The notes beneath the pieces were generated by a model, which saw only the letters and a program-made list of their open reading frames with translations, had not been told where the DNA came from and ran no database searches. Both the position numbers and the translations under genes were made by a program. A stretch of 64,000 nucleotides of DNA. Source: Minisyncoccota bacterium. Lineage in GTDB: Bacteria; Patescibacteriota; Minisyncoccia; Phycocordibacterales; Phycocordibacteraceae. Shown here piece after piece: positions 1 through 64,000 of this stretch (position 1 is the first letter of the stretch; each line of letters opens with the position of its first letter). The stretch lies in assembly GCA_022842945.1 (NCBI GenBank), contig JALHOO010000001.1, positions 24,847 through 88,846 on the forward strand, in the 5' to 3' direction.

Positions 1-914
1 CGGGACGGGACGCTGACGCTTTCTTGGCGCTTGATCCGGTATCAACAGGATTGCCAACACTTATCGCAAGCAAGCTTCTAAGGAAACCCTTCTTTGTGAA
101 AGTGGTGGGGGACTACGCGTGGGAGCAGGGCACACAACGGTATGGGGTACGGTTGCTCCTTGATGAGTTTGTGCGCACGCATCATGTGCCAACCATGGTG
201 TCCTTCTTTAGAAAGGTGCAGACATATGTTGCATCGTCTGCTACCAAGGTTATTGTCCCAAGCGAATACTTGAAGGGTATCGTCTGTGCGTGGGGCGTAC
301 CGAGCGAGCAGATTTCTGTGGTGTACAACGCAATGCAGACGGAAGAACCCGGCACGCTTCCATTGTCTGTTAATGCCGCTACGCGTCCGCGCGTGGTCTC
401 TGTGGGACGCCTGGTTCCGTGGAAAGGGATGCCTGGGATTATTGACGCGGTTGTTGTGGCGCGTGAGACCCTTCCTGAGGTAACCCTTTCAATCGCGGGA
501 GACGGTCCAGATCGGGACAAGCTCGAGCGGTTTATGCATGCAAGGCTCGGTACGTCAGGAATGATGCTCGGACCTCTTTCGCACGCTGATACGCTCGCGC
601 TTATACAGGATGCGGATGTGTTCATTCTGAACTCAACCTACGAGGGTCTCTCGCATCTTCTTATAGAAGCACTTGCGCAAGGTACGGCCATAATCGCTAC
701 AGACGTGGGTGGAAACCCTGAGCTTATCGAGGACGGGAAGAACGGTCTCTTGGTGCCGCAAGGGGACCGTACCGCACTCTCTGAAGCACTGCTACATCTT
801 TTGAAGACTCCCCTACACCGAGAGAAGCTTGGGAGTCGGGCGCGTGAGTCGGCGAAGCGGTTTAGCACGTCAGTTATGGCGAAGGCTACTGCGGATATAC
901 TTACGGCCGTATGA
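1..914 (+). CDS. Glycosyltransferase family 4/1, 5'-truncated at window edge (the track ORF begins at 24 but the reading frame is open to position 1)
   Basis: The C-terminal GT-B domain has the E-x7-E region (VFILNSTYEGLSHLLIEALAQG...GGNPELIEDGKNGLLVP). The length is too short for a full GT4, so the gene probably starts upstream of the window. Confidence 0.7.
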   Translation, partial: GRDADAFLALDPVSTGLPTLIASKLLRKPFFVKVVGDYAWEQGTQRYGVRLLLDEFVRTHHVPTMVSFFRKVQTYVASSATKVIVPSEYLKGIVCAWGVPSEQISVVYNAMQTEEPGTLPLSVNAATRPRVVSVGRLVPWKGMPGIIDAVVVARETLPEVTLSIAGDGPDRDKLERFMHARLGTSGMMLGPLSHADTLALIQDADVFILNSTYEGLSHLLIEALAQGTAIIATDVGGNPELIEDGKNGLLVPQGDRTALSEALLHLLKTPLHREKLGSRARESAKRFSTSVMAKATADILTAV

Positions 915-2038
915 AAGTCCTCCTCATAACAGATGACCCAACAGTGCTAGACCTTGGAAGCTCAGGTCACACCCGTGCAAAGGAGAATGCGGTTGCGATA
1001 GGGGAGCTGCACGTACTCATTAGTACAGGAAAGACAGAAACACGAGACGAAGGCAGTCTTAGAATTCATACCGTTAAAAAGGGTCTGTTTTCAAAGTATG
1101 CACACCTCAGAAGCGCAGCGCGCACGATAGTAGAGACACACGGTATTCAGGCTATATGGTCTCAGGATCCATTTGAGCTTGGCGATATAGCATCGAAGGT
1201 TGCACACAGATTCTCGCTCCCGTTGTACGTAAACGTGTATACAGACTTTATGTCCCCGTGGTACTCCACGCGTACCGGCATGCTGCGCTCGTCAAAAGTA
1301 GGTGTGCCGAAAGGTAACGCGCGCAGGCTTCGTCTTGCGCATAGCGTGCTTCCAAAGGCAAACGGCATTCGTGTTATGTCTGGGCGGGTTAAGGATGCGC
1401 TTATAAAGAAATACGGTGCCACCATCAAGGAACCTGAGGTTATCCCGGTGTCGGTGAGCATGAGTCCTCCGGAAGCTACGTCCCTTCCGTTTTCTTTCCC
1501 GTTTTCGCTCATTGCTGCTGGACGCCTTGATGCAGGGCGCCGGGTTATCGATATCATCGATGCGCTTGCTCTCATTAAAGACCGGTATCCAGGTGTGGGT
1601 CTGTTTGTTGTTGGGGATGGGCCTGAGCGTGCACGCCTTGAACGCCATGCCGCTCACAAGAAACTCACAGAGCGGGTTATCTTCCTCGGGGACCGCAGAG
1701 ACACCTGGGGACTTATACGGTGCGCGAATGTGTTTATTCAGGCGAGTGCGCATGAGGGTTATGGACGACGAATCCTTCAGGCGGCACTCGCACGCGTCCC
1801 TATCATTACAACCGATGTGGGTATTGTGGGAGAGGTGTTCAAGGGATATGACGATGTCCTGGCCATGCCTCCAGGAGACCCTTCTGCACTCTCGGTACAC
1901 ATCGCGGGCCTTATGGAGGACGGACAATCCAGGCAGCTTCTTGCGATGAATGCTGAAGCTTCCGCAAAGCGCTTCCTGCAGGAGGCGGGGAATGTTCCGG
2001 AGCGTCTTGCGAAGTTTCTCTCGACTACTTCAGTATGA
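911..2038 (+). CDS. Glycosyltransferase family 1 (GT-B fold)
   Basis: Motifs FVVGDGPERARLE...ASAHEGYGRRILQAALARVPIITTDVG. The ATGA start overlaps the upstream stop. Confidence 0.8.
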   Translation: MKVLLITDDPTVLDLGSSGHTRAKENAVAIGELHVLISTGKTETRDEGSLRIHTVKKGLFSKYAHLRSAARTIVETHGIQAIWSQDPFELGDIASKVAHRFSLPLYVNVYTDFMSPWYSTRTGMLRSSKVGVPKGNARRLRLAHSVLPKANGIRVMSGRVKDALIKKYGATIKEPEVIPVSVSMSPPEATSLPFSFPFSLIAAGRLDAGRRVIDIIDALALIKDRYPGVGLFVVGDGPERARLERHAAHKKLTERVIFLGDRRDTWGLIRCANVFIQASAHEGYGRRILQAALARVPIITTDVGIVGEVFKGYDDVLAMPPGDPSALSVHIAGLMEDGQSRQLLAMNAEASAKRFLQEAGNVPERLAKFLSTTSV

Positions 2039-3168
2039 ACATCCTAATGGTTTCACTCGACCGTAAGGTCTTTATAGAAGGAGATCCTACGCGCCTACGT
2101 CTTGCGGGGTACGGCAGAGTTTTCAACGAGCTGCACATCATTGTCTATACGAAGAAGAATCTCGGTTTTGTAGACACTAAGATTGCAGACAACGTATGGC
2201 TGTATCCAACGAATTCTTCGAGTCGCTTTGTATATGTCACTGATGCAATACGTATCGCACGGAAACTCTTCAAAGGAAGAAAGCAAGGAATCTCTCTTGT
2301 GTCTGGACAAGATCTAGCAGAGACAGGGTATGCGGCCTGGCGTATCGCACGCATGTTGAAGACGCCGCTCCAGCTGCAGGACCATGCAGGAGTATTCGAC
2401 CCCTATTTCATGAGTGAAAGTGTGGGAAATAAAGTTCGGGCATTCATAGCGAGCTTTCTTCTGCCGAAGGCCGATTGTGTTCGCGTTGTTCTTCCACAGG
2501 GCAAGGAAGATATTGTTGCTCGTTTCCCGCACCTTGAGGCACGAATAGCAGTACTACCGGTATATACGCCCATTGACCACTTTAGGGACACAAGCCCGGC
2601 ATTTTCTCTGCATGATAGGTACCCGCAGTTCTCCTCGATATTTCTTATGGCGTCGAGACTTGTTCCTGAGAAGGATATTGGTTTTGCATTACGAGCCTTT
2701 AAGGAGGCAGATATAGCCGAGAGCGGACTTATCATTGTTGGGGAAGGACCATGTAAAGAAGTACTTGCAGCGGAAGTCATTGAATTAGATCTTGAAGACC
2801 GCGTGGTCTTTGTTCCGTGGGAAAAGGACCTCGTCTCGTATTACAAAACAGCAGACGTATTCCTCCTATCCTCTACGCACGAGGGGTACTGCCGTACGCT
2901 TGTTGAAACTGTTGCCTCGGGACTACCGTTCGTATCGACTGATGTTGGTGTTGCACAGACACTCATCTCTGCGGGAGCAGACGGAATTCTTGTGTCGCGT
3001 GGCGATCATGTTGGATTTAGAGATGCCATGCGTTCCAAGGTCTTCCGACCTGTAGTTGCAACCAATAGTAGAGGACTTGATCTGATTCAGAAGATGACCG
3101 GAAAAAGCGAGGAGGAGTATCGGGCCCGCTATGCTGCAAGTCTCCAGGTCTGCGCAAAGATTGTATAA
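2035..3168 (+). CDS. Glycosyltransferase family 1
   Basis: Motifs IVGEGPCKEVL...LSSTHEGYCRTLVETVASGLPFVSTDVG. The ATGA overlaps the upstream gene. Confidence 0.8.
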   Translation: MNILMVSLDRKVFIEGDPTRLRLAGYGRVFNELHIIVYTKKNLGFVDTKIADNVWLYPTNSSSRFVYVTDAIRIARKLFKGRKQGISLVSGQDLAETGYAAWRIARMLKTPLQLQDHAGVFDPYFMSESVGNKVRAFIASFLLPKADCVRVVLPQGKEDIVARFPHLEARIAVLPVYTPIDHFRDTSPAFSLHDRYPQFSSIFLMASRLVPEKDIGFALRAFKEADIAESGLIIVGEGPCKEVLAAEVIELDLEDRVVFVPWEKDLVSYYKTADVFLLSSTHEGYCRTLVETVASGLPFVSTDVGVAQTLISAGADGILVSRGDHVGFRDAMRSKVFRPVVATNSRGLDLIQKMTGKSEEEYRARYAASLQVCAKIV

Positions 3169-3176
3169 ATGCTTGT

Positions 3177-4223
3177 ATGAGACTCCTTGTTATTACTCAG
3201 GCACTCGACCTCGATGATCCAGTTCTCAGTGTTTATCATGACTGGGTAGCAGCACTCGCTAGTGTCTCGCAGAGTGTTGAGGCAGTGTGCCTTAAGGAGG
3301 GAAGGCGCGCATTGCCGGAGAACGTAACCGTGCACTCTCTGGGGAAGGAGACAGGACCGAAGTCACGTCTTGGGTATGCATGGAAATTCCTTGCTCTCGT
3401 GTGGAATAGACGCAGTCAATATGACGCGGTGTTCGTGCACATGAATCAGGAGTACGTGCTCCTGGCAGGACCTCTCTGGAGGCTTCTCGGGAAGAAGGTG
3501 TATCTCTGGCGCAACCATTACGCGGGGTCCTTGCTCACGGACCTCGCCGTGTTCTGGTGCACGGCAGTGTTCTGTACCTCGAAGCGCTCATATACGGCGA
3601 AGTATGCAAAGACTGTGCGCATGCCCGTAGGTGTGAACACGGATCGCTTCGTACAAGAGGCTGGCGAGCGTGTTCCGCGATCTCTCTTGTTATTCTCTCG
3701 CATCGCACCATCGAAGCATGTGGATCTCTTTGTTGAAGCACTTGGCCTGCTCAAGGAGAGAGGAGTAGTGTTCGTAGCTTCTATAGTCGGATCTGCTCCG
3801 CCAGAGTTCGAAGCATATGCTGCAGAAGTGAAAGAGCGTTCGAGTGAGCTCGGGCTCTCAGAGCAGCTCAGATTCTTGCCCGGCGTACTGAACGAGGATG
3901 CGCCACTGGTATACCGTCTGCACGAGATATACGTCAACTGCTCTCCGTCTGGCATGCTCGACAAGATGATTTTCGAGGCAGCAGCGTCCGGATGCCTTCT
4001 CCTAACAGAGAGCGAGGACATGCAGAGCTTCGGTTTCGAGGACGTTACGTATGACGCAGGGGATGTAGAGTCTCTTGCCAACCACATGGAGCATTTACTT
4101 AATTGCACTGACGAAGAGCGTGCTGCACTACGTGTACGGTTCGAGGCACTAGTTAAAGCACATAGCCTTACAGGCCTCGCACGAACTATTGTGGCGCACA
4201 TGGAATCAGCGGGCTCGCGGTAG
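3177..4223 (+). CDS. Glycosyltransferase family 1
   Basis: The C-terminal GT-B domain is present (KMIFEAAASGCLLL...). It lies in the glycan cluster. Confidence 0.7.
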   Translation: MRLLVITQALDLDDPVLSVYHDWVAALASVSQSVEAVCLKEGRRALPENVTVHSLGKETGPKSRLGYAWKFLALVWNRRSQYDAVFVHMNQEYVLLAGPLWRLLGKKVYLWRNHYAGSLLTDLAVFWCTAVFCTSKRSYTAKYAKTVRMPVGVNTDRFVQEAGERVPRSLLLFSRIAPSKHVDLFVEALGLLKERGVVFVASIVGSAPPEFEAYAAEVKERSSELGLSEQLRFLPGVLNEDAPLVYRLHEIYVNCSPSGMLDKMIFEAAASGCLLLTESEDMQSFGFEDVTYDAGDVESLANHMEHLLNCTDEERAALRVRFEALVKAHSLTGLARTIVAHMESAGSR

Positions 4224-4235
4224 AATCAAGGACAC

Positions 4236-4682
4236 ATGAGGTACTATCTTGATTTTGAGGGAACGTGCTTCGATTCAGATGCTTTTTCGGCGTACATGGC
4301 TGGAAAGACTGAAGACGATTTAATACCAGGAGAACTCTCACAATTCCTGTATCCCGATGCTGCCCAGTTTCTTCGTGATAAGGAGAACGCTGTAACCATC
4401 ATAACTACAGGCAGTCGCGCTACGCACGAGGCAAAGACTAAAAGTGCTCTCCATGGCATTCCACGTATGTCGGTTATGTATACGGATGGTGTAGCGAAAG
4501 GTCAGTATCTTGCTCCTCATACCCATCTCCATGTTGATGCGGTACTTGCAGACGATTCCGTTGAGGAGCTTGAGGTGCTCGCTAAAGAGTGCCCACAGCT
4601 AGGTCTGTACGAGATGCGCAGAGGCAATAGGGAAGGGGATGGTTCCTGGCCGGTTATACGCTCGCTCGCTGAGTTGCCGTAA
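4236..4682 (+). CDS. Hypothetical protein, possibly a HAD-like phosphatase
   Basis: Loose HAD motif pattern: LDFEGT (motif I-like), ITTGS, a Lys, and LADDSVEE. Assignment is weak. Confidence 0.35.
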   Translation: MRYYLDFEGTCFDSDAFSAYMAGKTEDDLIPGELSQFLYPDAAQFLRDKENAVTIITTGSRATHEAKTKSALHGIPRMSVMYTDGVAKGQYLAPHTHLHVDAVLADDSVEELEVLAKECPQLGLYEMRRGNREGDGSWPVIRSLAELP

Positions 4683-4701
4683 TGTGAGAGAATATAGGCA
4701 C

Positions 4702-5358
4702 ATGGCTTCGACGCGCATATATCGGAATAAGGCAGAGCTCATACGCTCTTCGGCGGGGCCTGAGGACACTGTTCTTGATGTGGGGTTCCTCGGACAAGGC
4801 ATACGACTTGGGGAGGAGAACTGGCCCCATGGCCTTATGCAGAAGCAAGCAAAGGAAGTGTTCGGTCTCGATCTAGAGATAGATAGGAACGCATTCCCTG
4901 ACACACGCCACTATGTTCAAGCGAGCGCTGAAGACTTCTCATTTACTGATACAAAGTTCGATCTCGTGTTTGCGGGCGACCTTATAGAACACCTTCCGAA
5001 TCCTGGACTCTTTCTCGCAAGTGTTAAAGAACACCTTACAGCCAACGGACGGTTGATACTCACAACACCGAACGCATTCAATCTGTTCAACCTAACAGAG
5101 AAACTTTCTAAGGAAGAGCCTACGGTTAATGCAGACCATACCTGCTATTTCAATTCAAAAACTCTGCGCGTGCTTCTCTCTAAGTGTGGGTTCGAGATTC
5201 AGGAGATAGGGTATGTGTACACCCTTGAATACGGACATCGCGAGAGTCTGAAGAAAAAGATTCTTAATGTGCTGTACCGAGTTCTTTCATGGTTTACTCC
5301 AAAGTTTCTCGAAACGCTTGTTGTTGTCGCGGTGCCTAAGCAAGCACATATCAACTAA
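4702..5358 (+). CDS. Class I SAM-dependent methyltransferase
   Basis: Motifs VLDVGFLGQG (motif I) and DLVFAGDLIEHLPNP...NGRLILTTPN. Start chosen at ATG 4702; the track ORF from 4639 overlaps the upstream gene. Confidence 0.7.
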   Translation: MASTRIYRNKAELIRSSAGPEDTVLDVGFLGQGIRLGEENWPHGLMQKQAKEVFGLDLEIDRNAFPDTRHYVQASAEDFSFTDTKFDLVFAGDLIEHLPNPGLFLASVKEHLTANGRLILTTPNAFNLFNLTEKLSKEEPTVNADHTCYFNSKTLRVLLSKCGFEIQEIGYVYTLEYGHRESLKKKILNVLYRVLSWFTPKFLETLVVVAVPKQAHIN

Positions 5359-5367
5359 CTCATCGAG

Positions 5368-6013
5368 CATGCCTACCCCTGTCCTTGAAAGTATTTACGC
5401 CTCGCACCATACCAAACGACGCGGAGACGGATTCGTGCTCTTGGGAGACCTCCGTGGCGGTTTTCTCAAAGAGCGCATCGGTAACGGGAAGAAGGTGCTC
5501 GATATTGGTTGTCGAGATGGTGCGCTGACGAGTTATTTTGCAGAGAATAACGATGTGCTTGGTATAGATATAGATTCAGCAGCACTAACTCGCGCCGCGG
5601 AAGACTATGGCATCCAAACAAGCCAGATTGATTTAAATGGCGACTGGAACCTTCCGCACGCAGCCTATGACGTGGTTGTGGCAGCTGAGGTTGTGGAGCA
5701 TCTGTATTATCCCGAAACGGTTTTTAAAAAGGTGCATGACGTATTAAAGCCAGGGGGCATGTTCCTCGGTACGGTTCCAAATGCGTTCTCGCTTATACAT
5801 CGCGTCAGGTACCTTATAAAAAGAAAGCGCAGCACGCCCCTCATGGATCCGACGCACATAAACCACTTCGTGGTGCGCGAACTTGAAGAAATGTTGGAAA
5901 AGCAATTCACAGACGTGCGTATCCATGGTCTTGGAAGGTACGGTACGCTTGCGCGGTTGTTTCCTCAGATGTTTGCATATGATCTTGCGTTTGAAGGACG
6001 GAAGAAGTTGTAG
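5368..6013 (+). CDS. Class I SAM-dependent methyltransferase
   Basis: Motifs VLDIGCRDGALT...DVVVAAEVVEHLYYP...LKPGGMFLGTVPN. Start at ATG 5368, after the upstream stop at 5358. Confidence 0.7.
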
Positions 6014-6024
6014 GAGGTATCTGT

Positions 6025-7053
6025 ATGGCGAGCCGGTATTTATATCTGTACGGGGGAGCGATTGGTGATGCGCTGGTCGGTATTCATACTGGCCGACTTC
6101 TAGCTGAGAATATCCCGAGCGCACGTCTCGAACTGATCTCCACTCGACACAATGTCTTTGTGAAAGAGATGGTGGCAAACCTACCGTTCATTGAGTATCG
6201 AGAACTTGATAAGAAGGATTTTGCTGCATGGTTGATACTCCCACGGTACCTCTTTCGATCGTACGCTTCAGTGGCATACGATCCGGTAACATCAGCGGTG
6301 CCATTGTGGTGGCGTCTCATACTATGGTGCGCTCGTCAGGGGAGAGGCGTGCAAGTTCGGTACCAGCGCATAGGACATGAGTCCCCACTGCCGAAAGGAG
6401 TACAGAGACGTACGTACGACTGTCAGAAGGAGAGCTTCTTTACGGATACTCCGTTGAAGATTCTTGCCTCGTGGGGTGTACCGCTTGAGCATGTCACGTT
6501 ACCTTCGTTACCCAGACGATCTTCTCCTGAAGGAAAGCCCTATATTCTGTTTCATTTCTTTGCCGCAAACTATAGTAGGAGTATCCCCACTGATCATGCG
6601 CGCTCCATTCTTCTGGCAGCTCGCACGCAGTTTCCAAACCATCTATTTATCCTGACGTGCGCCGAAAACGAAAGGGCCCGGGCAGAGAGAATGATCGAAG
6701 GGGTTTCTGGAACACGCATTGAGGAGAATCTTCCAGCAACAGAAGTAATCGCACTTCTTTCGGGCGCAGACATTGTTGTGGGAACCTCCTCAGGCATCAT
6801 CTTTATGGCAGTACACCTTGGTGTGTCGGTGGTTGCGATGTCCTGTCTTGTTGATCCGTGTTTCTTGCCGACGTATAGCACCACTACGACTATTCTTGCC
6901 GCACGAGACGAGTGTTGGTGTAATAGTGATAAGACAGGAGGGTGTGTTGAGGAGACGCCAGAGGGCGAAGTGTTTCGATGTCTCTATTACATACCAACAG
7001 AAGCTGTTGTAGAGGCGATGGTCGGTTTCTCCAATCGTTTAGTAAAGAATTAA
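6025..7053 (+). CDS. Glycosyltransferase family 9 (ADP-heptose:LPS heptosyltransferase-like)
   Basis: GT9 pattern: N-terminal GGAIGDAL, mid YILFHFFAANYSRSIP, C-terminal LLSGADIVVGTSSGIIFMAVHLG. Confidence 0.65.
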   Translation: MASRYLYLYGGAIGDALVGIHTGRLLAENIPSARLELISTRHNVFVKEMVANLPFIEYRELDKKDFAAWLILPRYLFRSYASVAYDPVTSAVPLWWRLILWCARQGRGVQVRYQRIGHESPLPKGVQRRTYDCQKESFFTDTPLKILASWGVPLEHVTLPSLPRRSSPEGKPYILFHFFAANYSRSIPTDHARSILLAARTQFPNHLFILTCAENERARAERMIEGVSGTRIEENLPATEVIALLSGADIVVGTSSGIIFMAVHLGVSVVAMSCLVDPCFLPTYSTTTTILAARDECWCNSDKTGGCVEETPEGEVFRCLYYIPTEAVVEAMVGFSNRLVKN

Positions 7054-7073
7054 CTGTTCGCCACTCTTCAATT

Positions 7074-8099
7074 ATGAGGATAAGGAAAGCACTCGTATTC
7101 AAAGCATCATCAATCGGTGATGCGCTTATGGCAAAGCACCTTCTCGAGAATGTACACGCAGCGTATCCAGAAGCACGCTGCGGTCTCTTAGTTGCAGGCA
7201 GAGGTGCCATGGTGCGCAGCCTCCTTGCTTCGTATCCGTGGATTGAGGTTCTTGAGGTGAATCGGAGGAATCCTGCGGCATTGTGGAAGTTATGGCGAAC
7301 ATATCAAGGAAGTGATCTGGTGGTTACCTCGTACGTTAAGCCCGGAGGACGCTTCGGTTTCTTTAGTAAGGTAGCTGCACGAATATTGGCACGACCTGGA
7401 TGCCTTTTTGGATTTACGGATGCGTCATGGTGGAACAGGTACGTGTATGATCATCTTCTCGAATCCAGCATGGTTCGCGCTCCACGTTTGCTTGAGGAAG
7501 ATGTTCTTAGAGTCGCAGGCATATCTATAGCGCATGAGTCGATGACGCTAAATTACCTGCCTCAACCAAAACTTCTCTCGAGACTCGAGCTAGAAGGGGC
7601 GCCGTATGTGGCAGTTCATCTCTTCGCTGGCTCTGACGGAAGAGCTATGTCGCAGAGTAAGCGTCAGGCATTGCTCGACGCTCTGTTCGCTGAGCTTCCC
7701 GGCATGACCTTCGTCCTAACCGGCACTACGTCTGAACGCCCATTCCTCGAGGAACTTACTCTTCCTGAGCGCGCCCGCATTGTCGCAGGGGATCTTACTG
7801 TGCAAGAGCTTGCGGCGCTTCTTGATGGAAGCACGTGTGTGGTTTCGGTGGGGACTGGCCCCTCCCACATGACGTCTCATCTCGGCAAGCCGCTTGTAGT
7901 TCTTGTGGTGTGTATCGGGATCCCGTGGTGTGGCAAGGAACAGTTTGGAGAAGCTGCGCCAGTGCAAATATTCTCTGATACGAGTGCTTGTGCATCAGGA
8001 CACCGGATGACAGAACAGTCCCCGGCGTGTATTGAGGGGATTGATGTCGGGAGCGTTGCTCGTGCTATGGCGACCTACGTCGAGGAGTGTTCTCGTTAG
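7074..8099 (+). CDS. Glycosyltransferase family 9 (heptosyltransferase-like), second paralog
   Basis: Motifs SSIGDALMAKHLL, YVAVHLFAGSDGRAMSQSKRQAL and LLDGSTCVVSVGTGPSHMTSHLGKPLVVL. Confidence 0.65.
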   Translation: MRIRKALVFKASSIGDALMAKHLLENVHAAYPEARCGLLVAGRGAMVRSLLASYPWIEVLEVNRRNPAALWKLWRTYQGSDLVVTSYVKPGGRFGFFSKVAARILARPGCLFGFTDASWWNRYVYDHLLESSMVRAPRLLEEDVLRVAGISIAHESMTLNYLPQPKLLSRLELEGAPYVAVHLFAGSDGRAMSQSKRQALLDALFAELPGMTFVLTGTTSERPFLEELTLPERARIVAGDLTVQELAALLDGSTCVVSVGTGPSHMTSHLGKPLVVLVVCIGIPWCGKEQFGEAAPVQIFSDTSACASGHRMTEQSPACIEGIDVGSVARAMATYVEECSR

Positions 8100-8133
8100 A
8101 CAGGACCCGGTTCTCCTATATAATCTGACTATT

Positions 8134-9165
8134 ATGAAGGCGGCTATTCTCCATACTATTGACGCTCCACTCGTCATTGCAGAGGTCGGTTTAACACCGC
8201 TTCAGGTGGGTCAGGTGCTCGTAAAGGTCCTGGTATCTGGTATTTGCGGCGCTCAGCTGCAGGAGATTGCAGGGAACAAAGGGAATGCTAAGTTCGTACC
8301 TCACCTCCTTGGACACGAGGGGTGCGGCATTGTTGAGGAAGTGGGACCGGGTGTTACTACGGTTCAAAAAGGAGACAAGGTGGTTATGCATTGGCGCCAG
8401 GGCGAAGGCATCGAATCACCGTTTCCGAAGTACGTGTACGAAGGAAAAGAAATATCTAGTGGAAGGGTAACTACCTTCAGTGAGTACGCGATTGTTTCTG
8501 AGAATCGGGTAACTACCGTGCCTTCAGATACACCCGTTGAGCTTGCGGCGCTTCTTGGTTGTGGACTCTCAACCGCGCTAGGTACTATCGAGAACGAAGC
8601 AAAGGCCCGCTTCGGGGAAAGTGTCATGATTATTGGTGTTGGGGGGCTTGGCGTAAACCTCATAACTGCGGCAAAGCTTGCAAGTGCGTACCCGATTATT
8701 GCGGTTGATATTCATGACAGTAAGAAGGAGCTCGCGCTTTCCATGGGTGCTCACATTTTTATAAACGCAAAGACCGAATCGATTGCTGATGTGCTTGCGG
8801 AGCATGGTCTCAAGAAAGTGGATGTAATTATTGACACTGCGGCTAACAAGAAAGGTACCGAGGCGGCCACCCCGCTTCTTTCTGGGACCGGTCGTTACAT
8901 TATGGTTGGTCAGCCAAAGCCTGGAGAGTCAATAGAACTCCTGGATGCGCATCATTTCTTCGAAGGCATCGGAAAGACCTTCTCGGCCACTCAAGGTGGG
9001 CGCTTTATGCCGCATGTCGATATCGCGCGCTACATCCGCCTTGCGAAAGGAAACATTCTCTCGACCGAAGGCATCATTACGCATCGTGTGAAGTTAGAAG
9101 ACGTGAATGAGGCTATTGAACTTGTGCGCAGTGGAGGAGCCAGTCGTATTCTTATAGAACTATGA
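8134..9165 (+). CDS. Zn-dependent alcohol/polyol dehydrogenase (MDR family)
   Basis: Motifs VSGICGAQLQEI, GHEGCGIVEEVGPGV and the Rossmann segment IIGVGGLGVN. The stop overlaps the downstream start (ATGA). Confidence 0.8.
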   Translation: MKAAILHTIDAPLVIAEVGLTPLQVGQVLVKVLVSGICGAQLQEIAGNKGNAKFVPHLLGHEGCGIVEEVGPGVTTVQKGDKVVMHWRQGEGIESPFPKYVYEGKEISSGRVTTFSEYAIVSENRVTTVPSDTPVELAALLGCGLSTALGTIENEAKARFGESVMIIGVGGLGVNLITAAKLASAYPIIAVDIHDSKKELALSMGAHIFINAKTESIADVLAEHGLKKVDVIIDTAANKKGTEAATPLLSGTGRYIMVGQPKPGESIELLDAHHFFEGIGKTFSATQGGRFMPHVDIARYIRLAKGNILSTEGIITHRVKLEDVNEAIELVRSGGASRILIEL

Positions 9166-10115
9166 GCACGAGACTAGATGCATTTCGTCGGATGACGCTT
9201 CTGCGTATTGCAGAAGAGGAAACCGCTAACCTCTACCTTCGTGACAAGATTATGAGCTTCGTACATTTTTATGTAGGACAGGAGGCTGTTGCTGTCGGGG
9301 TCTCAGACTCTCTTATGTCTAACGACCGCGCTATGGGGAACCATCGCTCGCATGGCCACTATCTCGCAAAGGGAGGTGATCTCCGTCGGATGCTCTGCGA
9401 ACTTCTTGGGAAGGCTGAAGGCTCGTCTCATGGAAAGGGAGGTTCTATGCATATGATTGATCGGTCTGCTGGCTTTACAGGGTCCACGCCGATACTCGGA
9501 AGTATCGTAGCTATTGCTGCAGGGTCAGCGTTCGAGCAGAAGCACAATGCTACTGGTGATGTAACCGTTGCGTACGTGGGTGACGGAGGTTCGGAAGAGG
9601 GAGGGGTATACGAGACGATGAATCTTGCCGCTCTTTTCAAACTTCCGCTCCTTATTGTGGTTGAGAATAATCTGTACTCGGTCAACTCAAAGCTGCTCGA
9701 CAGACGGTCGAAAGAGTACAGTGTGGAAGGGGTTGTGCGGAATCTCGGACTTGCGTATGCGAAAGCCGACGGCAACAACTACGACGACGTGCGCTCTAAG
9801 GCAACGGCTCTCCTTGAAGGAGTGCGCGCAGGAAAGCCTGCGGTGCTCGAGTGTCTCGCGTATCGACACATGGCGCACAGCGCGCCTATCTTTGACGACG
9901 CTCAGGGCTATAGGGAGGAGGATGTGCTTGAGCGTCGACTCGCTGAGGATTGTTTAAAGAAGATGAAAGCGCGTCTCCTTGAGGAGGGAAGTAGCGAGGA
10001 AGTGTTCAGTGATATCGAGAATGAGATACGCACGCACGTACTCGAGGAGATTGCGTACGCGGTTGCAGCACCCTATCCATCTCCTGAGACTCTCTATACA
10101 GACGTGTATGCATAA
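9162..10115 (+). CDS. TPP-dependent dehydrogenase E1 component, alpha subunit (pyruvate/acetoin dehydrogenase E1-alpha family)
   Basis: Motifs FYVGQEAVAVGV, HRSHGHYLAKGGD, GKGGSMHM and the TPP motif VGDGGSEEGGVYETMNLAALFKLPLLIVVENNLYS. Confidence 0.85.
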   Translation: MSTRLDAFRRMTLLRIAEEETANLYLRDKIMSFVHFYVGQEAVAVGVSDSLMSNDRAMGNHRSHGHYLAKGGDLRRMLCELLGKAEGSSHGKGGSMHMIDRSAGFTGSTPILGSIVAIAAGSAFEQKHNATGDVTVAYVGDGGSEEGGVYETMNLAALFKLPLLIVVENNLYSVNSKLLDRRSKEYSVEGVVRNLGLAYAKADGNNYDDVRSKATALLEGVRAGKPAVLECLAYRHMAHSAPIFDDAQGYREEDVLERRLAEDCLKKMKARLLEEGSSEEVFSDIENEIRTHVLEEIAYAVAAPYPSPETLYTDVYA

Positions 10116-11154
10116 CGAACCTCGTATTCTTAAATATACTGAAGCCTTGAGAGAGGCTACGGAGCAAGCAATGGCAGAGGACCCGTCCGTGTTCGTCATC
10201 GGTCTTGGTGTGTCATACAAGAACGGGGCAGACGGTACTACTGCAGGTTTGAAGGAGCTGTACCCAGAGCGCGTTCTCGACGTGCCTGTTTCAGAGGATG
10301 CGTTTACGGGTATGGCGGTAGGAGCTGCGATACATGGCATGCGTCCTATCGTGCACCACGGACGTGTGGAGTTTGCGCTCTTCGCAGCTGATCATATTTG
10401 TACGCAGGCGGCTAAGTGGAACTACATGTTTGGAGGGAACAATCCGGTACCTGTGGTGTTTCGTATCAATGTTGGACGTCAGTGGGGTAACGGTCCTCAG
10501 CACACCCAGTCGCTCTTCGGTCTCTTTGGAAGCGTGCTAGGACTTAAAGTGGTCATCCCGTCATCTCCGTACATGGCGAAGGGCCTCCTCAGAGCAGCGA
10601 TTAAGGATAATAATCCCGTCGTGCTTCTCGAGTCTCGGTGGGTATTTCCGGTAAAGCAGGAGGTGCCAGAAGAAGCATACGAGCTTCCGCTCGATAAGGC
10701 GCATGTGGTGCAATCGGGTAACGACCTTACCGTGGTGGCGTATGGCGACGGTGTTATTGCGGCCCGCGAAGCGATCGAACTTATTGGCGATCAAGTTGAC
10801 GTGGAGCTTATCGATCTTGTGAGCATTAACCCAATTGACGAAGAGACGATACATGCCTCCCTCAAGAAAACGGGGAGACTCCTTACGGTTGATACGACTA
10901 GTGCATCGTTCAGTATTGGTTCTGAGGTTGCTGCTCGCGCGCTGCGCATGAGTGATGTTACGTTCCGTACAACACCGGGTATGCTCTCGTGTCCTGATGT
11001 CCCGTGCCCGACGTCCACTGCCCTTAGTGAGGCGTACTACCCAACTAAGGTAGATATTGCCAATGCCATACTTGCGCAGTGCGGAAAGGACCAGATAACA
11101 AAGGAGCTTACGTTTGAGGAACTGCACCTGCCCCCTACACACACCATCGTATGA
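10108..11154 (+). CDS. TPP-dependent dehydrogenase E1 component, beta subunit
   Basis: Transketolase-like Pyr and C-terminal domains (FRINVGRQWGNGPQHTQSLFGLFGSVLGLKVVIPSSPYMAKGLL). The start ATG overlaps the alpha-subunit stop (ATGCATAA). Confidence 0.85.
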   Translation: MHNEPRILKYTEALREATEQAMAEDPSVFVIGLGVSYKNGADGTTAGLKELYPERVLDVPVSEDAFTGMAVGAAIHGMRPIVHHGRVEFALFAADHICTQAAKWNYMFGGNNPVPVVFRINVGRQWGNGPQHTQSLFGLFGSVLGLKVVIPSSPYMAKGLLRAAIKDNNPVVLLESRWVFPVKQEVPEEAYELPLDKAHVVQSGNDLTVVAYGDGVIAAREAIELIGDQVDVELIDLVSINPIDEETIHASLKKTGRLLTVDTTSASFSIGSEVAARALRMSDVTFRTTPGMLSCPDVPCPTSTALSEAYYPTKVDIANAILAQCGKDQITKELTFEELHLPPTHTIV

Positions 11155-11894
11155 AGAAGATTCTCGTTGTAGGAGAGAGCTGTAAGGACGTGTTTGTGTA
11201 CTGTCATGCACAGCGTCTGGCGCCTGATTTGCCGATACCTATCCTTGACGTTATTGATGAGAGCGAGAACCCTGGTATGGCCGCAAACGTTGAGCGGAAC
11301 ATAAAGAATATCTACCCTCATTGCGACCTTGCTACAAATGACGGGTGGGAGAGTGTTACGAAGACCAGGTACATGCACGGGAAGACTAACCATGCGTTCA
11401 TACGCATTGACTCGAAGCACCCGATTGCTGCTGCTGACATTCACGCGCTCCCGCTTGTAGACTACGACATTGTCGCTATCTCAGACTACAACAAGGGGTA
11501 CCTTTCTGAAGATGATATTGAGTATATCTGTAAGAACCACTCGTGTGTCTTTATCGATACGAAGAAGGTGCTCGGACCCTGGGTAGACGAAGCAACGTTC
11601 ATCAAGATCAATGATTTCGAGTACGAACGCTCCAAAGCAACTATTACACCCGTACTAGCAACGAAGATCATCCGTACTGAAGGAGAGAACGGTGCGTTTT
11701 TTAACGATACCCACTATCCGGTTTCGGAAAAAGTGGAAGTGCAGGACACGAGTGGCGCGGGCGACAGTTTCTTTGCAGCGCTTGTGGTTAGGTATGCAGA
11801 GACGGGGTCTATTAACGAAGCTATTGAGTTTGCGAATGACTGTGCGCGAAGGGCTGTTGCACAACGTGGCGTAACGGTTATTGAACGTCCGTAG
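11151..11894 (+). CDS. PfkB-family sugar kinase, probable D-glycero-beta-D-manno-heptose-7-phosphate kinase (RfaE domain I/HldA-like)
   Basis: PfkB C-terminal signature DTSGAGDSFFAALVV and N-terminal KILVVGESCKDVFV. Overlaps E1-beta (ATGA) and sits next to the HldC-like gene. Confidence 0.65.
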   Translation: MKKILVVGESCKDVFVYCHAQRLAPDLPIPILDVIDESENPGMAANVERNIKNIYPHCDLATNDGWESVTKTRYMHGKTNHAFIRIDSKHPIAAADIHALPLVDYDIVAISDYNKGYLSEDDIEYICKNHSCVFIDTKKVLGPWVDEATFIKINDFEYERSKATITPVLATKIIRTEGENGAFFNDTHYPVSEKVEVQDTSGAGDSFFAALVVRYAETGSINEAIEFANDCARRAVAQRGVTVIERP

Positions 11895-11897
11895 CGT

Positions 11898-12380
11898 ATG
11901 GGAAAGATTCTTCCATTCGAGCGCTTACTAGAAGAGGTTGAGCAATTGAGGAAGGCCGGGAAGACTATCGTTGCAACCAATGGTTGCTTCGATCTTCTGC
12001 ATGTGGGACATGTTCGTAATCTAGAAGCCACAAAGGCGCTGGGCGACGTGCTCGTGGTTGGTCTCAATTCCGATAAGTCAGTGCGCGAAGGAAAGGGAGA
12101 TGCGCGTCCTATCGTTCCAGAAGCAGAACGTGCTGAAATGCTCGCAGCGCTCTCATCTGTTGACTACGTATTTATATATTCTGAGCGAACGCCGTTTTCT
12201 TGGATTACTGTGCTCCGACCTGATATCCATACCAAAGGGGGAGGGGAAGACATTCGCTCCCACCCCGATCTTCAGGCGCAAATTGATGTTGTTGAGGCGG
12301 CTGGAGGAAGATTCGTGTTAGTTGAGCATCATGATGGGCGGTCCAGTTCTCACATGGTCGAAAAGATACGAAGTAAATAA
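11898..12380 (+). CDS. Cytidylyltransferase-like nucleotidyltransferase, probable D-beta-D-heptose-1-phosphate adenylyltransferase (RfaE domain II/HldC-like)
   Basis: Motifs VATNGCFDLLHVGHVRNLE...VVGLNSDKSVREGKGDARPIV...VDYVFIY. Confidence 0.8.
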   Translation: MGKILPFERLLEEVEQLRKAGKTIVATNGCFDLLHVGHVRNLEATKALGDVLVVGLNSDKSVREGKGDARPIVPEAERAEMLAALSSVDYVFIYSERTPFSWITVLRPDIHTKGGGEDIRSHPDLQAQIDVVEAAGGRFVLVEHHDGRSSSHMVEKIRSK

Positions 12381-12383
12381 AGG

Positions 12384-12413
12384 AAAGCGGACGACCGAAG
12401 GTCGTCCGCTTTG
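12384..12413. terminator. Bidirectional intrinsic terminator between convergent genes
   Basis: Hairpin AAAGCGGACGACC-GAAG-GTCGTCCGCTTT. Confidence 0.6.
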
Positions 12414-12432
12414 TAGTTCTTGCTTACTCTAG

Positions 12433-13071
12433 CTACAGAAGAATGCGCATCAGGCGCACGATTCCTGCGAGCGTGAGTGCATCAGCCGAGAGAAGGACCG
12501 ATTCCTTCCATGGCATGAAGTAGAGGTCACTTTCTTTTGCGTGATGAATCAGGTGCGCGCGAGGTCTCCATCGCGTTTCCGAAATTTGCACGAGGTCCTT
12601 AATCGGGCATTCAAGAGCAAATGTCGGCATGCCCTCGCCCTCGTGAGGATTCTGAACGAAGTACATACGATCAGAATTTACCGGAAGTCCTGGAAGCAGG
12701 CGAGCACCTGAAGTGTTGATGCCCCCTTCTTCTTGGCTTTCGCGGCATTGGGCTTCCTCGGGAGATTCATCGACTTCGACAAAACCACCGAGTAAGCACC
12801 ACACCTTTTCCGGCCCCATATTAGGCCGAGATTCGTGTACGAGACCGATGAGTATCTCGCCTGCAGGTGTCCTTGACCAAGTTACGGTCGTGGCGCCACC
12901 TTTTCCAGGTTTAAATGCCCAGCCGTTAAAATTCTCAGGACGCCATCCGAAGACAAAGACCCCATACTCAGAACTTATTTCCAGATGGCGCGGATAGATG
13001 TTTTCGCCATCTGCCCGAATAGTCCATGTAAGTGGTTTTTCTGGTGGAACAGGCGCTATAGCAAATGTCAC
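12433..13071 (-). CDS. NUDIX hydrolase
   Basis: Complete Nudix box GGFVEVDESPEEAQCRESQEEGGI (G-x5-E-x7-REUxEExGU). Confidence 0.7.
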   Translation of the reverse strand: MTFAIAPVPPEKPLTWTIRADGENIYPRHLEISSEYGVFVFGWRPENFNGWAFKPGKGGATTVTWSRTPAGEILIGLVHESRPNMGPEKVWCLLGGFVEVDESPEEAQCRESQEEGGINTSGARLLPGLPVNSDRMYFVQNPHEGEGMPTFALECPIKDLVQISETRWRPRAHLIHHAKESDLYFMPWKESVLLSADALTLAGIVRLMRILL

Positions 13072-13175
13072 GTGTGTAACTCCACTGTGTGAATATGAAC
13101 GTCAATCTTATTGCATTTAATCACATTTAGCTTAATAAGTCAATATGTAGGTACCTATCCCCTAATACCAAGTAT

Positions 13176-13781
13176 ATGAAGAAAAGGAGTATAATACGGG
13201 AAATGAGGAAAACCATCATGATGTGGGATGTGTTGAAATCCCTTAATGAAGAACATCAGTCTGCAGCAAGAAAAGACTTGAGGCTTACTTTTGAGTCCGA
13301 AACTGGTTTCGTTAAAAGAGATCAGCTCATCTATCTTTACGCGATACAACATGAAGGGTTTCTCCTTTGGAGAAAAGCAAGACACCTGTGGTGGCGCTAT
13401 TTCCACAAGCATAGGTTCCAAGGAGTTTGCTTGCATTGCAAGCTAGAAGATCTTGAACTTTCAAACTACAAAGAGGTTGGTAGAAAGCAGCGAGAGCTGA
13501 TGGGAAAGATAGATAGGGTCTTAAAAAAGGCGGAAAACTGTACACCCAAACTTGTTGAGGTTAAGGATTTGCATGACGGCTTCTATGAAGATGGCAAGAA
13601 GAAAATGGAGCGGAACATAAGGCTTACTCAGGCAGGAGAGGACTTCGTCGAGTTTGAAGGTCTTTTAAAGAAATTATGGGACGAAGATTGGAAGGTCATG
13701 ACAGGAATTGTGAGCACAATTATTGCTCTGATAACCAGCTTAACTTTATTGATCATTAAAGTTATCGAATTAGCTTCTTAG
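13176..13781 (+). CDS. Hypothetical tail-anchored membrane protein (passenger of the IS element)
   Basis: Soluble N-terminal region of about 175 aa and a single C-terminal TM helix (IVSTIIALITSLTLLIIKVI). AT-rich codon usage differs from the neighbours. Confidence 0.45.
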   Translation: MKKRSIIREMRKTIMMWDVLKSLNEEHQSAARKDLRLTFESETGFVKRDQLIYLYAIQHEGFLLWRKARHLWWRYFHKHRFQGVCLHCKLEDLELSNYKEVGRKQRELMGKIDRVLKKAENCTPKLVEVKDLHDGFYEDGKKKMERNIRLTQAGEDFVEFEGLLKKLWDEDWKVMTGIVSTIIALITSLTLLIIKVIELAS

Positions 13782-13930
13782 CTTTTGGTTTAATTTGGTT
13801 ATCCACAATATTAAATATGGTCTATGTAGGCCATATTTACCTGATTATCGTTGACGCTGTCGCTGTCGCGTGTATACTACTAGTACATATGGCTTCGGCC
13901 TCGCCCCGCCTCGTGTGGGGCAAAATTCGT

Positions 13931-14344
13931 TTATGGGAAAAGAGTGGTTTTTAAAGAAGCCACGACTTTATTAAAAGTTGGCTCATCCAGTGTTGCCATT
14001 TTCTTTACGAGCCTTCTGGCATCAATTGTTCTGACCTGTGACAGTATTACAGATCCGTCTCCCTCGTCGCCGATTTCACCTAAGTAAACGTGCCACTTAC
14101 TATTCTCCCTTTTCCTCCCAGTCAGGGCGACGCCAAAGAATTGAGATTTGTTAAATCCCCGAATTATTAAGACTGGTCGATCAAAGTTCTCTCCCGTACC
14201 GTCTTGCTCTGTACCAATGTTAACTCCTAGGGCACACCACCAAATCTCACGTTCATTGTAGAAAGGATGGTCTTCTTTAGAGTGCAGACCCTTCTTGGTT
14301 GGATGCCATGCCTCAAAATCCTTAGTATAGGGTTCCTCGTTCAT
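13931..14344 (-). CDS. MazF/PemK(Kid)-family endoribonuclease toxin-like protein with N-terminal extension
   Basis: Aligns with Kid/PemK: EIWWCALGVNIGTEQDG...RPVLIIRGFN...FFGVALTGR...VILSQVRTIDARRL...NKVVASLKTTL, versus the Kid pattern EIWLV.LDPT.G.EQ.G.RPVLIV...FN...V.VT...Q.RTID...N.VL.RL.TIL. Confidence 0.55.
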   Translation of the reverse strand: MNEEPYTKDFEAWHPTKKGLHSKEDHPFYNEREIWWCALGVNIGTEQDGTGENFDRPVLIIRGFNKSQFFGVALTGRKRENSKWHVYLGEIGDEGDGSVILSQVRTIDARRLVKKMATLDEPTFNKVVASLKTTLFP

Positions 14345-14431
14345 TTGCAGATTATTCTACGCCTTTTTGCGCGGTGCGCTATACTTTCTACATGTCCGAA
14401 CGCAACAACTTCTTCGACCTCTTAAAGAAAG

Positions 14432-15253
14432 CTATCGGCTCGCCCGTTCCAACAGGTGGGCAAACACCGGAACCGGAGAGTTCCGAAGGTTATAACGATA
14501 CGCAAACTCGTCCAAGTACGCCTGAAGGTGCTGGGGAGACACGAACGCGTACGTCCCCCGAACAGACTTCTTAAACTGGCCCCAGAAGCCTTCAATGGTG
14601 TTGGTGTGCGTATCGCCCCAGGTGTAGTGATTCTTGCCGTGCTTCACGTTGGTATGGCTGTAGCCGTACGCGCGGTATGAGAGCTTATCGTAGCCACGGT
14701 ACTCATCCGTCATAACGCGGGTACCGCGCTCTACGTTCTCTTTAACCATAGGCAGGATAACTTCTGCACGGCGGTTAGGGGCCTTCTTCACACGTACGCG
14801 TCCCTGACGCTCAACCATACCGATAACCGCGTCCTTGTTCTTGAACTTCATCGAGTTCTTGCCCTGCTTTCCGTAGTACGTCTCGTCTATCTCAACTACG
14901 CCGGACAACGGATCGCCGCCCTGCTCCATGAGGGCGCGAATCTGGTGTCCCATGCGCCACGCGCACTTGTACGTCACGCCAAGCTGACGCTGTAGCTCCT
15001 TGGCCGAAACCCCGTTCTTCGAGGACGCAAAGAGGAATATCGCATGGAACCAGAGCGTGAGGGGTGTAGAGGACTTCTCAAAGATAGTCCCTGCAAGGGG
15101 GTGTATCTGCTTTCCCTGAGGGTTAGCGTATGCCTTGCGCTTACTCATACGGCAAAACTGCTTCGCGTCAGGGTATTTCTGGCGGAATATGTAATCTAGG
15201 CACGCTTCATCTGTAGGAAACTCTTTGTGGAGGTCTTTAATCGTGTACTTCAT
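14432..15253 (-). CDS. IS1595-family (ISXO2-like) DDE transposase
   Basis: Motifs VVEIDETYYG, MTDEYRGY and HTNTIEGFWGQFKKSVRGTYAFVSPQHLQAYLDEFAYRYNLRN, which are the characteristic IS1595 C-terminus. An N-terminal zinc-ribbon-like region is present. Confidence 0.8.
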   Translation of the reverse strand: MKYTIKDLHKEFPTDEACLDYIFRQKYPDAKQFCRMSKRKAYANPQGKQIHPLAGTIFEKSSTPLTLWFHAIFLFASSKNGVSAKELQRQLGVTYKCAWRMGHQIRALMEQGGDPLSGVVEIDETYYGKQGKNSMKFKNKDAVIGMVERQGRVRVKKAPNRRAEVILPMVKENVERGTRVMTDEYRGYDKLSYRAYGYSHTNVKHGKNHYTWGDTHTNTIEGFWGQFKKSVRGTYAFVSPQHLQAYLDEFAYRYNLRNSPVPVFAHLLERASR

Positions 15254-15319
15254 TACCTATATCCTATACCAAGAGCTACTTGGCATCAAGGGATAGGTAC
15301 CAATATGTATTCCTTTTGG

Positions 15320-16567
15320 CTATTTTGCTCTCCAATATAGGAAGACTCCAAATCCAAGAACGAAGAAGCTGGTAAGTACACGTCCGGCGATAAGTCCTGC
15401 TAGGCCGAAGAGGAGGATACCCGATACCTGAAACAGTATCTGCATGATGGGGTTAACCGTATTGAAGAGATAGAGCGTCTTAACGTGTGCGTGTGCGATA
15501 AGGGCATTCGTAAGAACTCCTCCCATAGTTGCGGCAAGCGTAAGTGCGTACCATTGTGAATATGGAACCGCTTCCATGTAGGCAGGGAAGAAGATCGAGA
15601 AGAGTGGAAACGTAATAAGCATGTAGGCACCTGCAAGGAGCGCGGAAAGAAACGTGCCAACCAGGAGACGATACCCAAGACCCTGTCTAATCTCATGAGG
15701 CTTCTTGCCAACAAACTTCGGGAAGGCGGCCGCCGGGATGAATTTAAAGAGCGCACCAATGCGATCGGGGATGGCAGTTGAGAAACTGTAAATAGCGAGT
15801 GCTGCGGGACCGAGAAGGTGGAAGGTAAGAATATTGTCGATCTGCGAAGCAAGGCTTCCAAGGAGCCCCATGATGCTTAGGTGCCCACCATACCGTAAGG
15901 CCTTCGGGTCTACCGCTGTATTTGGCTTATAGGTAATGAGCGTATGCCGATAGGCAATGAATAGACCAATTGCCTGAGCGATAAGGTTTGCTCCAAGCAG
16001 AATCAATGCGGCGTCATAGAACACCGCAGCAACGCCCACACAAAGATAGTAGGGAATGTTCCACCAGAGACTGTAGAAGAACCCTCGTTTGAAATCCCTC
16101 TTTGCCTGTAGGTATGAGCCATAGGTGCTGAACGCATTGTTCAAAGGAACAAATACGCCAATGAGTATCAGACCCCACCCAATAGTCTGGTCTCCGGTGT
16201 AGAGAAAGTACGCGCCACCTACCCATGCGCCAATGAGGGGAAATATGCCCCAGCGCAACTGAGCCATAAGTGCAGAGTGTACGGACCCTTCAAACCCAAG
16301 TGCGACTGATCGCGTTACAGCACTCTTCATGCCCGTTAGAGTAAAAGCACCCACAACAGCACCGAGAGAGAGTAGGTACTGATATGTGCCGTAGGTTTCC
16401 TTTGTGAGGAAGTGACTGAAGGCGACGTAGAGAAGGAAGGAAGCGACAGATACGAAGATGGTCCCGGCATTTGACCAGAAGCCAGTCGTGGCGAGGTAGA
16501 CCATGTCGGTCTTCGTAAACCGCTCAGCGGAGCGGAGGAGGCGATGGGTTCGGCCACGGAGGTCCAT
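15320..16567 (-). CDS. Polysaccharide/oligosaccharide flippase (Wzx-like, MOP superfamily)
   Basis: About 12 predicted TM helices. The N-terminus is typical of Polysacc_synt proteins (FTKTDMVYLATTGFWSNAGTIFVSVASFLLYVAFSHFLTKETYGTYQYLLSL). Confidence 0.65.
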   Translation of the reverse strand: MDLRGRTHRLLRSAERFTKTDMVYLATTGFWSNAGTIFVSVASFLLYVAFSHFLTKETYGTYQYLLSLGAVVGAFTLTGMKSAVTRSVALGFEGSVHSALMAQLRWGIFPLIGAWVGGAYFLYTGDQTIGWGLILIGVFVPLNNAFSTYGSYLQAKRDFKRGFFYSLWWNIPYYLCVGVAAVFYDAALILLGANLIAQAIGLFIAYRHTLITYKPNTAVDPKALRYGGHLSIMGLLGSLASQIDNILTFHLLGPAALAIYSFSTAIPDRIGALFKFIPAAAFPKFVGKKPHEIRQGLGYRLLVGTFLSALLAGAYMLITFPLFSIFFPAYMEAVPYSQWYALTLAATMGGVLTNALIAHAHVKTLYLFNTVNPIMQILFQVSGILLFGLAGLIAGRVLTSFFVLGFGVFLYWRAK

Positions 16568-16643
16568 TACTAGGTAATACTAGCCTGGAACCGACTAAGG
16601 TTACAGGAACACGTTGTCTAGGATATGTGTCGGTCGTATCATA

Positions 16644-17243
16644 ATGATTATGAAGAATCCAATCTCGGTTGATATTTCAAACGCATTCGATGAACTGGCA
16701 TTGCTCTTATCAACCCTGAAAGAGGACCAAGCATTACAGGTCTCAGTACAGAGCGCCGCCGACCTGCTCTACGAAAAGCTTTTAGAGGGTGGTGTGCTTT
16801 ACACTGCTGGCAACGGAGGAAGTGCTGCAGAGGCCCAGCACCTTACCGCAGAGTTCATTGGACGTTTTCGACGGGAGCGTCGCCCTTTTCCTGCTATGGC
16901 GCTTACCGCTGAAAGCTCTGCCGTAACGGCGATTGGAAATGATTATTCCTTTGACGAAATATTCGCACGTCAGATTACGGCACTCGGGAAGCCCAATGAT
17001 GTGTTCATTGCCTTAACAACCAGTGGCAACTCGCCGAATATTATTCAGGCACTTCATGCTGCAAAGAAGAAAGGAGTAGCAACTATTAGTCTCCTTGGAA
17101 AGGGGGGCGGGATGGCAAAGGGTATTGCTGATATAGATATTATTATTCCCTCAGATACGACCGCTCGGATTCAAGAGGTGCACCTTTTGGTTATTCACGC
17201 CGTGTGCGAGGCTTTTGATACGCGTCTCCTTGGGTCTGATTGA
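16644..17243 (+). CDS. gmhA: Phosphoheptose isomerase (sedoheptulose-7-phosphate isomerase) GmhA, SIS domain
   Basis: Motifs YTAGNGGSAAEAQHLTAEFIGRF, VFIALTTSGNSPNII and ISLLGKGGG. Start chosen at ATG 16644; the track ORF begins at TTG 16614. Confidence 0.8.
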   Translation: MIMKNPISVDISNAFDELALLLSTLKEDQALQVSVQSAADLLYEKLLEGGVLYTAGNGGSAAEAQHLTAEFIGRFRRERRPFPAMALTAESSAVTAIGNDYSFDEIFARQITALGKPNDVFIALTTSGNSPNIIQALHAAKKKGVATISLLGKGGGMAKGIADIDIIIPSDTTARIQEVHLLVIHAVCEAFDTRLLGSD

Positions 17244-17285
17244 TAAAGAGCGTAAGGGTGTGGCGCATAGTATACTGGCCCTATC

Positions 17286-19460
17286 ATGAAAAACGTTGCT
17301 CGCTGGACCGCCATTATCGCGCTCTTTACCATCCCGTTCCTTCCTTTATATGTAGCTGGAGAGCTATTCTTCCCGTTTATAACTGGGAAGAACTTTGCGT
17401 TCCGTATCCTTATTGAGATTGCCATAGCGAGCTACGCAGTCCTTGCCATTGTCGACAGGCGGTACCGTCCCCGCTTCTCCTGGATCCTCGTCCTGTTTAC
17501 GGCATTCGTTGCCTGGATGGCCATTGCGAACTTCCTGGGTGTGCACCCGCACAAAGCATTCTGGAGCAACTTCGAGCGTATGGATGGTTGGATAATGCTT
17601 ATCCATGTGTACGGGCTCTTCATTGTTGCAACGTCTGTACTTACGGTTGAGAAGCTTTGGAGGCGCTGGTGGATGTTCTTCCTCTCCGTGGGTGCGTTTG
17701 TATGTCTGTATGGTCTTATTCAGACCGTTGGAGGTGCTCAAATCCATCAGAGCGGTACTCGCATCGATGCGTCGTTTGGAAACGCTATCTACATGGCGGT
17801 GTACCTCATGTTCTCCATCCTTATAGCAGGATGGCTTGCGGTTACCTCAAAGGGCTGGGTACGCTACGCGCTCGCTGGATCTGCAATTCTTTCACTCCTC
17901 CTTCTCCTCTTAACCGCATCTCGCGGTCCGCTCATTGGTCTTGCGGCAGGTATTGGTGCGGCAAGCGTACTGTGGCTTGGTCTCAGTCTTCGTTCAAAGG
18001 AGACCAGGAACTCTGTTGGACTTAAGTGGGCAGCAGGAGGCCTTCTTGGACTCCTCATTCTTATCGGAGGCTTCTACCTCGTTCGCGACTCTGCGTTTGT
18101 CGAACAGACTCCAAGCCTTTCTCGTCTCTCGAGCGTGTTCACTCTGAGCGAGGAACTCGAGGTGCGCTCTACCATTTGGGGCATTGCGCTTCAGGGTGTA
18201 CAGGAAGATCCGTTAACTGGATGGGGCCAGGAAGGATTCAATCAGGTATTCAACAAGTACTACGAGCCATCTCTCTATGCTCAGGAGGCGTGGTTCGATA
18301 GGGCACACAACATGTACATCGATTGGCTCGTAGCAGGAGGTATTCCAGCGCTACTCCTATTCGTGTCACTACTCGCGCTCGCATTCTTTGCTCTTCTGCG
18401 CGCACCTGAGTACACCCGCGCAGAGCGTGCTCTCCTTATAGGAGCACTTGCTGCATACGCCGTGCAGGCACTCGTAGTGTTCGATAACCTCTTCAGCTAT
18501 GTGCCGCTCGCTATTCTGCTTGCTATGGCACATGCGTCAGCGTCCCGAACTATTCCCGCTCTTGAAGCATTGCCTGAAGTGCGCTCGGAGAACAATCGAA
18601 CAATCGTTGGTGTAGTTGCGGTACTCGTGGCGGGGGCAGCGGTATGGATGGTTAACGTGCCAAGTATTAATGCCGCAAATCATTTGGTGTATGCAGTGTC
18701 GCCCTCACAGGCAGGGATTGCAACAAACCTTGAGCTCTTCAAGATGGCGCTCAAGGACGGATCTTTCGCTAATCAGGAGATACGCGAGCAGCTCTCCATG
18801 TTTTCAAAGAGAGTTTCAGAGGAGGCAAATGTGCCAGACGAGTTAAAGTCTGCACTTGTTGCGCTTGCGATTGAAGAGATGGCTAAGGAAATAGCGTTCT
18901 CGCCAAGCGATGCTCGTTTGCGTGCTCAGTATGCACAAGCCCTTGAAACAGCAGGGAAGTCCGAAGAGAGCATTGCCGAGTTCGAGAGTGCGATCGAGCT
19001 TTCTCCAAGAAAGCAGGCTCTGTACATAACGTATGGATTTAGCCTATATAGACTTGGACGTCTTGAGGAGGCACAGGAGGCGTTTAGAATAGCGTATGAG
19101 CTCGACCCTTCTTTTGAGGAGGTTGCGATAACAAGTGCGTCTGGCTACATTCTCACGGGTAGCGTTGCCGAAGGAAAGGCACTCCTTATGGAAGCTCTTG
19201 GTACTACCACTCCGGATCACGACATACTGTTCTATGCGTACTATCAGACACAGCAGTGGAATGAACTCATTGGTGTTGCAGAGGCGCGCGTAACAGCAGA
19301 GAGCGGTTCTGCTGCTAGTAGACTGCGTCTCGCACAGGCATACGCTGTTGCCAATCGCTTTGCAGAAGCTCGTGCCGAGATTGAAGCTACGATTGCTGCT
19401 CATCCAGGGAGCCGCACGGAAGCAGAGGTTCTTCTTGCAAAGATCTTGCAAGCTCAGTAA
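17286..19460 (+). CDS. O-antigen ligase/polymerase-like (Wzy_C-type) polytopic membrane protein with C-terminal TPR repeats
   Basis: About 10 N-terminal TM helices with an LTASRGPLIGL motif. The C-terminal roughly 250 aa are TPR-like (AQYAQALETAGKSEESIAEFESAIELSP...). Confidence 0.55.
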   Translation: MKNVARWTAIIALFTIPFLPLYVAGELFFPFITGKNFAFRILIEIAIASYAVLAIVDRRYRPRFSWILVLFTAFVAWMAIANFLGVHPHKAFWSNFERMDGWIMLIHVYGLFIVATSVLTVEKLWRRWWMFFLSVGAFVCLYGLIQTVGGAQIHQSGTRIDASFGNAIYMAVYLMFSILIAGWLAVTSKGWVRYALAGSAILSLLLLLLTASRGPLIGLAAGIGAASVLWLGLSLRSKETRNSVGLKWAAGGLLGLLILIGGFYLVRDSAFVEQTPSLSRLSSVFTLSEELEVRSTIWGIALQGVQEDPLTGWGQEGFNQVFNKYYEPSLYAQEAWFDRAHNMYIDWLVAGGIPALLLFVSLLALAFFALLRAPEYTRAERALLIGALAAYAVQALVVFDNLFSYVPLAILLAMAHASASRTIPALEALPEVRSENNRTIVGVVAVLVAGAAVWMVNVPSINAANHLVYAVSPSQAGIATNLELFKMALKDGSFANQEIREQLSMFSKRVSEEANVPDELKSALVALAIEEMAKEIAFSPSDARLRAQYAQALETAGKSEESIAEFESAIELSPRKQALYITYGFSLYRLGRLEEAQEAFRIAYELDPSFEEVAITSASGYILTGSVAEGKALLMEALGTTTPDHDILFYAYYQTQQWNELIGVAEARVTAESGSAASRLRLAQAYAVANRFAEARAEIEATIAAHPGSRTEAEVLLAKILQAQ

Positions 19461-20479
19461 TGATTCTTCGCGAGCACGTACCGCTCTCTTCTCTAACAAC
19501 CCTTAAGGTTGGAGGACTCGTGCGCTATGTAGTTGAGTGCGCAAGCGAGAGTGACGTGCGCGAGGCACTTACGTTTGCACACGCACAGAACCTTCCGTGG
19601 AGTGTGCTTGGGGAAGGGAGCAATGTCCTTGCGAGAGATGAAGGATACGCGGGTGTGTTGTTGCTGATGCGCATGCAGGGGTGTGTGTTCGAGGAAACCG
19701 ATGGCTCTGTTCTTGTAACCGCTGGAGCAGGTGTTCCATGGGACGAGTTTGTGACTCTGTGTGTGGAGCGGGGTTTGTGGGGCGTTGAGAACCTTGCAGG
19801 CATCCCGGGAACCACAGGAGCCTCTCCGGTGCAGAACATTGGTGCGTACGGCACAGAAGCCTGCGACTCACTTGTTGAGGTACGTGTTCTCAATACCAAG
19901 ACTGGAGAAGTAGAACACATAGCAAACAAAGATTGCGCTTTCGGATATCGGGAAAGCAGGTTTAAGCACGACAAGACGCTCATTATCCTGTCCGTTGTTT
20001 TCAGGCTTCAAATAGAGGGCTCGCCTTCACTAGGGTATAAGGATCTTGCGGCATACGAGGCTATGAATGGAGCACTCACAACCCCCAAAGCCATAGCAGG
20101 GGCCGTACGTTCAATACGTGCACAGAAGTTCCCAGACCTCGCTACACACGGGACGGCAGGCTCGTTCTTCAAGAACCCAACTATTTCAAAAGAGAAGTAC
20201 ACAGAACTCGCTGAGAAGTTTGAAGGGCTGCCGGGATTTGCAAATGATACGGGTGTAAAGATCCCGCTCGCGTTCGTTCTCGATCGCGTGCTTAACCTCC
20301 GCGGATACACAGAAGGGAACGTATCGCTGTTTGAACGTCAGCCACTTGTGCTGGTTGCGCACACAGGAGCAACAGCGCACGAGGTTGATGTGTTTGCAAA
20401 AAGTATTGCCGAGCGTGTGCATGACGTCACAACTATTTCAGTTGAACGCGAAGTGCAACCGTTTCCATCAAAGATATGA
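19460..20479 (+). CDS. murB: UDP-N-acetylenolpyruvoylglucosamine reductase
   Basis: FAD-binding N-terminal domain LTTLKVGGLVRYVV...VLGEGSNVL and ENLAGIPGTTGASPVQNIGAYG. Confidence 0.9.
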   Translation: MILREHVPLSSLTTLKVGGLVRYVVECASESDVREALTFAHAQNLPWSVLGEGSNVLARDEGYAGVLLLMRMQGCVFEETDGSVLVTAGAGVPWDEFVTLCVERGLWGVENLAGIPGTTGASPVQNIGAYGTEACDSLVEVRVLNTKTGEVEHIANKDCAFGYRESRFKHDKTLIILSVVFRLQIEGSPSLGYKDLAAYEAMNGALTTPKAIAGAVRSIRAQKFPDLATHGTAGSFFKNPTISKEKYTELAEKFEGLPGFANDTGVKIPLAFVLDRVLNLRGYTEGNVSLFERQPLVLVAHTGATAHEVDVFAKSIAERVHDVTTISVEREVQPFPSKI

Positions 20480-20492
20480 AAACTTTTCTAAC

Positions 20493-20533
20493 AAAAAACA
20501 TTCGCAACAAATTATTTTGTTGCGAATGTTTTT
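20493..20533 (+). terminator. Intrinsic terminator after murB
   Basis: Perfect 17-bp inverted repeat AAAACATTCGCAACAAA-TTAT-TTTGTTGCGAATGTTTT followed by T. Confidence 0.65.
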
Positions 20534-20640
20534 AAAACTTATCCACACATAAAATATTTTGTTGCATTAATTATTATTTTTAACCGCATACTATTCCTTA
20601 GCACGCATCACAAAGAAATTTTTCATACGAAAAGTTTTTT

Positions 20641-20889
20641 ATGATGCGGGTCGACAATATCAGTCATAGAAATTTATCTAGACTTATGGCAGCAAAGAAG
20701 AAGGCAGCGAAGAAGGCAGCTCCAAAGCGTAAGGTCGCTAAGAAAGCAGCTCCAAAGCGCAAGCCAGCAAAGAAGGCAGCTAAGAAAGCAGCTCCAAAGC
20801 GCAAGCCAGCAAAGAAGGTTGCGAAGAAGGCTGTTAAGAAGGCAGCGAAGAAGGCTCCAGCTAAGCGGAAGGCCGCAAAGCGCAAGTAG
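20641..20889 (+). CDS. Lys/Ala-rich histone H1-like basic protein (alternative start ATG 20686)
   Basis: AKKAAPKRK(P/V)AKKAA repeats, encoded by about 42-bp tandem nucleotide repeats. Terminators flank it on both sides. Confidence 0.5.
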   Translation: MMRVDNISHRNLSRLMAAKKKAAKKAAPKRKVAKKAAPKRKPAKKAAKKAAPKRKPAKKVAKKAVKKAAKKAPAKRKAAKRK

Positions 20890-20907
20890 TTTTCAGAACT
20901 CCTTTTT

Positions 20908-20940
20908 GAGAAAACCTCCCACCGGGAGGTTTTCTCGTTT
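20908..20940 (+). terminator. Intrinsic terminator after the Lys-rich gene
   Basis: Hairpin GAGAAAACCTCCC-ACC-GGGAGGTTTTCTC followed by GTTTT. Confidence 0.65.
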
Positions 20941-21005
20941 TACGCGGGCACTGTAAGAGGAGCGCGATGTGCGGTATAGTGCCGATACCTTATATATAGA
21001 TACGT

Positions 21006-23537
21006 ATGGCTACCATCCTTGGAAAACTGTTCTCGAAGAATCAATCAGCAAGCTTTGTTAAGACAGCAGGGCCTGTTGTAGAGCAAGCTAATAAGCTCTC
21101 TGAGAGCTTTGAGGCTCTTGCGGGGAGTGAGCTCATAAGTCGCCTTGCGGCAGTACGAGAGCGGTGCAAGGGTGTGCCAACCGAGACCAATGATGTTGCT
21201 GAGGTGTTTGCGCTCGTACGTGAGGCAGCCAGACGCACGCTGAACGAACGCCATTACGACGTACAGCTTATTGGAGGGCTTGTCCTTGGAAAGGGAAAGA
21301 TTGCCGAGATGCGTACCGGAGAGGGAAAGACACTCGTTGCGACGCTTCCGGTTACCTTGTTTGCGCTTGCAGGAAAGGGTGTGCACGTTGTTACGGTTAA
21401 CGACTATCTCGCACGTCGCGACGCTGCATGGATGGGGCAGGTGTATGCAGCCCTTGGTCTTAGTGTGGGTGTAGTTACATCCGGAGGTGCCTATCTCTAC
21501 GACGCGTCACACACAGAGACGCAAGACGATGAGAAGCGTGACGAAGAAGGATCGTTCCGTGTGTTCTACGACTTCTTGCGTCCGGCTACAAAGCAGGAGG
21601 CATACAAGGCAGACATTACGTACGCAACAAACAACGAACTTGGCTTTGATTACCTGCGTGACAACACGGCGTATGACGCGGGTCAGATAGTACAGCGCGG
21701 ACAGCACTACGCTATCGTGGACGAGATCGACTCCATTCTTATTGATGAGGCACGCACACCACTCATTATCTCGGGACCTGCAGGAGACGCTGAGGGCCTC
21801 TACGAGCGCTTCGCAAGCATTGTGCGCGCCTTTGCACAGGAAGAGGACTATACGGTTGATGAGAAGCAGCGTGCGGTGCAGATAACCGAAGAAGGAATTC
21901 GAAAGGCTGAAGCAGCACTTGGTATTGAGAACCTCTATGCCGAGGGCGGCATGAAGTACGCGCACCATTTGGATACTGCCGTACGTGCAAAAGCATTGTT
22001 CCGTGGCGACAAGGAGTACGTCGTTAAGGAAAACGAGATTGTTATCGTGGACGAGTTTACCGGGCGCCTTCAGCCAGGACGCCGCTGGAGCGAAGGACTG
22101 CATCAGGCTGTTGAAGCTAAGGAAGGTGTACCTATCCAGAAGGAGACACGTACCTATGCCTCGGTTACGTTCCAGAACTTCTTCCGCATGTATACGCAAG
22201 TAGCGGGTATGACCGGAACCGGCCTCTCGTCTGAGGAGGAGTTCTTTACAGTGTATGGCCTTGAGGTTGTGCAGGTACCCACCCACCGGCCAATTGCTCG
22301 AAAGGACTATGACGACCTTATCTTCCAGAACCTGAAGGGGAAGTATGCGGCGCTCGCGAGTCATGTAAAGGAAGTACATGCGAAGGGGCAGCCGGTGCTT
22401 ATTGGTACGGTGTCTATTGAGGACAACGAGGTGGTGAGCGCAGCGCTTACTAAGGCAGGTATTCCACACGAGGTGCTGAACGCAAAGAACCACGAGCGTG
22501 AGGGAGAGATTATTGCGTCAGCGGGACGCAAGGGTGGGGTCACGGTTGCAACAAACCTTGCCGGACGCGGTGTCGACATTAAGCTTGGAGGCATCAACGC
22601 GCGTCCTGAGGACCGCGAGGAAGTGCGCTCCCTTGGAGGACTCCTTGTTATTGGTACCGAGCGTCATGAGGCACGTCGTATTGATGATCAGCTTCGCGGA
22701 CGCTCTGGTCGCCAGGGAGATCCGGGCGAGACTCGCTTCTATGTGTCGCTTGATGACAAGCTTATGCGTGTCTTTGCGTCTGACATGGTTAAGAACGTCA
22801 TGGGAACCTTCAAGATTCCTGAGGACGAGCCGATAGAGAGCTCTCTTATCACGCGTGCTCTTGAGACCGCCCAGAAGCGTATCGAAGGATTCAACTTCGA
22901 TTCTCGCAAGCAGGTGCTCTCATATGACGATGTGCTCAACACCCAGCGCCTTGCGGTATACCGCGAGCGTATGACGGCACTCCTTGGGACTGATGAGGAG
23001 ATTGAGGCTCTCGTGAAGAGCTTTATGGAAGGGAACGCAGAGGCTCTCGCTATATACGAGGCAAAGAAGGAAGAGTTCGGAGCACAAGCGCTGTCTATGC
23101 TCATGCGCCGTTTGGTTCTCCAGGTTACCGACACCTTCTGGCTTGAGCACCTTGAGTCCATGGACTACCTCCGCCGCTCGGTGTCTCTTCGTGCATACGG
23201 CCAGCGCGATCCGTTGATTGAGTACCGCAAGGAGGGTCTAGGAAGGTATAAGGCACTCCAAGAGGGTGTACGTGCTGCGGTTACGGAAGCTATTCCGCGC
23301 ATTCGTCCGGCAGACGACGCTCGCATCCGTGCAGAAGAGGAGAAGGTGCGTGCGAAGCTTGTTGCGGCAGGCGCAAACACTGACGACACAGGAGAGCCGG
23401 CACCGCCTATCAAGAACACGCAAGAATACGGACGCAACGACGAGGTAACGATACGAAAGGGAGATGAGACGCAGACCGTAAAGTACAAGAAGGCAGAGCC
23501 GCTCTTGTCCGAAGGTTGGGAGATTGTAACGAAGTAG
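21006..23537 (+). CDS. secA: Preprotein translocase ATPase SecA
   Basis: 843 aa. DEAD-like motor motifs (MRTGEGKTLVATLP, VTVNDYLARRD, VDEIDSILIDEARTPLIISG, TNLAGRGVDIKLGG, LLVIGTERHEARRIDDQLRGRSGRQGDPGETRF). Confidence 0.95.
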   Translation: MATILGKLFSKNQSASFVKTAGPVVEQANKLSESFEALAGSELISRLAAVRERCKGVPTETNDVAEVFALVREAARRTLNERHYDVQLIGGLVLGKGKIAEMRTGEGKTLVATLPVTLFALAGKGVHVVTVNDYLARRDAAWMGQVYAALGLSVGVVTSGGAYLYDASHTETQDDEKRDEEGSFRVFYDFLRPATKQEAYKADITYATNNELGFDYLRDNTAYDAGQIVQRGQHYAIVDEIDSILIDEARTPLIISGPAGDAEGLYERFASIVRAFAQEEDYTVDEKQRAVQITEEGIRKAEAALGIENLYAEGGMKYAHHLDTAVRAKALFRGDKEYVVKENEIVIVDEFTGRLQPGRRWSEGLHQAVEAKEGVPIQKETRTYASVTFQNFFRMYTQVAGMTGTGLSSEEEFFTVYGLEVVQVPTHRPIARKDYDDLIFQNLKGKYAALASHVKEVHAKGQPVLIGTVSIEDNEVVSAALTKAGIPHEVLNAKNHEREGEIIASAGRKGGVTVATNLAGRGVDIKLGGINARPEDREEVRSLGGLLVIGTERHEARRIDDQLRGRSGRQGDPGETRFYVSLDDKLMRVFASDMVKNVMGTFKIPEDEPIESSLITRALETAQKRIEGFNFDSRKQVLSYDDVLNTQRLAVYRERMTALLGTDEEIEALVKSFMEGNAEALAIYEAKKEEFGAQALSMLMRRLVLQVTDTFWLEHLESMDYLRRSVSLRAYGQRDPLIEYRKEGLGRYKALQEGVRAAVTEAIPRIRPADDARIRAEEEKVRAKLVAAGANTDDTGEPAPPIKNTQEYGRNDEVTIRKGDETQTVKYKKAEPLLSEGWEIVTK

Positions 23538-23549
23538 TTTGGAAAGATG

Positions 23550-23585
23550 AAAGACCGTCCTCGGAATCGAGGACGGTCTTTCGCG
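23550..23585 (+). terminator. Intrinsic terminator after secA
   Basis: Hairpin AAAGACCGTCCTCG-GAAT-CGAGGACGGTCTTT followed by TCG. Confidence 0.65.
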
Positions 23586-23593
23586 TTGTCGTG

Positions 23594-23622
23594 TGCAACC
23601 GTACTCGCACCATGCCTATAAT
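23594..23622 (+). promoter_or_regulatory. Candidate sigma70-like promoter for obg
   Basis: TGCAAC, a 17-nt spacer, then TATAAT (23617-23622), about 40 nt upstream of the obg ATG. Confidence 0.3.
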
Positions 23623-23660
23623 ATTAGGTAAAGTCAACGTTCTGTGGTATCCTCCTACAA

Positions 23661-24653
23661 ATGGCTTTTGTTGATGAGATGCATGTACACGCAGTAGCCG
23701 GTCACGGAGGATCGGGTGTTGTGAGGTGGCTTCATATGAAAGGACTTGAGAAGGGTGGTCCTGCAGGAGGCGACGGAGGACGCGGTGGAGACATCGTGGT
23801 TGAGGCCGTGCGTGACCTTGCGGCTCTTGCTGCATATCGCTACACCAAGCGCATCAAAGCGGAGAATGGGGGTCCTGGAGAGGGGGTGGACCGCCACGGC
23901 AAGAACGGGGAACCAGTGGTACTTCGGGTGCCTGTAGGGAGCACGGTGCGGGTGTCTTCTACGAACGATACCTTCGAGCTTCTGAAGGAAGGAGAGCGCG
24001 TGATTGTGCTTAAGGGAGGTCCTGGGGGCTATGGGAACGCGCACTACAAGGGACCCACAAACCAGAATCCAATGCAGTTTACGCCGGGCAAGAACGGCCA
24101 GACTGGGGATATCCATATCACCCTGAAGCTCATTGCAGACGCCGGGTTCATAGGCTTCCCGAACGCCGGGAAGTCCTCTCTCTTGAACGAGCTTACCCGT
24201 GCTCGCTCTCGTGTGGGTGCCTATCCGTTCACCACCCTCGACCCCCATCTCGGAGACTTCTATGGCCGCATCTTGGCTGATATTCCAGGTCTTATCGAGG
24301 GAGCCTCGGAAGGGCGAGGTCTCGGTTCTCGGTTCCTCAAGCATATAGAACGTACAAGGTTCCTTGTACATCTCGTCTCGGTTGAACAAGAAGACGTTGT
24401 TTCGGCTTATAGGGCCATACGGGACGAGCTCAGGGCGTTCGGGAACGGTCTCGACCAGAAGGACGAGCTCGTGGTGCTTACGAAGGTAGACCTTTTAACC
24501 GAGGAAGAGGCTGAAAACCTCCGGGTATCTCTTGAGAGGGAGGTGGGGAAGCCTGTGCTCGCGCTCTCCATTGCAGACGAGAATCTCGTAAAGCAGTTCT
24601 CAGATACGCTTACCAAAGAGCTCGCCAAGGCCGATTCCGTAGTAGCCGAGTAA
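23661..24653 (+). CDS. obg: GTPase Obg/CgtA
   Basis: Obg fold N-terminus with the Gly-rich region GGDGGRGGDIV, plus G1 GFPNAGKSSL, G3 DIPGLIEGA and G4 TKVD. Confidence 0.9.
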   Translation: MAFVDEMHVHAVAGHGGSGVVRWLHMKGLEKGGPAGGDGGRGGDIVVEAVRDLAALAAYRYTKRIKAENGGPGEGVDRHGKNGEPVVLRVPVGSTVRVSSTNDTFELLKEGERVIVLKGGPGGYGNAHYKGPTNQNPMQFTPGKNGQTGDIHITLKLIADAGFIGFPNAGKSSLLNELTRARSRVGAYPFTTLDPHLGDFYGRILADIPGLIEGASEGRGLGSRFLKHIERTRFLVHLVSVEQEDVVSAYRAIRDELRAFGNGLDQKDELVVLTKVDLLTEEEAENLRVSLEREVGKPVLALSIADENLVKQFSDTLTKELAKADSVVAE

Positions 24654-24678
24654 CCTCCACCCGTGCTAGCATTTTTGT

Positions 24679-26100
24679 ATGAGTGCCTACCGTCCCACCA
24701 TAGGGCTTGAGATCCATGCCGAGCTCGCTACGAGCTCGAAGATGTTCTGTGCTTGCAAGAACGAGCCTGAGGGATCTGCTCCAAACGTGCACGTGTGTCC
24801 AGTCTGTATGGCGCACCCAGGAGCGCTTCCGGTTGCGAACAAGGAGGCAGTGCGACAAGTGCTGCGCGTGGGTACGGCTCTTAAAGCGAAGCTCGCCGAC
24901 TTCACCGAGTTCGATCGCAAGAGCTACTTCTATCCCGACATTCCGAAGGGGTATCAGATCAGTCAGTTCGAACATCCACTCGTTGCAGGAGGAACTCTTG
25001 CGGGCGTTGCGGTTACGCGTGTGCACCTCGAGGAGGACACGGCGCGCTCCTCGCACACTGCGAAGGAGGGTGTGAGTCTCGTCGACTTCAATCGTGCTGG
25101 TGTGCCGCTCATGGAACTTGTCACAGAGCCGGTCATCCATGACGCAGAGACTGCAGGAGTCTTTGCACGCGAGCTCCAGCTCCTCCTTCGTACGATTGGT
25201 GCCTCACATGCAAATCTTGAGAAGGGAGAGATGCGTGTCGAAGCAAATATTTCAGTATCGAAAGATGACACGTTTGGTACAAAAGTTGAGGTGAAGAATT
25301 TGAACTCCTTCCGCTCGGTGGAGCGTGCCATCGCGTTCGAGATTGAGCGTCAGTCCAAGCTTCTGGACGAGGGAGGCGTCGTGCTCCAGGAGACACGCGG
25401 ATGGGATGAGGGAGGACAGCGTACCTTCTCACAGAGACTGAAAGAGGGTAGTGCAGACTACCGGTACTTCCCAGAGCCGGATCTGCCGAAGCTCTATCGT
25501 TCAGAGATCCCTGAGTTCTCGGATGAGGCACTTCGCGCGTCTCTTCCAGAGCTTCCATGGGAACGACGTAGCCGATACGTTTCTCTTGGACTCAAGGAAA
25601 GCGACGCGGTGTTCTTCGCAGGCTCTCATGCACGCAGTACATTTCTTGATGCGGTTATAGAGGAGCTTGGAGGAGACACCAGTCTTTTAACAACAGCCGT
25701 GAACTATCTCAGTTCTGACGTTGCAGGTTGGTATGCGAAGAGCGAGAAGGAAGAGTACGAAGGGTTTCTTCCTGCACAGCTCATAGCGCTCGTACGGCTC
25801 GTGAGCACCGGTGCTCTATCCTCGAGGGGTGCCAAGGACGTGCTACCGCATCTCCTGTCTGGGGGAGGTGATCCTGAGGAGATAGCGAAGCGTGAGGGCC
25901 TTATACAGGTCAGTGACGAAGGTGCTCTTCGTGCAGCTGTTGAAGCAGTCCTAAAGGAGCATGCTGACGTGGCTGCAGAGTACCGTGCAGGCAAAGAGTC
26001 TTCTCTCCAGTTCCTGCTGGGAATGAGCATGAAGGCCATGAAGGGGGCAGGGAACCCAGGTGTGCTGAAGGGTCTCTTGGAGGAGGCGCTCAAGGCATAG
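24679..26100 (+). CDS. gatB: Asp-tRNA(Asn)/Glu-tRNA(Gln) amidotransferase subunit B
   Basis: IGLEIHAELATSSKMFCACKNE...; the GatB N-terminus and the C-terminal GatB_Yqey region are conserved. Confidence 0.9.
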   Translation: MSAYRPTIGLEIHAELATSSKMFCACKNEPEGSAPNVHVCPVCMAHPGALPVANKEAVRQVLRVGTALKAKLADFTEFDRKSYFYPDIPKGYQISQFEHPLVAGGTLAGVAVTRVHLEEDTARSSHTAKEGVSLVDFNRAGVPLMELVTEPVIHDAETAGVFARELQLLLRTIGASHANLEKGEMRVEANISVSKDDTFGTKVEVKNLNSFRSVERAIAFEIERQSKLLDEGGVVLQETRGWDEGGQRTFSQRLKEGSADYRYFPEPDLPKLYRSEIPEFSDEALRASLPELPWERRSRYVSLGLKESDAVFFAGSHARSTFLDAVIEELGGDTSLLTTAVNYLSSDVAGWYAKSEKEEYEGFLPAQLIALVRLVSTGALSSRGAKDVLPHLLSGGGDPEEIAKREGLIQVSDEGALRAAVEAVLKEHADVAAEYRAGKESSLQFLLGMSMKAMKGAGNPGVLKGLLEEALKA

Positions 26101-26116
26101 GTCACAGCGGATTAAA

Positions 26117-26149
26117 GAACACCTCTCCATCTTTTGGAGGGGTGTTTTC
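26117..26149 (+). terminator. Probable intrinsic terminator after gatB
   Basis: Imperfect hairpin AACACCTCTCCA-TCTT-TTGGAGGGGTGTT followed by TTCA. Confidence 0.4.
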
Positions 26150-26221
26150 ATATTTACGCACTCACACTTGTCCTGTTCATAACCTCTTCGTATCGAGGCG
26201 AGAAAGCCTTATACTCAAAGC

Positions 26222-27109
26222 ATGGATGAGATAACTATTGAGGGGAAGGTATACATCTCGTCAAAGCAGGCGGCCAAAATTACTGGATATGCAAAGGATT
26301 ACGTTGGCCAGCTTTGTCGAGAAGGACGTGTTGACGCTCGTCACATAGGGCGTAATTGGTACGTTCTTGAAGATTCGATCCGTGAACATCGCTTTGGAGT
26401 ACCAGAAGAGAAGCCTGTGGAGGCTCCTAGGCAGGTAGAGAGTGCAATGAATACCGTATCTACCTGGCAGAAGCCACAGTATGCGCCTGAAGCACCTGTG
26501 TCTGTGCCAAGTCTGACTCCAAAGGCCCCTGAGGCGCCTGTGAGCACGCCTGCAATAGCAGATATGCAGTCTGCATGGAAGGAGTGGTTCGAAGAAAAGA
26601 AGCCTGTTATGGCGCTTCCAGACGGCTCAGAGGACTTTAAGGAAGAGTATTTGCCTCTCATTGTGCCTGAACCTGCTCTCGAGGAGGTTAAGGCAGAGGC
26701 TCCAGTGGAGGAACCAGAGGAAATGGTTGTTATTTCTCGCATACGCCCTGTGCCTGAAGAGGTTGCAGACGTGATTCCAGAGGAGGAAAAGGTTGAGCTA
26801 CACCGATCGTATACAACTACTACTTCTCCTCGTATGGAATACGACGATGGAATTGTAGAGGTGCCGCAGCCTGCTCACGTCACAGCGCCCGTTATAAAGG
26901 CTCCGTACCAGCCTGTTGAGGAGAAAGCATCAGCAAGTGGAGTCGTGCGCGCCCTGCTTATGGTGCTAGCTGTTGCGTCAGCAATGGTAGCGCTTATAGG
27001 AACAGGGAACGCAGATCAGCTTCTATCGGGTACTAGCCTAGACTTCGGTGCCCAGAAGGAGGTAATCGATTTTCTCGGTGGAAAGAGTACCTACGAAAGT
27101 AGCTTATAG
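26222..27109 (+). CDS. Hypothetical membrane-anchored protein with an N-terminal excisionase-like HTH (HTH_17-type) module, a Pro/Glu-rich linker and one TM helix near the C-terminus
   Basis: The N-terminus YISSKQAAKITGYAKDYVGQLCREGRVDARHIGRNWYV fits the HTH_17 pattern (..EAA..LG.S..T.YRL.R.G.LPA.KIGR.WRI). A TM helix VVRALLMVLAVASAMVALIG follows. The N-terminal module is paralogous to the N-terminus of the downstream giant gene. Confidence 0.5.
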   Translation: MDEITIEGKVYISSKQAAKITGYAKDYVGQLCREGRVDARHIGRNWYVLEDSIREHRFGVPEEKPVEAPRQVESAMNTVSTWQKPQYAPEAPVSVPSLTPKAPEAPVSTPAIADMQSAWKEWFEEKKPVMALPDGSEDFKEEYLPLIVPEPALEEVKAEAPVEEPEEMVVISRIRPVPEEVADVIPEEEKVELHRSYTTTTSPRMEYDDGIVEVPQPAHVTAPVIKAPYQPVEEKASASGVVRALLMVLAVASAMVALIGTGNADQLLSGTSLDFGAQKEVIDFLGGKSTYESSL

Positions 27110-27318
27110 AATATGAATATCTCGTCTCGTATACGCAAGATATGCATATGAGACAGGGGATGATGTAAAGAAAGAAAAAGAAGCAAAACAGCGCCAAATA
27201 AGGCGCTGTTTTGCTATGTATGTGGATCACAGGGTCATATTAAACCAACTGCGGCCTATATTCTGTGTTGCGAGACTCACAATGATCATAAGATAAGGAC
27301 AAATCGTCCTCTACAACC

Positions 27319-27344
27319 CTACATACCTATATATAGGTATGTAG
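27319..27344. promoter_or_regulatory. 26-bp perfect palindrome in the AT-rich leader upstream of the giant gene (candidate operator)
   Basis: CTACATACCTATATATAGGTATGTAG, which is exactly self-complementary, sits within the 590-bp intergenic region. Confidence 0.4.
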
Positions 27345-27701
27345 AAAAAAGTGCAGCGAGTAGAAATTCATCCGACTATCATAAGTATTCATTACTTATT
27401 GCGGCTGAACGACCTACCTATACTAATTAATGTATGAATCTCTTTTTGCATTGCGATCGATGAGTCAAAGAAGATTTGTGAGTGAAGTTGAGAGAGTGCG
27501 GGCACAAGATGTACCGAATTTCATCTTACATTTGCTTCTTAACTTCGACGCGCGAGTAAAAATTTCTTCGCACTTCTTCAATGCCGAACGCTACACAAAT
27601 GTTGATGAAGTATTCCTTACAGCTATCCCCAAAGGAGTATGCACGAATAGCTAAATAACAAGCTAGAATGTAGTTAATTCGGACAACCGACCTACTGAAC
27701 C

Positions 27702-30700
27702 TTGAACGCACTCTTACAGAAAAATTTTATCTCAACTAAGGAAGCATCTTTGCTTTCGGGATACAACGCTGACTACCTGTCGCGTCTTTGTCGCGAGAAG
27801 AGAATCGCAGGTTCACAGATTGGAAGGACGTGGCTCATTGAGCGCGCGTCTCTTGAATCCTTCATGGAGAGCCAGGTTGATAGGAAGATTGAATTTGCAG
27901 AGAGTCTCGCTCGAGAGCGTGGCCTTGAGTACCGAAAGGCAAACTCGCCGAGTGCACGCATCACAAGAGTTACTGACAACCTTGAGGAGAGAATGCGCGT
28001 GGTTGCGGAATCGGTGTTCACTGCGTTGTCTGTGGTGACCATGCCGCGTGAGGTGTCGGTGTTCGGAAGCAGGGCTGTTGCTCTAGGTCTTACGGCTCTC
28101 GTGCTTGCAGGAAGCGTAACGCTCGCGGGAAGCGGAGTTGTTTCTCGCACAGGAGAAGCGCTCCTCGCCTCTGCATTTGATGCACGCTCGTTTGTACTCG
28201 CGCGCGCTTCACACATCGGACTCGTTGCGCAAGAAAAGTCTGAGGCACTTATTCTCGCGTCTAGAGAAGAAGTTCAGAAAGTTGATACGACTCTTGCGTA
28301 CGCACTAGATGAACGTGTAGAAACTCTTCCACTTGAGGTGAGTAAGAATCTTGCACAGGAGCACCCATCTGTTGAAGTGTCCAAGGTCGCATACGGACGT
28401 GCGCACGAAATCTACTCACGCTACCCAGCAGTACTTTCTTCAGCAGAGATCGCTGCGAATGTCTCATACGCGGTTACACACCCAGAAGAGACACTCACAG
28501 CAGTTGCTCACGGAGTACTGCATGGATACCGCACCATCGGTGTATTCGCACTCAACGATATTGAGAGCGTCCTCGCGCTACACCTACGCATGGTTGAAGC
28601 GGGTGGAGAGGGATTGTTCTCAGCGAGTGTTTCTATTCGAGACACCGCATACCGCGCACCACTCGCTGTAGGCAATGTATTTGTTGATGGTTCTGAAACG
28701 GTTATGTCTCTCTACGAAGACGGTGTGTATGCATACGTTGAGACTATTGCCGTGGTGCCAGAGACTATCGTCGGAGCGGTGTACCAGATCGGAAACACGT
28801 CAGGCGCAGTACTTGCTACGGGCATACAGTTGGCTCCAGGTGCATACGAGGAAGGCGTACTCGCGTTTGCAGAGACCTCGTCTTCTGTAGCAACGCTCGT
28901 TGCAAACGGTTCCTATGCGTTTGGAAAGGGAGCGAATGAGCAGGTTTCCGGCCTCACACAGGCGCAGGACCGCGTTATTGGACAGGGAGTAGCGAGTGTC
29001 CGCCTTGCGCTCGCGGGTCTTAGCGGACGCGCTACACAGATGGCGGCGGTTATCGAGTCAGGTCCGAGTGCAGCCTCAAACGAGGCGCTTCGGTTTGCGG
29101 GAGACATCACTCTTCGTATTGAGAACACTGGGACGCAGATGCTCTCAGCGTCACCACTCGCATCGATTGATTTCGATCGCTTCATTCCAGGATTCTTGAA
29201 GAACGTAACAGCGGTTATTGCACATGCCGTTGGAAGCGCCTTCCATGGAGTCTTCGGTCCTCTCGCAGGGTTCTTTGGTGCATCAGAAGAAGTGGGTCTT
29301 GCGGTTATCCCTAACGAAGGCACTCTATCCTCAGGGGACGCTGAAGCAGGTGTACCAGGAGACACGATTAACTACAACGGACCGGTAACTATAATCCGTA
29401 ACGAGTACCCAACCGCAAACTACGGCGGCGTGCCGCAGTCCTATGTTGATGACCGACTCGACTTCCTAAGGCGCACACTCTACAACCGCATCGAAGACGT
29501 TGCAGGAGACCGCACGTTCCGTGGCGACATCAACGACAGCCGAATCGTTGATAGCACTATTAACGATTCAAGTTTCTCAAACGGTGTTATTGAAAACTCA
29601 CAAATTACCGGAGGCACCATCGTTGGTAGTGCACTTAATGTTGCAACCACTACCATCACCGGCTCACTCACGGTTGATGGCGATCTTTCCGTTTCCGGCA
29701 GTGTCTCTCAGAACTCGACCACCACCAACTTCTACGCAACCAACGGCACCATTGAGAACATCCTCGGAACCAATGCAACGATTACGAACGCCACCTCCAC
29801 CAATTTCTATGCGACTCTCGCAACGATTCTGGATGGATTCTTCACGAACCTCACGGCAACCCTCGCAAACATTACGACTGCTGTTATAGCGAACCTCACC
29901 GCCACTGATGCGGTGTTCACCAACGCCACCAGCACGAACGCAACGTCAACGAATCTCTTCGCCTCAAACCTCACGGCAACAAGCGCAACCTCAACCAACC
30001 TCTTCGTTACGAGTGCCCGTATCACGACAGGTATCATTGACGCGCTTACCTCACCGCTCGCAAACATCACCACTGCGATTATCGCGAACCTCACCGCAAC
30101 CAATGCGTCTATCACGAACGCGACCACCACCAACGCAACCAGTACAGGCTCACTTGCGCTGACCTATGTCACTCCGTCGAGACTCCTTTCCGTTGGTGCA
30201 TCGGGCGTTGTGGGATCAGCCGACCTCTCCTCATGGATTGCGGGAACCTTGAATCAGCTCACGGTTACCGACAACGGCATTGGCGGCATAACACTCTCAC
30301 TTCCATCAACCATCGTTATTGGAAGCTCACAGCCAACCACCATCGCAAGCAACGGCGCTACCTCAACCTTTGGCGGAGGACTCCAGGCTACGTTCGTTGA
30401 GGGTGTGCAGTACATCGCAGGCCCGTATGTGCTCGCAACTTCAACAACCGCAACATCTGCGTTCTCAGGAAACATTGCGGTTGGCCGCAATACAACGCTT
30501 GGTACTACCGCCGCTGACTTCCTAACGGTTAACAGCTCCATTAGCTCGAACCTCATTCCGTCTGCAAACAACACGTATGATCTGGGATCGGTAGGGAACA
30601 ACTGGAACCGTATCTATGTGGATGAAGTAGTGGCGAATAACATCTCTGCTGCCTCTAGTTCGATTGCAGGAACTGTCTCCGAGTCATTCACAATTAACTC

Positions 30701-33700
30701 CGATAACGCAACGGCGGATACTGAAGATAGTACGCTCGTTTTCAATCGCGGAAGCGCTTCACCAAATGCGCTTATAACCTGGAACTCAGCTACAGACCGC
30801 TTTGAGCTCAATATGCCAATCTTCTCGGCAGATGGCATATTCACGAACGCCACTACTACGAACCTCGTAGCGACGAACGTCACGGTTAATGGCGAGACCT
30901 TTACCGACTTCACGGGTACGAACCTCACCAACACCGGAGGAGCGCTTGGTCTCTCTGCCTCCTACGCTGGGCAGAGCTCCATTACAACCCTGGGTACCAT
31001 AACCTCAGGAACCTGGAACGGTTCAACGGTCGGGGTGCCATACGGCGGTACCGGTGCAACCTCACTCACCGGTCTCCTTATTGGAAACGGTACGGGAGCA
31101 TTTACCGCAACCACACTCTCCTCCGGTATTGCAGGACAGATCTCAGACGAGACGGGTACCGGCTCGCTCGTGTTCAGCAACAGCCCAACTTTCACTGGTA
31201 CAAGCGTGTTCGCTGACCTTACCGCCACGAACGCCACCACCACCTCATTCTTCACCTCAACACTCGGTCTCGGTTCCGGAAACTACTTCACGTCGCTTCT
31301 TGGCAACGGCCTCACGAACGTAGGCGGCACCCTCACGGTCTCAACTACATCTCTTGCCTCAGGCTTCTTCCAGCAGGGAGGGAACTCGTTTGGCACAACG
31401 GCAACACTCGGTACCAACGATGCAAACAACCTCGCTCTTGAGACGGGAGGATCTACAAGGATGACGATTAATACGAGTGGGAATGTTGGTATAGGCACGA
31501 CTACTCCCGCTGTCAGATTTAGCGTATATGAAGGTAGCTCATCAATTGCTGCAGCGTTCCGTGGTGGTGGTGGACCGACCGTTGGAATCGGATCAACTGT
31601 CGATGGAGGTAGAATCCAGGCTTATACGAATGATTCCTTAGTCTCCGTCGCTAACATCTCACTCCAATCAGCTGGTGGCAACGTGGGTATAGGTACGACC
31701 ACCCCCGCATCCCTGCTCCAGGTAGTCTCTTCCGGTGGGTTCACTACGTCGGCACAGACAATAGCCTCGTTCGTACGTAATGGCAGCACAGCGAGCGATG
31801 CTGTGGTCTCTATCATTGCTGGAAATGCCGCAAAATCTTTCCTTAGATTTGGTGACACTGATACTGAGGCGATGGGTATCATCAAATATGATCATGCACT
31901 GAACGCTCTTACGTTCGGTACTAACGGCGTCCAGGACTTGTTGAACATTACGTCTACAGGCAACGTCGGCATCGGTACAACCTCTCCTTTCTCGCCAGCA
32001 AGTATTGGAAGAGTGCTCAATATCTTCAATACAACTGGACTGAACGCAGGAATTAACCTTTCCTCGGGAGCTGAAGATTTTGAAGTTGCAAATGTCTCAG
32101 GAGATTTGTGGTTCATTGATGACAACTCGACAAGGATGGTTATCAAAAACACCACCGGCAATGTCGGAATCGGGGAGACCGCTCCAGGTTCGCGACTATC
32201 TGTATCTGGCGGGGCAACTATTGGTGCTTCCTACGACACGACGGCCGCACCAACAAACGGCCTTCTTGTGGAAGGTAGTGTCGGTATTGGTACGACGACA
32301 CCAGGAAATTTGTTGACAGTATCTGGTGCAACTCCCAAGATTCAGATAAATTCTGTAACAGGTTTTCCTTCGTTGTTGTTTTCCGATGGTGGAACAACAC
32401 GTTATGAAATTTACAGTGATGCAGCAGGAGTATTGAAGTTTGTTGAGGGTGGTGCAGGGTCAAGGATGGTGATAAATAGTGGCAACGTCGGTATTGGTAC
32501 TACTACTCCCGACACAACCCTCAACGTAGTGAAGGGTGCAGGAAAAACATGGACAACAACCGCAGGAACGGTGGCATTGTTTGAACGTGCAAATAGTTCA
32601 GGAGCAGCAGCGTACATCTCTGTTATCTCAGGAAACACGGGTCTTGCGCGCCTCCAGTTAGGAGATACAGATGCAGAGGCACGAGGATTAGTGCAGTACG
32701 ACAACAGCAGTGATGCGCTTTCTTTGTGGACGGCAGGTACCCAGAAGCTCACTGTTCTTGCTGGAGGCAACGTTGGTATCGGCACCACCACCCCCGGCCA
32801 GACCCTCTCTGTCGCTGGTACCGGCCTCTTCTCCGGCCTCTCCACATTCATGTCCGGTTTCAACATCGGCAGCGAAACCTTCACTTCACTTCTTGGAAAC
32901 GGCCTCACGAACGTAGGCGGCACTCTCACGGTCTCAACCACATCTCTTGCCTCAGGCTTCTTTCAGCAGGGAGGGAACTCATTTGGAACAACCGCAACAC
33001 TTGGCACCAACGACTCAAACAACCTCGCTCTTGAGACGGGAGGATCTACAAGGATGACGATTGATACAAGCGGGAATGTGGGGGTCGGTTTAACGAGCCC
33101 AAGTGACCGCTTTGAAGTAAGGGCGGCAGGAAACGACGACGGTATTCGGCTTCAAAGCAGCAATGGCTCAAATAACCTTGCGTGGCTTCATCAGCAGAAT
33201 ACGGATGCAGCAATACTTCGCATGTATGACGGCGGCACAGAGAACATACGCATAAATTCAGAGACGAGCGGCGCGAGCTTCTTTAATGCGGGCAACGTCG
33301 GTATTGGCACCACAAGTCCACAGGCATCGTTGCATGTTGCAGGTGCAAGTGGTGCGCTCTTTGGTCTTCAGGCAGGTCAGGTTGGAACTCTGGGACTAAC
33401 AACGGCAAGCGCAGGCTCTCCGGTCAGTGGACGCCTAACGTTTGGCTCGGATGGTACAGGGTGGCAGTTCAGGATTGCACAGAATGTTGCAGGAACTGTT
33501 ACAGATCTTTTTACGGTTGAGACAGGAGGTAATGTTGGTATCGGCACCACAACTCCGAGCGCACTCCTCTCGCTTGCAAGTGGCACAACTGCTGCAAGTG
33601 GTATTGCATTTGGTAGTGATGTAAATCTCTATCGTCACTCAGCAAACCTTCTTAAGACAGACGATGACATTACCCTCGGTAGTGGTCTGTATCTTTCAAA

Positions 33701-36700
33701 CACTGGAGAAGTATACGGAACTCAGTTGGTGAACAATGTGACCGGGCTCAATGCGGCAGTTGCGGTTACAACTACAGGCGTAACCATAACGAGGAATATC
33801 GCAGATACGAACCCGGCTCTCATTGTTTCGCAGGCGCATGCAGGTTCAACAGGCGATATAATGCGACTCAACAATAGCGCCGGTACCGTACTAACGGTGC
33901 AACGGGGAGGTAATGTAGGTATTGGTACAACATCCCCACTATCAAAGCTCCATGTGAACGCAGGAGACATAACTGTTACAAATAGCAGTGCCAATCCCGC
34001 GTACTATCTCGGGGAAAGTGATCTGCTTACGGCAGGTACCTATGGCTACATGACCTGGGACCGTACCAGCGATCTTCTACAGCTTGGTACGCAAGCAGCA
34101 GGCCCAACCATAACCATGAGTGAGAGTGGGAATGTTAGTATTGCCACCACTACATCCCTTGGTAGGTTGCAAATTGCAAAGAATTCACTCTACACAAACG
34201 CAGATGGTGACGCTGGTATCCATATACTCTCAAACACGGGAGAATCTGCTCTTGCACTTGGTGCAGATGATACAAACAATCTGGCCTTTATCCAGTCTGT
34301 CCAAAGTGGAGTCTCGTATAGCACTCGACCGCTCTCGTTAAATCCTAATGGTGGCAACGTCGGTATTGGTACTACAGGCCCTGGGTCTAGATTCCATGTA
34401 GAAGGCGGAGGTGTGATCATTAACACTGTCGGAGGTGCAGGAACCTCTATTGGTCGACACATTAATATTGGTACTGCAACACCAACAGACTGGAGGTCAT
34501 ACACAGGCTCCACCGCTGCAGCTATCCAGATGCAGAATAGTGCAACAGAAGGATTCGTTCTTGTTGCGACCGTTGGCGCTACCGTACCAAGAACTCAGTT
34601 CATTACGACAGGAGGGTATGAAATTCAGGTAGGAGCAACTGTTGGCGGGGCGGGTACAACAGCGCTCCAGATACTGTCTTCAGGCAACGTCGGTATTGGC
34701 ACCACCTCACCAACTTCACTCTTGAACGTTTCTGAAACAGGTAGTAACTCAGCGACATTTGGAACAGCTATTCCTTTCAGGGTTTCGAGCACGAACTCTT
34801 TGAACTCGAATGTTCATGTTGGTCTAGGATTCGAGCGAACGAACTTTAGTGGCGAAATGAAACTCTCAGGAGTCATAGATATCATTTCCGGGACAAACTC
34901 AGCAGGCGCGGAGAATTCTTCAATGCGATTTGGCACTCTAAAAGCAGGGACGCTTACACAACACATGATTATTGACTCGACTGGCAACGTCGGTATCGGT
35001 ACCACGTCGCCCGTTTCGAAGCTCTCGGTAGTCGGCGGTGCGTACCTCGGCGGAAACGTATTCATTGGAGATAACCAGCGAGGATACTTCATCGGTGAAG
35101 TAAATGATTTCAGTTATGGTGTTTCGAAAAGCGCATTAGGAAGCTCTGCAAACTTGCAGTTTAGCGCCGGCAGCGCAACTCCTCGGATGTCTATAACGAG
35201 TACGGGCAACGTTGGTATTGGTACAACAACCCCTCTAGGAAGGGTGCATATCCTTGGATCAGAAGGCGTAGTGGCACATCCACCAGTCGGGTTCGCATCG
35301 GTAGCGGACGATCTCATTATTTCCAATAACGGAAGCAGCGGTATTACCCTTCAGGGAAGTAATTCTGGAACAAACTACATCGTCTTTGCAGATGCGGCAC
35401 TGGGAGGAAACAACTGGATTGCGTATGAGCATGCGAATGATGCACTCGCATTCCGTGTGAACAATGCTGAGCGCATGCGCATCAATAGTGCAGGCAACGT
35501 CGGTATCGGTACCTCAACACCATTCTCCAAACTGTCTGTCACCGGAGCAGGTACGGGCACCGGACGAGGCTTCAGTGTTGCAAACTCCAGCAACCTCGAC
35601 AACTTCTACGTGCTTGATAATGGAACCACGTACACAAGAGGAAACATAACCCTCCCATTCCAAACAAATAACTTCATCGGTAGTGCATCCAACAACGGGC
35701 TGTACTTTGATGGGTCAGGAAACTACGGTATGTCCGTTAACAGTAGTATTGGTGGAGGGATTGTCTTTGAAAGTGATGGAGGAAGTACCGGCAGCTTCTT
35801 CATCGGAACAGGAAATGAAGACCCTGACAGTGCAACAAAACTAGTTACCGTTCTTCAGGGTGGCAACGTCGGTATCGGTTCAACAGCACCGCTGTCTGCG
35901 TTTCAGGTTGGGGCAGCACCAACATATAACTTTGCTGTCACTAACCCAAAGGCAAATATTATTAGTACAAATTACGACCCGACAGAGTTAACTAGAGGTA
36001 CGCTTAATCTAGAATCGTCATCGAGGTCAGCAGGAAACAACAGTGGACTTGGTCCCTCACTCACTTTTACTCAAAACACTAGTCAGTATGTAGATGGATA
36101 CGAAAAAGTGATTGGTGCGATTAAGGCATACATTACTACAAATACAAACGCTAGTGCGAATAGTAGTTTAGGCTTCTATACCCATGATGTCGGCTCATCA
36201 TTAACTGAGCAAATGACTATAAATAGTTCTGGTAACGTCGGTATTGGTACTACCAACCCAGCTTCCCATAAGCTGGTTGTGGTGGGAGGTAATGCCAATA
36301 CCTTGCGTATCGATAATGCTGGTGAGCAGTACACTTCTGCTGACTTCTTTAACAATGGCTCATCAAAGGCTACGCAGTATTACGACAACACAGGTTCAGA
36401 GTTCGTGTCCCGCACAACGGTAGCTGCCAACCTTGGGTTTGACACAAACCTGACGCGTCGTATGACCATCCTTTCAAATGGCAACGTCGGTATTGGTACA
36501 GCAAGTCCTAGTTACAAGTTTACTGTGACGGAGTCTACTGCAAACGGTATAGCCGGGCGATTTGCAGCGAGTGGAACAGGTACTCCGTTCGGTGTCTATG
36601 CAACTGCTCTCGGAGCTTCTACACAAAACACTGCAGGATATTTCCAAGCGAGCGGTGCAACGACCAACATTGGCGTGAGTGCAGATGTTGTCTCTGGTGC

Positions 36701-39700
36701 GAATAATTATGCTATTTACGCAGGAAATACTGCAAAGTCATACTTTGCAGGTAGTGTGGGCATTGGCACCAATGCGCCGGTAACGCGCTTGCACGTAAGT
36801 TCTGCAACGTCTGTAGCCACTGTTCCTTCTGCAGGTGCTAGTGCAGGGGCTGGTCTCCTTGTATCGAATGTGGATTCGTCATATGGCCTTGTTGCGGGAT
36901 CGCTTACAAACGGCAACGGCTTCCTGCAATCTCAGAGAGTAGATGGTTTGGGGACCACCTATAATTTGCTGCTCCAGCCGAACGGAGGCAATGTCGGTAT
37001 TGGCGATTCCAACCCTAGTCGTAAGCTCAGTGTCGTAGGGACTGATGTTAACGGTAATTACGCGGACTTCAAGAGTGCAAGTGGAGCGATATTGGCTGTC
37101 GGCTCTACGGCAACTGCCGGCAGGATTCAAGCGTATACTAACGGATATGGAGGTGTCGCTCCGCTTATCTTGAACGACGCGGGAGGCAATGTCGGTATCG
37201 GAGACACCACACCAGACGCAAAGTTCGAAATTCTCCAGGCTAGCGATACGTCCACGCAGGGTCTCCAAATAAGTCGTTCGAATGATTCAGACTTTATGCG
37301 CATGTATATGGCTGCTGGTGTAGGAACGCTCTCAGACACGCTCATTTTTAGCAGTGCGTTTGCGGGAGACGTTGCCGCAATTGGTAGGGATGGTAGTGCG
37401 TATTTCGCAGGGAAGGTCGGTATTGGTACAAGCTCCCCAGACACAAATCTCAGTGTGGTCGGTAATATTACCGGTGGTACAGGTACTACGATGAAGATTA
37501 CAAATCTTATGGCAGGAACTGTTGCGTCGCCTGAGTACGCTACTCTTGCATTTAATGGTTATTTGGCTGGTCCCAAAGCAACCATTCAGGCGCTTGAGCA
37601 AACGGGCAATACGTGGGCTTCCCAGTTGACGTTTACCATTAATGATGGAAGTGGAGCTAGTTCGATGGTTGAACGCATGCGCATAAACGGTGCGACAGGA
37701 AACGTTGGTATTGGTACCTCGACACCAAGTACACTGCTCGAAACGTATCGAGCTGCAGCAAACAACACACTCAAAATAGCTATTGGAGGGGGTACAGGCC
37801 ATACCTATTCCCCAAAGCTCACTCTCTCTCGATATGCAGCAACTGACTGGAGTCTTTCCCAACCGACGGGATCCTATGATTTCACCATTGATCAGGATGG
37901 AGCTCGTAGAGTTACTATACAAACCAGTTCAGGCAACGTCGGTATCGGAACAACCTCCCCGTACGCTAAGCTCTCAATTGTGGATGGTGACGGTTCAGCC
38001 GACACTACTCTCGCGCTCAATAACCGATTCAAGTTTAGGGGGGATGGTGTAATGGGTTGGGGAAGTGCTGCGGCGACTGGAATACTCTCATGGGACGGGT
38101 CCACAGCGATTGTGGGTTCGCAAGCATCGTCCGACTTAGCATTCATAACTAATGGCACATCCCTCTCGAGCGAGAGAATGCGCATAACAACTGGAGGCAA
38201 CGTCGGTATCGGCACCACAACACCTACCTCAGCACTTGATGTTGCCGGAAACGTAACCACGAGAGGCCAGCACGTGTTCTTTGGAAGCACATCAAACAGT
38301 GCTTTTGCGCTTGGTCTTCAATTTGATTCTACGTATCAGGGCGTCTCAAACGTGTTCCGCTTCCGCCAGGGAGGATCAACTGCTGGAGGTGTAGCATTCT
38401 CGGTCTATGATGCTGCGCCAAATCTATTCCTTACGGCTGCCGGTACGGTTGGTATTGGTACCGCAACTGCTGGCTCAGCACTTACGGTTGCAGGAAATAT
38501 CGAAACTACAAACGGCGCCAACCGAAGTTTGATACTGCGCTCCGCATCTAACTATAGCTACTCTCTCCAGGCAACAAGTGACGACTTCCAGATCTTGGAG
38601 GCAGGAGATGCAGCAAAGGTGCGTTTCCATATCGACTATCCAAATGGCAACGTCGGTATTGGTACTACGGCTCCTGGAGCAAAGCTCACTGTAGTCGGCG
38701 ATACGTGGCTAAACGGTATCACGAACGGCGGTACGTTCAACCTTGCCCTAAATGCCGCTAGTGGAAACGGCATCATAGTAAGCAACGGAGCTGATGCGAG
38801 TGTCACGAATAACCGTCGTGTTGTTATTGGGCAATCAGGAACTAATGGTGGACTTGGCTTGTTCTATAACAACGCGGGAACTATCGGAGTGCGTCTTTCA
38901 GGAGTGACAAATGACGCGAGCTACTTCAATAATGGCGGTAATGTCGGTATTGGTACCACCAACCCATTAAATATGCTCGTTGTTGGAGGCACACAAGCAG
39001 GTAACGCAGGATTCGAAATCGTTCCTGGCTCTGGAATCGTAGCGCAGTCGTATAACCGAACATCATCTGCGTACGCGTCACTCAACTTTGACGGGTCTTC
39101 TATCGGATTCCGTCCGAACGGCTCAACCATGCTCACTGCAAACACAACCGGCGTCTTGGTTGCGAATCTCGTCTCCTGTGCTGGTGTCCAGACCAACGGC
39201 TCGGGTCTCATGAGTTGTACATCGGACGCGAACCTGAAGGATGTACAGAGTGCGTTCACCACAGGTCTTAGTGGACTTCGAGGGATTAATCCGCAGACCT
39301 ACACCTGGAAGAGCGGTACTGACTACTTTGATGGTGGTGTCGAGTATTCTGGATTCATTGCACAGAACGTAGGTGCAAACATTCCTGAGGCAATGAATGA
39401 AGGGGCGAATGGTTTCAAGCAGATTAGCACTACCGCTATCCTCGCGGCGTCTATAAATGCTATCAAGGAGCTTGATGTACGCACACTCTCCCTAGCTCCT
39501 GCCGCAGAGAATCAAGCAGCACACACACTCGCTGTATCGAGTGATGCAACGATAGCTGGCATGCTCACCGTTACAGGTATCGGAACCTTCAGCGACTCTC
39601 TCACTGCGGCAAGTATCCTCTCAAATGGTTCTGTAACCGCAACATCGTTCCTTACTGAGACCACTGACACGCTTCCAAGTGAAGTGCTAACCGGAGGAAG

Positions 39701-40313
39701 TGCAGACCTCTACAAGATGGCTAACTACGCTCTAACGGGCATGCAGGCTCTTGCAGAGCGTACGGATCTCATACTGGAACAGCTCGACACTATCGACAGC
39801 CGTCTTGCGGCACTTGAGCTCTCTCAGTCCGCAGAGCCAGGGTTCTTGGGAATCTCTCCTGCTATGTTCACGAGCCTCCTTGCAGGAGTAGGTATTGTGT
39901 TTGAAGAGGGAATGACGTCCATCGAGAAGCTTGTGGCTGAGAGACTCACCGTGGGTAGCGTGGAGAAGCCTACCGGTATTACCCTCTATGACGAGGAAAC
40001 AGGAGAGCCATACTGTCTCTCTATTGGTGGCGGATCTCAGAATATAACGGAGGGCGAGTGTGAGATTGCTACACCAACAACTCCTCAGACACCGCCAACC
40101 CCGCTACCGCCCCCAACAGACCCTGTTGTGGAAGATGAGGAGACGCCAACACCTCCAGAAGGTGAGGAGGGAGGTCTAGACCCGGTGTTCCCAACACCAG
40201 ATCAGACAGATACAGGCTCAGATTCTGAGCCGACTCCTGAGCCAGAACCGGCCCCTGCTCCGGAGCCAGAGCCAGCACCGGCTCCAGAGCCTGCTCCAAC
40301 CCCAACCGTGTAG
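27702..40313 (+). CDS. Giant (4203 aa) fibrous surface protein (TTG start per track)
   Basis: 12.6-kb uninterrupted frame. (i) The N-terminal HTH_17-like module is FISTKEASLLSGYNADYLSRLCREKRIAGSQIGRTWLI. (ii) A TM helix AVALGLTALVLAGSVTLAGSGVV follows. (iii) Short TNAT(S/T)TN tandem repeats are present. (iv) About 30 modules, each centred on GNVGIGTT(S/T)P..(K/R)L.V, follow. (v) The SDANLKDVQS...GFIAQNVGANIPEAM...AILAASINAIKEL domain matches the intramolecular chaperone (peptidase S74) of phage tail fibres and endosialidases. (vi) A coiled-coil segment and then a PEPEPAPA Pro-rich tail close the protein. Confidence 0.85.
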   Translation: MNALLQKNFISTKEASLLSGYNADYLSRLCREKRIAGSQIGRTWLIERASLESFMESQVDRKIEFAESLARERGLEYRKANSPSARITRVTDNLEERMRVVAESVFTALSVVTMPREVSVFGSRAVALGLTALVLAGSVTLAGSGVVSRTGEALLASAFDARSFVLARASHIGLVAQEKSEALILASREEVQKVDTTLAYALDERVETLPLEVSKNLAQEHPSVEVSKVAYGRAHEIYSRYPAVLSSAEIAANVSYAVTHPEETLTAVAHGVLHGYRTIGVFALNDIESVLALHLRMVEAGGEGLFSASVSIRDTAYRAPLAVGNVFVDGSETVMSLYEDGVYAYVETIAVVPETIVGAVYQIGNTSGAVLATGIQLAPGAYEEGVLAFAETSSSVATLVANGSYAFGKGANEQVSGLTQAQDRVIGQGVASVRLALAGLSGRATQMAAVIESGPSAASNEALRFAGDITLRIENTGTQMLSASPLASIDFDRFIPGFLKNVTAVIAHAVGSAFHGVFGPLAGFFGASEEVGLAVIPNEGTLSSGDAEAGVPGDTINYNGPVTIIRNEYPTANYGGVPQSYVDDRLDFLRRTLYNRIEDVAGDRTFRGDINDSRIVDSTINDSSFSNGVIENSQITGGTIVGSALNVATTTITGSLTVDGDLSVSGSVSQNSTTTNFYATNGTIENILGTNATITNATSTNFYATLATILDGFFTNLTATLANITTAVIANLTATDAVFTNATSTNATSTNLFASNLTATSATSTNLFVTSARITTGIIDALTSPLANITTAIIANLTATNASITNATTTNATSTGSLALTYVTPSRLLSVGASGVVGSADLSSWIAGTLNQLTVTDNGIGGITLSLPSTIVIGSSQPTTIASNGATSTFGGGLQATFVEGVQYIAGPYVLATSTTATSAFSGNIAVGRNTTLGTTAADFLTVNSSISSNLIPSANNTYDLGSVGNNWNRIYVDEVVANNISAASSSIAGTVSESFTINSDNATADTEDSTLVFNRGSASPNALITWNSATDRFELNMPIFSADGIFTNATTTNLVATNVTVNGETFTDFTGTNLTNTGGALGLSASYAGQSSITTLGTITSGTWNGSTVGVPYGGTGATSLTGLLIGNGTGAFTATTLSSGIAGQISDETGTGSLVFSNSPTFTGTSVFADLTATNATTTSFFTSTLGLGSGNYFTSLLGNGLTNVGGTLTVSTTSLASGFFQQGGNSFGTTATLGTNDANNLALETGGSTRMTINTSGNVGIGTTTPAVRFSVYEGSSSIAAAFRGGGGPTVGIGSTVDGGRIQAYTNDSLVSVANISLQSAGGNVGIGTTTPASLLQVVSSGGFTTSAQTIASFVRNGSTASDAVVSIIAGNAAKSFLRFGDTDTEAMGIIKYDHALNALTFGTNGVQDLLNITSTGNVGIGTTSPFSPASIGRVLNIFNTTGLNAGINLSSGAEDFEVANVSGDLWFIDDNSTRMVIKNTTGNVGIGETAPGSRLSVSGGATIGASYDTTAAPTNGLLVEGSVGIGTTTPGNLLTVSGATPKIQINSVTGFPSLLFSDGGTTRYEIYSDAAGVLKFVEGGAGSRMVINSGNVGIGTTTPDTTLNVVKGAGKTWTTTAGTVALFERANSSGAAAYISVISGNTGLARLQLGDTDAEARGLVQYDNSSDALSLWTAGTQKLTVLAGGNVGIGTTTPGQTLSVAGTGLFSGLSTFMSGFNIGSETFTSLLGNGLTNVGGTLTVSTTSLASGFFQQGGNSFGTTATLGTNDSNNLALETGGSTRMTIDTSGNVGVGLTSPSDRFEVRAAGNDDGIRLQSSNGSNNLAWLHQQNTDAAILRMYDGGTENIRINSETSGASFFNAGNVGIGTTSPQASLHVAGASGALFGLQAGQVGTLGLTTASAGSPVSGRLTFGSDGTGWQFRIAQNVAGTVTDLFTVETGGNVGIGTTTPSALLSLASGTTAASGIAFGSDVNLYRHSANLLKTDDDITLGSGLYLSNTGEVYGTQLVNNVTGLNAAVAVTTTGVTITRNIADTNPALIVSQAHAGSTGDIMRLNNSAGTVLTVQRGGNVGIGTTSPLSKLHVNAGDITVTNSSANPAYYLGESDLLTAGTYGYMTWDRTSDLLQLGTQAAGPTITMSESGNVSIATTTSLGRLQIAKNSLYTNADGDAGIHILSNTGESALALGADDTNNLAFIQSVQSGVSYSTRPLSLNPNGGNVGIGTTGPGSRFHVEGGGVIINTVGGAGTSIGRHINIGTATPTDWRSYTGSTAAAIQMQNSATEGFVLVATVGATVPRTQFITTGGYEIQVGATVGGAGTTALQILSSGNVGIGTTSPTSLLNVSETGSNSATFGTAIPFRVSSTNSLNSNVHVGLGFERTNFSGEMKLSGVIDIISGTNSAGAENSSMRFGTLKAGTLTQHMIIDSTGNVGIGTTSPVSKLSVVGGAYLGGNVFIGDNQRGYFIGEVNDFSYGVSKSALGSSANLQFSAGSATPRMSITSTGNVGIGTTTPLGRVHILGSEGVVAHPPVGFASVADDLIISNNGSSGITLQGSNSGTNYIVFADAALGGNNWIAYEHANDALAFRVNNAERMRINSAGNVGIGTSTPFSKLSVTGAGTGTGRGFSVANSSNLDNFYVLDNGTTYTRGNITLPFQTNNFIGSASNNGLYFDGSGNYGMSVNSSIGGGIVFESDGGSTGSFFIGTGNEDPDSATKLVTVLQGGNVGIGSTAPLSAFQVGAAPTYNFAVTNPKANIISTNYDPTELTRGTLNLESSSRSAGNNSGLGPSLTFTQNTSQYVDGYEKVIGAIKAYITTNTNASANSSLGFYTHDVGSSLTEQMTINSSGNVGIGTTNPASHKLVVVGGNANTLRIDNAGEQYTSADFFNNGSSKATQYYDNTGSEFVSRTTVAANLGFDTNLTRRMTILSNGNVGIGTASPSYKFTVTESTANGIAGRFAASGTGTPFGVYATALGASTQNTAGYFQASGATTNIGVSADVVSGANNYAIYAGNTAKSYFAGSVGIGTNAPVTRLHVSSATSVATVPSAGASAGAGLLVSNVDSSYGLVAGSLTNGNGFLQSQRVDGLGTTYNLLLQPNGGNVGIGDSNPSRKLSVVGTDVNGNYADFKSASGAILAVGSTATAGRIQAYTNGYGGVAPLILNDAGGNVGIGDTTPDAKFEILQASDTSTQGLQISRSNDSDFMRMYMAAGVGTLSDTLIFSSAFAGDVAAIGRDGSAYFAGKVGIGTSSPDTNLSVVGNITGGTGTTMKITNLMAGTVASPEYATLAFNGYLAGPKATIQALEQTGNTWASQLTFTINDGSGASSMVERMRINGATGNVGIGTSTPSTLLETYRAAANNTLKIAIGGGTGHTYSPKLTLSRYAATDWSLSQPTGSYDFTIDQDGARRVTIQTSSGNVGIGTTSPYAKLSIVDGDGSADTTLALNNRFKFRGDGVMGWGSAAATGILSWDGSTAIVGSQASSDLAFITNGTSLSSERMRITTGGNVGIGTTTPTSALDVAGNVTTRGQHVFFGSTSNSAFALGLQFDSTYQGVSNVFRFRQGGSTAGGVAFSVYDAAPNLFLTAAGTVGIGTATAGSALTVAGNIETTNGANRSLILRSASNYSYSLQATSDDFQILEAGDAAKVRFHIDYPNGNVGIGTTAPGAKLTVVGDTWLNGITNGGTFNLALNAASGNGIIVSNGADASVTNNRRVVIGQSGTNGGLGLFYNNAGTIGVRLSGVTNDASYFNNGGNVGIGTTNPLNMLVVGGTQAGNAGFEIVPGSGIVAQSYNRTSSAYASLNFDGSSIGFRPNGSTMLTANTTGVLVANLVSCAGVQTNGSGLMSCTSDANLKDVQSAFTTGLSGLRGINPQTYTWKSGTDYFDGGVEYSGFIAQNVGANIPEAMNEGANGFKQISTTAILAASINAIKELDVRTLSLAPAAENQAAHTLAVSSDATIAGMLTVTGIGTFSDSLTAASILSNGSVTATSFLTETTDTLPSEVLTGGSADLYKMANYALTGMQALAERTDLILEQLDTIDSRLAALELSQSAEPGFLGISPAMFTSLLAGVGIVFEEGMTSIEKLVAERLTVGSVEKPTGITLYDEETGEPYCLSIGGGSQNITEGECEIATPTTPQTPPTPLPPPTDPVVEDEETPTPPEGEEGGLDPVFPTPDQTDTGSDSEPTPEPEPAPAPEPEPAPAPEPAPTPTV
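29700..30150 (+). repeat. Tandem short Thr/Asn/Ala repeats (TNAT-S/T-TN-LFA...) inside the giant gene
   Basis: Protein-level periodicity ...ATNATSTNFYA...TNATSTNATSTNLFASNLTATSATSTNLFV...ANLTATNASITNATTTNATSTG, suggesting a beta-helix or shaft-like segment. Confidence 0.5.
31287..31500 (+). repeat. Intragenic direct repeat, copy 1 (about 215 bp), in the giant gene
   Basis: About 93% nucleotide identity to 32900-33113. It encodes FTSLLGNGLTNVGGTLTVSTTSLASGFFQQGGNSFGTTATLGTND(A/S)NNLALETGGSTRMTI. Confidence 0.75.
32900..33113 (+). repeat. Intragenic direct repeat, copy 2
   Basis: Near-identical to 31287-31500 and 1.6 kb downstream of it. Confidence 0.75.
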
Positions 40314-40384
40314 GTATGGCCAGAAGGGATGCACCCTTCCTGGAGGTGGTAAACTCATAGCTATATAAGGTAGCGCATATAGTC

Positions 40385-41392
40385 ATGGCCATTCGGGTAG
40401 CAATCAACGGGTTCGGAAGGATAGGAAGAGCATTTGTGCGTCAGACCTGGGACAACCCGGAGATTGAGCTCGTGGCAGTGAATGATCTTGGTTCTGCAGA
40501 GAATCTTGCATACCTTCTTCAGTTCGACACGGTATACGGACGCGCACCGTTTCCGGTTGCGTGGAAGGAGGGCGCACTCAACGTGAACGGAAAGGAGGTA
40601 CGGTTCCTCTCAGAGAGAGACCCAAGCTTGCTTCCATGGAAAGAGATTGGCGTGGATGTGGTTATTGAGGCAACGGGCTTCTTCACCAACTATGAGAAAG
40701 CGAATGCGCACATAGTGGCAGGTGCACGTCGTGTGGTTATAACAGGTCCCGTGAAAGAGGAGCATCCTCTGGGCGCCACTATCCTTATGGGACTCGACGA
40801 GTCGAAGATGGCAACGTGCCCAATTACGAGCAATGCGTCATGCACCACGAACTCCGCGTCTCCGGTTATTGCTATCCTTGACGAGACTATTGGTATTGAG
40901 AAGGCTATTCTCTCAACAACCCACGCGTACACTGGTACCCAGTCTATTGTGGACGGTCCGTCCAAAGACATGAAGGAGGGGAGGGCAGCTGCACAGAACA
41001 TCATTCCAACCTCAACAGGTTCTGCTATTGCCGTAACAAAAGCGTACCCTCTACTGACAGGAAAGTTCGACGGTATCTCTTTGCGTGTGCCCGTTCCTGC
41101 GGGCTCTATTGCGGATATTACGTTCATCGCAAAGCGTCCCACAACCGCTGAAGAGGTTAACGAGATCCTTCGAAAGGCTGCGAAAGAAGAGCGCTGGCAG
41201 GGCTTGTTCCAGGCTTCGGACGAGGAGTATGTATCAAGTGACATTGTGGGGCAGCGCTTTGCGTCTATTGCAGACCTTGGCATGACGCGCGTAGTTGATG
41301 GCACTCTTGTGAAAGTACTCGCCTGGTACGACAACGAGGCTGGGTATACCGCAACCCTTGTGCGTCACGCACTAAAGGCAGGATCCTTCTAG
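40385..41392 (+). CDS. gap: Type I glyceraldehyde-3-phosphate dehydrogenase
   Basis: Motifs IRVAINGFGRIGR and SNASCTTN (catalytic Cys). Confidence 0.9.
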   Translation: MAIRVAINGFGRIGRAFVRQTWDNPEIELVAVNDLGSAENLAYLLQFDTVYGRAPFPVAWKEGALNVNGKEVRFLSERDPSLLPWKEIGVDVVIEATGFFTNYEKANAHIVAGARRVVITGPVKEEHPLGATILMGLDESKMATCPITSNASCTTNSASPVIAILDETIGIEKAILSTTHAYTGTQSIVDGPSKDMKEGRAAAQNIIPTSTGSAIAVTKAYPLLTGKFDGISLRVPVPAGSIADITFIAKRPTTAEEVNEILRKAAKEERWQGLFQASDEEYVSSDIVGQRFASIADLGMTRVVDGTLVKVLAWYDNEAGYTATLVRHALKAGSF

Positions 41393-41397
41393 TGTCT

Positions 41398-41886
41398 ATG
41401 AAGATCTTCATCGCAACTGATCACGCAGGGTTCCTTCTGAAGGAAGTGCTTGTAGCGTACATACGCGATGCACTTTCGTATGAGGTTGAGGACCTTGGTG
41501 CGTACACCCTTGAGCCCTCTGACGACTACCCGGACCTCATTAGGCCGTGCGCACTTAAGGTAGCGAACACACCCGGATCGCTCGGTATCGTTCTTGGAGC
41601 TTCAGGACAGGGTGAGGCAATAGCTGCCAATCGTGTGCCCCATGTGCGCGCCGCACTCTACTACGGACAGGCACACGCGGTAGGTGCCATTGACGCAGCC
41701 GGAGCCCCATCGCTTGATGGATACGACATCATACGACTTGCACGGGAGCACAACGACGCGAACATACTCGCGCTTGGGGCACGGTTCCTCACCGAAGAAG
41801 ATGCAAAAGAGGCTACACGCATATTCATTGAAGCTACCTTTACTGGGGACGAGCGACATGTGCGTCGGATTGCAAAACTGGCGTAG
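41398..41886 (+). CDS. rpiB: Ribose-5-phosphate isomerase B (RpiB/LacAB family)
   Basis: Motifs MKIFIATDHAGFLLKE and GIVLGASGQGEAIAANRVPHVRAAL. The track starts at GTG 41392; ATG 41398 is preferred. Confidence 0.8.
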   Translation: MKIFIATDHAGFLLKEVLVAYIRDALSYEVEDLGAYTLEPSDDYPDLIRPCALKVANTPGSLGIVLGASGQGEAIAANRVPHVRAALYYGQAHAVGAIDAAGAPSLDGYDIIRLAREHNDANILALGARFLTEEDAKEATRIFIEATFTGDERHVRRIAKLA

Positions 41887-41909
41887 AGAAGGGGCTATAC
41901 TAGGAGGTA

Positions 41910-42632
41910 ATGGGAATCATCGTTCCGGCCATCATCCCAACCTCCCGTGAAGACCTTGAGAGAAAAGTCTCTCAGCTCCGGGGACTCTGCGAAGAGGTGC
42001 AGGTTGATATTGTAGACGGGAAGTATGCGAGGCCTGCGAGTTGGCCATACGCTACAGAAGCGGCAGAGCCGTCACGCATGCTCGCAGAAGGCGAGATGCT
42101 GCCGTATGCAGGCGAGATTGGGTTTGAGATAGATCTCATGAGTGCAGACCCGGAATCAGTTGCGGGTGTGTGGATTGAGCTTGGTGCAAAGCGTCTCACC
42201 ATTCATGCAGAGAGCACCCGGTATCTATCACGGTTCCTTGAAAGTGCCCGCACTATGTTTGGGCATGACGCAGGCTTCGCCTCGAACCTCCTGTCTCTCG
42301 GGCTTGCTATAGGTACGGAGACTGACCTCTCACTCATCGATCCTTTTATAGAGAAGATAGACTACGTACAGTTCATGGGAGTCCGCACCATAGGGCACCA
42401 AGGAGAACCCTTCTCTCCAGGAGTACTGTCCCGGATAGCGGTGTTTAGGAAGAAGTATCCGAACACACCCGTGCAGGTTGATGGCGGGGTTACGCTCGGG
42501 AATGCCCCCGCTCTTTTAGAGGCAGGGGTCTCGCGACTTGTTGTAGGGTCTGCTTTATGGAAAGCTCCTGATCTGGGTGCCCAGTACCGTGCGTTCGATG
42601 CGCTAACTGAGCAGTACGGTATCTACGGATAA
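41910..42632 (+). CDS. Ribulose-phosphate 3-epimerase-like (ribulose-phosphate binding barrel), divergent
   Basis: VQVDIVDGKYA (compare HVDVMDGHFV) and C-terminal VQVDGGVTLGNAPALLEAGVSRLVVGSALW (compare IEVDGGV...AGAD..VAGSAIF). A strong AGGAGG Shine-Dalgarno sits at 41903. Confidence 0.55.
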   Translation: MGIIVPAIIPTSREDLERKVSQLRGLCEEVQVDIVDGKYARPASWPYATEAAEPSRMLAEGEMLPYAGEIGFEIDLMSADPESVAGVWIELGAKRLTIHAESTRYLSRFLESARTMFGHDAGFASNLLSLGLAIGTETDLSLIDPFIEKIDYVQFMGVRTIGHQGEPFSPGVLSRIAVFRKKYPNTPVQVDGGVTLGNAPALLEAGVSRLVVGSALWKAPDLGAQYRAFDALTEQYGIYG

Positions 42633-42686
42633 GTAATACGATATACTGTCTACAATGATTCGCGCATGGTGTGGGATAGAGAAGCT

Positions 42687-43220
42687 ATGAACCGTGGATT
42701 CACGCTCATCGAGCTCCTGGTCGTAATAGCCATAATCGGCGTACTGTCGTCAGTGGTTCTGGCCTCTTTGAATACCGCACGTATGAAGGCACGTGATACA
42801 TCTCGCATCTCCCAGCTCGCACAGATACGTACAGCGCTCGAACTGTATTACTTGGATAATGGTTCCTATCCTCCTTCTGAATGCGGCCATGACTGCAACG
42901 GATACCGCTACAGCTACAACGCGACATCATGGAATACTCTTGCCGGGCAGCTTGCGCCGTATATGGGGCAACTACCTGTTGATCCTATAAACACGGGATG
43001 TGCTCCGTGGGGAGCAAACTGCTTCTCCTATGCGTACGGGAATGTTGGCAACAGTTCAGTTACTCCCCAGTATGACCTCACGGCACAGCTTGAGGACCCC
43101 GGCAGTGCCTATCGTTGCGGTGTACGGAACTACAGGTTTTATTTCAATGCGAGCCAGGCTTGGTGCACTGCGTTTGGGGGCTCGTACTCAAACCAAATAT
43201 ACGAAGCATCGCCTCTCTAA
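42687..43220 (+). CDS. Type IV pilin / pseudopilin (prepilin-type N-terminal cleavage/methylation domain)
   Basis: MNRG^FTLIELLVVIAIIGVLSSVVLASL is a class III signal peptide with the G-1/F+1/E+5 motif. The C-terminal domain is Cys-containing. Start chosen at ATG 42687 rather than 42666. Confidence 0.8.
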   Translation: MNRGFTLIELLVVIAIIGVLSSVVLASLNTARMKARDTSRISQLAQIRTALELYYLDNGSYPPSECGHDCNGYRYSYNATSWNTLAGQLAPYMGQLPVDPINTGCAPWGANCFSYAYGNVGNSSVTPQYDLTAQLEDPGSAYRCGVRNYRFYFNASQAWCTAFGGSYSNQIYEASPL

Positions 43221-43229
43221 CATATCCGT

Positions 43230-43475
43230 ATGACAAACGTTTCATTTAATGAAGAGCCTGTTTCGAACGCGTCGTATACAAGCATAAAGGAGTCTGTGTT
43301 TATACGCTCGGTGCTTGCAACGGGTATCGTGCGTACTCCGAAGCAGGCAGAGTATGTTCTGGTGGGGGTTGTGGTGCTTGCGATTATTCTGACCTTCGTG
43401 CTGTGGCCAAAGGGAAGACCAGCGCCAGATCTTAATGTGAATCCCGTGGCAGGACCTTCCGGAGCGGTGCGGTAG
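43230..43475 (+). CDS. Small single-TM membrane protein, FNEEP family member A
   Basis: MTNVSFNEEP N-terminus with one TM helix (YVLVGVVVLAIILTFVLW). It lies 9 bp after the pilin stop and is paralogous to 49447-49698 and 50183-50434. Confidence 0.5.
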   Translation: MTNVSFNEEPVSNASYTSIKESVFIRSVLATGIVRTPKQAEYVLVGVVVLAIILTFVLWPKGRPAPDLNVNPVAGPSGAVR

Positions 43476-43495
43476 CACATGCTATCTTTAGAGTA

Positions 43496-44353
43496 ATGGC
43501 TCTTACAGACACCGAGATACAGGCAATTGCCGCTACAGCAGAAGAGATACGCGAGACCATTCTCGACATGCTTGTGCAGGCTGGGAGCGGACACACTGCA
43601 GGTCCTCTCGGCATGAGCGACCTCATGGCCGCCCTCTATTTTCATGTTCTGAAGCACGACCCCAAGAATCCTTCCTGGGAGGAGCGGGACCGGTTCCTTC
43701 TTTCAAATGGACACACTGTGCCGGTGCAGTATGCCGCTATGGCGCATGCAGGGTATTTCCCCATTGAAGAGTGCCTAACACTCCGCACCTTCGGGTCCCG
43801 TCTTCAGGGACACCCCGAACGAGACCGTCTTCCGGGTCTTGAGACAACCTCAGGTCCTTTAGGATCAGGTTTGTCGCAGGCTGCCGGTATGGCGCTCGCG
43901 CTTCGTATGGACGGAAAGAAGAATCGTACGTTCGTTATGATGAGTGACGGAGAACAACAGGAAGGGAATATCTGGGAGGCCGTTATGTTTGCGGCAAAGT
44001 ATGAGCTGGGGAACCTTACGGCTCTCATGGACCGCAACTTCATTCAGATAGATGGCATGACCGAAGACGTGATGCCTCTTGATTCGCTCAAGGACAAGTA
44101 CGAGGCATTTGGCTGGCACGTTATAGAAGTGGATGGGCACAACATCGAAGCCATTATTGATGCCTGCGACCATGCACGTGCTATTGCGGAGAAGCCCACA
44201 CTTATCATTGCGCACACTATTCCGGGAAAGGGAGTGCCTGAGATTGAGTACGATTATCGTTGGCACGGAAAGCCGCCAACCAAAGAAGAGGCGGTACGGT
44301 TTATGAAGGAACTCAGAAATGGCGCAGGAAGAGTGCCAAATGAATACGCATAG
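43496..44353 (+). CDS. Transketolase, N-terminal (TPP-binding) subunit of a split transketolase
   Basis: Motifs GSGHTAGPLGMSDLMAALYF, RDRFLLSNGHTVPVQYA and the GDG-type TPP motif (MSDGEQQEGNIWEA). Confidence 0.85.
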   Translation: MALTDTEIQAIAATAEEIRETILDMLVQAGSGHTAGPLGMSDLMAALYFHVLKHDPKNPSWEERDRFLLSNGHTVPVQYAAMAHAGYFPIEECLTLRTFGSRLQGHPERDRLPGLETTSGPLGSGLSQAAGMALALRMDGKKNRTFVMMSDGEQQEGNIWEAVMFAAKYELGNLTALMDRNFIQIDGMTEDVMPLDSLKDKYEAFGWHVIEVDGHNIEAIIDACDHARAIAEKPTLIIAHTIPGKGVPEIEYDYRWHGKPPTKEEAVRFMKELRNGAGRVPNEYA

Positions 44354-44424
44354 AGACGGAAGCTGAATTCCTCTCATTACACTCGAGTTCATAGTCTACG
44401 TAAGACTTAAAAGCCCTCTGTGCA

Positions 44425-44464
44425 CAAAATGTTAATTACCTAGAACCCAAAATGTTAATTACCT
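44425..44464 (+). promoter_or_regulatory. Two 17-bp direct repeats upstream of the Fic gene (candidate regulator binding sites)
   Basis: CAAAATGTTAATTACCT occurs at 44425-44441 and 44448-44464, in the AT-rich leader. Confidence 0.35.
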
Positions 44465-44525
44465 GAAATTAGAATATCCACAGTACCCTTTATTTACAGG
44501 TTTATATTTGATACAATGTTAAATA

Positions 44526-45725
44526 ATGGATTCAGAAACGGCAAATAAGCAAGCATTTAAGCCAATTGAACTCAGGCTTTACGAGCCTGATTGGGGCTCA
44601 GAACTGGCCACTATAATCCTTGAATTAGAGCAGTTGCGAGTTAAGCGGCTGGGTGGGCCCGTTCCTCCGTATATCTTTTTCCAGCTTAAGAATATTTTTC
44701 AGATGCTTGAGAGTCTCGGCTCAGCACGTATCGAGGGGAATAGAACTACGCTCTCGGAACTTGTTGAGAAAGCAATTGAAGAAAAAGGTGAACCGAAGGA
44801 TGGAGATTCTCAAATGAGAGAAATCGGGAATATTGAGGAGGCCATTACCTCCATAGAGAAGAATGTAGAACAGGGAACGCAGATAAATCGTGCTCTTATT
44901 TCTGAACTACATCGAATAGTTGTATCCAATCTTCCGTTACCTCCTAGCGGGGAAGGTTCTCAAAGTCCAGGAGAGTACCGGTCGATTCCGGTGACGATTC
45001 AAAAGTCAGAACATACACCCCCTGAACCAACCCAGGTTAATGACTATATGGAGGAACTGTACTCTTTTGTTAACACTCCCGTGGAGTCAAAGAATGATCT
45101 CTTGCTTACTGCTCTTGCTCACCATCGTGCCGCTTGGGTTCATCCATTCGATAATGGTAATGGGCGTGTTATCCGCATGTTTACCTACGCTCTTCTTATT
45201 AAGCAAGGCTTTGCGGTAGCTACCGGTCGAATCCTCAATCCTACAGCCATTTTCTGTAATGATCGTCAGCGATATTACGACATGCTTGCAAAGGCAGATA
45301 GTGGGGAGCGTGAAGGAGTACTTGAATGGTGTGAGTACGTGCTTAGCGGACTTCGAGATGAAATCAAGAAAATCGACCGATTGCTTGACCACAGTTATAT
45401 GATGGAGGAGATTCTTATCCCTGCCTTGAATTTTTCTTTGGACAGAAAGTTGATTACTGATCGTGAATACTCAATTCTTCTCGAGGTCATCACTAGCAAA
45501 GACATGGCTATCAAGTCTCAGGATTTGAAAGACACCATAGGTGACGTCTCTACCACGCACCGGTCTCGAATAATTCGTGACCTGAGGAATAAGGGTATGC
45601 TTATGCCGCTTAAAGAAAAGGGTCGGGTTTATACCATTGGTTTTATGAATAACTACTTGCTCCGAGGCGTTATGAAAGTGCTTGAGCAGGAAGGATTCGT
45701 TCCTCACTCACTCACTCAAAAGTAA
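44526..45725 (+). CDS. Fic/Doc family protein (probable AMPylator-type)
   Basis: Canonical Fic motif HPFDNGNGRVIR (HxFx[DE]GNGRxxR). The gene is AT-rich relative to its neighbours. Confidence 0.85.
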   Translation: MDSETANKQAFKPIELRLYEPDWGSELATIILELEQLRVKRLGGPVPPYIFFQLKNIFQMLESLGSARIEGNRTTLSELVEKAIEEKGEPKDGDSQMREIGNIEEAITSIEKNVEQGTQINRALISELHRIVVSNLPLPPSGEGSQSPGEYRSIPVTIQKSEHTPPEPTQVNDYMEELYSFVNTPVESKNDLLLTALAHHRAAWVHPFDNGNGRVIRMFTYALLIKQGFAVATGRILNPTAIFCNDRQRYYDMLAKADSGEREGVLEWCEYVLSGLRDEIKKIDRLLDHSYMMEEILIPALNFSLDRKLITDREYSILLEVITSKDMAIKSQDLKDTIGDVSTTHRSRIIRDLRNKGMLMPLKEKGRVYTIGFMNNYLLRGVMKVLEQEGFVPHSLTQK

Positions 45726-45820
45726 TCTCATACACACTTCGGATGCCCTATTCACGTTCTGTAGTTCGTGGACTGTTGGGTGCCAGTGGATGCATAGCGT
45801 ATACGATATACTTAGAATAT

Positions 45821-46099
45821 ATGAAACTGGTACGTAACGCAGATCTCCAGAAGAAGCTCCTCAGGAAGCCAGGCTTTAAGGAATCGTACGAAGGACTTGA
45901 GCTTGAATTCGCTCTTATCGATGCTCTTATACATGCGCGTACCGTGCAGGGAGTTACACAGGCACAGCTTGCCAAGAAGATAGGCACAAAACAGTCTGCG
46001 ATTGCACGCTTTGAGGCCGGAAATTCCAATCCCACGCTCGCGTTCATTCAGCGTCTTTCAGACGCTCTAAATATCCGGGTACAGGTGAGTGTGCGGTAG
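45821..46099 (+). CDS. XRE-family helix-turn-helix transcriptional regulator
   Basis: HTH_3 (XRE) pattern QGVTQAQLAKKIGTKQSAIARFEAGNSNPTLAFIQRLSDAL. ATG 45821 chosen; the track ORF starts at 45743. Confidence 0.7.
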   Translation: MKLVRNADLQKKLLRKPGFKESYEGLELEFALIDALIHARTVQGVTQAQLAKKIGTKQSAIARFEAGNSNPTLAFIQRLSDALNIRVQVSVR

Positions 46100-46108
46100 T
46101 ATCTATGT

Positions 46109-47098
46109 ATGCTTAACAAGAACGCACATCTGCACGACGCAGTCTTTTCCAAAGACATTGCTGAGAAGCCAACACGCGACGGGTTTGGACTTGGTACGGT
46201 TGAAGCCGGGAAGAAGAATCCAAACGTTGTTGTACTGTGTGCCGATCTCAAAGAGTCTACGCGTGCGGAATGGTTCGAGAATGAGTTCCCGGACCGCTTC
46301 ATTGAAGTAGGTGTCGCAGAACAGAATATGGCAACCGTTGCGAGCGGTATGGCAGCGGTTGGGAAGCGTCCGTTCATTGCGTCGTATGCTGCCTTTTCTC
46401 CAGGACGTAACTATGAGCAAATTCGCACAACTATCGCACTCAACCAACAGCCGGTTGTTGTGTGCGGTATGCATGCAGGAGTGTCGGTAGGGCCGGACGG
46501 CGCTACGCACCAGATGCTCGAAGACATTGGCATGATGCGCATGCTTCCCAACATGAACGTTATCGTTCCGGGGGATGCTGAAGAAGCAAAGAAGGCTGTT
46601 ATGGCGGCCGCTGAATGCGAGGGACCTAGCTACATACGCTTTGGACGCACTGCAACTCCCGTGTTTACGACGCCTGATACGCCCTTTGCCATAGGGAAGG
46701 CGCTAGAGCTCTGGAGCTCAGAGAAGCCAAAGGTTGCTGTTATGTCTACCGGAGCGCTCTCGTATGAGGCGTTGCTTGCAGCGCGTGCGCTTGCGACAGA
46801 AGGGGTTGAGGTTTCAGTACTACACGTCCCGTCTGTTAAGCCACTCGACGAACAGGCAGTGCTCGCAGCTGCTAAGAAAGCAGGTCGGGTTATAACCATC
46901 GAAGAGCACCAGGCAGCGGGAGGTTTTGGAAGCGCTATTGCCGAGTTTCTTTCGGGAGCGTATCCCGTACCTATTACTCGCCTTGGGGTGCAGGACCAGT
47001 TTGGACAGTCCGGAACACCGTCTGAGCTACTTATACACTACGGCCTTTCAAGTGCCGCAATACGCAGTGCCGTACATGCTATCGTAAAGGGTACATAA
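46109..47098 (+). CDS. Transketolase, C-terminal (Pyr + C-terminal domain) subunit
   Basis: Motifs FIEVGVAEQNMATVASGMA, GPDGATHQMLEDIGMMRMLPNMNVIVPGD and the C-terminal domain. Confidence 0.85.
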   Translation: MLNKNAHLHDAVFSKDIAEKPTRDGFGLGTVEAGKKNPNVVVLCADLKESTRAEWFENEFPDRFIEVGVAEQNMATVASGMAAVGKRPFIASYAAFSPGRNYEQIRTTIALNQQPVVVCGMHAGVSVGPDGATHQMLEDIGMMRMLPNMNVIVPGDAEEAKKAVMAAAECEGPSYIRFGRTATPVFTTPDTPFAIGKALELWSSEKPKVAVMSTGALSYEALLAARALATEGVEVSVLHVPSVKPLDEQAVLAAAKKAGRVITIEEHQAAGGFGSAIAEFLSGAYPVPITRLGVQDQFGQSGTPSELLIHYGLSSAAIRSAVHAIVKGT

Positions 47099-47103
47099 TA
47101 CTT

Positions 47104-47274
47104 ATGCGCGGAAAGAAGCTTTCAACCTACGTAGCAGTGCTTGCAATTACAGTATTTGGCGGCATGGCCACTCTGCTCATTGTTAATGCGGCACACTCTG
47201 TTGAAGACGAGGGGGTGTACGCAGGCATGGATCCCTTTGCTCCAGAGCACGAGCCTGACGCTATTCACGAATAG
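47104..47274 (+). CDS. Possible small membrane protein (56 aa)
   Basis: An ATG-to-TAG ORF with one TM helix (VAVLAITVFGGMATLLIV), lying between tkt-C and the terminator. It is below the track's size cut-off. Confidence 0.25.
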   Translation: MRGKKLSTYVAVLAITVFGGMATLLIVNAAHSVEDEGVYAGMDPFAPEHEPDAIHE

Positions 47275-47278
47275 TGCA

Positions 47279-47312
47279 CAAAAAACACTCCCGCAATGCG
47301 GGAGTGTTTTTG
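47279..47312. terminator. Bidirectional intrinsic terminator
   Basis: Hairpin AAAAACACTCCCGC-AAT-GCGGGAGTGTTTTT. Confidence 0.65.
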
Positions 47313-47313
47313 T

Positions 47314-48309
47314 TTACGCAATGTCTGTGATCTTGTATTCCGGGGGTGCGTAAGCGAGATACTGTTCGAGCTTTTCGCGCGTAAGAAGTCCTGCCTGAGC
47401 ACCTACTTCCTGCACTACGGACATGGAGTTAATAGGTCCCCACAGAAGAGCCTCTTCAAGGGTCTTTCCAAGAGAGAGTGCCGCGGCAACCGTTGAGGCG
47501 AAGGAATCTCCAGCACCCGTGCGCTCAAATGGTGCACGCGCGTCTGGGTACATGGGTACGTGCATCTTTCGGATACCGTCGTATGCGTACGCACCCTCAC
47601 GTCCGTCGGTTATAACCACCGTCTCAGGTCCAAGCGCCCGCATGTCCTCAAGAAGAGAACCCATGTCAGTACTCTTGGTGCCAAGAATACGCATAGCCTC
47701 CTCTTTGTTGCAGAAGAAGAGTGCGCTTCTCGTGTAGAGTGCAGAAAGTTTCTCCTTGCCCAGCTTCATCTGGAAGGTCCCCGGCTGGAAGGCGAGCTTT
47801 GTGGTTGGGTGCTTCTCGAGGAAGCTAACCAGTGCCTCGTGATAGGGAAGCGAGTTCTCTGAAAGAGATGAGAGGTACACCCACGCAGGACTCTCCGATA
47901 GCTCAGGAACGGTATAGGTGTAGTCCTCATGCTTTACGAGAATAGTACGCTCGCTTCCGTACCAGAGTACGTAATGGTAGTTAGTGTTCTTACCCGGCTC
48001 TGTAACCATAAGAGAGGTGTCCACGCCTTCCTCGACAAGCTTCGCAATGCATTCAGGTCCGTACCGGTCGTCTCCTACATAGGCACGAAGAGAACTAGAG
48101 AGACCAAGTCTACTTGCGGACACGGCCGCGTTTGACGCGTTGCCCACAGCTACCGCTAACACGGCGTATTCATAGGGTATTTTGTCCCCAAAGCGCATGC
48201 ACAGCTGCTTGCCCTCAGCGTCTTTCATCTCTTCTACGTGTGCGTCCGTAAGGCGAATAAAGGGTTCTGTAACAATGTCGCCGATGGCGAGGAAATCAAT
48301 AGGCTTCAT
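47314..48309 (-). CDS. PfkB-family carbohydrate kinase (ribokinase/fructokinase-like)
   Basis: C-terminal GAGDSFASTVAAAL and N-terminal FLAIGDIVTEPFI. The start is uncertain: the track ORF extends to 48348. Confidence 0.65.
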   Translation of the reverse strand: MKPIDFLAIGDIVTEPFIRLTDAHVEEMKDAEGKQLCMRFGDKIPYEYAVLAVAVGNASNAAVSASRLGLSSSLRAYVGDDRYGPECIAKLVEEGVDTSLMVTEPGKNTNYHYVLWYGSERTILVKHEDYTYTVPELSESPAWVYLSSLSENSLPYHEALVSFLEKHPTTKLAFQPGTFQMKLGKEKLSALYTRSALFFCNKEEAMRILGTKSTDMGSLLEDMRALGPETVVITDGREGAYAYDGIRKMHVPMYPDARAPFERTGAGDSFASTVAAALSLGKTLEEALLWGPINSMSVVQEVGAQAGLLTREKLEQYLAYAPPEYKITDIA

Positions 48310-48391
48310 AGGGCGAGTATACCGCATTTGGTGTTTGCGTAATCCCAATACACGAAGAGAAAGACTTCACCGTATCCGCTATACTAAAGGT

Positions 48392-49417
48392 ATGACTGAT
48401 CTCTCATCACTTGCGCGTTCCTTAGTAGTTCCGGGTAAGGGCATCCTCGCTGCAGACGAAAGCGAGGGCACTGCAGACGAGAAGCGTCTTGCGGCATTCG
48501 GTATTGAAACAGGTCCAGAGATGCGTCGGAAGTTCCGCGATCTCTTGCTTGCGACACCAGGCATCGAGGAATATTTGAGCGGCGTGATTTTGTACAAGGA
48601 GACGCTTTCTCAGAAAGATACGTCAGACGGTATTCCTTCCAAAGAGGTAGACGGTCTTCCGTTCTCCGAGCTTCTCGCGCGCCGCGGCATTATTCCTGGC
48701 ATCAAGGTGGATGAAGGTCTTGAGCCAATTGCTGAAGGCTCTAAGGAAACCATAACCAAGGGACTTCTCGGACTTCCTGAGAGACTTGCCGAGTATCATG
48801 CAGAGCACGGCACCCAGTTCACAAAGTGGCGGGCGGCGCTACGTATTGAAGGAGACACCCTTCCAAGTGCTGCAGCACTCGTAGAGAATGCAAAGCGCCT
48901 TGCCTCATATGCCTGCGAGGTGCAGCGGGCCGGTATGGTGCCTATCCTTGAGCCAGAGGTTCTCTTGGATGGGGCACACGGGCGTTTGCGCTCACGTGCG
49001 GTGCTTGAACAGACCATGCGTGTTCTCTTTGAGACACTGAACGAACAGTGTGCTGACATCTCCGGCATCATCATAAAGACCTCCATGGTGCTTTCTGGAA
49101 GCGAGACTGGGAAGAAGGACACCCCCGAAGAAGTGGCAGAGGATACGGTGGGGGCGCTTATGGAAAGCGTGCCACGAGAGGTTGCAGGAATTGTATTCCT
49201 TTCAGGAGGCCAGACTCCGGACCAGGCAACGGAGAACCTTGCGGCTATAACCGTAGCCGCACGCGCAAAGAACGCACCGTGGCCTCTAACCTTTAGCTAC
49301 GGACGCGCTCTTCAGGAAGAGGCGCTCAGCGTATGGAAGGGAAAGGATGAGAACGTAACAGAGGCACGTGCAGTCTTCCTTGCGCGCCTTGCGAAAGTTG
49401 CAGGGGCCATTACGTAG
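48392..49417 (+). CDS. Fructose-bisphosphate aldolase, class I
   Basis: GKGILAADESEGTADEKRLAAFGIE... with the Schiff-base Lys region (GIIIKTSMV). ATG 48392 chosen; the long upstream extension in the track is non-coding-like. Confidence 0.8.
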   Translation: MTDLSSLARSLVVPGKGILAADESEGTADEKRLAAFGIETGPEMRRKFRDLLLATPGIEEYLSGVILYKETLSQKDTSDGIPSKEVDGLPFSELLARRGIIPGIKVDEGLEPIAEGSKETITKGLLGLPERLAEYHAEHGTQFTKWRAALRIEGDTLPSAAALVENAKRLASYACEVQRAGMVPILEPEVLLDGAHGRLRSRAVLEQTMRVLFETLNEQCADISGIIIKTSMVLSGSETGKKDTPEEVAEDTVGALMESVPREVAGIVFLSGGQTPDQATENLAAITVAARAKNAPWPLTFSYGRALQEEALSVWKGKDENVTEARAVFLARLAKVAGAIT

Positions 49418-49446
49418 CATTAATACCAAGAGCTAAGAGTATCTAT

Positions 49447-49698
49447 ATGAACGTACAGTTTAACGAGCCTGAGTATGCAGCAGCGCCAGCCGCTCTAGCC
49501 TCTAATAAGAGGGGACCCCTTATGGGCTTTATCATTGGGCAGAAATGGGCGAAAGATGAAGCGGGAGCGCAGCGCATCCTTCTGTACATTCTCATTGTTG
49601 TTGTGGCTGTTACCGGTATGATCCTTGTATCAGGATTAAACTTCTCAAGTCCTCCTCCACCCATTATTCCTGCAACACCAGGAGCTGGTGCGCCCTAG
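49447..49698 (+). CDS. Small single-TM membrane protein, FNEEP family member C
   Basis: MNVQFNEPEY N-terminus, KWAKDEAGAQ, and a TM helix ILLYILIVVVAVTGMILV. Paralogous to members A and B. Confidence 0.5.
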   Translation: MNVQFNEPEYAAAPAALASNKRGPLMGFIIGQKWAKDEAGAQRILLYILIVVVAVTGMILVSGLNFSSPPPPIIPATPGAGAP

Positions 49699-49719
49699 TG
49701 CATCAAGAGATACTGAAAT

Positions 49720-50181
49720 CTAATAGGGATTACAGATGCAGTAGTAGGTATTCGACGATGTGTCGCACCAATTCTGCCCCGGTGCCCACGGACGACACGA
49801 ACCTGCATATCCGGTTGAGGCAGCGGTGCCGGAAAATTGACTTACGACAAGACCTCCAATGGCTCCTCCATAGTCGTAGTAGTAGTACGGATACGAGGGA
49901 TTAGGAGAGGTGGGGAGCGAAGCAATAAATCCTTCAGTAACTAGTGGTGTAAGTACGTTTGGAAGGAGCGATCCACAGCATGATTGGGGGTTTGCTGGAT
50001 AGGCACCGTACTTGCCGAAGTACAGCTGCAGCGCTGTAGACACTTGTCTGAGATCGGTACGAATTTTCGCATCATTTGCCTTTGCGCGGGCAGTGCCAAG
50101 AGAAGCGAGTACCACACTTGAAAGCACGCCAATGATGGCGATTACCACGAGAAGTTCAATAAGGGTGAAGCCGCGTTTCAT
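49720..50181 (-). CDS. Type IV pilin / pseudopilin, second paralog
   Basis: MKRG^FTLIELLVVIAIIGVLSSVVLASL. Residues 5-31 are identical to the first pilin, while the C-terminal domain diverges and contains a YPYYYYDYGG segment. Start at ATG 50181; the track ORF extends to 50304. Confidence 0.8.
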   Translation of the reverse strand: MKRGFTLIELLVVIAIIGVLSSVVLASLGTARAKANDAKIRTDLRQVSTALQLYFGKYGAYPANPQSCCGSLLPNVLTPLVTEGFIASLPTSPNPSYPYYYYDYGGAIGGLVVSQFSGTAASTGYAGSCRPWAPGQNWCDTSSNTYYCICNPY

Positions 50182-50182
50182 A

Positions 50183-50434
50183 TTATCGGGGGACCGTCTG
50201 TTGAGACTGTGCTCGTTCAGTGTATTCGTTTGGAGACACGGTAGTGGTGCTGTTTCCGTTGAGTAACGCAATACCGGCAAGGACGAGGCATCCAGCTGCC
50301 ACAACTAGTAATACAATAAGAGCTTGTTTTTCATCCTTGGCGAATCCCCAGCGCATCACAAGCGCATAGAGGCCTGTGGGTGCGGAGCTCACCGTCCGTG
50401 CCATCTGCGGCTCTTCATTAAAGGTAACGCTCAT
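50183..50434 (-). CDS. Small single-TM membrane protein, FNEEP family member B
   Basis: MSVTFNEEPQ N-terminus, WGFAKDEKQA, and a TM helix LIVLLVVAAGCLVLAGIAL. Its stop abuts the pilin-2 start, so the two are probably co-transcribed. Confidence 0.5.
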   Translation of the reverse strand: MSVTFNEEPQMARTVSSAPTGLYALVMRWGFAKDEKQALIVLLVVAAGCLVLAGIALLNGNSTTTVSPNEYTERAQSQQTVPR

Positions 50435-50543
50435 ACCTAGTACTATAGCTAATTGTAGAGCATTGTAGATAGAGTCCGGGGACAGTGGTCACCAGGGCTA
50501 CGCACTTGTGCCTAACAGCCTTTTCAGGCATACTCCATGCACT

Positions 50544-51179
50544 ATGCAGCACAGCCTAACCGTTTCCCCCCGCACTATTGTGGGCAAGAGTTCTGAGAGC
50601 CTTAACAAAGAGGGCGCATTGCCTGCGGTCGTATACGGCCCAAAGCAGGAGGCAATCTCTCTAACCGTACCCCTCGCTGAGTTTGAGGCGCTCCTTCGCC
50701 GTGGTGGTGAGTCTGCGCTTATTACCCTCACAGGACTCGAGAAGCCTCTCCAGGTGCTTATCCATGATCTTGATCGCGACCCGGTTACCCACGTACCCCG
50801 TCACGCTGATTTCTATGCGGTAGAGAAGGGAGCAAAGGTTACGGTATCGGTACCGCTCGCATTCGTTGGTGACTCTCTTGCCATGAAGGCAGGCGCAAAC
50901 CTCGTTAAGGTGCTTCATGAAGTTGAGATCGAGTCTGACCCTTCAAAGCTCCCCTCTGAGATCGAGGTGGACATCTCCGCGCTCGCTGAGATGGGCGACC
51001 AGATCCACGTATCCAGCCTCAAGGCCCCTGCAGGTGTCGAGATTCTCACTCCTGGAGACGAAGTAGTAGCGCTCGCGCAGGCTGTAGAAGAAGAGCCTGA
51101 GGAGACTGCAACGCTTGATATGGATGCTATTCAGGTTGAGAAGAAGGGCAAGGCAGAGACAGAAGAGGAAGCAGCGTAA
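50544..51179 (+). CDS. rplY: Ribosomal protein L25 / general stress protein Ctc form
   Basis: TVSPRTIVGKSSESLNKEGALPAVVYG... plus the C-terminal Ctc extension. The track starts at GTG 50508. Confidence 0.8.
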   Translation: MQHSLTVSPRTIVGKSSESLNKEGALPAVVYGPKQEAISLTVPLAEFEALLRRGGESALITLTGLEKPLQVLIHDLDRDPVTHVPRHADFYAVEKGAKVTVSVPLAFVGDSLAMKAGANLVKVLHEVEIESDPSKLPSEIEVDISALAEMGDQIHVSSLKAPAGVEILTPGDEVVALAQAVEEEPEETATLDMDAIQVEKKGKAETEEEAA

Positions 51180-51253
51180 CGCACTCGAATTGAACAAACG
51201 CCTGCACGTACGTGCAGGCGTTTGTCGTACGTCATCTGGTATACTAGTCCTCT

Positions 51254-52585
51254 ATGAAGCGCTCGTTCATTGTTGCTGCTCTCTTTCTTTCCGTTCTCGT
51301 CCTTCCTGGCGTTCTTGTTGCGCAGGAGCTTTCTGGCGAGGAGCGTGCGGCGCTTGAGCGACAGCTCGCGAATCTCGAGCGCGAGATGCAGCGCACACAA
51401 GCAACCATTGATTCTCTTTCAGCTGAAGGCGCGTCCCTTCAGCGCGACATTGCTATTCTTGATGGCGAGATTAAGAAAGCAAAGCTCCAGGTGCGCACTA
51501 CCGAAACAGAGATCCAGGCGCTTTCTGCCGGCATAACCATACACAGCAGAACTATCGGTACGCTCTCAGAGAAGATGATACGTGAGCAGGAGTCTCTTGC
51601 GCAGATTCTGCGCCGTACTGACGCTATAGATGACACGTCTCTAGTTGAAGCGGTCCTTTCAAACGGCGACCTCTCTGACGTATTTGGAGACCTTGATGCG
51701 TTTGCATCCGTGAAGCAGGCGATGCGTGTTTCCTTTGAAGAACTGCGTGATACCCGCATTGAGACTGAGAGGGAGAAGATGGGTCTTGAAGACCAGCGTA
51801 CAGACCAGCAGATATTGCGTTCTGCACTCATCCTGGACCAACAGAAGGTGCAGGCAAAGGAAGCAGAAAAGAGAAAACTCCTTAACGAGACCAAGGGACA
51901 GGAGAGCCAGTACCGCCAACTCAAGAGCTCCCAGGAACAGACGGCGGCACAGATTCGCGCAAAGCTATTCCCGCTTCGCGACACGAGCGGTATTCAGTTC
52001 GGAGACGCCGTGAAGTATGCACAATCTGCCTCGAGAGTAACTGGCGTACGTCCCGCACTTATTCTTGCGATCCTTTCGCAGGAATCAGACCTTGGAAAGA
52101 ATGTGGGCCAGTGTCTCATAACGGACCTCACTACCGGAGACGGAAAGGGAAAGAACACGGGTACCCCGTTCCCGGGCACCATGAAAGTCCCGCGCGACAC
52201 CGTGCCGTTTGAGCGTCTTATGAAGGCAGCAGGACGTGATTGGCGCGCAACACCAATCTCCTGTCCTCTCCCTGGAGGGTATGGAGGTGCTATGGGACCA
52301 ACGCAGTTCATCCCAAGTACCTGGGAGATGTACGAGGCACGTATTAAGTCTGCGCTTGGTGTGGGGGCAGCTGATCCATGGAATGCGCTTCATGCCATAA
52401 CCGCAACCGGTCTCTATCTGTCAGACGGGGGAGCTGCAGGAGGATCCTATATTGCTGAGCACACCTCAGCAGCCAAATACTACGCAGGAGGGAACTGGGC
52501 GACGTCTGGCCAGGGATACGCCAACAGTGTTATGTCGAAGGCAGCAGCGTTCCAGAAAGACATTGATTTCTTGAACGCAAACTAG
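51254..52585 (+). CDS. Secreted coiled-coil protein with a C-terminal lytic-transglycosylase (SLT-like) domain
   Basis: Signal peptide MKRSFIVAALFLSVLVLPGVLVAQ, about 250 aa of coiled coil, then AILSQESDLG...GAMGPTQFIPSTWEMY resembling the SLT catalytic motifs. Confidence 0.5.
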   Translation: MKRSFIVAALFLSVLVLPGVLVAQELSGEERAALERQLANLEREMQRTQATIDSLSAEGASLQRDIAILDGEIKKAKLQVRTTETEIQALSAGITIHSRTIGTLSEKMIREQESLAQILRRTDAIDDTSLVEAVLSNGDLSDVFGDLDAFASVKQAMRVSFEELRDTRIETEREKMGLEDQRTDQQILRSALILDQQKVQAKEAEKRKLLNETKGQESQYRQLKSSQEQTAAQIRAKLFPLRDTSGIQFGDAVKYAQSASRVTGVRPALILAILSQESDLGKNVGQCLITDLTTGDGKGKNTGTPFPGTMKVPRDTVPFERLMKAAGRDWRATPISCPLPGGYGGAMGPTQFIPSTWEMYEARIKSALGVGAADPWNALHAITATGLYLSDGGAAGGSYIAEHTSAAKYYAGGNWATSGQGYANSVMSKAAAFQKDIDFLNAN

Positions 52586-52662
52586 CCTGTGCATAAGGCG
52601 TAGGATGCTTCGATAAACCGAGGCATACTTAGTACTATCAAGAATAACGTTACCTAGTATCT

Positions 52663-54672
52663 ATGCTCACTCACTCCACCTTGCGATCAGTCGTACCGCT
52701 TCTTCTACTTGCAGCTTCTTTTATCGTTGCGGCAGGGGCCATGGTTGTTGTTCCTGAAACGACGTACGCGCAGTGTGGCGGGATTACACTCGTCTGTACA
52801 AGCGATAGAGGTAGCCAGGGTGATGGTAATTTTTCACATGCCACAAACGGTTGCCTTAGCGGCTTTGGATATATACAACAGGATCAGTGCGACTCGGGCG
52901 GAGGAGGAGGAGGAGATGTGGGAGGCGGCGGTGGTGGTGAAGTAAGTGGTCCAACTGCATTCATTCTTATTAATCCAGACTCACTCGTCGCTGGATCCTC
53001 GGCAGAACTTTCGTGGGGATCATCAAATGTGACCTCGTGCTCCATCAATCAGGGCATTGGAAGTGTTGGTGCAAACACGAACGGATCAAGGACGGTTTCC
53101 CCCACAGTAACAACAACGTACGTACTTACGTGCGCTACTGGCGAGCCACCGTCGGGATCGGTATGGCAGTACCAGTCGAGCGACATTTCAGACCTAAGTT
53201 GCCCACTTACACAGAACTCGAGCGTATACAATAACGTTCCTGATTGCCCGGGCTCTGCACAGGGTCCTCAAGGTCAGCAGTGCAACCCTGCAGCAAATGA
53301 TAGCTGCAAGATAAATTACGCAAACCAGTCCACATGTAATATCGAGACAAGTCTTTACACCTGCTCGCCGTCAGGCTCCTCTGGCTCAGGCACGGTAAGT
53401 AGTGCCGTTACGGTCACGGTTAACCAGGTACCAGATCTTATCGGTCAGGTTGGAGGTGCTGCAACAACGAATGCAAATCAGCCTGTGACACTTTATGGCG
53501 GTGTGGCGAATGAGGGAGTTGGTGCTGCGGAATACTTCCCGAATCTTATTCAGGTGTGTGACACCAACTGCGCAACAATTAATCAGACAATAGCAGCGAC
53601 TGCGGCAGATTCATTAGCACCTGAGGCTTGGCAGCAAGTATCAGCTTCGTATACGCCGTCTACTCAGGGTCAACAGTTCTATCGTGTGTGTGCAAACAAC
53701 AACACGAGCTGGGTGAATGTGCATACGGAGAGTAACTATGGGAACAACTGTAGTGGCTGGCAGCATCTTACAGTTGGTACTCCTGCACCAGATCTTACGG
53801 CGGGTGCCATAACACCTAATACGGCTTCCTTGGGACAGACACGAACTCTCTCTGCAACCATTACTAATGTGGGGGCTGTAGCTGCTGGCGCGAGTACAGG
53901 ATACTTCCAGCTCACGGCACCGGTAGCAAAGCAGTCAACAAACGCATCGGTATCAATCCCAACGATTTCGCCAAGTGGAGCGACGCCTGCAAGCTTTAGT
54001 TACACGTTCCTAACGTCAGGTACGTATAGTGTCCGCTTGTGTGCAGATTGGGCCAATACAGTTGCCGAATCAAACGAAGGCAATAATTGCGGTCCGTGGA
54101 CTGATGTGTCAGTGAGTGAAACGCCTGTTAATTCAAGTGTCTCGTGCTCGGTTAATACCCAATCTGCGCTTGTTGGGGGAAGTGTGACCTATACGGCAAG
54201 TCCTGTCGCGGGTGCCACATCACCCTATAGCTGGCTCGGTTCAGATGGTGCAACCGGCTTTGGTTCAGGAAGCACGGTAACGCGCACCTTCACAGGTACT
54301 GGAAGTTACGGTATGCAGGTAACGGCAACCAATGCTGCGACGCCCGCACAGTGTCCTCTGGTTACCGTTGGTGCAAGCTGGTGTACTGCCGGTTCCCCAA
54401 CACTCACCATAACGGCAACACCAAACCGTGTTCGTGCAGGGCAGTCCTCGGTAGTTACGTGGAGTGCCTCTGGAGTAAACGGAGAGGGCGCGAGCTGTAC
54501 GGTAACGGGCCTTACCACGCCATGGAGCTCAGCAGTCTCTGCAGCTCCTGTGTGTAGCGCTGGAAGTAGTGCAACAGAGACTATTAACACTCAGCGCACC
54601 TTTACGCTTACGTGTGGAGGGCAGAGTCAGTCCGTAACCGTAAACGTTATTCCGGGCATCATTGAGTTCTAG
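52663..54672 (+). CDS. Secreted Cys-rich protein with CARDB-like repeat domains
   Basis: A signal peptide, then a poly-Gly linker GGGGGGDVGGGGGGEV. Two domains end in the CARDB signature ESN(Y/E)GNNC (..VHTESNYGNNCSGW and ..VAESNEGNNCGPW). Confidence 0.5.
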   Translation: MLTHSTLRSVVPLLLLAASFIVAAGAMVVVPETTYAQCGGITLVCTSDRGSQGDGNFSHATNGCLSGFGYIQQDQCDSGGGGGGDVGGGGGGEVSGPTAFILINPDSLVAGSSAELSWGSSNVTSCSINQGIGSVGANTNGSRTVSPTVTTTYVLTCATGEPPSGSVWQYQSSDISDLSCPLTQNSSVYNNVPDCPGSAQGPQGQQCNPAANDSCKINYANQSTCNIETSLYTCSPSGSSGSGTVSSAVTVTVNQVPDLIGQVGGAATTNANQPVTLYGGVANEGVGAAEYFPNLIQVCDTNCATINQTIAATAADSLAPEAWQQVSASYTPSTQGQQFYRVCANNNTSWVNVHTESNYGNNCSGWQHLTVGTPAPDLTAGAITPNTASLGQTRTLSATITNVGAVAAGASTGYFQLTAPVAKQSTNASVSIPTISPSGATPASFSYTFLTSGTYSVRLCADWANTVAESNEGNNCGPWTDVSVSETPVNSSVSCSVNTQSALVGGSVTYTASPVAGATSPYSWLGSDGATGFGSGSTVTRTFTGTGSYGMQVTATNAATPAQCPLVTVGASWCTAGSPTLTITATPNRVRAGQSSVVTWSASGVNGEGASCTVTGLTTPWSSAVSAAPVCSAGSSATETINTQRTFTLTCGGQSQSVTVNVIPGIIEF

Positions 54673-54699
54673 TCTTTTCTAGGTTCAGGGTAGGTACGA

Positions 54700-54725
54700 G
54701 AACCGCTCCCTGGGGGGCGGTTGCT
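54700..54725 (+). terminator. Possible intrinsic terminator
   Basis: Imperfect hairpin GAACCGCTCCC-TG-GGGGGCGGTTGC. Confidence 0.3.
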
Positions 54726-54758
54726 CGCTTTACGGTGCTCTGGTATAGTTTCGAAGCA

Positions 54759-55016
54759 ATGAAGAAAGACATCCACCCAGCAGATTACCGTCAGGTCCTC
54801 TTTGAGGATATGTCCTCTGGCGCCCAGTTCTTGGTTGGTTCAACTATCCGTACGTCGGAGACAGGAACCTTCGAAGGCAAGGAGTACCCAAAGTACGTTA
54901 TCGAGATCTCAAGCGCCTCTCACCCGTTCTACACCGGTGAGGACCGCTCTCTTGATAAGACGGGACGCGTTGAGCGCTTCAAGCAGCGCCAGGCAGTCGC
55001 AAAAGCAGGCAAGTAA
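54759..55016 (+). CDS. rpmE: Ribosomal protein L31
   Basis: MKKDIHPADYRQVLFEDMSSGAQFLVGSTI...HPFYTG. Confidence 0.85.
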   Translation: MKKDIHPADYRQVLFEDMSSGAQFLVGSTIRTSETGTFEGKEYPKYVIEISSASHPFYTGEDRSLDKTGRVERFKQRQAVAKAGK

Positions 55017-55027
55017 CGATCGTATAC

Positions 55028-55056
55028 GAGCGCTCCGCCAAAAGGCGGGGCGCTCT
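55028..55056 (+). terminator. Intrinsic terminator after rpmE
   Basis: Hairpin GAGCGCTCCGCC-AAAA-GGCGGGGCGCTC followed by TTG. Confidence 0.5.
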
Positions 55057-55073
55057 TGCGGTATCATCTCACT

Positions 55074-56027
55074 ATGGAATATTCCTCAGAATTTAAACAG
55101 AACCACCAGACCGCCTATTTGGCGGAGGAATACGAGCGCCTCGCGAAGGAGCGCATTGACGCTACGGAAGCCGCCGGCAACGACGCCGTGTTGCTTGAGA
55201 TGCTTGCAGAGGACGAGGACCGTATCGATGCACGTCAGAAGGAGATTTTGGAGGAGATCGAGCGGATTATAGACAAGGACAGGGAGGAGGCGGTTCGTCC
55301 GAAAGCCATTGTGCTTGAGTTCCGTGCGGGTGCCGGGGGGGACGAGGCGACACTCTTCGCTCAGGAGCTTCGCGATATGTATCAGAAGTACGCAGAGGGG
55401 AAGCACTGGAGACTCCGCGTTATTGACGAGCTCACGCTTGAGATTGATGGCGTTGCGGCCTATGACGCGCTTCGGTATGAGACCGGCGTGCATCGTGTAC
55501 AGAGGGTTCCTATAACAGAGAAGTCCGGACGCATCCACACCTCAACAGCTTCTGTAGCGGCGCTTCCTATCCGTGCCAAGCCAAAGTTCGAGGTTGATAT
55601 GGCGGACATCGATATGGAGTTCTCTCGGAGTGGGGGAGCAGGAGGTCAGAACGTGAACAAGGTGGAGAGTGCGGTGCGCCTCATACACCGCCCAACCGGT
55701 ATTGATGTGCGCTCAACCAGTGAGCGCTCCCAGTTGAATAACCGCATAAAGGCACTCGAGATTCTCTCGGCGAAGCTCGAAGCTCTTCATGACGAAGAGG
55801 AGGCAAAGAAGCATGCAGACCTTCGTGCGGGGCAAATTGGTACTGGAGACCGTTCTGAGAAGATTCGTACCTACAATTTCCTTCAGGATAGGGTTACGGA
55901 CCACCGTTTAAAGGAGAGTTGGCACAACCTGCCCAAGATTATGCTGGGTGCCATAGATCCCATAATTGAGGCGCTCCAGGCAGCTAGTGAAGCTGGGGGA
56001 GTGGGCCCCGCGGGCGAGGAGGATTGA
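55074..56027 (+). CDS. prfA: Peptide chain release factor 1 (RF1-type, PxT motif)
   Basis: [17 protein letters not shown] (PxT tripeptide region) and the GGQ motif [25 protein letters not shown]. Start at ATG 55074. Confidence 0.8.
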
Positions 56028-56061
56028 AAGCCTGAACGGCCTGTGATATCCTAGGAAAATC

Positions 56062-56775
56062 ATGACTGAAGCAACCCAGACCGCAGAACAGAGCGGCCCA
56101 GGCGTCGAGCGTCTTTTTGGCGCTGGCGCTCATTTCGCACAGGTAAAGAGCCGCCGCCACCCAACTATGCGTGGGTTTGTACTAGGTGCTAAATCAAACC
56201 TTGAGATCTTCGATCTTGAGAAGACTAACGAGCAGCTTGCTAAGGCGAAGAGCGTTATGGCGACGCTTGCTCGCGACGGCAAGGTAGTACTTGTGGTTGG
56301 AGGGAAGCGCGAGGCACAGGACTCGGTTAAGGCTATCGGAAACCGCCTCGGTGTTCCGTTTGTTGCTGGCCGCTGGCTCGGAGGAACACTCTCGAACTTC
56401 ACCGAGATCAAGAAGCGCATTGACCGTCTTGCGGACCTTTCCGCTAAGCGCGAAACAGGCGAGCTCGCTAAGCTCTACACCAAGCTTGAGCGCGTGAAGA
56501 TTGATCGCGAGATCGACAAGCTTACGCTCCGCCTTTCAGGCGCAACTGCGCTTACACGCCGCCCTGACGTGATGATCATCGTTGATACCAAGCACGAAGC
56601 ACACGCATCTCGCGAGGCAAAGGCACTCGGTATCCCGGTTATCGGTATCATGAGCTCGGACTGCGACCTTAAGGACGCGGCATACCCAATCGTCGTGAAC
56701 GACGCATCACGTAGCGTGCTTGCGCTCGTACTCGATGAGCTCGCAAGCGCATACGAGGCTGGTCTCAAGGGCTAA
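56062..56775 (+). CDS. rpsB: Ribosomal protein S2
   Basis: VVLVVGGKREAQDSVKAIGNRLGVPFVAGRWLGGTLSNF...IIVDTKHEAHASREAKALGIPVIGI. Confidence 0.9.
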   Translation: MTEATQTAEQSGPGVERLFGAGAHFAQVKSRRHPTMRGFVLGAKSNLEIFDLEKTNEQLAKAKSVMATLARDGKVVLVVGGKREAQDSVKAIGNRLGVPFVAGRWLGGTLSNFTEIKKRIDRLADLSAKRETGELAKLYTKLERVKIDREIDKLTLRLSGATALTRRPDVMIIVDTKHEAHASREAKALGIPVIGIMSSDCDLKDAAYPIVVNDASRSVLALVLDELASAYEAGLKG

Positions 56776-56839
56776 GTGCTTTTACAGATTCTAGGCAGCG
56801 CACCCGCTTCTAGATTGGTACGTATATAACTTCATACAC

Positions 56840-57421
56840 ATGGCAATATCTCTCGACACCGTTAAGATTCTCCGCGACAAGACTGGCGTTTCAATCATGC
56901 AGTGCCAGAAGGCACTTGAAGAGGCTGAGGGCGACATGGACAAGGCTGAGGTTATCCTCAAGAAGCGTTCAGGTGCCGCTGCAGACAAGAAGGCAGACCG
57001 CGAACTCGCGGCTGGTGCTATTGGAAGCTATGTCCATGACGGCGCGGTTGGCGCTATGGTGCTTCTGTCGTCTGAGACTGATTTCGTATCAAAGAACGAA
57101 GAGTTTGGAGAGCTCGCTCGTGCTCTTGCTATGCACATCGCTGCCTCTAACCCGTCCGTGCTCTCAAGTAGCGAGATTTCAGAGGAGGCAAAGACTGCCG
57201 CTATGTCGGTGTTCAAGGAGGAGGTTAAGGACAAGCCCGCTGAGATGCAGGAGAAGATTCTTGAGGGCAAGATGGCATCCTACTTCAAGGACCAGGTACT
57301 TCTCGAGCAGTCCTACATTCGTGACGACTCGAAGACTATCCAGGACCTTCTAAACGAAGCGTCGCAGAAGTTTGGCGAGCGCGTAGAGATCTCGAAGTTC
57401 GCGCGCTTCTCCGCTCGCTAG
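56840..57421 (+). CDS. tsf: Elongation factor Ts
   Basis: The N-terminal UBA-like motif KILRDKTGVSIMQCQKALEEAEGDMDKAEVILKK. The gene follows rpsB in the conserved rpsB-tsf arrangement. Confidence 0.9.
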   Translation: MAISLDTVKILRDKTGVSIMQCQKALEEAEGDMDKAEVILKKRSGAAADKKADRELAAGAIGSYVHDGAVGAMVLLSSETDFVSKNEEFGELARALAMHIAASNPSVLSSSEISEEAKTAAMSVFKEEVKDKPAEMQEKILEGKMASYFKDQVLLEQSYIRDDSKTIQDLLNEASQKFGERVEISKFARFSAR

Positions 57422-57426
57422 TACCG

Positions 57427-57452
57427 AAGGCCGAAGTAGACTTCGGCCTTCT
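57427..57452 (+). terminator. Intrinsic terminator after tsf
   Basis: Hairpin GAAGGCCGAAG-TAGA-CTTCGGCCTTC. Confidence 0.55.
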
Positions 57453-57462
57453 ACCGTATCCC

Positions 57463-57888
57463 ATGCTGTATATCATTCTCATCGGTATCGCACTCGTCCT
57501 CTTTGGAGGATTCCTCATGCTCGTGTCTTTTGAGCGAAAAAGGGGGCTACGGGTTGCCGGCGCTCTGCGCAATGCGCTTGATGCGCGTATTGCCCGGGTG
57601 TCCTTCATTGTTACTCACGTAGACTGGGGTGCCTTCACCAAACACCTCCTGGGCACGGTATTTGAGCGTGTACTACACGATACCGCGCATGTGGTGCTCC
57701 AGATTGTCCGCACCGTTGAGCGTGTCCTTACGAAGGCCGTTAAGACCCTCAGAGAGCGTAGAGGTTTTGCGCCCCTTGAGAACACAGAAGAGGAGGGTGC
57801 ATTTCAGGTTGGTATGCGGAAGGTGCGTACGGCCCTGAGGAGTGCTCGGAGGGTGTCCCGGAAGACCTTGAAGACTCCAAAGTCCTAG
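57463..57888 (+). CDS. Hypothetical membrane-anchored protein (N-terminal TM helix, basic C-terminal region)
   Basis: MLYIILIGIALVLFGGFLMLVSF, then an Arg/Lys-rich soluble region. Confidence 0.4.
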   Translation: MLYIILIGIALVLFGGFLMLVSFERKRGLRVAGALRNALDARIARVSFIVTHVDWGAFTKHLLGTVFERVLHDTAHVVLQIVRTVERVLTKAVKTLRERRGFAPLENTEEEGAFQVGMRKVRTALRSARRVSRKTLKTPKS

Positions 57889-57940
57889 GACTTGCGAATC
57901 GCCCCCTCGTGCCCGTATACTCTGGAGACCGAAGATCCCC

Positions 57941-58013
57941 GCCGGGATAGCTCAGTTGGTAGAGCAACTGTTTTGTAAACAGTAGGTCGCCGGTTCAAGC
58001 CCGGCTCCCGGCT
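57941..58013 (+). tRNA. tRNA-Thr (anticodon TGT)
   Basis: Cloverleaf traced by hand: acceptor GCCGGGA/TCCCGGC, D-arm GCTC-AGTTGGTA-GAGC, anticodon arm ACTGT-TTTGTAA-ACAGT (anticodon TGT), variable loop AGGTC, T-arm GCCGG-TTCAAGC-CCGGC, discriminator T. CCA is not encoded. Confidence 0.85.
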
Positions 58014-58023
58014 CCGTGTAAAA

Positions 58024-58056
58024 GAAAAGACCCACAGCATATGCCGTGGGTCTTTT
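58024..58056. terminator. Bidirectional terminator between the tRNA and the convergent gene
   Basis: Hairpin AAGACCCAC-AGCATATGCC-GTGGGTCTT followed by TTCT. Confidence 0.5.
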
Positions 58057-58068
58057 CTGTAGGGAGCA

Positions 58069-58749
58069 CTAGCGAACGGGCGTGCTGCTTGTGCTTGTTG
58101 TTGCAAACAGGTCCTCAGGGAACAGTTCCTGGAAGGACTCTACGTCCGTGAAGCCGTAGGAGCGCTCGCCTTCAATAACGAAGGCCGGGAAGCGCTCTTC
58201 AACCTTCTCAACCGCAATAAGGGTCTTGAGTGCTCCAAGATCAAGGTTGTAGTCGAAGGTGTACACGCGAAGCTGTGGGTAGGTCTGGCGGAGGTAGGAA
58301 AGGGCGTAGCTTGCGCGGTCGCAGCTGTCGCACGCACCCGCTTCGTTAGAGTAGAAGTAGAGTGCGGTAACCGGCTCTACGTCACAGGTGTCAGCGATGC
58401 GCTGTGCGAGGATGTAGTCACGAATCTGCAGAAGGGTGTACTGCTTCTTAAGGCGCAGCACCTCAGGGTTGTCGTTCCCAAGACGAGACTCTGCAACGTT
58501 CAGACGGTCTCCAAGAGAAGACACCTCGTTCGTGAGGTCAGTACCAACCGTAAGGTCTGCACAGGGAGCGTTCTCAAGGAGTGCGAACTGGGTCTCTATG
58601 GAAAGGGTGTCGGTTGCAAGCTGTGCCTGAATAGCATCAAGCTCCGCGATGCGCTGGCGATCGAGTTGGTTTATGGCGGCTATGATGGTGCCGATAATGG
58701 CAACGGTTATAGCGAGCGCGAGGAGGGCATTGCGGGTAGCGAGCGACAT
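58069..58749 (-). CDS. Hypothetical membrane-anchored protein, possibly thioredoxin-like (CxxC)
   Basis: An N-terminal TM helix (LLALAITVAIIGTIIAAI) and a CDSC motif in FYSNEAGACDSCDRASYAL. Assignment is weak. Confidence 0.35.
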   Translation of the reverse strand: MSLATRNALLALAITVAIIGTIIAAINQLDRQRIAELDAIQAQLATDTLSIETQFALLENAPCADLTVGTDLTNEVSSLGDRLNVAESRLGNDNPEVLRLKKQYTLLQIRDYILAQRIADTCDVEPVTALYFYSNEAGACDSCDRASYALSYLRQTYPQLRVYTFDYNLDLGALKTLIAVEKVEERFPAFVIEGERSYGFTDVESFQELFPEDLFATTSTSSTPVR

Positions 58750-58777
58750 AGGGTACGTATCTAAGAATAATGAGGGA

Positions 58778-60043
58778 TTAGCGCCACGCTCGGCGCTTCC
58801 CAGTTAGTACATCATACATGGAGCGCATGAGCCAGAAGGGTGCGATGAAGGCGTAGATAAACGTGTAGCCGATGATACCGATAACAATCGATGCCGGTGT
58901 GTTTGAGACATGGCGGCCGATAAGTACCAAGGATACAGACAGGATACCCACCACAAGACTCGTAAGGAGGAGAAAGGTTGCCGGCAGGTAGAACCACTCA
59001 AGAGAGAAGCGCGGGAGAAGGGTGTACGAAAGGGGAATGCCGTCCGTTAAGGTGTAGGTGCGAACGAGGTTCAGTACGAGCGAGGACATTGCAACAATGA
59101 AGAGAAACGCACCTCCCACAATTGCCACAAACCCGAGTGGAAGCACCATAAGACCAAGGATGCCGTACTTTGGGTTTCCTACGAGATCGCGATAGTCGGT
59201 CATAACGTTCCGGAGGAATCCGCTCGTCCAGCGGGTACGCTGCTTTATGAGCTTCGGAACTGAGCGCGGCACCTTCGTATACACGCGTGCACGAGGTGCG
59301 TTCTCAATCTCGTAGCCTGCCCGCTGAATGCGCAGCGCCATCTCCATATCCTCTGCCTGGTGTGCATGCTTGAAGCCGCCTAAAGACTCGATAATAGAAC
59401 GGCGGTAGAACGAGAAGGGTCCAGGCGTCACGTAAATACCGTTTACGGCCGAGAGCGCATGGCGCGCAGCGATACCGATGATGTACTCAGCGTTCTGCAT
59501 CTTCTCGAGCATGTTCTTTGGCTGGAACACAGACATGGCGGGAGTTGCTGCTGCAACTTCTGGCTTGTCAAAGCACGGGATCATCTCGCGCAGTGCGTCG
59601 GCTGCCACAAAAGAATCTGCATCAAGACAGCCAACAAACTCCGCGTCTTCCGCAATCTCGATGCCGTGGTTAATAGCGGTGTGCTTGCCGCCGTTCTCTT
59701 GGTGCACCACCGTAATTTGCGGGTTCCCGATATAGGAATCCATAACCGCCTTGGTGTTGTCGGTAGAGCCGTCGTTCACGAGCACAATCTGGAGCTTGTC
59801 CGCAGGATAGTCGAGGGCTAGAAGAGACGCTACGGTCCCTCCTATAGTGTCCTGCTCGTTCCAGCAGGGAACGATAATGGCAACCTTGGGAGTATGAAGT
59901 GCAGCAGACCGCATGCGTCGCTCTTTGGCCGGGGCTGAGAGGAAGGTGAGCAACATGAACACCTCGAAATAGAGACCGAGAAATAAGAACGGATACGCGA
60001 GTATCTCAAGTGACATATATAGGGCCGGTGTTCTCGTAAGCAT
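58778..60043 (-). CDS. Processive family-2 glycosyltransferase (membrane-integrated, QxxRW type)
   Basis: Motifs VAIIVPCWNEQDTI, the DGS(T)D region and LDADS (D,D,D). The QRTRW motif (KQRTRWTSGFL) and flanking TM helices suggest a PgaC/IcaA- or chitin/cellulose-synthase-like polymerising synthase. Confidence 0.75.
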   Translation of the reverse strand: MLTRTPALYMSLEILAYPFLFLGLYFEVFMLLTFLSAPAKERRMRSAALHTPKVAIIVPCWNEQDTIGGTVASLLALDYPADKLQIVLVNDGSTDNTKAVMDSYIGNPQITVVHQENGGKHTAINHGIEIAEDAEFVGCLDADSFVAADALREMIPCFDKPEVAAATPAMSVFQPKNMLEKMQNAEYIIGIAARHALSAVNGIYVTPGPFSFYRRSIIESLGGFKHAHQAEDMEMALRIQRAGYEIENAPRARVYTKVPRSVPKLIKQRTRWTSGFLRNVMTDYRDLVGNPKYGILGLMVLPLGFVAIVGGAFLFIVAMSSLVLNLVRTYTLTDGIPLSYTLLPRFSLEWFYLPATFLLLTSLVVGILSVSLVLIGRHVSNTPASIVIGIIGYTFIYAFIAPFWLMRSMYDVLTGKRRAWR

Positions 60044-60075
60044 AGCAAATACGCCTGTTTTTTCTAGGTTGCCCC

Positions 60076-60825
60076 GTGTATACTCTCTCCTATATGGCGT
60101 ACGGCCGTCTGCATCCTATCTCAGCGTCAATACGCTCCATTGCGAACTCGTTCGGGCGCATGGGCTTTGCTATTGCGTATGGTCCTGAGCTTGAGGACGA
60201 ACACTACAACTTCAACGTACTCAACATCCCTGCAGATCACCCTGCACGCGATATGCAGGACACCTTCTGGACGAAGGAAGATCCTGCACGCGTACCCCGT
60301 ACCCAAACAAGTCCGGTGCAGGTGCGCTACATCGAAGAGCAACTCGCACTCGGCACACCGCCTCCGTACCGCGTTATTGTTCCGGGAAAAGTATTTCGCA
60401 ACGAAGCAACAGACGCGACCCATGAGGCACAGTTCTACCAGAACGAAGGACTCGTTGTTGGCGAAGGGATAACACTCGCGCACTTGAAGGGAACCCTCGA
60501 GCAGTTCTTCAAGGACTACCTCGCGGAGGACGCGAAGGTGCGATTCCGTCCGAGCTTCTTCCCCTTCACCGAGCCTTCGGTTGAAGTTGACGTGTGGTTT
60601 GAGCCAGCCGGCAAAGAAGGACGCTGGCTTGAAGTTATGGGAGCGGGCATGGTGCACCCGTCAGTACTTAAGAATGCGGGTCTTGATCCTGAGGTGTATC
60701 AGGGCTTTGCGTTCGGCGGCGGCATAGAGCGCCTCATTATGGTGAAGCACGGAGTGAATGATATTCGTGGCTTCCATGGCGGAGACATTCGGTTTGTGTA
60801 CGGATTCGATCAGACACATCAATAG
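60076..60825 (+). CDS. pheS: Phenylalanine--tRNA ligase alpha subunit (short, catalytic core only)
   Basis: Class II aaRS motifs: PADHPARDMQDTFW, FRNEATDATHEAQFYQNEG and GFAFGGGIERLIMV. Starts at GTG 60076; at 249 aa it lacks the usual N-terminal extension. Confidence 0.85.
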   Translation: MYTLSYMAYGRLHPISASIRSIANSFGRMGFAIAYGPELEDEHYNFNVLNIPADHPARDMQDTFWTKEDPARVPRTQTSPVQVRYIEEQLALGTPPPYRVIVPGKVFRNEATDATHEAQFYQNEGLVVGEGITLAHLKGTLEQFFKDYLAEDAKVRFRPSFFPFTEPSVEVDVWFEPAGKEGRWLEVMGAGMVHPSVLKNAGLDPEVYQGFAFGGGIERLIMVKHGVNDIRGFHGGDIRFVYGFDQTHQ

Positions 60826-60828
60826 ACT

Positions 60829-62736
60829 ATGAAAGTTTCTCTGAAATGGCTCCAGTCCTACTTCGACGCTCCACTTCCTTCGGTGGAGGCTCTTGCGGAC
60901 TCGCTCACCTTCCACACCGCTGAGATTGAAGAAGCAGAAGGCGACCTTTTGGATGTGAACGTACTTCCAGACCGTGCAGCCTACATGCTGAGCCACCGGG
61001 GTGTTGCAAAGGAAGTGTCTGCAGTGCTTAACGTGCCCCTTCTACGCGATCCGTTGAAGGAAGACCTCCCGGAGTATCCAGAGGGATCTAGTCTTTCTGT
61101 GACGCTCGACGAAGAGGGCATGTGCATGCGGTACACGGGTGCTGTCCTTACAGGAGTAACCGTTGGTCCGTCTCCAGACTGGCTCAAAGAAGCACTTGAG
61201 GCGGTTGGCCAGCGCTCTATTAACAATGTGGTGGACGCAACGAACTACGTCATGCTTGATGTGGGGCAGCCACTGCATGCCTTTGATGCGGCGAAGCTTG
61301 TAGCGCGTGAAGGCCGATACGCAATTGCCGTTCGTGCTGCGACTGAAGGCGAGTCCATAACCACCCTTACGGGAGAAACCTACAAACTTCCAGAAGGTAC
61401 GCTCCTTATAACTGACGGCAACAACGAGGGACTTCCTTTGGGTCTTGCGGGTGTTAAGGGCGGGAACCATGCAGGTGTTACAACTGAAACTACGGACCTC
61501 GTTATTGAGGCTGCAAACTTTGATGGGGCGCGTGTTCGCAAGACGGCCCAAGCCCTGAAGCTCTTCACAGACGCCTCAAGTCGTTTCCAGAACAAGCCCT
61601 CTCCCGCACTCGTAAGCTACGGCATGCGTGACGTTATTGCCCTCATACAGAAGGTTGCGGGAGGAACACTCGTTGACGTGGTTGATGTGTTCCCGAATCC
61701 GCCTGAGGCACAGACCGTCTCTGTGTCGCTTCAGCGCATCAACGGCATACTCGGTCCGAGCTTCTCTCTGGAAGAGGTTCGCGGTGCGTTTAATCGTCTG
61801 GGCTTTTCATACACCGAAGTAGAGGACTCGTTCGTAGTGCGTGCTCCTTTCGAGCGTCGCGACCTTGTTATTCCCCAAGACCTCGTTGAAGAGGTGGGAC
61901 GCATTCTCGGGTACGACACTATTAGTGGAGAAGCACTACCGGTTCTGCAAGGTGTGCCGGACCAGGCGAAGTACCGCGGTATTGAAGCGGTGCGCGACTT
62001 CCTCGTTGAGCGTGGCTTTACAGAGATCTCCACGCCCTCCTTTGCAGAAGAAGGAGAGATAGAACTTGCGAACCCACTTCAGGAAGACCGTCCGTATTTG
62101 CGTGCGTCTCTTCTCGCAAACCTGAAGGACGCCCTTACGCGTGCCGCACATGTCGCTCCTCGCGTACTTGGACCAGAGCCATTCATAAAACTGTTTGAGG
62201 TTGGTACCGTATTCCAGAAGGGAGGCGAAGCACTCGTGCTCTCTATGGGTGTTGTAGCGACGAACGGAAAGCCAGCCGACTCTGCTGAGGTGCTGAAGCA
62301 GAACATAGCAACACTAGAACAGGAGCTGCTCGGGACACCTGCTCATACGCATCTAAGCATTGAAGGTCAGATGGCAGAGATTAATCTCGACAAGGTTAAC
62401 CTTGAGAAGATTGGCGAAGACTACGCGCCTATAACGGTTGTGCAGGGCATGTTCCGTCCGTATACGTCGTATCCGTTCGCGCTCCGAGATATTGCCGTAT
62501 GGACGCCAGGCGGCACCGCGGAGAGCGAGGTTATTAACGCCATTATCTCCGAAGCGGGAGACTATCTTGCGCGCATCGACCTCTTTGATCGCTTTGAAAA
62601 GGAAGGCCGTATCTCGTATGCATTCCGCCTCGTGTTTGAGTCTAAGGAGCGTACTCTTGCCGACACCGACCTTGATCCCGCTATGGAGGCCATAACAAAG
62701 AAGCTGAACGCGCACGAGGGATGGGAAGTGCGTTAG
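60829..62736 (+). CDS. pheT: Phenylalanine--tRNA ligase beta subunit (reduced length, 635 aa)
   Basis: MKVSLKWLQSYFDAPLP N-terminus, a B3/B4 domain and a C-terminal FDRFEKEGRISYAFRLVFES (FDX-ACB-like) region. Confidence 0.85.
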   Translation: MKVSLKWLQSYFDAPLPSVEALADSLTFHTAEIEEAEGDLLDVNVLPDRAAYMLSHRGVAKEVSAVLNVPLLRDPLKEDLPEYPEGSSLSVTLDEEGMCMRYTGAVLTGVTVGPSPDWLKEALEAVGQRSINNVVDATNYVMLDVGQPLHAFDAAKLVAREGRYAIAVRAATEGESITTLTGETYKLPEGTLLITDGNNEGLPLGLAGVKGGNHAGVTTETTDLVIEAANFDGARVRKTAQALKLFTDASSRFQNKPSPALVSYGMRDVIALIQKVAGGTLVDVVDVFPNPPEAQTVSVSLQRINGILGPSFSLEEVRGAFNRLGFSYTEVEDSFVVRAPFERRDLVIPQDLVEEVGRILGYDTISGEALPVLQGVPDQAKYRGIEAVRDFLVERGFTEISTPSFAEEGEIELANPLQEDRPYLRASLLANLKDALTRAAHVAPRVLGPEPFIKLFEVGTVFQKGGEALVLSMGVVATNGKPADSAEVLKQNIATLEQELLGTPAHTHLSIEGQMAEINLDKVNLEKIGEDYAPITVVQGMFRPYTSYPFALRDIAVWTPGGTAESEVINAIISEAGDYLARIDLFDRFEKEGRISYAFRLVFESKERTLADTDLDPAMEAITKKLNAHEGWEVR

Positions 62737-62831
62737 TCGCATACCACACCTTTACATACGTAGGCTTGCGCGCTAGCGTGTACCGCACTCGATACGATTG
62801 GCGTATCGAGCTATTCATTGAGGGTAGAAGC

Positions 62832-63017
62832 ATGTCGGGTAAGTCTTCTCGGGGAAATGGAAACGGCCTCAACAAGGAGAAGTCCAGAAAAGCCAAAGGG
62901 GGGCGAGGTCTGTCTGCGGGAAAGAGGGCAGGAATCGCTGCTCGGAAGCAGCGCATCGCTGAACTCGACCGGCCGAAGTCGAGGGCCAAGCACAGCCCCG
63001 AAGCGCCTATCCAGTAA
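62832..63017 (+). CDS. Small Lys/Arg/Gly-rich basic protein (61 aa; the track ORF starts at 62721, overlapping pheT)
   Basis: MSGKSSRGNGNGLNKEKSRKAKGGRGLSAGKRAGIAARKQRIAEL..., followed by a strong terminator. Confidence 0.35.
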   Translation: MSGKSSRGNGNGLNKEKSRKAKGGRGLSAGKRAGIAARKQRIAELDRPKSRAKHSPEAPIQ

Positions 63018-63037
63018 CAGCCATCAAGGCCACAGAA

Positions 63038-63065
63038 GTCCGCGGACGTGTTCCGCGGGCTTTTT
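63038..63065 (+). terminator. Intrinsic terminator
   Basis: Hairpin GTCCGCGGA-CGTGT-TCCGCGGGC followed by TTTTT. Confidence 0.6.
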
Positions 63066-63159
63066 CCTTATCCGGGCCGTAGACCCTCTAGGTACGCCCT
63101 AAAGTACCGGGAACACAGCATGATTCTACAGGTGCTCCGTGGTATACTTAGGGGAACAT

Positions 63160-64000
63160 ATGGCGAAGGACGAAGACCAGAAACCAAAGAAAACGGCCGC
63201 ACCTGCGGCCGCTAAAAGTGCATCCAAAGCGAAAGAGTACGACGCGTCGTCTATCTCAGTGCTTGAGGGTCTTGAGCCGGTGCGTAAGCGCCCGGGCATG
63301 TACATCGGTACTACCGGTCCCGATGGTTTGCACCACCTCATCTGGGAGATCTTCGACAACTCACGTGACGAGGCCATGGGCGGGTTCGCGAACGATATTG
63401 AAGTAGCGCTTCTTCCAGGCGGGTATGTGCGTGTGATTGATAACGGTCGCGGTATTCCGGTTGGCATCCATCCAAAGACCAAAGTCTCAGCCCTTGAGAC
63501 CATCATGACCACCCTCCATGCCGGAGGAAAGTTCGGTGGCGAGGACTCAGGATACAAAGTGTCTGGAGGTCTCCATGGTGTGGGTGCGTCGGTGGTGAAC
63601 GCACTCTCAGAACACACCAAAGTAATCGTGCACAAGGACGGCGCGGTCCACATGCAGGAGTATGAGATCGGAAAAGCTAAGGCGAAGGTTAAGCAGATAG
63701 GCAAGACCACGCATAACGGTACTATCGTTATCTTCAAGCCAGACGTAACCATCTTCAAGGACGGCATCAACTGGAACTGGGAGAAGATTGTTGCGCATTT
63801 GCGCCAGCAGGCATACCTCGTAAAGGGAACCCGTATTACGGTGCTTGATGCACGTGACGAGCCAACCGTTGATAGCGAAGGCGCTACCTACCTCCGCACG
63901 AGTGGTGTGGACTGCCCGAGCATGTCCTTCTACTTCGAGGGAGGTCTTCGTTCCCTCATCAGTTTCTATAACAAGCACCAGACTGCAGTGCACAAGAATG
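63160..64000 (+). CDS. gyrB: DNA gyrase subunit B, 5' portion (continues beyond the window)
   Basis: Hand translation from ATG 63160: ...YDASSISVLEGLEPVRKRPGMYIGTTGPDGLHHLIWEIFDNSRDEAMGG...GGKFGGEDSGYKVSGGLHGVGASVVNALSE (GHKL ATPase motifs). The frame has no stop before the window end. Confidence 0.85.
   Translation, partial: MAKDEDQKPKKTAAPAAAKSASKAKEYDASSISVLEGLEPVRKRPGMYIGTTGPDGLHHLIWEIFDNSRDEAMGGFANDIEVALLPGGYVRVIDNGRGIPVGIHPKTKVSALETIMTTLHAGGKFGGEDSGYKVSGGLHGVGASVVNALSEHTKVIVHKDGAVHMQEYEIGKAKAKVKQIGKTTHNGTIVIFKPDVTIFKDGINWNWEKIVAHLRQQAYLVKGTRITVLDARDEPTVDSEGATYLRTSGVDCPSMSFYFEGGLRSLISFYNKHQTAVHKN

Follow-up and report, generated by a model that had tools for sequence, protein, structure and literature searches.

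The window, a stretch of 64 kb, opens inside a long plus-strand operon that begins upstream of it and extends to position 12380 (Table 1). The glycosyltransferases of this operon comprise five of the GT4 family (four in the window) and two with a GT9 fold. It also encodes two methyltransferases, a HAD-family phosphatase-like protein, a Zn-dependent alcohol dehydrogenase (ADH) and a stand-alone ThDP-dependent E1α/β pair, followed by a kinase resembling HldA and a nucleotidyltransferase resembling HldC. The first GT4 gene begins 184 nt before the window (full length 365 aa in the genome L006), and one more GT4 and an SDR lie further upstream. The hairpin that follows the operon is likely a bidirectional terminator closing it. 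Our Pfam and NCBIfam scans recovered, in place, every gene listed by an earlier reading made from the sequence alone (the sequence-only reading). That list lacked the Zn-ADH, E1α, E1β, the NUDIX gene, the IS1595/MazF element and the upstream GT4 and SDR, and it also overlooked the distinction between a backbone (Wzy_C/TPR, MurB) and an interchangeable heptose cassette.

Table 1. Features of the glycan locus, its right-hand neighbour and the unlinked sugar-phosphate genes (positions within the window).
Feature	Position	Strand	Evidence and remarks
GT4-family ('Glycos_transf_1') glycosyltransferase, 3' part	1..914 (ORF 24-914)	+	PF00534, 123 bits
GT4 'b'	911..2038	+	PF00534
GT4 'c'	2035..3168	+	PF13692 + PF00534
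GT4 'd'	3177..4223	+	PF13692, 40.7 bits
Small HAD-superfamily phosphatase-like protein	4236..4682	+	No Pfam or NCBIfam match of its own; family-level evidence
SAM-dependent methyltransferase 1 (class I)	4702..5358	+	PF13489 + PF08241; start codon per L006 call
SAM-dependent methyltransferase 2 (class I)	5369..6013	+	PF13489, PF08242, PF08241
GT9a, divergent, heptosyltransferase-fold	6025..7053	+	PF01075, 28.6 bits (gathering threshold 22)
GT9b, divergent	7074..8099	+	PF01075, 24.8 bits; heptsyl_trn_III, 36.7 bits
Zn-dependent medium-chain ADH (NAD-type)	8134..9165	+	ADH_N + ADH_zinc_N; first gene of core module
ThDP-dependent E1 α subunit (PDH/acetoin-dehydrogenase E1-like)	9162..10115	+	PF00676, 190.8 bits
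E1 β subunit	10108..11154	+	Transket_pyr + Transketolase_C; 257 bits (cutoff 321)
HldA-like PfkB kinase, short (247 aa)	11151..11894	+	rfaE_dom_I, 101.9 bits (cutoff 345)
HldC-like nucleotidyltransferase (heptose-1-P adenylyltransferase type)	11898..12380	+	rfaE_dom_II, 162.8 bits (cutoff 181.5); HxGH motif
13-bp GC-rich hairpin	12384..12412	.	Between convergent HldC and NUDIX genes
NUDIX hydrolase	12433..13071	-	PF00293
IS1595-family mobile element carrying MazF	13145..15306	.	PemK_toxin + DDE_Tnp_IS1595; imperfect inverted repeats of 30 nt at ends
Wzx-type MOP flippase	15320..16567	-	PF01943, 30.1 bits; divergent from GmhA
GmhA-like sedoheptulose-7-P isomerase	16650..17243	+	PRK13936, 215.6 bits (cutoff 276); TIGR00441, 191.1 bits (cutoff 209)
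Wzy_C membrane protein with C-terminal TPR, WaaL fold	17286..19460	+	13 predicted TM helices
MurB	19460..20479	+	Start codon overlaps Wzy_C/TPR stop; right-hand neighbour, backbone not cassette
RpiB	41392-41886	+	Sedoheptulose-7-P supply route, unlinked to cassette (41392..47098)
Rpe	41910-42632	+	Same unlinked route
Split transketolase	43496-44353 and 46109-47098	+	Fic and HTH genes lie between the two parts

Wzy_C/TPR, MurB, SecA, Obg, GatB and a giant protein form a backbone conserved across Paceibacteria. To the left of this backbone, gene content is completely different from one genome to the next. These left-side genes are a hypervariable, interchangeable glycan cassette, of which the heptose set is one variant. 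Between genomes that have no cassette sugar genes in common, Wzy_C/TPR is still 48-56% identical and MurB 51-62%, and the overlap and order of these two genes are repeated in L102-L105. Wzx keeps a constant position between cassettes, adjoining Wzy_C/TPR in every context compared, while its sequence varies (66% identity in L009, 42% in L103, an unrelated Wzx in L102). The most widely kept cassette glycosyltransferase is GT4 'b', a 46% identical ortholog of which is the sole glycosyltransferase of the minimal cassette in L103. Locus order is conserved in the relatives, all of those found being Patescibacteria (Paceibacteria class). L009 has a matching gene order at 55% protein identity and six further Patescibacteria genomes (L013-L018) keep the order in part, so the arrangement is not due to chance; GT4 'd' has orthologs in all seven, and methyltransferase 2 is 73% identical to its L009 copy. 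The IS1595/MazF element is an insertion into the cassette, carrying an ORF of no assigned function (13203-13781), a MazF toxin (13931-14344, minus strand) and a transposase (14432-15253, minus strand), and L009 lacks the entire segment. Also missing from L009 is the NUDIX gene, whose homologs lie 3' of HldC in L037 and L048 and whose product is a possible nucleotide-sugar pyrophosphatase.

The CPR host suggested by the sequence-only reading is borne out by the genome matches of the GT9a family (6/6 Patescibacteria) and by SecA, which is 82% identical to SecA on a contig of GCA_036405415.1, where NCBI names the Wzy_C/TPR protein Candidatus Paceibacterota. Patescibacteria are described as a monoderm phylum (PMC11665869), and ADP-heptose genes were reported earlier in Paceibacteria only (PMC9166423).

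The TPR domain of the 17286 protein is predicted to be extracytoplasmic, and structure comparison returned a single strong match, the ligase WaaL, from which the protein differs by one extra TM helix and the TPR domain. To our knowledge, WaaL is the sole solved structure in the Wzy_C superfamily, and the fold match therefore cannot separate ligase, oligosaccharyltransferase (OTase) and polymerase. Because Wzy_C/TPR is conserved across unrelated cassettes, a ligase or OTase fits better than a Wzy polymerase, as had been anticipated, and we regard the protein as a candidate for one of these two activities. This conserved WaaL-like enzyme probably joins the glycan to something other than lipid A; for the pilins and the giant protein, both put forward earlier as acceptors, we found no evidence. 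The polymerase reading, in which a Wzy-type enzyme would build repeat units of a Wzx/Wzy-dependent capsule or exopolysaccharide that is released, or attached by another enzyme, with no en-bloc ligation to protein or cell wall, is in our view unlikely but deserves serious attention. Pfam Wzy_C includes polymerases and ligases alike, the flippase is a constant neighbour, and our analysis turned up no acceptor for an en-bloc transfer. However, Wzy polymerases normally co-vary with their repeat unit, whereas here the protein is conserved much like MurB while Wzx changes; six Wzy_C/TPR contexts contain no Wzz/PCP gene, seven glycosyltransferases suggest one long unit, and the structural match is to a ligase.

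The ADP-heptose activation set named by the sequence-only reading is present in its β-type form (GmhA, HldA-like, HldC-like), each member scoring below its NCBIfam equivalog cutoff, and no GmhB or HldD ortholog was found. The kinase, about 60 residues short and far below its cutoff (102 vs 345), has a DTSGAGD motif and Burkholderia HldA (4e84) as best PDB match, and is presumed to be the heptose-7-P 1-kinase. By sequence, ORF 4236 is a candidate heptose-1,7-bisphosphate 7-phosphatase replacing GmhB, and this earlier proposal stands as far as a HAD phosphatase family is concerned: the 76-member family has consensus motifs DFDRT...T...K...DD, 15/56 members match PF12710, and the family profile matches HAD structures including N-acylneuraminate-9-phosphatase. 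Against the proposal, the window protein has Glu in place of the second Asp, at the acid/base position, and no counterpart in L009. Sedoheptulose-7-P can be supplied by the RpiB, Rpe and split transketolase of the window.

For the two GT9 paralogs, which share 26% identity, the fold assignment of the sequence-only reading holds and the heptose donor does not follow. The AF2 model of GT9a (pLDDT 94.5) has WaaF 1psw (E 2.6e-12), Veillonella GT9 3tov (TM 0.72) and WaaC as its best folds; its family comprises 25 proteins only, with an invariant motif of four cysteines (Cys297, Cys299, Cys307, Cys319). GT9b has a WaaC-like N-terminal 'SSIGD' motif and a Gly at the position of WaaC Asp261. Both proteins reach only 34-37 bits against heptosyltransferase equivalogs with cutoffs of 170-185, and since both lack a residue equivalent to WaaC Asp261, their sequences suggest that the donor may be other than ordinary ADP-heptose.

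No other part of the locus is as conserved or as unusual as the ADH-E1α-E1β module (8134-11154), which sits between the GT9 and the HldA/HldC genes. Across 54 module loci, ADH>E1α>E1β>HldA-like kinase forms a conserved core in fixed order, the kinase lying directly 3' of E1β in most of them (ADH in 45, E1β in 43, kinase in 35, HldC in 13 to 18, GmhA in 10); restricting the count to the 24 loci whose flanks reach 6 kb or more on both sides gives ADH 23/24, kinase 17/24, HldC 12/24 and GmhA 8/24. ADH-E1α fusion proteins occur in L065, L071 and L086. The window ADH has intact catalytic Zn ligands and an Asp after its GxGxxG motif, class III and class I ADHs are its nearest solved structures, and its counterparts in L009 and a Cyanobium share 79% and 59% identity with it, respectively. 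E1α contains the ThDP motif GDG...NN and scores 274 bits against PDH_E1_alph_y, under the cutoff of 394; its family, found in many Patescibacteria and a Cyanobium, shows 63-83% identity. For E1β the identities are 81% (L009) and 71% (Cyanobium). The module neighbourhoods contain no E2 or E3 gene near E1α/β. In the Cyanobium locus, the trio (59-71% identical) is accompanied by GmhA, by a kinase of the HldA type and by a fused HldC-GmhB protein scoring above the GmhB equivalog cutoffs. Loci such as L020 and L054 have the trio but neither kinase nor HldC nor GmhA within 10 kb, so its link to heptose is not strict. Our best guess for the ADH/E1 chemistry, by analogy, is a two-carbon branch on heptose.

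Two other roles for the module can be weighed against these data. E1α/β and ADH might act before activation, through a DXS- or transketolase-like carboligation yielding an odd sugar phosphate (e.g. a higher-carbon or deoxy ketose, or an alditol) that the HldA-like and HldC-like enzymes then activate, the product not being an ADP-heptose derivative. The far tighter linkage of the trio to the kinase than to GmhA or HldC, the strong divergence of that kinase from HldA and the missing Asp261 equivalent in both GT9s speak for this reading, as does the precedent of the lincomycin octose pathway, a heptose-like activation route handling a larger sugar; we nevertheless consider it quite improbable, with GmhA and HldC near their equivalog cutoffs, a bona fide GmhB domain in the Cyanobium locus, a GmhA unable to isomerise a pyruvate-derived 1-deoxy-ketose, and a transketolase already present for sedoheptulose-7-P synthesis. 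A shade less probable again is a role unrelated to the glycan, in which the enzymes would convert pyruvate via acetaldehyde to ethanol, or serve an acetoin/butanediol route, and merely travel with the operon. CPR bacteria are fermenters, the ADH is closest to classical class I/III enzymes, E1α/β are closest to PDH or acetoin E1, and heptose genes are missing within 10 kb in some trio loci; yet the neighbours are exclusively glycan-related in 54/54 loci, never glycolytic or fermentative, the order up to the kinase is fixed, the trio also lies within the Cyanobium heptose cluster, Paceibacteria with other cassettes at this site have no trio within 8-10 kb of Wzy_C/TPR, and the central-carbon genes of the window are grouped elsewhere (40-49 kb).

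An ordinary diderm LPS inner-core/O-antigen locus, with the GT9s acting on Kdo2-lipid A and the Wzy_C protein as a true WaaL, would account for GT9, ADP-heptose pathway, Wzx and WaaL fold as a classical set, but it is highly improbable, given that every relative found belongs to Patescibacteria, a monoderm phylum (PMC11665869), and given the low GT9 scores, the additional TM helix and TPR domain of the WaaL-like protein, and annotated ORFs across the 64-kb window that include no lpx, kds, lpt (as the sequence-only reading had noted for lipid A) or bam gene.

Taken together, we think it fairly probable that this region represents one form of a surface-glycan locus, hypervariable in Paceibacteria and carried here by an ultrasmall, monoderm bacterium, in which a heptose glycan is modified and then moved by a WaaL-like enzyme to an acceptor other than lipid A. 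Sedoheptulose-7-P from RpiB, Rpe and transketolase would be isomerised by GmhA, phosphorylated at C1 by the short kinase, dephosphorylated at C7 by the HAD-like ORF or an unlinked enzyme, and converted to ADP-heptose by the HldC-like enzyme. ADH and E1α/β would then alter its sugar, and the methyltransferases would add O-methyl groups. On a polyprenyl carrier, the GT4 and GT9 enzymes would assemble an oligosaccharide of about seven sugars or more, although neither the locus nor the 64-kb window contains an initiating phosphoglycosyltransferase. Once Wzx has flipped the oligosaccharide, the WaaL-like enzyme would pass it on en bloc to an acceptor that is itself conserved, possibly a surface protein (O-glycosylation) or an anchor in the cell wall or membrane, and the outward-facing TPR domain may bind this acceptor or a partner.

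For the branching step, there is a parallel in antibiotic biosynthesis. In paulomycin, avilamycin, aldgamycin and kibdelomycin, E1α/β pairs put a pyruvate-derived C2 branch on keto-sugars, and the ketone is often reduced after attachment (PMC4802897; PMC12247030). By analogy with these enzymes, the window pair would decarboxylate pyruvate and place the two-carbon unit on a sugar carbonyl, and the ADH would either make that carbonyl or reduce the new acetyl branch to 1-hydroxyethyl.

At this locus, a glycan cassette of variable content occupies a fixed site, by analogy with O-antigen and capsule loci. In L009 (a relative with the same gene order at ~55% protein identity) and in the further Paceibacteria contigs L102-L105, the right flank is constant and comprises Wzy_C/TPR, MurB, SecA, Obg, GatB, a ~290-aa protein, and a giant protein, and the start of MurB overlaps the stop of Wzy_C/TPR. 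To the left of Wzy_C/TPR, Wzx is directly adjacent and divergent in L102-L104 and two genes away in L105, while GmhA stands between the two in L009 and in the window. The remaining left-hand gene content is entirely different from contig to contig: a single GT4 in L103; GT25, GT-D, GT2, and RmlD-like genes in L102; an Asn-synthase-like gene, a TylF-like gene, and a GT2 in L104; and PGM, a UDP-sugar dehydrogenase, and a DegT aminotransferase in L105. Since these cassettes differ beside a constant right flank, we assign Wzy_C/TPR to the backbone. In several Paceibacteria, a TraG/VirD4-like coupling protein is the conserved left neighbour of the cassette (1-1084 in L006, the copy of this locus that reaches further upstream; 674-2500 in L009; 3938-5560 in L103).

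Gene calls were obtained by scanning six-frame ORFs against Pfam and NCBIfam (see table). All genes listed in the sequence-only reading were recovered where it had placed them; its list lacked the Zn-ADH, E1α, E1β, the NUDIX gene, and the IS element. Most neighbouring genes of the series overlap by 1-8 nt in an operon-like manner, and identical contigs from other sequencing runs add one more GT4, an epimerase/dehydratase-type SDR, and the TraG/VirD4-like gene upstream of the window. The IS1595-family element sits within the glycan cassette and is absent from L009. A sigma-70 promoter match (11/12; TAGACA-16-TATAAT) lies in the end of GT9b, immediately ahead of the probable ADH start (8134), and might drive the ADH-E1-kinase-HldC block from within the operon. 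The NUDIX gene is convergent to HldC, and homologs occupy the same post-HldC position in two unrelated loci (L037 and L048), which suggests a nucleotide-sugar pyrophosphatase rather than a random neighbour. An Rfam scan of the window returned tRNA-Thr only.

Features of the window, with positions in nucleotides of the window
Feature	Position	Strand	Basis or remark
GT4, partial	24-914	+	Pfam/NCBIfam scan
GT4	911-2038	+	Pfam/NCBIfam scan
GT4	2035-3168	+	Pfam/NCBIfam scan
GT4	3177-4223	+	Pfam/NCBIfam scan
ORF 4236	4236-4682	+	148 aa
SAM methyltransferase 1	4702-5358	+	
SAM methyltransferase 2	5369-6013	+	
GT9a	6025-7053	+	divergent GT9 paralog
GT9b	7074-8099	+	divergent GT9 paralog
Sigma-70 promoter match	8097-8124		
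Zn-ADH	8134-9165	+	
PDH-E1α-like	9162-10115	+	
E1β-like	10108-11154	+	
HldA-like PfkB kinase	11151-11894	+	short
HldC-like nucleotidyltransferase	11898-12380	+	
Strong hairpin	12384-12412		end of + strand operon
NUDIX	12433-13071	-	
IS1595-family element	13145-15306		30-nt imperfect terminal inverted repeats; transposase; passengers: unknown 192-aa ORF, MazF toxin
Wzx	15320-16567	-	
GmhA	16650-17243	+	
Wzy_C/TPR	17286-19460	+	724 aa
MurB	19460-20479	+	
Giant protein	26222-40313		4203 aa, after a 295-aa HTH_17 protein
Type IV pilin-like genes	42666-43220, 49720-50304 (-)		N-terminal methylation motifs
Split transketolase, whole	43496-47098		
Split transketolase, N-terminal part	43496-44353		
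Fic/DOC	44526-45725		insert within split transketolase
HTH_3	45743-46099		insert within split transketolase
Split transketolase, C-terminal part	46109-47098		
SLT-domain transglycosylase, CARDB/PKD surface protein, processive-type GT2 (chitin/cellulose-synthase-like)	51254-54672, 58778-60043 (-)		surface-related

The constancy of the backbone bears on what the Wzy_C/TPR protein does. It has a Wzy_C domain and the WaaL membrane fold with the conserved outward-loop Arg and His, and its relatives, uniformly about 715-725 aa long, fall into more than 120 clusters (50-88% identity). Structural comparison returned the WaaL fold; because no solved OTase or Wzy structure surfaced in the fold searches, the fold alone cannot decide between a ligase or OTase and a Wzy polymerase. 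A polymerase would be expected to co-vary with the repeat-unit genes and to act together with a Wzz/PCP co-polymerase. Wzy_C/TPR remains 48-56% identical across the unrelated cassettes, comparable to MurB (51-62%). For Wzx, the identity is 42% in L103, and an unrelated Wzx takes its place in L102. No Wzz/PCP gene was found in the six contexts. An en-bloc ligase or O-oligosaccharyltransferase is thus more likely than a Wzy polymerase, given the cassette independence of the protein, its WaaL fold, and the missing co-polymerase gene, and the earlier proposal of a ligase/OTase-like protein stands. Its conservation regardless of cassette content would fit a relaxed glycan specificity, as in the O-oligosaccharyltransferases PglL, PilO, and WsaB, whose targets are Ser/Thr residues of proteins. 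As to the acceptor, the outward TPR domain and the nearby Ser/Thr/Gly-rich giant protein are compatible with protein glycosylation, and a cell-wall acceptor would agree with the coupling to MurB. The giant protein (Gly 13%, Thr 12.5%, Ser 10.6%) has an HTH_17-like DNA-binding N-terminus and is preceded by a 295-aa HTH_17 protein; the pair holds its position in L103-L105, where the giants measure 2687-4480 aa. Such an HTH is an odd beginning for what is presumed to be a giant surface protein.

A lipid A-core acceptor, as for WaaL in LPS assembly, finds no counterpart here: no lipid A, Kdo, Lpt, or Bam genes occur among the ORFs annotated within the 64 kb, in agreement with the sequence-only reading, and Patescibacteria (CPR) are described as monoderm (PMC11665869). 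The assignment to this phylum is carried by several genes. When one genome per species was scanned for GT9a, the six genomes with a hit all belonged to Patescibacteria (Kaiserbacteria, Paceibacteria, and Parcubacteria). Among the hundreds of close relatives of Wzy_C/TPR, the organism names given are almost all Patescibacteria/Paceibacterota, the exception being one partial protein labelled Rectinemataceae. SecA shares 82% identity with its counterpart on a GCA_036405415.1 contig whose Wzy_C/TPR is named Candidatus Paceibacterota at NCBI. Both the monoderm CPR-like genome and the heptose-containing non-LPS surface glycan that had been proposed for it hold up. A literature search on heptose or heptosyltransferases in CPR, O-antigen ligase in CPR, and ThDP enzymes with heptose yielded one passing remark only, namely that among freshwater CPR ADP-heptose synthesis is encoded only by Paceibacteria (PMC9166423).

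The set of GmhA-like isomerase, HldA-like kinase, and HldC-like nucleotidyltransferase marks the β (ADP) branch of heptose activation, not the GDP branch. GmhA shows clear homology just below the equivalog cutoffs, the NCBIfam score thresholds for same-function assignment (PRK13936, 215.6 bits against 276; TIGR00441, 191.1 bits against 209.45), and HldC reaches 162.8 bits with rfaE_dom_II (cutoff 181.5) and keeps the HxGH motif. The kinase is more distant (rfaE_dom_I, 101.9 bits, far under the cutoff of 345) and shorter (247 aa, compared with some 315); it retains DTSGAGD, the PfkB catalytic motif, and its best solved relative is Burkholderia HldA (4e84, E = 5.8e-8), with which it shares an N-terminal lid motif. 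No ortholog of the 6-epimerase HldD was found at the locus; the upstream SDR (L006 1134-2576) scores 61.5 bits with heptose_epim (cutoff 274.6) and higher as a dTDP-glucose dehydratase. Nor did any Pfam or NCBIfam model for GmhB match anywhere in the locus, as the sequence-only reading had supposed when it named the weakly HAD-like ORF 4236 as a possible substitute. Taken alone, ORF 4236 matches no HAD entry of Pfam, NCBIfam, or the PDB. Exhaustive searching brought up 76 relatives, whose alignment carries the HAD motifs (DxDxT, T, K, DD); 15 of 56 members match the Pfam HAD model, and a profile of 56 relatives matches HAD structures, including a sugar-phosphate phosphatase. Family motifs, Pfam hits, and structure-profile matches therefore identify ORF 4236 as a HAD-family protein and make it a reasonable candidate for a GmhB stand-in, with the caveats that the window copy has Glu in place of the second Asp and that the gene is absent from L009. 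RpiB, Rpe, and the split transketolase encoded in the window would be able to make sedoheptulose-7-P. The split transketolase, interrupted by Fic/DOC and HTH_3 genes, has GAPDH, RpiB, Rpe, a PfkB kinase, and a class I aldolase as neighbours. The E1α/β pair as a transketolase supplying sedoheptulose-7-P was ruled out, given this genuine split transketolase and a far better match of E1α to PDH-type E1.

GT9a and GT9b are GT9-fold enzymes. They narrowly exceed the PF01075 gathering score of 22 (28.6 and 24.8 bits, respectively) and stay far from the LPS heptosyltransferase I, II, and III equivalogs (34-37 bits against 135-185). The GT9a family is tiny (25 proteins found). The model of GT9a (pLDDT 94.5) has a GT-B fold and matches over its whole length WaaF (1psw; E = 2.6e-12, TM 0.68), a Veillonella GT9 (3tov; TM 0.72), and WaaC (2gt1/2h1h; TM 0.63-0.68). 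Four invariant cysteines of the family (C297, C299, C307, and C319) sit in a short β-hairpin inserted close to the C-terminus; they suggest a metal site that recalls the iron finger of TibC, a protein heptosyltransferase. TibC is not the closest fold: a TibC-like affinity, looked for on account of this motif, was rejected, as TibC ranked 39th, behind WaaF and WaaC. In WaaC, Asp13 and Asp261 are the catalytic and heptose-binding aspartates. In the alignment to WaaC, the Asp13 equivalent is kept (AIGD in GT9a, SSIGD in GT9b), and no Asp261 equivalent was found, the position being Ala or Ser across the GT9a family and Gly in GT9b. The donor of both enzymes may be a modified heptose; ADP-heptose is a candidate by co-location with the pathway genes. 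The unknown family 'c6', which often adjoins ADH in other loci, was also considered as a cryptic GT9 and showed no relation by hhalign.

Inserted into this operon are ADH, E1α, and E1β, the best-conserved of its proteins (79-81% identity in L009 versus about 55% for the glycosyltransferases). The E1α family is large and tight, with 63-83% identity over many Patescibacteria and one member in a Cyanobium. We fetched 80 metagenomic E1α loci and clustered the neighbours for the 54 of at least 8 kb. The gene order is fixed, ADH>E1α>E1β>HldA-like kinase, then often HldC. ADH was present in 45 of the 54 loci (23 of the 24 that extend 6 kb or more to each side), E1β in 43 (24 of 24), the kinase in 35 (17 of 24), HldC in 13 to 18 (12 of 24), and GmhA in 10 (8 of 24). 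Three loci (L065, L071, and L086) encode ADH and E1α as one fused protein of about 666 aa. The other recurrent neighbours are all glycan genes: 4,6-dehydratase-like SDRs, GT2/GT4/GT9/GT11/GT47-like transferases, FkbM methyltransferases, a cupin, an FAD oxidase, and ABC or Wzx exporters. No E2, E3, or fermentation genes occur among the neighbours of the 54 loci, and the pair stays below the pyruvate/acetoin dehydrogenase equivalogs (α, 274 bits against 394; β, 257 against 321). E1α/β is accordingly a stand-alone pair in a sugar cluster, with its ThDP motif intact in E1α, and ADH retains its catalytic Zn ligands, with a Rossmann fold of the NAD type. In some loci, L020 and L054 among them, the trio stands without heptose genes within 10 kb, and in five loci (L020, L035, L043, L045, and L054) an EEP-family (Exo_endo_phos) phosphatase-like gene replaces the kinase after E1β. 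The L020 ADH has an unexplained N-terminal extension of about 250 aa.

In Cyanobium sp. (GCA_024345815.1, contig L019), the genes beside the trio encode GmhA, a kinase of the HldA type, and HldC fused to a GmhB domain that exceeds the equivalog cutoffs. Identity to the window is 59-71% for the trio, 45% for GmhA, 44% for HldC, and 23% for the kinase. Several transposase/integrase genes break up this cluster. Such a setting, together with the identity of the trio to its CPR counterparts, suggests that the module has passed horizontally from one phylum to another in freshwater.

In antibiotic pathways, E1α/β-type enzymes decarboxylate pyruvate and place the C2 unit onto keto-sugar nucleotides, and the ketone of the C2 branch is often reduced afterwards (PMC4802897, PMC12247030). 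Based on this precedent, we propose that the module would place a C2 branch or extension on an activated heptose, and that ADH would form the carbonyl or else reduce the branch. A candidate for the keto-sugar-forming enzyme is a 4,6-dehydratase-like SDR, found in 15 of 24 complete loci and also upstream of the window locus; ADH itself could likewise fill this role. In its boldest form, the proposal combines a mobile module of CPR and some picocyanobacteria, performing a novel ThDP-dependent C-C bond formation on ADP-heptose to give a C9 branched sugar, with the display of this sugar in Paceibacteria through a phylum-wide MurB-coupled WaaL-TPR protein acting as a general O-OTase or cell-wall ligase for serotype-like cassettes; as a whole, we consider it rather improbable.

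The sequence-only reading is partly supported overall and was incomplete in that it lacked the ADH-E1 module and did not separate cassette from backbone. The locus is built from known families. New in the literature searched are the co-occurrence of these families in a monoderm CPR, a WaaL-TPR-MurB backbone that stays conserved while its cassettes are exchanged, and an ADH-E1α/β module that spans phyla and is linked to heptose activation. The data suggest that Paceibacteria have a fixed 'glycan slot' beside a WaaL-like/TPR transferase and MurB, filled with very different cassettes; that ADP-heptose chemistry, an LPS hallmark and innate-immune signal, is put to use in a monoderm lineage; and that the conserved ADH-ThDP-E1 module yields what is probably an undescribed modified heptose. 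The module chemistry, the GT9 donor, and the acceptor are what we infer. Almost nothing is known about Patescibacterial glycans, and because these cells are attached to other microbes, their surface is the interface with hosts and phages. In the boldest form of the proposal, the locus would be a surface-variation system in ultrasmall episymbionts that may matter for host recognition and phage evasion; the literature searched holds no description of serotype-like variation in bacteria of this type.

Compared with known systems, the locus resembles the ADP-heptose (β) pathway in its GmhA-like isomerase, PfkB-type HldA-like kinase, and HldC-like nucleotidyltransferase, and LPS assembly in a GT9-fold transferase whose best structural matches are WaaF and WaaC. 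It differs in its monoderm CPR host with no lipid A genes in view, in enzymes that all fall under equivalog cutoffs, in having no GmhB or HldD ortholog, in the shortened kinase, in the replaced Asp261 equivalent of both GT9s, and in the ThDP E1α/β and ADH inserted into the pathway operon. The S-layer glycans of Bacillales offer a monoderm parallel: that of Aneurinibacillus thermoaerophilus contains heptose, and WsaB of Geobacillus stearothermophilus is a Wzy_C-type O-OTase. Shared with these would be a lipid-linked glycan that may contain heptose and its predicted transfer to a surface protein by a Wzy_C-family enzyme. Whereas the Bacillales systems use the GDP-heptose α-pathway and ABC-transporter export, the present locus has ADP-type activation, Wzx, and a TPR-bearing transferase for which protein glycosylation is a candidate function. 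Relative to WaaL (7TPJ) and PglL/PilO, Wzy_C/TPR adds a 13th TM helix and an outward TPR domain of ~260 residues, and its gene is translationally coupled to MurB.

E1α/β is likened by gene context to the 'αKADH2' enzymes (AviB1/B2, Plm8/9, AlmDI/DII, and KbDH-α/β), which are likewise stand-alone, heteromeric PDH-E1-like ThDP enzymes in sugar clusters; the reduction of the C2 branch ketone in known cases would explain the ADH. The substrates of the known members are deoxy-keto hexose nucleotides of actinomycete secondary metabolism, whereas here the setting is a CPR or cyanobacterial surface glycan with heptose activation, and the partner is a Zn-ADH that is sometimes fused to E1α. Finally, variable O-antigen and capsule loci lie between conserved flanks such as galF-gnd in Enterobacteriaceae and dexB-aliA in pneumococcus. 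The Paceibacteria locus shares with them a fixed chromosomal site, conserved flanks, differing sugar and GT cassettes, and insertion sequences inside; it stands apart in that its conserved flank includes the transferase and MurB and that its hosts are ultrasmall, episymbiont-type bacteria.

Follow-up and report, generated by a model that had tools for sequence, protein, structure and literature searches.

The ADH-E1alpha-E1beta-kinase-nucleotidyltransferase operon of the window (the whole stretch of 64,000 nucleotides analysed) probably builds a modified, nucleotide-activated heptose for a surface glycan through two-carbon transfer without an E2 component, a reading given slightly better than even odds. 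In the proposed scheme, a GmhA-like isomerase, the HldA-like kinase and the HldC-like nucleotidyltransferase would, judging by homology, convert sedoheptulose-7-phosphate into an ADP-heptose-type donor. The sedoheptulose-7-phosphate could be supplied by the canonical split transketolase, Rpi and Rpe encoded elsewhere in the window. The alcohol dehydrogenase (ADH) and the two E1 subunits would form a carboligase module lacking E2 and E3. E1alpha/beta with ThDP would decarboxylate a 2-oxo acid, most likely pyruvate, and the hydroxyethyl carbanion would then attack the carbonyl of a sugar, leaving either a C-acetyl branch or a chain longer by two carbons. The ADH may oxidise a sugar hydroxyl to the acceptor carbonyl, convert the added acetyl group into 1-hydroxyethyl by reduction, or do both.

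The five open reading frames (ORFs) were recovered at the coordinates of the original prediction, all on the plus strand (Table 1), and their domain content agrees with the labels assigned there (ADH, E1alpha/beta, RfaE-type kinase and nucleotidyltransferase). The predicted coupling through ATGA, ATGCATAA and ATGA overlaps is borne out by these coordinates. The E1alpha start at 9162 shares an ATGA with the ADH stop, the E1beta start precedes the E1alpha stop within the 8-nt overlap ATGCATAA, and the kinase start shares the ATGA at 11151 with the E1beta stop (4-nt overlap). The kinase and nucleotidyltransferase are merely adjacent, with a 3-nt gap between the TAG and the next ATG. Chance alone does not account for the arrangement, as the 8-nt E1alpha/E1beta and 4-nt E1beta/kinase overlaps recur in relatives of just 55-79% identity. 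The candidate promoter, a consensus match of 11/12, is the best within positions 1-17500. The hairpin that follows the operon ranks top on both strands and sits where the nucleotidyltransferase and Nudix genes converge; it is graded as strong and terminator-like, and would close the operon.

Table 1. Features of the operon and of the surrounding glycan locus (positions in the window).
Feature	Position	Strand	Details
Upstream glycan genes	24..6013	+	four GT4 glycosyltransferases, one 148-aa ORF, two SAM methyltransferases
Two GT9 (heptosyltransferase-family)-like genes	6025-7053; 6978/7074-8099	+	directly 5' of operon
Promoter-like site	8097..8124	+	TAGACA-16 nt-TATAAT; 10 nt 5' of ADH start codon
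ADH	8134..9165	+	ATG 8134, TGA 9163-9165
E1alpha	9162..10115	+	ATG 9162, TAA 10113-10115
E1beta	10108..11154	+	ATG 10108, TGA stop
HldA-like kinase	11151..11894	+	ATG 11151, TAG stop
HldC-like nucleotidyltransferase	11898..12380	+	ATG 11898
Bidirectional intrinsic-terminator-like hairpin	12384..12412		13-bp stem, 8 GC pairs
Polysacc_synt flippase	15320-16567	-	export gene, same locus
GmhA-like sedoheptulose-7-phosphate isomerase	16614..17243	+	SIS_2 100 bits
Wzy_C/O-antigen-ligase-like TPR protein	17286-19460	+	polymerisation gene, same locus

The heptose assignment made in the original prediction holds up, because the modelled kinase resembles HldA, the nucleotidyltransferase scores 162.8 bits for rfaE_dom_II (cut-off 181.5), and a GmhA-like and two GT9-like genes lie in the same locus. 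The kinase is a PfkB protein of 247 aa, about 60 aa shorter than HldA, that bears the N-terminal HldA motif and a GAGD motif. Its best NCBIfam match is rfaE_dom_I (101.9 bits, cut-off 345), followed by ribokinase at 44 bits, and its AlphaFold model (pLDDT 93) has HldA as the top PDB match (E 2e-17, TM 0.78). The nucleotidyltransferase (160 aa, CTP_transf_like, best NCBIfam match rfaE_dom_II) has LLHVGH as its HxGH motif, as read from the translation; 15 of 42 related loci have a homologue within 10 kb, and four more have a weaker match. The GmhA-like protein reaches 215.6 bits for phosphoheptose isomerase (cut-off 276) and 191 for gmhA (cut-off 209). The GT9-like pair scores 28.6 and 24.8 bits for Glyco_transf_9 (cut-off 22), with weak matches to the heptosyltransferase I/III families of NCBIfam.

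The placement of the operon within a heptose glycan locus is supported by these genes and by the export and polymerisation genes around them. Between 9 and 11 related loci carry GT9-like genes, as do the syntenic L071 and L078. The gene order of the upstream glycan block is repeated in L071, and the flippase and Wzy_C-like genes are also present in L071, L072 and L078. L071 lacks the 12433-15253 block, which brings its GmhA-like gene to within ~1.3 kb of the nucleotidyltransferase. The locus thus resembles the known GmhA/HldA/HldC heptose system in holding GmhA-, HldA-, HldC- and GT9-like genes, but it differs in the shorter kinase, in an organism type without LPS, and in that the window yielded neither a GmhB-type phosphatase nor an HldD epimerase (no HAD similarity was detected for the ORF at 4236-4682). 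It differs also in the company of its kinase. This gene lies immediately 3' of E1beta in 15 loci, often with the 4-nt overlap, and in a reciprocal test all five independently chosen kinase homologues lie in ADH-E1alpha-E1beta-kinase arrays. The short HldA-like kinase is dedicated to the ADH-E1alpha-E1beta module.

E1alpha (317 aa) matches E1_dh across the full profile with 190.8 bits and carries the GDG...NN ThDP motif in its translation, while its score of 274 bits for PDH_E1_alph_y is below the NCBIfam cut-off of 393.85. The family is conserved (51-83% identical) and mostly found in Patescibacteria. E1beta (348 aa) contains Transket_pyr and Transketolase_C, scores 257.8 bits against a cut-off of 321, and matches human PDH E1beta at about 2e-55 with ~40% identity. 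It has a clade-specific C-terminal extension (...KELTFEELHLPPTHTIV); this tail of ~22 aa, with the motif LSFEELHLAP, is kept in the close clade and missing from E2/E3-linked E1beta. In the E1 phylogeny, the window protein falls outside the E2/E3-linked group (84/100), in a monophyletic close clade with 100/100 bootstrap support. The window E1alpha is 31-38% identical to E2/E3-linked proteins. The close clade as a whole is no nearer to the ‘far’ glycan clade (34-40%), whose glycan role is read from gene context, than to canonical E1s (31-38%).

The noted absence of E2/E3 from the window was confirmed by family annotation, which covered about 49 of 58 ORFs (greedy calling, minimum 70 aa), with a 4203-aa ORF and some short ORFs outside it, and by phmmer with E2/E3 queries against the six-frame translation. 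Six-frame phmmer also found no lipoyl-acyltransferase or dihydrolipoyl-dehydrogenase homologue in 45 close-clade loci (824 kb, 46 family members), whereas canonical E1 pairs from the same search adjoin E2/E3 (L045, L049 and L062; Phaeobacter and Novosphingobium plasmids). Given this absence from the window and 45 loci, the scores below cut-off, the separate clade and the altered E1beta C-terminus, the pair is not a PDH complex component in any detectable sense, and the non-PDH role first proposed for it is supported.

It is very improbable that the pair is an ordinary catabolic E1 of pyruvate or acetoin dehydrogenase, with E2/E3 encoded elsewhere, the ADH acting as a butanediol or ethanol dehydrogenase and the glycan placement incidental. 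The pair does share fold, ThDP motif, catalytic residues and subunit organisation with PdhAB/AcoAB, at ~38% identity to plasmid-borne AcoA/PdhA. All the usual E1alpha/E1beta motifs are present, the best NCBIfam matches are PDH E1 subunits, and both catalytic histidines align with those of PDH E1. MDR butanediol dehydrogenases accompany acetoin systems. The pair nonetheless departs from PdhAB/AcoAB in all the respects that separate it from the PDH complex, from sub-equivalog scores to the E1beta extension. Its translational coupling to a heptose-type kinase and its location in glycan loci wherever examined also argue against a catabolic role, and lineages with the triad reportedly lack a TCA cycle and ferment (PMC9530719).

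The ADH (343 aa, ADH_N and ADH_zinc_N domains by family profiles) has class III and class I ADHs as its closest PDB relatives (1e-40). The catalytic zinc ligands Cys38/His60/Cys143, the GxGGxG motif and Asp191 are kept across the clade, and the structural-zinc lobe is absent. Asp191 occupies the position of HLADH Asp223, where Asp marks a preference for NAD over NADP in horse-liver-type ADHs. The protein is predicted to be a Zn-dependent, NAD-specific MDR alcohol dehydrogenase, and its intact catalytic zinc site and NAD-type Asp would fit an oxidative step. Counting against the preferred reading, we know of no MDR-family ADH that oxidises an NDP-sugar. The gene is present in 30 of 42 loci (two more have weaker matches), in all 30 directly 5' of E1alpha, and four further MAGs carry an in-frame ADH-E1alpha fusion.

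The ADH-E1alpha-E1beta triad is near-invariant in the close clade, which includes a few cyanobacterial or proteobacterial genomes, and all triad loci inspected are glycan loci with glycosyltransferase, Wzx/Wzy or Wzm/Wzt, and methyltransferase genes. In the non-Patescibacteria loci L070 and L001, a complete set of an HldA-like gene, GmhA and an HldC-GmhB fusion is contiguous with DAO-ADH-E1alpha-E1beta in an O-antigen-type cluster, and the L070 fusion scores above its NCBIfam cut-off. Synteny, coupling and fusion support the tie of E1alpha/beta to the ADH and heptose-activation genes. A distant E2-less E1alpha/beta clade adjoins GmhA, GmhB, HddA-like, HddC-like, Gmd-like 4,6-dehydratase and RfbH-like 3-dehydrase genes. 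Such a set is the classical way of making a 3,6-dideoxy-4-keto acceptor, and the setting, with its GDP-heptose genes, is yersiniose-like.

In about 40% of triad loci a kinase is missing from the surrounding 10 kb, and GmhA occurs in only 8/42. Several triad loci (L002, L009, L019, L020 and L022) lack all three of kinase, nucleotidyltransferase and GmhA over that distance, and an endonuclease/exonuclease/phosphatase-family protein lies 3' of the triad in 11 loci. These features, and the position of the ADH in the small-molecule class I/III branch, would suit a different role. The ADH and E1alpha/beta would make a small non-sugar substituent, either an acyloin or diol (such as acetoin/2,3-butanediol) or, after decarboxylation of a 2-oxo acid, an aldehyde-to-alcohol product, for attachment to the glycan, and the heptose genes would be co-regulated neighbours making plain ADP-heptose for GT9. 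This is quite unlikely. It hardly explains the conserved E1beta/kinase overlap and the 5/5 reciprocal association, the analysis identified no transferase that would attach such a substituent, and the heptose link appears again in another, deeply diverged E1 clade whose activation enzymes are non-homologous.

Two-carbon transfer to sugars by E2-less E1alpha/beta pairs is established in the alphaKADH2 group of actinomycete antibiotics, which comprises AviB1/AviB2, Plm8/Plm9 (= Pau11/Pau12), KstD7/KstD8, TxnB3/TxnB4, AlmDI/DII and KbDH-alpha/beta (PMC12247030, PMC4802897, PMC5659172). These pairs attach a C2 unit from pyruvate to keto-sugars, after which the acetyl branch is often reduced to hydroxyethyl by an oxidoreductase of its own (PMC4802897, PMC5659172, PMC4753412, PMC12247030). 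As described, they are likewise two-subunit PDH-E1-like ThDP enzymes without E2/E3 in sugar-biosynthesis clusters, and by analogy theirs would be the reaction proposed for the window pair. However, alphaKADH2 enzymes act on dTDP-type 4- or 3-keto-deoxyhexoses from 4,6-dehydratases in Actinomycetota secondary-metabolite clusters, whereas the window pair belongs to a surface-glycan locus of Patescibacteria and a few cyanobacterial or proteobacterial genomes. It is accompanied by ADP-heptose-type activation genes with no dehydratase, by an MDR Zn-ADH partner that is sometimes fused to E1alpha, and by the dedicated truncated kinase. All characterised branching systems use a keto-sugar acceptor; the window contains neither an NDP-sugar 4,6-dehydratase, which would make one, nor any other enzyme known to form keto-sugars.

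YerE/YerF of yersiniose A biosynthesis, together with YerE-like enzymes of LPS O-antigens, offers a surface-polysaccharide parallel, with ThDP-dependent transfer of a pyruvate-derived C2 unit to a nucleotide keto-sugar followed by reduction to 1-hydroxyethyl (PMC12247030, PMC4753412). The distant E1 clade shares the YerE-like 3,6-dideoxy-4-keto pathway context. YerE, however, is a flavoprotein with a single chain, from the acetolactate-synthase-like decarboxylase superfamily, and not an E1alpha/beta heterotetramer, and its acceptor is a CDP-3,6-dideoxy-4-keto-hexose, while the window lacks the dehydratase and 3-dehydrase. The ‘YerE/acetoin-type’ label of the original prediction therefore merges different things, since YerE belongs to another ThDP family and the true E1alpha/beta precedent is alphaKADH2.

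It is possible, though unlikely, that C-C bond formation precedes nucleotide activation and that the pathway follows the gene order, yielding a chain-extended terminal-deoxy higher sugar. The ADH would turn a primary alcohol, on a free sugar or on a sugar phosphate, into an aldehyde, or E1 would accept an aldose phosphate without that step, in the manner of DXP synthase. E1alpha/beta would then add the pyruvate-derived C2 unit, the truncated kinase would phosphorylate the anomeric position and the nucleotidyltransferase would activate the product. The lincosamide octose pathway (transaldolase, isomerase, kinase, phosphatase and nucleotidyltransferase) has a similar logic. Besides the gene order, this sequence of steps would suit the restriction of the kinase homologues to triad arrays, the lack of GmhB in the window, and the kinship of the NAD-type ADH with class I/III primary-alcohol/aldehyde enzymes. 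The short, low-scoring kinase could have a different substrate, fusion of the ADH with E1alpha would be in keeping with a reactive aldehyde that is channelled, and ThDP carboligases usually accept aldehydes (PMC12247030). The GmhA-like gene and the L070 fusion point instead to the ordinary sedoheptulose-7-phosphate route, on which phosphate blocks C7 until the kinase step is done. Since NDP-sugars are what 4,6-dehydratase and RfbH-type enzymes require, the distant-clade E1 must act after activation. To our knowledge, there is no precedent for E1alpha/beta acting on free sugars.

The patchy occurrence of the kinase and GmhA suggests that the triad may serve other sugars too. For the operon of the window, the most likely role is the formation of a two-carbon-modified heptose rather than pyruvate oxidation, and the GT9-like and other glycosyltransferases of the locus would put this sugar into the surface glycan.

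The original prediction of a five-gene operon is borne out, as all five open reading frames (ORFs) lie on the plus strand at the positions it had assigned, and Pfam and NCBIfam concur with its gene labels. The genes encode an MDR zinc alcohol dehydrogenase (ADH), E1alpha, E1beta, a short HldA-like kinase and an HldC-like nucleotidyltransferase. Read from the sequence, stop and start codons overlap as ATGA at 9162 and 11151, E1alpha and E1beta share 8 nt (ATGCATAA) at 10108, and the nucleotidyltransferase begins 3 nt after the kinase stop. A near-consensus promoter-like site is predicted before ADH, and together with a strong bidirectional hairpin it encloses exactly these five genes.

Positions of the operon and of other features (window coordinates unless a related locus is named)
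Feature	Position	Strand	Remark
Promoter-like site	8097-8124		predicted
ADH	8134-9165	+	ORF
E1alpha	9162-10115	+	ORF
E1beta	10108-11154	+	ORF
E1beta C-terminal tail, LSFEELHLAP-like	11086-11154		close-clade-specific (loci L001-L044)
PfkB-type kinase	11151-11894	+	ORF
Nucleotidyltransferase	11898-12380	+	ORF
Hairpin	12384-12412		bidirectional
Insertion-like block	12433-15253		Nudix hydrolase (-), 201-aa hypothetical (+), MazF/PemK-like toxin (-), IS1595-family transposase (-)
Giant ORF	27702-40313	+	4203 aa
Transketolase, N-terminal half	43496-44353
Fic-domain gene	44526-45725
HTH gene	45743-46099
Transketolase, C-terminal half	46109-47098
Second PfkB kinase	47314-48348	-	full-length
Class I fructose-bisphosphate aldolase	48182-49417	+	longest ORF
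DAO-family FAD oxidoreductase	L001:7733-8887; L070:7776-8930; L034:7687-8859		no NCBIfam match

The E1 pair carries the E1_dh domain in alpha and the Transket_pyr and Transketolase_C domains in beta (Pfam: 190.8, 96.2 and 78 bits), and the ThDP-binding motif GDG...NN can be read in the sequence. Every NCBIfam match of the operon proteins falls below its curated cut-off. This includes E1alpha against PDH_E1_alph_y (274.2 bits, cut-off 393.85) and E1beta against the PDH E1 beta models (257.8 bits against a cut-off of 321, and 245.3 against 454). The window had been reported to hold no E2 (lipoyl acyltransferase) or E3 (dihydrolipoyl dehydrogenase) gene, and this is confirmed both by family annotation and by phmmer with E2/E3 queries against the six-frame translation. 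A phmmer search through all six frames of the window and of 45 close-clade loci (824 kb) yielded no homologue of E2, E3 or lipoyl proteins; the close clade is the mostly patescibacterial E1 family of this operon. As positive controls, canonical E1 pairs from the same scans adjoin E2 and E3 (in loci L045, L049 and L062 and on Phaeobacter and Novosphingobium plasmids).

The E1 phylogeny gives the same picture. A distance-based (neighbour-joining) tree recovers the close clade as monophyletic in 100/100 bootstraps and places the window E1 outside the E2/E3-linked and Aco-type group, which forms separately in 84/100 bootstraps with a canonical sample of only five sequences. The window E1alpha is 31-38% identical to canonical proteins and 34-40% to those of the far clade, a second, diverged group of E2-less E1 proteins. 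Plasmid-borne relatives served only as canonical or outgroup sequences; there were no close plasmid relatives with curated annotation, all 557 plasmid matches being below 40% identity.

Structures of the E1-PSBD complex of Geobacillus have established the C-terminal domain of E1beta as the docking site of E2. Close-clade E1beta proteins have a conserved C-terminal extension of ~22 residues (consensus ...LSFEELHLAP...) that is found in none of the sampled E2/E3-linked E1beta. Many E2-less E1beta of the far clade and of Streptomyces, among them that of the Streptomyces plasmid pSGRIFU1, have another tail, which ends in F(K/R)GPF. Judged from the sequences, the extra tail would fit a lost interaction with E2. 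A true catabolic E1 with distantly encoded E2 and E3 is the least likely explanation, since it has to contend with 824 kb free of both genes, the separate clade, this tail, and hosts that are reported to ferment and to lack the TCA cycle (PMC9530719). The evidence thus speaks against the E1 pair being a pyruvate dehydrogenase, on a search of the window and 45 related loci.

The two genes that follow the E1 pair are of heptose type. The kinase has the PfkB fold, with the catalytic motif GAGD and an N-terminal motif of HldA type. Among HldA-like forms it is clearly divergent, with 247 aa against ~310 aa at full length and a match to rfaE_dom_I (TIGR02198) of 101.9 bits in two stretches, below the cut-off of 345. 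Its predicted structure (pLDDT 93) is nearest to HldA (E 2e-17, TM 0.78), followed by ribokinase (1e-13). As HldA is the best structural match, ahead of ribokinase by three to four orders of magnitude, a heptose-type substrate is a reasonable expectation from the model. The nucleotidyltransferase covers the whole rfaE_dom_II profile (TIGR02199; 162.8 bits, cut-off 181.5) and has the HxGH motif in the form LLHVGH. The window also encodes a GmhA-like protein with a SIS_2 domain, for which phosphoheptose isomerase (215.6 bits, cut-off 276) and gmhA (191.1, cut-off 209.45) are clearly the best family. The ORF at 4236-4682 was suspected from a DxDxT-like N-terminus to be a GmhB-type HAD phosphatase, and this was rejected, there being no Pfam match and no PDB similarity. 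It has no BLASTP match (E <= 1e-5) in the 63 loci compared, and no gene is called there in the syntenic locus L071.

The ADH conserves the catalytic Cys/His/Cys zinc ligands and a Rossmann motif of the GxGxxG type, and lacks the four-Cys structural-zinc lobe. Its GxGGxG is followed by an Asp, which marks NAD preference under a rule drawn from horse-liver-type ADHs. In metagenome-assembled genomes (MAGs) from several Patescibacteria lineages it is fused in frame to E1alpha, giving proteins of ~660-690 aa (L014, L021, L038 and L040). A "593-aa ADH" with an extra N-terminal domain in L002 was an artefact of ORF calling, the true start giving the 344-aa form.

Upstream of the operon and in the same direction lie four GT4 glycosyltransferases, one small unassigned ORF, a pair of methyltransferases and two proteins of GT9, the heptosyltransferase family. 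Downstream are three genes (Nudix, hypothetical and MazF-like) and an IS1595 transposase, beyond which come a flippase, the GmhA-like isomerase, a Wzy_C/TPR protein and MurB. Locus L071, whose E1alpha is 79% identical, has the same gene order without the block of four. The block thus seems to have been inserted, and the normal distance of GmhA from the operon is ~1.3 kb. There are Nudix genes, too, within heptose/E1 loci of the distant clade (L042 of Microcoleus sp. herbarium19, and L051) and next to gmd/fcl in L075 and L077; because of this recurrence, the Nudix gene of the window may be no mere cargo but functionally tied to the turnover of nucleotide sugars.

The remaining window is housekeeping, including GAPDH, RpiB, Rpe, a split transketolase and class I aldolase. 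As the split transketolase, RpiB and Rpe are present, the E1 pair is not needed for sedoheptulose-7-P, and its role as a source of this compound was rejected. The Fic-domain and HTH genes between the transketolase halves are possibly a toxin-antitoxin-like insertion. The second PfkB kinase, best matched by ribokinase (82 bits), overlaps the longest aldolase ORF by ~170 nt, so that the true start of the aldolase is probably further downstream. Giant surface proteins, such as the 4203-aa ORF may encode, are common in genomes of this kind.

The window E1alpha is part of a large family with good conservation. Its relatives in protein databases are nearly all from Patescibacteria MAGs, the exceptions being one Cyanobium isolate and a small number of other bins, and are 63-98% identical among the matches listed; in the tree alignment the identity to other family members is 51-70%. 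ORFs were called and clustered in 63 loci, and features were counted in 42 close-clade loci. ADH lies directly 5' of E1alpha in 30 of the 42, with a weaker match in two and the in-frame fusion in four. The short kinase is within 10 kb in 24/42 and directly 3' of E1beta in 15/42, with a 4-nt overlap in nine. The HldC-like transferase is found in 15/42 (four more are weaker), the GmhA-like isomerase in 8/42 and GT9-like genes in 9-11/42. Every locus inspected is a glycan locus, with GT2/GT4/GT9/GT11 transferases, FkbM-type methyltransferases, and Wzx/Wzy or Wzm/Wzt.

The most telling result among the related loci comes from a reciprocal test. Five kinase homologues (61-73% identical) were taken from a kinase-centred search, picked solely for their long contigs, and all five lie within ADH-E1alpha-E1beta-kinase arrays. 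The truncated kinase is therefore a dedicated member of the cassette and not a general housekeeping enzyme. This test and the conserved coupling count against the proposal that the ADH-E1alpha-E1beta triad makes a small non-sugar substituent with the heptose genes as mere neighbours, a reading that would suit those triad loci without heptose genes within 10 kb.

Outside Patescibacteria, the variant in L001 and L070 has a complete heptose set contiguous with a DAO-family flavoprotein and the triad in an O-antigen-type cluster. This set comprises an HldA-like kinase (240 bits), GmhA and an HldC-GmhB fusion, the GmhB part of which scores 196 bits, above its cut-off. The far-clade loci hold GmhA, GmhB, an HddA-like kinase, an HddC-like transferase, a Gmd-like 4,6-dehydratase, an RfbH-like 3-dehydrase and SDR reductases, a yersiniose-like logic that seems to rest on a GDP-heptose. 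This shows that E1alpha/beta pairs occur in surface-glycan loci with classical acceptor-forming enzymes. Since one clade uses the HldA/HldC type and the other the non-homologous HddA/HddC type, the association of E1 with heptose genes is seen twice, which is the strongest argument for heptose as the modified sugar.

Several further families adjoin the triad. The DAO-family FAD oxidoreductase is the gene immediately 5' of ADH in three loci, the variants from Cyanobium sp. HWJ4-Hawea (L001) and from a "Rheinheimera" bin among them; it could oxidise the sugar or provide an unusual 2-oxo acid as donor. Two families with no Pfam or NCBIfam match, of ~248 aa in 17 loci and ~306 aa in 12 (for the latter, precomputed annotation hints weakly at GT11), are found directly 5' of ADH, usually on the opposite strand (L006-L044; e.g., L031:7339-8085 and L040:2500-3420). 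Neither is in the window; they may serve to transfer the modified sugar. The 248-aa family is not a truncated GT9 (hhalign probability 0.4, no relationship). A ~266-aa protein of the endonuclease/exonuclease/phosphatase family adjoins the triad in 11 related loci (L002, L012, L013, L016, L017 and L039 among them) and is not in the window.

In actinomycete antibiotics, E2-less PDH-E1-like alpha/beta pairs put a pyruvate-derived acetyl branch on NDP-keto-sugars; the known pairs are AviB1/B2, Plm8/9 (= Pau11/12), KstD7/8, TxnB3/4, AlmDI/DII and KbDH-alpha/beta, the last characterised in vitro, and a separate reductase can turn the branch into 1-hydroxyethyl (PMC4802897, PMC5659172, PMC4753412, PMC12247030). 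A 2025 review describes this "alphaKADH2" class mainly from specialised metabolites and antibiotic pathways, and reports only YerE-like enzymes, of another ThDP superfamily, from cell-surface polysaccharides (PMC12247030). Like AviB1/B2, the window pair lies without E2/E3 inside a glycan biosynthesis cluster, a likeness drawn from gene context and published descriptions; unlike those systems, it has no 4,6-dehydratase. The initial interpretation stands in that comparative evidence gives good support to a non-PDH role linked to glycan and heptose. Its likeness to YerE does not hold, as the enzyme has two E1/transketolase-type subunits and no TPP_enzyme_N/M/C domains (Pfam), in contrast to the single-chain acetolactate-synthase/decarboxylase type. 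The comparison should be replaced by one with the E1alpha/beta branching enzymes, and by this analogy the chemistry would be a pyruvate-dependent transfer of a C2 unit to a sugar ketone.

Two other routes were considered. For a keto-sugar route (4,6-dehydratase with or without a 2,3- or 3-dehydratase), no SDR dehydratase is among the annotated window ORFs, unlike the far clade with its Gmd-like and RfbH-like genes; SDR genes are present in 22/42 related loci. In place of a dehydratase, the window's clade has the near-invariant Zn-ADH. A phosphonate route (PEP mutase, decarboxylase, ADH and cytidylyltransferase) was rejected, with no PEP-mutase-like gene in the inspected loci and a decarboxylase of another family.

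In the best model, ADH would make a carbonyl by oxidising a heptose hydroxyl and/or reduce the new acetyl group, E1alpha/beta would add the C2 unit, and the product would be a C9 branched or extended ADP-heptose, a substrate of the neighbouring transferases. The same enzymes could also act in gene order, so that the C-C bond is formed before activation, on a sugar that is free or phosphorylated. Such an order would fit with a truncated kinase dedicated to the cassette, the lack of GmhB in the window, an NAD-type ADH like those of class I/III, and the ADH-E1alpha fusion; the association with GmhA/GmhB and the far-clade logic oppose it. The model of modification at the ADP-heptose level leads to a broader proposal, tentative and rather doubtful as a whole. 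It is that Patescibacteria and the few cyanobacteria and proteobacteria with the cassette make an undescribed nine-carbon sugar, an ADP-heptose with a pyruvate-derived two-carbon branch or extension, without an NDP-sugar dehydratase. Oxidation of the sugar would fall to the Zn-ADH, in some cases fused to E1alpha, and carboligation to an E2-independent E1alpha/beta; the truncated kinase of HldA type would have evolved with the pathway as its dedicated member.

The system differs from known ones in its phylogenetic and cellular setting, the MDR ADH partner, the ADP-heptose-type pathway, the lack of a dehydratase and the co-evolved truncated kinase. No account of an E1alpha/beta pair within a heptose locus or a glycan locus of Patescibacteria was found in the searchable literature. 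Genome annotation routinely labels such pairs of the candidate phyla radiation "pyruvate/acetoin dehydrogenase" and assigns them to central metabolism; a glycan-tailoring reading of this widespread clade changes the metabolic reconstructions. The compact, highly conserved enzymes (317-aa alpha, 348-aa beta and natural ADH fusions) are suited to testing ThDP carboligation on sugars. The cassette would carry E1-type carboligases over to cell envelopes and heptose chemistry, and if the proposal is true, this would be the first cell-envelope role of the alphaKADH2 carboligases. It would also offer the first point of access to the chemistry of surface glycans in the uncultured Patescibacteria radiation, for which the cassette predicts a concrete, testable trait.

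Follow-up and report, generated by a model that had tools for sequence, protein, structure and literature searches.

[quoted passage not shown] Family members that carry passenger genes have been called "transporter IS", a concept that one later article (PMC3129680) credits to Siguier 2009, the paper that defined the family. Toxin modules located within transposable elements, next to the transposition genes, have been described for the Tn3 family, whose large paste-and-copy transposons carry type II protein pairs (PMC7157771).

Several kinds of toxin-antitoxin (TA) system resemble the cargo that we describe here. The MazEF system of Bacillus subtilis, EndoA-EndoAI (YdcE-YdcD), is of type II, and its toxin has the fold of the endoribonuclease homolog in our locus, which keeps the catalytic Arg and Thr. 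In the type I systems RatA/txpA and SR4/bsrG of the same species, an RNA is transcribed from a dedicated promoter toward the toxin gene, whose 3' end it overlaps, and the toxins are small hydrophobic peptides. The ToxN protein of the type III system ToxIN adopts a Kid/MazF-like fold. An endoribonuclease is checked by RNA throughout type III (ToxIN, CptIN, and TenpIN; Blower et al. 2011, 2012, from the reference list of PMC12548467), with antitoxins made up of tandem repeats that are encoded on the toxin strand, upstream of the toxin gene, and that the toxin itself processes.

The locus analyzed here spans positions 13150-15301 (2,152 bp, coordinates read directly from the sequence) of the window, by which we mean the whole 64-kb stretch of DNA that was examined; its features are collected in Table 1. 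We consider it quite probable that this segment is one IS1595-family insertion sequence carrying a gene for a tail-anchored protein along with a module composed of a MazF-type RNase and a small RNA (sRNA). More tentatively, with confidence somewhat short of even, we propose that the module represents a new kind of TA system in which a MazF-fold RNase would be checked by an sRNA rather than by MazE, and that this IS1595 subgroup encodes an antisense micro-protein. Like the Tn3-family TA transposons, the element would hold its toxin module beside the transposition gene, whereas it is a 2.2-kb insertion sequence and the predicted partner of the toxin is RNA.

Table 1. Features of the element and its borders (positions in the window)
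Feature	Position	Strand	Basis
Target-site duplication, left copy, AATATGTA	13142..13149	.	direct reading; identical to 15302-15309
Terminal inverted repeat, cargo end, GGTACCTATCCCCTAATACCAAGTA	13150..13174	+	sequence reading, repeat search
Passenger gene 1, single C-terminal transmembrane helix	13176..13781	+	ORF list; family searches
Predicted sRNA promoter, TTGACG, 16-nt spacer, TATACT	13851..13878	+	sigma70-like site search
Conserved candidate small RNA, convergent on MazF-like gene	13883..13937	+	covariance model R1
Passenger gene 2, MazF/PemK-fold endoribonuclease homolog, 137 aa	13931..14344	-	PF02452, PDB profile, Foldseek
Small ORF antisense to transposase 3' end	14374..14574	+	ORF list; motif survey
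IS1595-family DDE transposase, 273 aa	14432..15253	-	PF12762, NF033547, invariant residues
Terminal inverted repeat, transposase end; reverse complement GGTACCTATCCCTTGATGCCAAGTA	15277..15301	-	sequence reading, repeat search
Target-site duplication, right copy, AATATGTA	15302..15309	.	direct reading

The terminal inverted repeats of the original prediction were found exactly where it had placed them: the 25 nt at 13150-13174 and the reverse complement of 15277-15301 are identical at 22 of 25 positions, with the first 12 matching perfectly, and the pair was the longest inverted repeat of the region in a repeat search. When all 64 kb were scanned for GGTACCTATCCC with at most one mismatch, exactly two matches were obtained, both at the ends of the element (0.20 expected), and none of 100 shuffles reached this number. 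The proposed 8-bp direct repeat was confirmed as AATATGTA; the chance that an 8/8 direct repeat would abut both ends is ∼4^-8 (1.5e-5). Pfam searches identified the two neighbors named earlier, a Wzx flippase-like gene (Polysacc_synt, 15320-16567) and a NUDIX gene (12433-13071), placing the insertion 10 bp downstream of the former and 71 bp upstream of the latter. The transposase gene accounts for 822 of the 2,152 bp (38%), in agreement with the estimate that it fills the right 40% of the element, and the remainder is AT-rich as had been noted: the left 1.28 kb has a GC content of 39-47%, compared to 53-57% in the transposase gene and ∼50% in the flanks. Two of the suggested checks came back empty. 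A single copy of the element is known, no other being present in the 64-kb window, and no empty-site allele was found among contigs with the flanking genes, all of which were 100% identical to the window; exact-protein look-ups with the transposase, NUDIX, and toxin sequences returned only window-identical fragments, all from one sequencing project. The junction expected of an empty site (…GCTTAATAAGTCAATATGTATTCCTTTTGGCT…), used as a 25-nt pattern, gave no match in the JGI metagenomes. An odd stretch of 24 nt ending L009 was an Illumina adapter. The prediction had been staked both on an empty site and on the repeats bounding a unit elsewhere; it gained nothing from the former and held for the latter, since other copies are indeed delimited by the inverted repeats.

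The transposase is intact, and its membership in the IS1595 family was borne out by matches to PF12762 (DDE_Tnp_IS1595; E = 1.2e-38, 132.9 bits, cut-off 27) and NF033547 (transpos_IS1595; 196.7 bits, cut-off 75) and by D123, D183, E221, and K228, which are invariant across 33 relatives. The PF12760 zinc ribbon (Zn_Tnp_IS1595) gave no match in this protein; its N-terminal ribbon is degenerate, and the CxxC…CxxC cysteines of L024, L072, L089, and L034 are replaced in the clade of the window. The ribbon-less relatives L020, L022, and L023 have perfect duplications nonetheless. The same ends (GGYRAYTATCCC…) together with a perfect 8-bp duplication were found at 49 of 82 related loci; these bounded elements are 1,379-5,204 bp in length, all include at least 470 bp past the transposase stop codon, and their duplications are 70% A+T overall. 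Relatives with transposases of 42-80% identity share the terminal sequence and show perfect 8-bp copies at many different targets, as predicted for this family, and all have additional DNA behind the transposase gene, while the closest relative (L013, 82% identical transposase) possesses the ends and lacks a matching duplication. The ends GGTACCTAT fit the ISNwi1 consensus, which we take to be ggnnatTAT in ISfinder, and E221…K228 and the length of 2,152 bp fit what are presumably the characteristics of that subgroup (a DDE+K signature, a size of ∼1.75-4.75 kb, and passenger genes). These comparisons indicate that the element belongs to an IS1595 subgroup with the ends GGnnAnTATCCC, for which passenger genes are routine; because each of the 49 relatives with clean ends holds 470 bp or more of cargo, it is, as judged from its sequence, an ordinary transporter IS of a kind already known. 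It has in common with ISNwi1-type transporter IS the DDE_Tnp_IS1595 domain, short inverted repeats, the 8-bp duplication, and passengers located after the transposase gene. It differs from them in its Patescibacteria (CPR) host, in the degenerate N-terminal zinc ribbon of its clade, and in its RNase-sRNA cargo, which was seen in none of 80 related loci; the insertion sequence itself is routine, a CPR representative, unusual in its cargo, of the insertion sequences known to carry passengers. By analogy with the family, the DDE transposase would bind the two 25-nt terminal repeats, and the whole unit would have inserted into the A+T-rich AATATGTA, duplicating it.

The first passenger gene corresponds to a longest ORF of 201 aa, for which ATG 13218 is the likely start, yielding 187 aa that match the database protein P0241; a TATAAT at 13189-13194 and an AGGA ribosome-binding site lie upstream of this codon. 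The product had been described as a tail-anchored protein with no assigned function, consistent with our finding of one C-terminal hydrophobic stretch and with the lack of any match in Pfam, NCBIfam, PADLOC, or PHROG. A search of 1.84 billion cluster representatives detected just three relatives (E ≤ 0.001). One of these, P0244 (tblastn, 26.5% over 181 aa, E = 3e-8), is cargo adjoining the same inverted repeat in L023, and this member of the IS group provides, in the same position, the sole clear full-length homolog. The tail-anchored protein is apparently not random cargo and, on the strength of these matches, belongs to a tiny family recurring as cargo in a related insertion sequence. The earlier view that there are two passenger genes stood; it is refined by the L023 homolog and by the convergent sRNA and the antisense small ORF discussed below.

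The second passenger gene, proposed to encode a Kid/PemK-like endoribonuclease, indeed matched PF02452 (PemK_toxin) with 50.4 bits (cut-off 23.1); NCBIfam and PADLOC contained no match to it. A profile of the family identified B. subtilis MazF/EndoA in the PDB (E = 1.6e-8) as the closest solved homolog, and the best Foldseek matches were MazF structures with TM-scores relative to the target of 0.65-0.74, using an AlphaFold model with a pLDDT of 73.6 in which the N-terminal extension was poorly predicted (36-66). This extension of ∼30 aa is conserved in the family, as is a DGTGxNF insertion in the loop that precedes the catalytic Arg. Residues R56 and T75 are invariant and align with Arg25 and Thr48 of B. 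subtilis MazF, presumably its catalytic residues. All hosts of the family are Patescibacteria (CPR) wherever the source names an organism. Clustering of all ORFs of at least 45 aa within 700 bp of the 82 toxin genes revealed no conserved protein neighbor that could serve as antitoxin; the top clusters were rejected as translations of a conserved RNA and of the antisense strand of the toxin N-terminus. The gene upstream of the RNase homolog in the window is the transposase. Compared to EndoA-EndoAI, these loci therefore differ in having no upstream MazE-type gene (82 loci), in the N-terminal extension, and in the predicted convergent sRNA. PemK homologs were absent from all 80 related transposase loci, supporting the view that a toxin is an uncommon passenger in this IS group, and the transposase was absent from all 82 loci with PemK homologs; these counts and the difference in GC content suggest that the cargo was captured and is not ancestral to this insertion sequence. 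In the loci sampled, the RNase-sRNA module often lies beside large serine recombinases.

What had been called a toxin proved to be a MazF-fold gene, as stated, and not a lone one: a predicted small-RNA gene on the opposite strand accompanies it. The sRNA is modeled as a 5' single strand (UACAUAU), a first hairpin (GGC-UUCG-GCC, 13891-13900), a second hairpin (GCCCCGC/GUGGGGC, 13903-13921), and a tail, AAAAUUCGUUUAUGGG, that extends over the stop codon of the toxin gene (13931-13933). Its promoter is the only sigma70-like site in the interval 13000-15450, and 45 of 52 homologous loci have an equivalent promoter (score of at least 9/12) at a constant spacing, compared to 4.3% of shuffles. The block 3' of the toxin stop codon is conserved in 68 of 82 loci. 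Covariance model R1 produced one match in the window (57.5 bits, E = 1.4e-11) and 67 matches in 81 toxin loci, recovered 4 of 4 loci left out of its building, and matched none of 84 control loci (781 kb of DNA); L110, with two toxin genes, also has two sRNAs. Matches to two viral contigs at 27 bits, with no toxin gene and an implausible 2-nt loop, were taken as chance. Rfam returned no match at E ≤ 1 on either strand of 12900-15500, and we found no description of this sRNA in the literature.

The stems covary: doubly changed cells numbered 50, compared to 15.7 ± 4.0 after shuffling (0 of 500 shuffles reached 50), and the score was 0.298 against 0.126, whereas registers that were slid scored at most 0.106; the register of hairpin 2 was checked independently by anchoring the stem in each sequence. 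On the sRNA strand, G·U pairs outnumber A·C pairs 22 to 3, and loops are UUCG or GNRA, with UUCG in hairpin 1 of 45 of 52 members. Because covariation, G·U pairs, and tetraloops all point the same way, the fold is assigned to the sRNA strand. The U-tract is weak in most members; the divergent members L171, L176, and L179 end in a canonical hairpin and U-run. The sequence UACAAAUGGCUUCGGCCUC is near-invariant among loci whose toxins are just 45-75% identical. The conserved block is not coding, as the ATG of a possible reading frame (ATGGCTTCG…) is AGG in ∼10 loci, and the stem covaries. A tRNA reading of the conserved downstream DNA was dropped when ARAGORN found nothing. We conclude that a candidate sRNA gene, previously undescribed, is conserved beside this RNase family wherever the family occurs.

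The sRNA of ∼50 nt, predicted to be transcribed from its own promoter, probably restrains the RNase, and by doing so it probably replaces the missing protein antitoxin. We slightly favor a model in which it binds the RNase directly, acting as a pseudo-substrate or decoy; an antisense interaction with the 3' end of the toxin transcript has nearly the same likelihood. The 5' single strand, UACA(A/U)AU, is similar to UACAU, the sequence at which the closest characterized homolog cleaves, and the conservation of the primary sequence goes far beyond what antisense pairing alone would demand. An arrangement of this sort differs from type III, in that the predicted RNA is a single-copy one encoded past the toxin gene on the other strand; a repeat search found no tandem or direct repeats upstream of the toxin. 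It differs from txpA/RatA and bsrG/SR4 in that the toxin is a 137-aa MazF-fold RNase homolog and the RNA is ∼50 nt long with a highly conserved primary sequence. Orphan MazF-type toxins are usually unexplained, and the convergent sRNA is a candidate RNA antitoxin of a MazF-fold enzyme which, if real, would link the logic of types I and III with a type II toxin fold. If the sRNA does check the RNase, the module would be a self-contained addiction or defense cassette riding on an insertion sequence, and its acquisition intact by a 2-kb element would illustrate a simple route by which such cassettes may spread among ultra-small bacteria.

The same arrangement could instead reflect a classical type I cis-antisense regulator that, like RatA/txpA and SR4/bsrG in B. 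subtilis, base-pairs with the toxin mRNA at its 3' end, where the mRNA must read through the same hairpins, and triggers decay or blocks translation, an explanation that we regard as unlikely while giving it some weight. The convergent layout and the dedicated promoter speak for it, as does a tail that overlaps the stop and last codons in the window and nearly all loci. Such complementarity is automatic for partners encoded in cis, however, and so does not explain the near-invariance of UACAAAUGGCUUCGGCCUC; furthermore, the extent of the overlap hinges on the transcript ends, and most type I toxins known are small membrane peptides, whereas this sRNA converges on the gene of a soluble RNase homolog. 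The block might alternatively function as a bidirectional terminator or 3'-UTR stabilizer, the RNase being a regulated housekeeping enzyme that has no antitoxin. Two GC-rich hairpins directly past the stop codon, the terminator-like ends of L171, L176, and L179, and the absence of a protein antitoxin in the family would all fit. That role needs neither -35 and -10 boxes on the opposite strand at a fixed distance, which 45 of 52 loci nevertheless have, nor an invariant single-stranded 5' segment, and the excess of G·U pairs and the UUCG/GNRA loops indicate selection on the strand opposite the toxin mRNA; we judge it improbable.

Two further explanations, which concern the borders of the element and the identity of the antitoxin, are much weaker candidates than these. 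A minimal insertion sequence could have landed beside resident genes, leaving the left repeat as a solo end or relic; the GC content of the cargo, which is unlike that of the transposase gene, and the single known copy with no empty site found are compatible with such a history. It appears highly improbable given that the outermost ends are flanked by the same 8-bp duplication, that no internal repeat-like sequence with up to two mismatches is present within the element, that no minimal version was seen among the 49 bounded relatives, and that a homolog of the tail-anchored protein occupies the same end in L023. The MazF-like gene could also be a type II toxin with an overlooked small protein antitoxin, for example the ORF of 60-66 aa on the opposite strand, which begins 30-48 bp away from the start of the toxin gene, or some other small ORF. 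This ORF of 60-66 aa is conserved in IS relatives without the toxin and absent from toxin loci without the insertion sequence, and the clustering of neighboring ORFs revealed no shared partner; we attach almost no probability to this possibility.

The small antisense ORF lies on the backbone of the insertion sequence, and it may encode a conserved micro-protein missed by annotation pipelines. In annotated plasmids PGAP assigns no gene to it, and we found no description of it in the literature. If translated, it may be a regulatory component, so far overlooked, of this widespread IS group. Translation would probably begin at ATG 14392 and yield a product of 60 aa (MSERNNFFDLLKKAIGSP…) with the conserved motif F..LL.KA..P. 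In a single antisense frame, 44 of 82 loci contain this motif, compared to 0-3 in each of the other five frames, and conservation of the ORF has a period of 3, with all synonymous codons being used.

The element spans 13150-15301 (2,152 bp), and its terminal repeats and 8-bp duplication were confirmed in the sequence at the coordinates of the original prediction, whose open reading frames and family assignments also hold (see table). The two repeats are identical at 22 of 25 positions, with the first 12 perfect, and the pair outranks every other inverted repeat of the region in length. A search with the terminal 12-mer, allowing at most one mismatch, returned two sites in 64 kb, both of them element ends (0.2 expected; 0 of 100 shuffles reached two). 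The GC content was 39-47% in the element outside the transposase, 53-57% in the transposase gene, and ∼50% in the flanks. The insertion site (13072-13149 and 15310-15319) follows the stop codon of a Wzx-like gene at a distance of 10 bp and precedes the NUDIX start by 71 bp. With the insertion sequence (IS) between these two minus-strand genes, the NUDIX gene is probably isolated from glycan-locus transcription that comes from upstream.

Features of the IS1595-family element and its flanks
Feature	Coordinates	Strand	Remarks
NUDIX, flank	12433-13071	-	
Target-site duplication	13142-13149 and 15302-15309		AATATGTA, read from the sequence
Terminal inverted repeat, left	13150-13174		GGTACCTATCCCCTAATACCAAGTA, immediately inside the left duplication
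Tail-anchored protein, ORF without family	13176-13781	+	one hydrophobic helix at the C-terminal end
sRNA promoter	13851-13878	+	TTGACG-16-TATACT, sole σ70-like site of the region
sRNA	13883-13937	+	single covariance-model match in the 64-kb window, 57.5 bits, E 1.4e-11
PemK/MazF domain protein	13931-14344	-	
Antisense ORF	14374-14574	+	likely start ATG 14392, end 14574; MSERNNFFDLLKKAIGSP…
IS1595 transposase	14432-15253	-	Pfam PF12762, 1.2e-38; NCBIfam NF033547, 196.7 bits (cut-off 75)
Terminal inverted repeat, right	15277-15301		imperfect inverted copy of GGTACCTATCCCCTAATACCAAGTA
Polysacc_synt, flank	15320-16567	-	

The proteins closest to the transposase are annotated IS1595 transposases from Patescibacteria, Minisyncoccia or Saccharibacteria. 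We surveyed 80 related loci, one genome per species, together with the closest relative (L013, from a JGI metagenome), and screened each locus for ends at which mutually resembling termini coincided with identical flanks of 8 bp. Such ends were present in 49 of 82 loci, with termini of the form GGYRAYTATCCCTTGA and duplications of which no two were alike (70% A+T). The ends of the element are compatible with ggnnatTAT, the ISNwi1 consensus of ISfinder. Cleanly bounded relatives were 1,379-5,204 bp long and always extended at least 470 bp beyond the transposase stop codon, so cargo is the rule in this IS subgroup. It is also highly diverse, with examples that include membrane proteins (L020-L022), a coiled-coil protein (L013), Trypsin_2 peptidases (L036, L064), and a P63C protein (L072). 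In another relative, L024, the cargo (868-1581 of the element) resembles an orphan C5 cytosine DNA methyltransferase, with FSGxG and PQC motifs recognized by eye. Such features agree with the IS1595 family as described in the literature: 8-bp duplications usually flank its members (PMC8101967), and IS copies that carry passenger genes, called "transporter IS", are credited in PMC3129680 to the family-defining paper, Siguier 2009. The N-terminal ∼60 residues of the transposase have lost the zinc-ribbon cysteines throughout the window's clade (at least ∼64% identity), and a PF12760 search of the window transposase gave no match; the Zn_Tnp_IS1595 ribbon cysteines are retained in the more distant relatives L024, L072, L089, and L034. 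Despite this loss, the clade has been mobile, because its ribbon-less members L020, L022, and L023 are flanked by perfect duplications. The IS itself is a further member of an already known type, which supports the original prediction.

The duplication at the outer ends, the lack of internal end-like sequences in the element, and the family-wide architecture indicate that the whole 2,152-bp segment was mobilized together. Only one copy of the element is known, and L013 has the ends and lacks a matching duplication. Comparison with an empty site, as proposed in the original prediction, yielded no empty allele: contigs with the flanking genes or the element were all 100% identical fragments from one project, and the empty-junction pattern had no match in JGI metagenomes. 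Three Logan contigs from independent samples break within 55 bp (L002 ends at 13770, L008 starts at 13799, and L004 ends at 13824), in a zone that separates the tail-anchored-protein gene from the sRNA and adjoins the palindrome TAAATATGGTCTA/TAGGCCATATTTA (13812-13839). These clustered breaks may represent population variants or an assembly problem. Another contig, L006, begins at 15303, two bases beyond the element, and positions 1-24 of L009 are Illumina adapter (TTCAGACGTGTGCTCTTCCGATCT).

The 137-aa toxin-like protein is clearly a MazF-fold homolog. A profile of its family matched Bacillus subtilis EndoA in the PDB (E 1.6e-8), and the best Foldseek matches of the structural model, which had a pLDDT of only 73.6, were MazF structures. 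In the profile alignment, the catalytic residues Arg25 and Thr48 of B. subtilis MazF correspond to R56 and T75, invariant in the family. Among 80 metagenome loci with RNase homologs and some further loci, none contained an IS1595 transposase, and none of the related transposase loci contained the RNase; the association of RNase and IS is therefore a one-off capture. Family members belong to Patescibacteria lineages wherever the source names the organism, and no protein neighbor common to the RNase loci was found. The homologs and their sRNA often adjoin large serine recombinase genes (L103, L105, L106, L143, L149), and at L185 they adjoin ThiF/Multi_ubiq genes, which suggests that integrative elements or defense islands are common carriers of the module. 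In the window, 87 bp separate the transposase gene from the toxin gene, which follows it on the same strand, a spacing that would make read-through co-transcription possible.

DNA immediately 3' of the RNase gene forms a conserved block in 68 of 82 loci; between the window and L127, this block is 86% identical over 57 nt, although identity of the proteins is ∼55%. The block is non-coding, because its ATG is replaced by AGG in about ten loci, and it has no match in Rfam. On the strand opposite the RNase, a -35/-10 promoter occurs at a fixed distance (score of 9/12 or better in 45 of 52 loci, versus 4.3% of shuffles), followed by UACAAAU-GGCUUCGGCC-UC, a 5-9-bp GC-rich stem capped by a GNRA or UUCG loop, and AAAAUCGUUUU. 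The covariance model, derived from 45 sequences, matched 67 times in 81 toxin loci, every time antisense and abutting the stop codon; it also recovered all four loci that had not entered the model (47.6-61.4 bits) and had no match in 84 control loci (781 kb). At L110, two tandem MazF-like paralogs are each followed by their own sRNA copy (775-830 and 1357-1411). With hairpin 2 in the correct register, 86.8% of cells were paired, with compensatory changes in 8 of 10 pairs and 50 doubly changed cells versus 15.7 ± 4.0 in shuffles (0 of 500 reached this number); the covariation score was 0.298, compared with 0.126 for shuffles and at most 0.106 for every slid register. Selection on the fold acts on the sRNA strand, since G·U pairs outnumber A·C (22 versus 3) and the loop of hairpin 1 is UUCG in 45 of 52 sequences. 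The cargo thus includes a real sRNA gene, convergent with that of the RNase.

Architecture and sequence are conserved, and RNase and sRNA strictly co-occur. We propose that the sRNA would control the RNase, taking the place of the absent antitoxin. A pure terminator would leave both the promoter and the strand bias of the block unexplained. If the sRNA is a regulator, two mechanisms are close in likelihood. It may act on the RNase protein, by direct binding or as a decoy substrate: its primary sequence is almost invariant, its single-stranded UACA(A/U)AU resembles the UACAU site recognized by B. subtilis MazF, and ToxN, which has a Kid/MazF-like fold and is inhibited by RNA, offers a possible precedent. 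Nearly as well, the sRNA may pair as an antisense RNA with the 3' end of the toxin mRNA, by analogy with the convergent, overlapping layout of txpA/RatA, which the two genes share. Toxin-antitoxin pairs are already known inside Tn3-family transposons (PMC7157771); new here is the type of cargo, a MazF-fold RNase with an undescribed structured sRNA, in a pairing kept across the sampled family. The significance of the module hinges on the sRNA actually controlling the RNase.

The tail-anchored protein matched only itself in a word-indexed search of 5.8 billion proteins; when 1.84 billion cluster representatives were scanned exhaustively with HMMER, three relatives had E ≤ 0.001. One, P0244 (198 aa), is cargo of the L023 element, where it adjoins the same inverted repeat in the same orientation as in the window; P0242 is on a 1-kb contig in which an IS end is not recognizable, and for the third, a repetitive protein of 972 aa, the match is weak and partial. 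The start codon is most likely ATG 13218, which gives the 187-aa form found in databases and is preceded by TATAAT (13189-13194) and AGGA. In L023 (915-1115 of the element, minus strand) and L180 (773-997, plus strand), the homolog is followed by a gene for a small N-terminally anchored membrane protein with FYWYxW(K/R)P…C, an arrangement that suggests a membrane module of two or three genes, reduced in the window to its first gene. The window has no FYWYxW(K/R)P gene, and the RNase module sits at the equivalent position.

The IS subgroup also carries an overlooked antisense micro-ORF, which opens just past the transposase stop codon on the opposite strand. Across the window, L013, and L020-L099, the motif (L/F)(T/S)(K/R)xxFxxLLxKAxQP was found in one antisense frame in 44 of 82 loci, versus 0-3 loci for each of the other five frames. 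Conservation has a period of 3, third codon positions are almost information-free, and Ala, Pro, and Leu are encoded by all synonymous codons. The ORF has no Pfam family, no annotation in PGAP records, and no description in the literature searched; a role as transposition regulator is only a guess. Its versions are mostly 45-95 aa long, and in some elements the motif forms the C-terminus of a 310-400-aa cargo protein, either Trypsin_2 (L036, L064) or P63C (L072).
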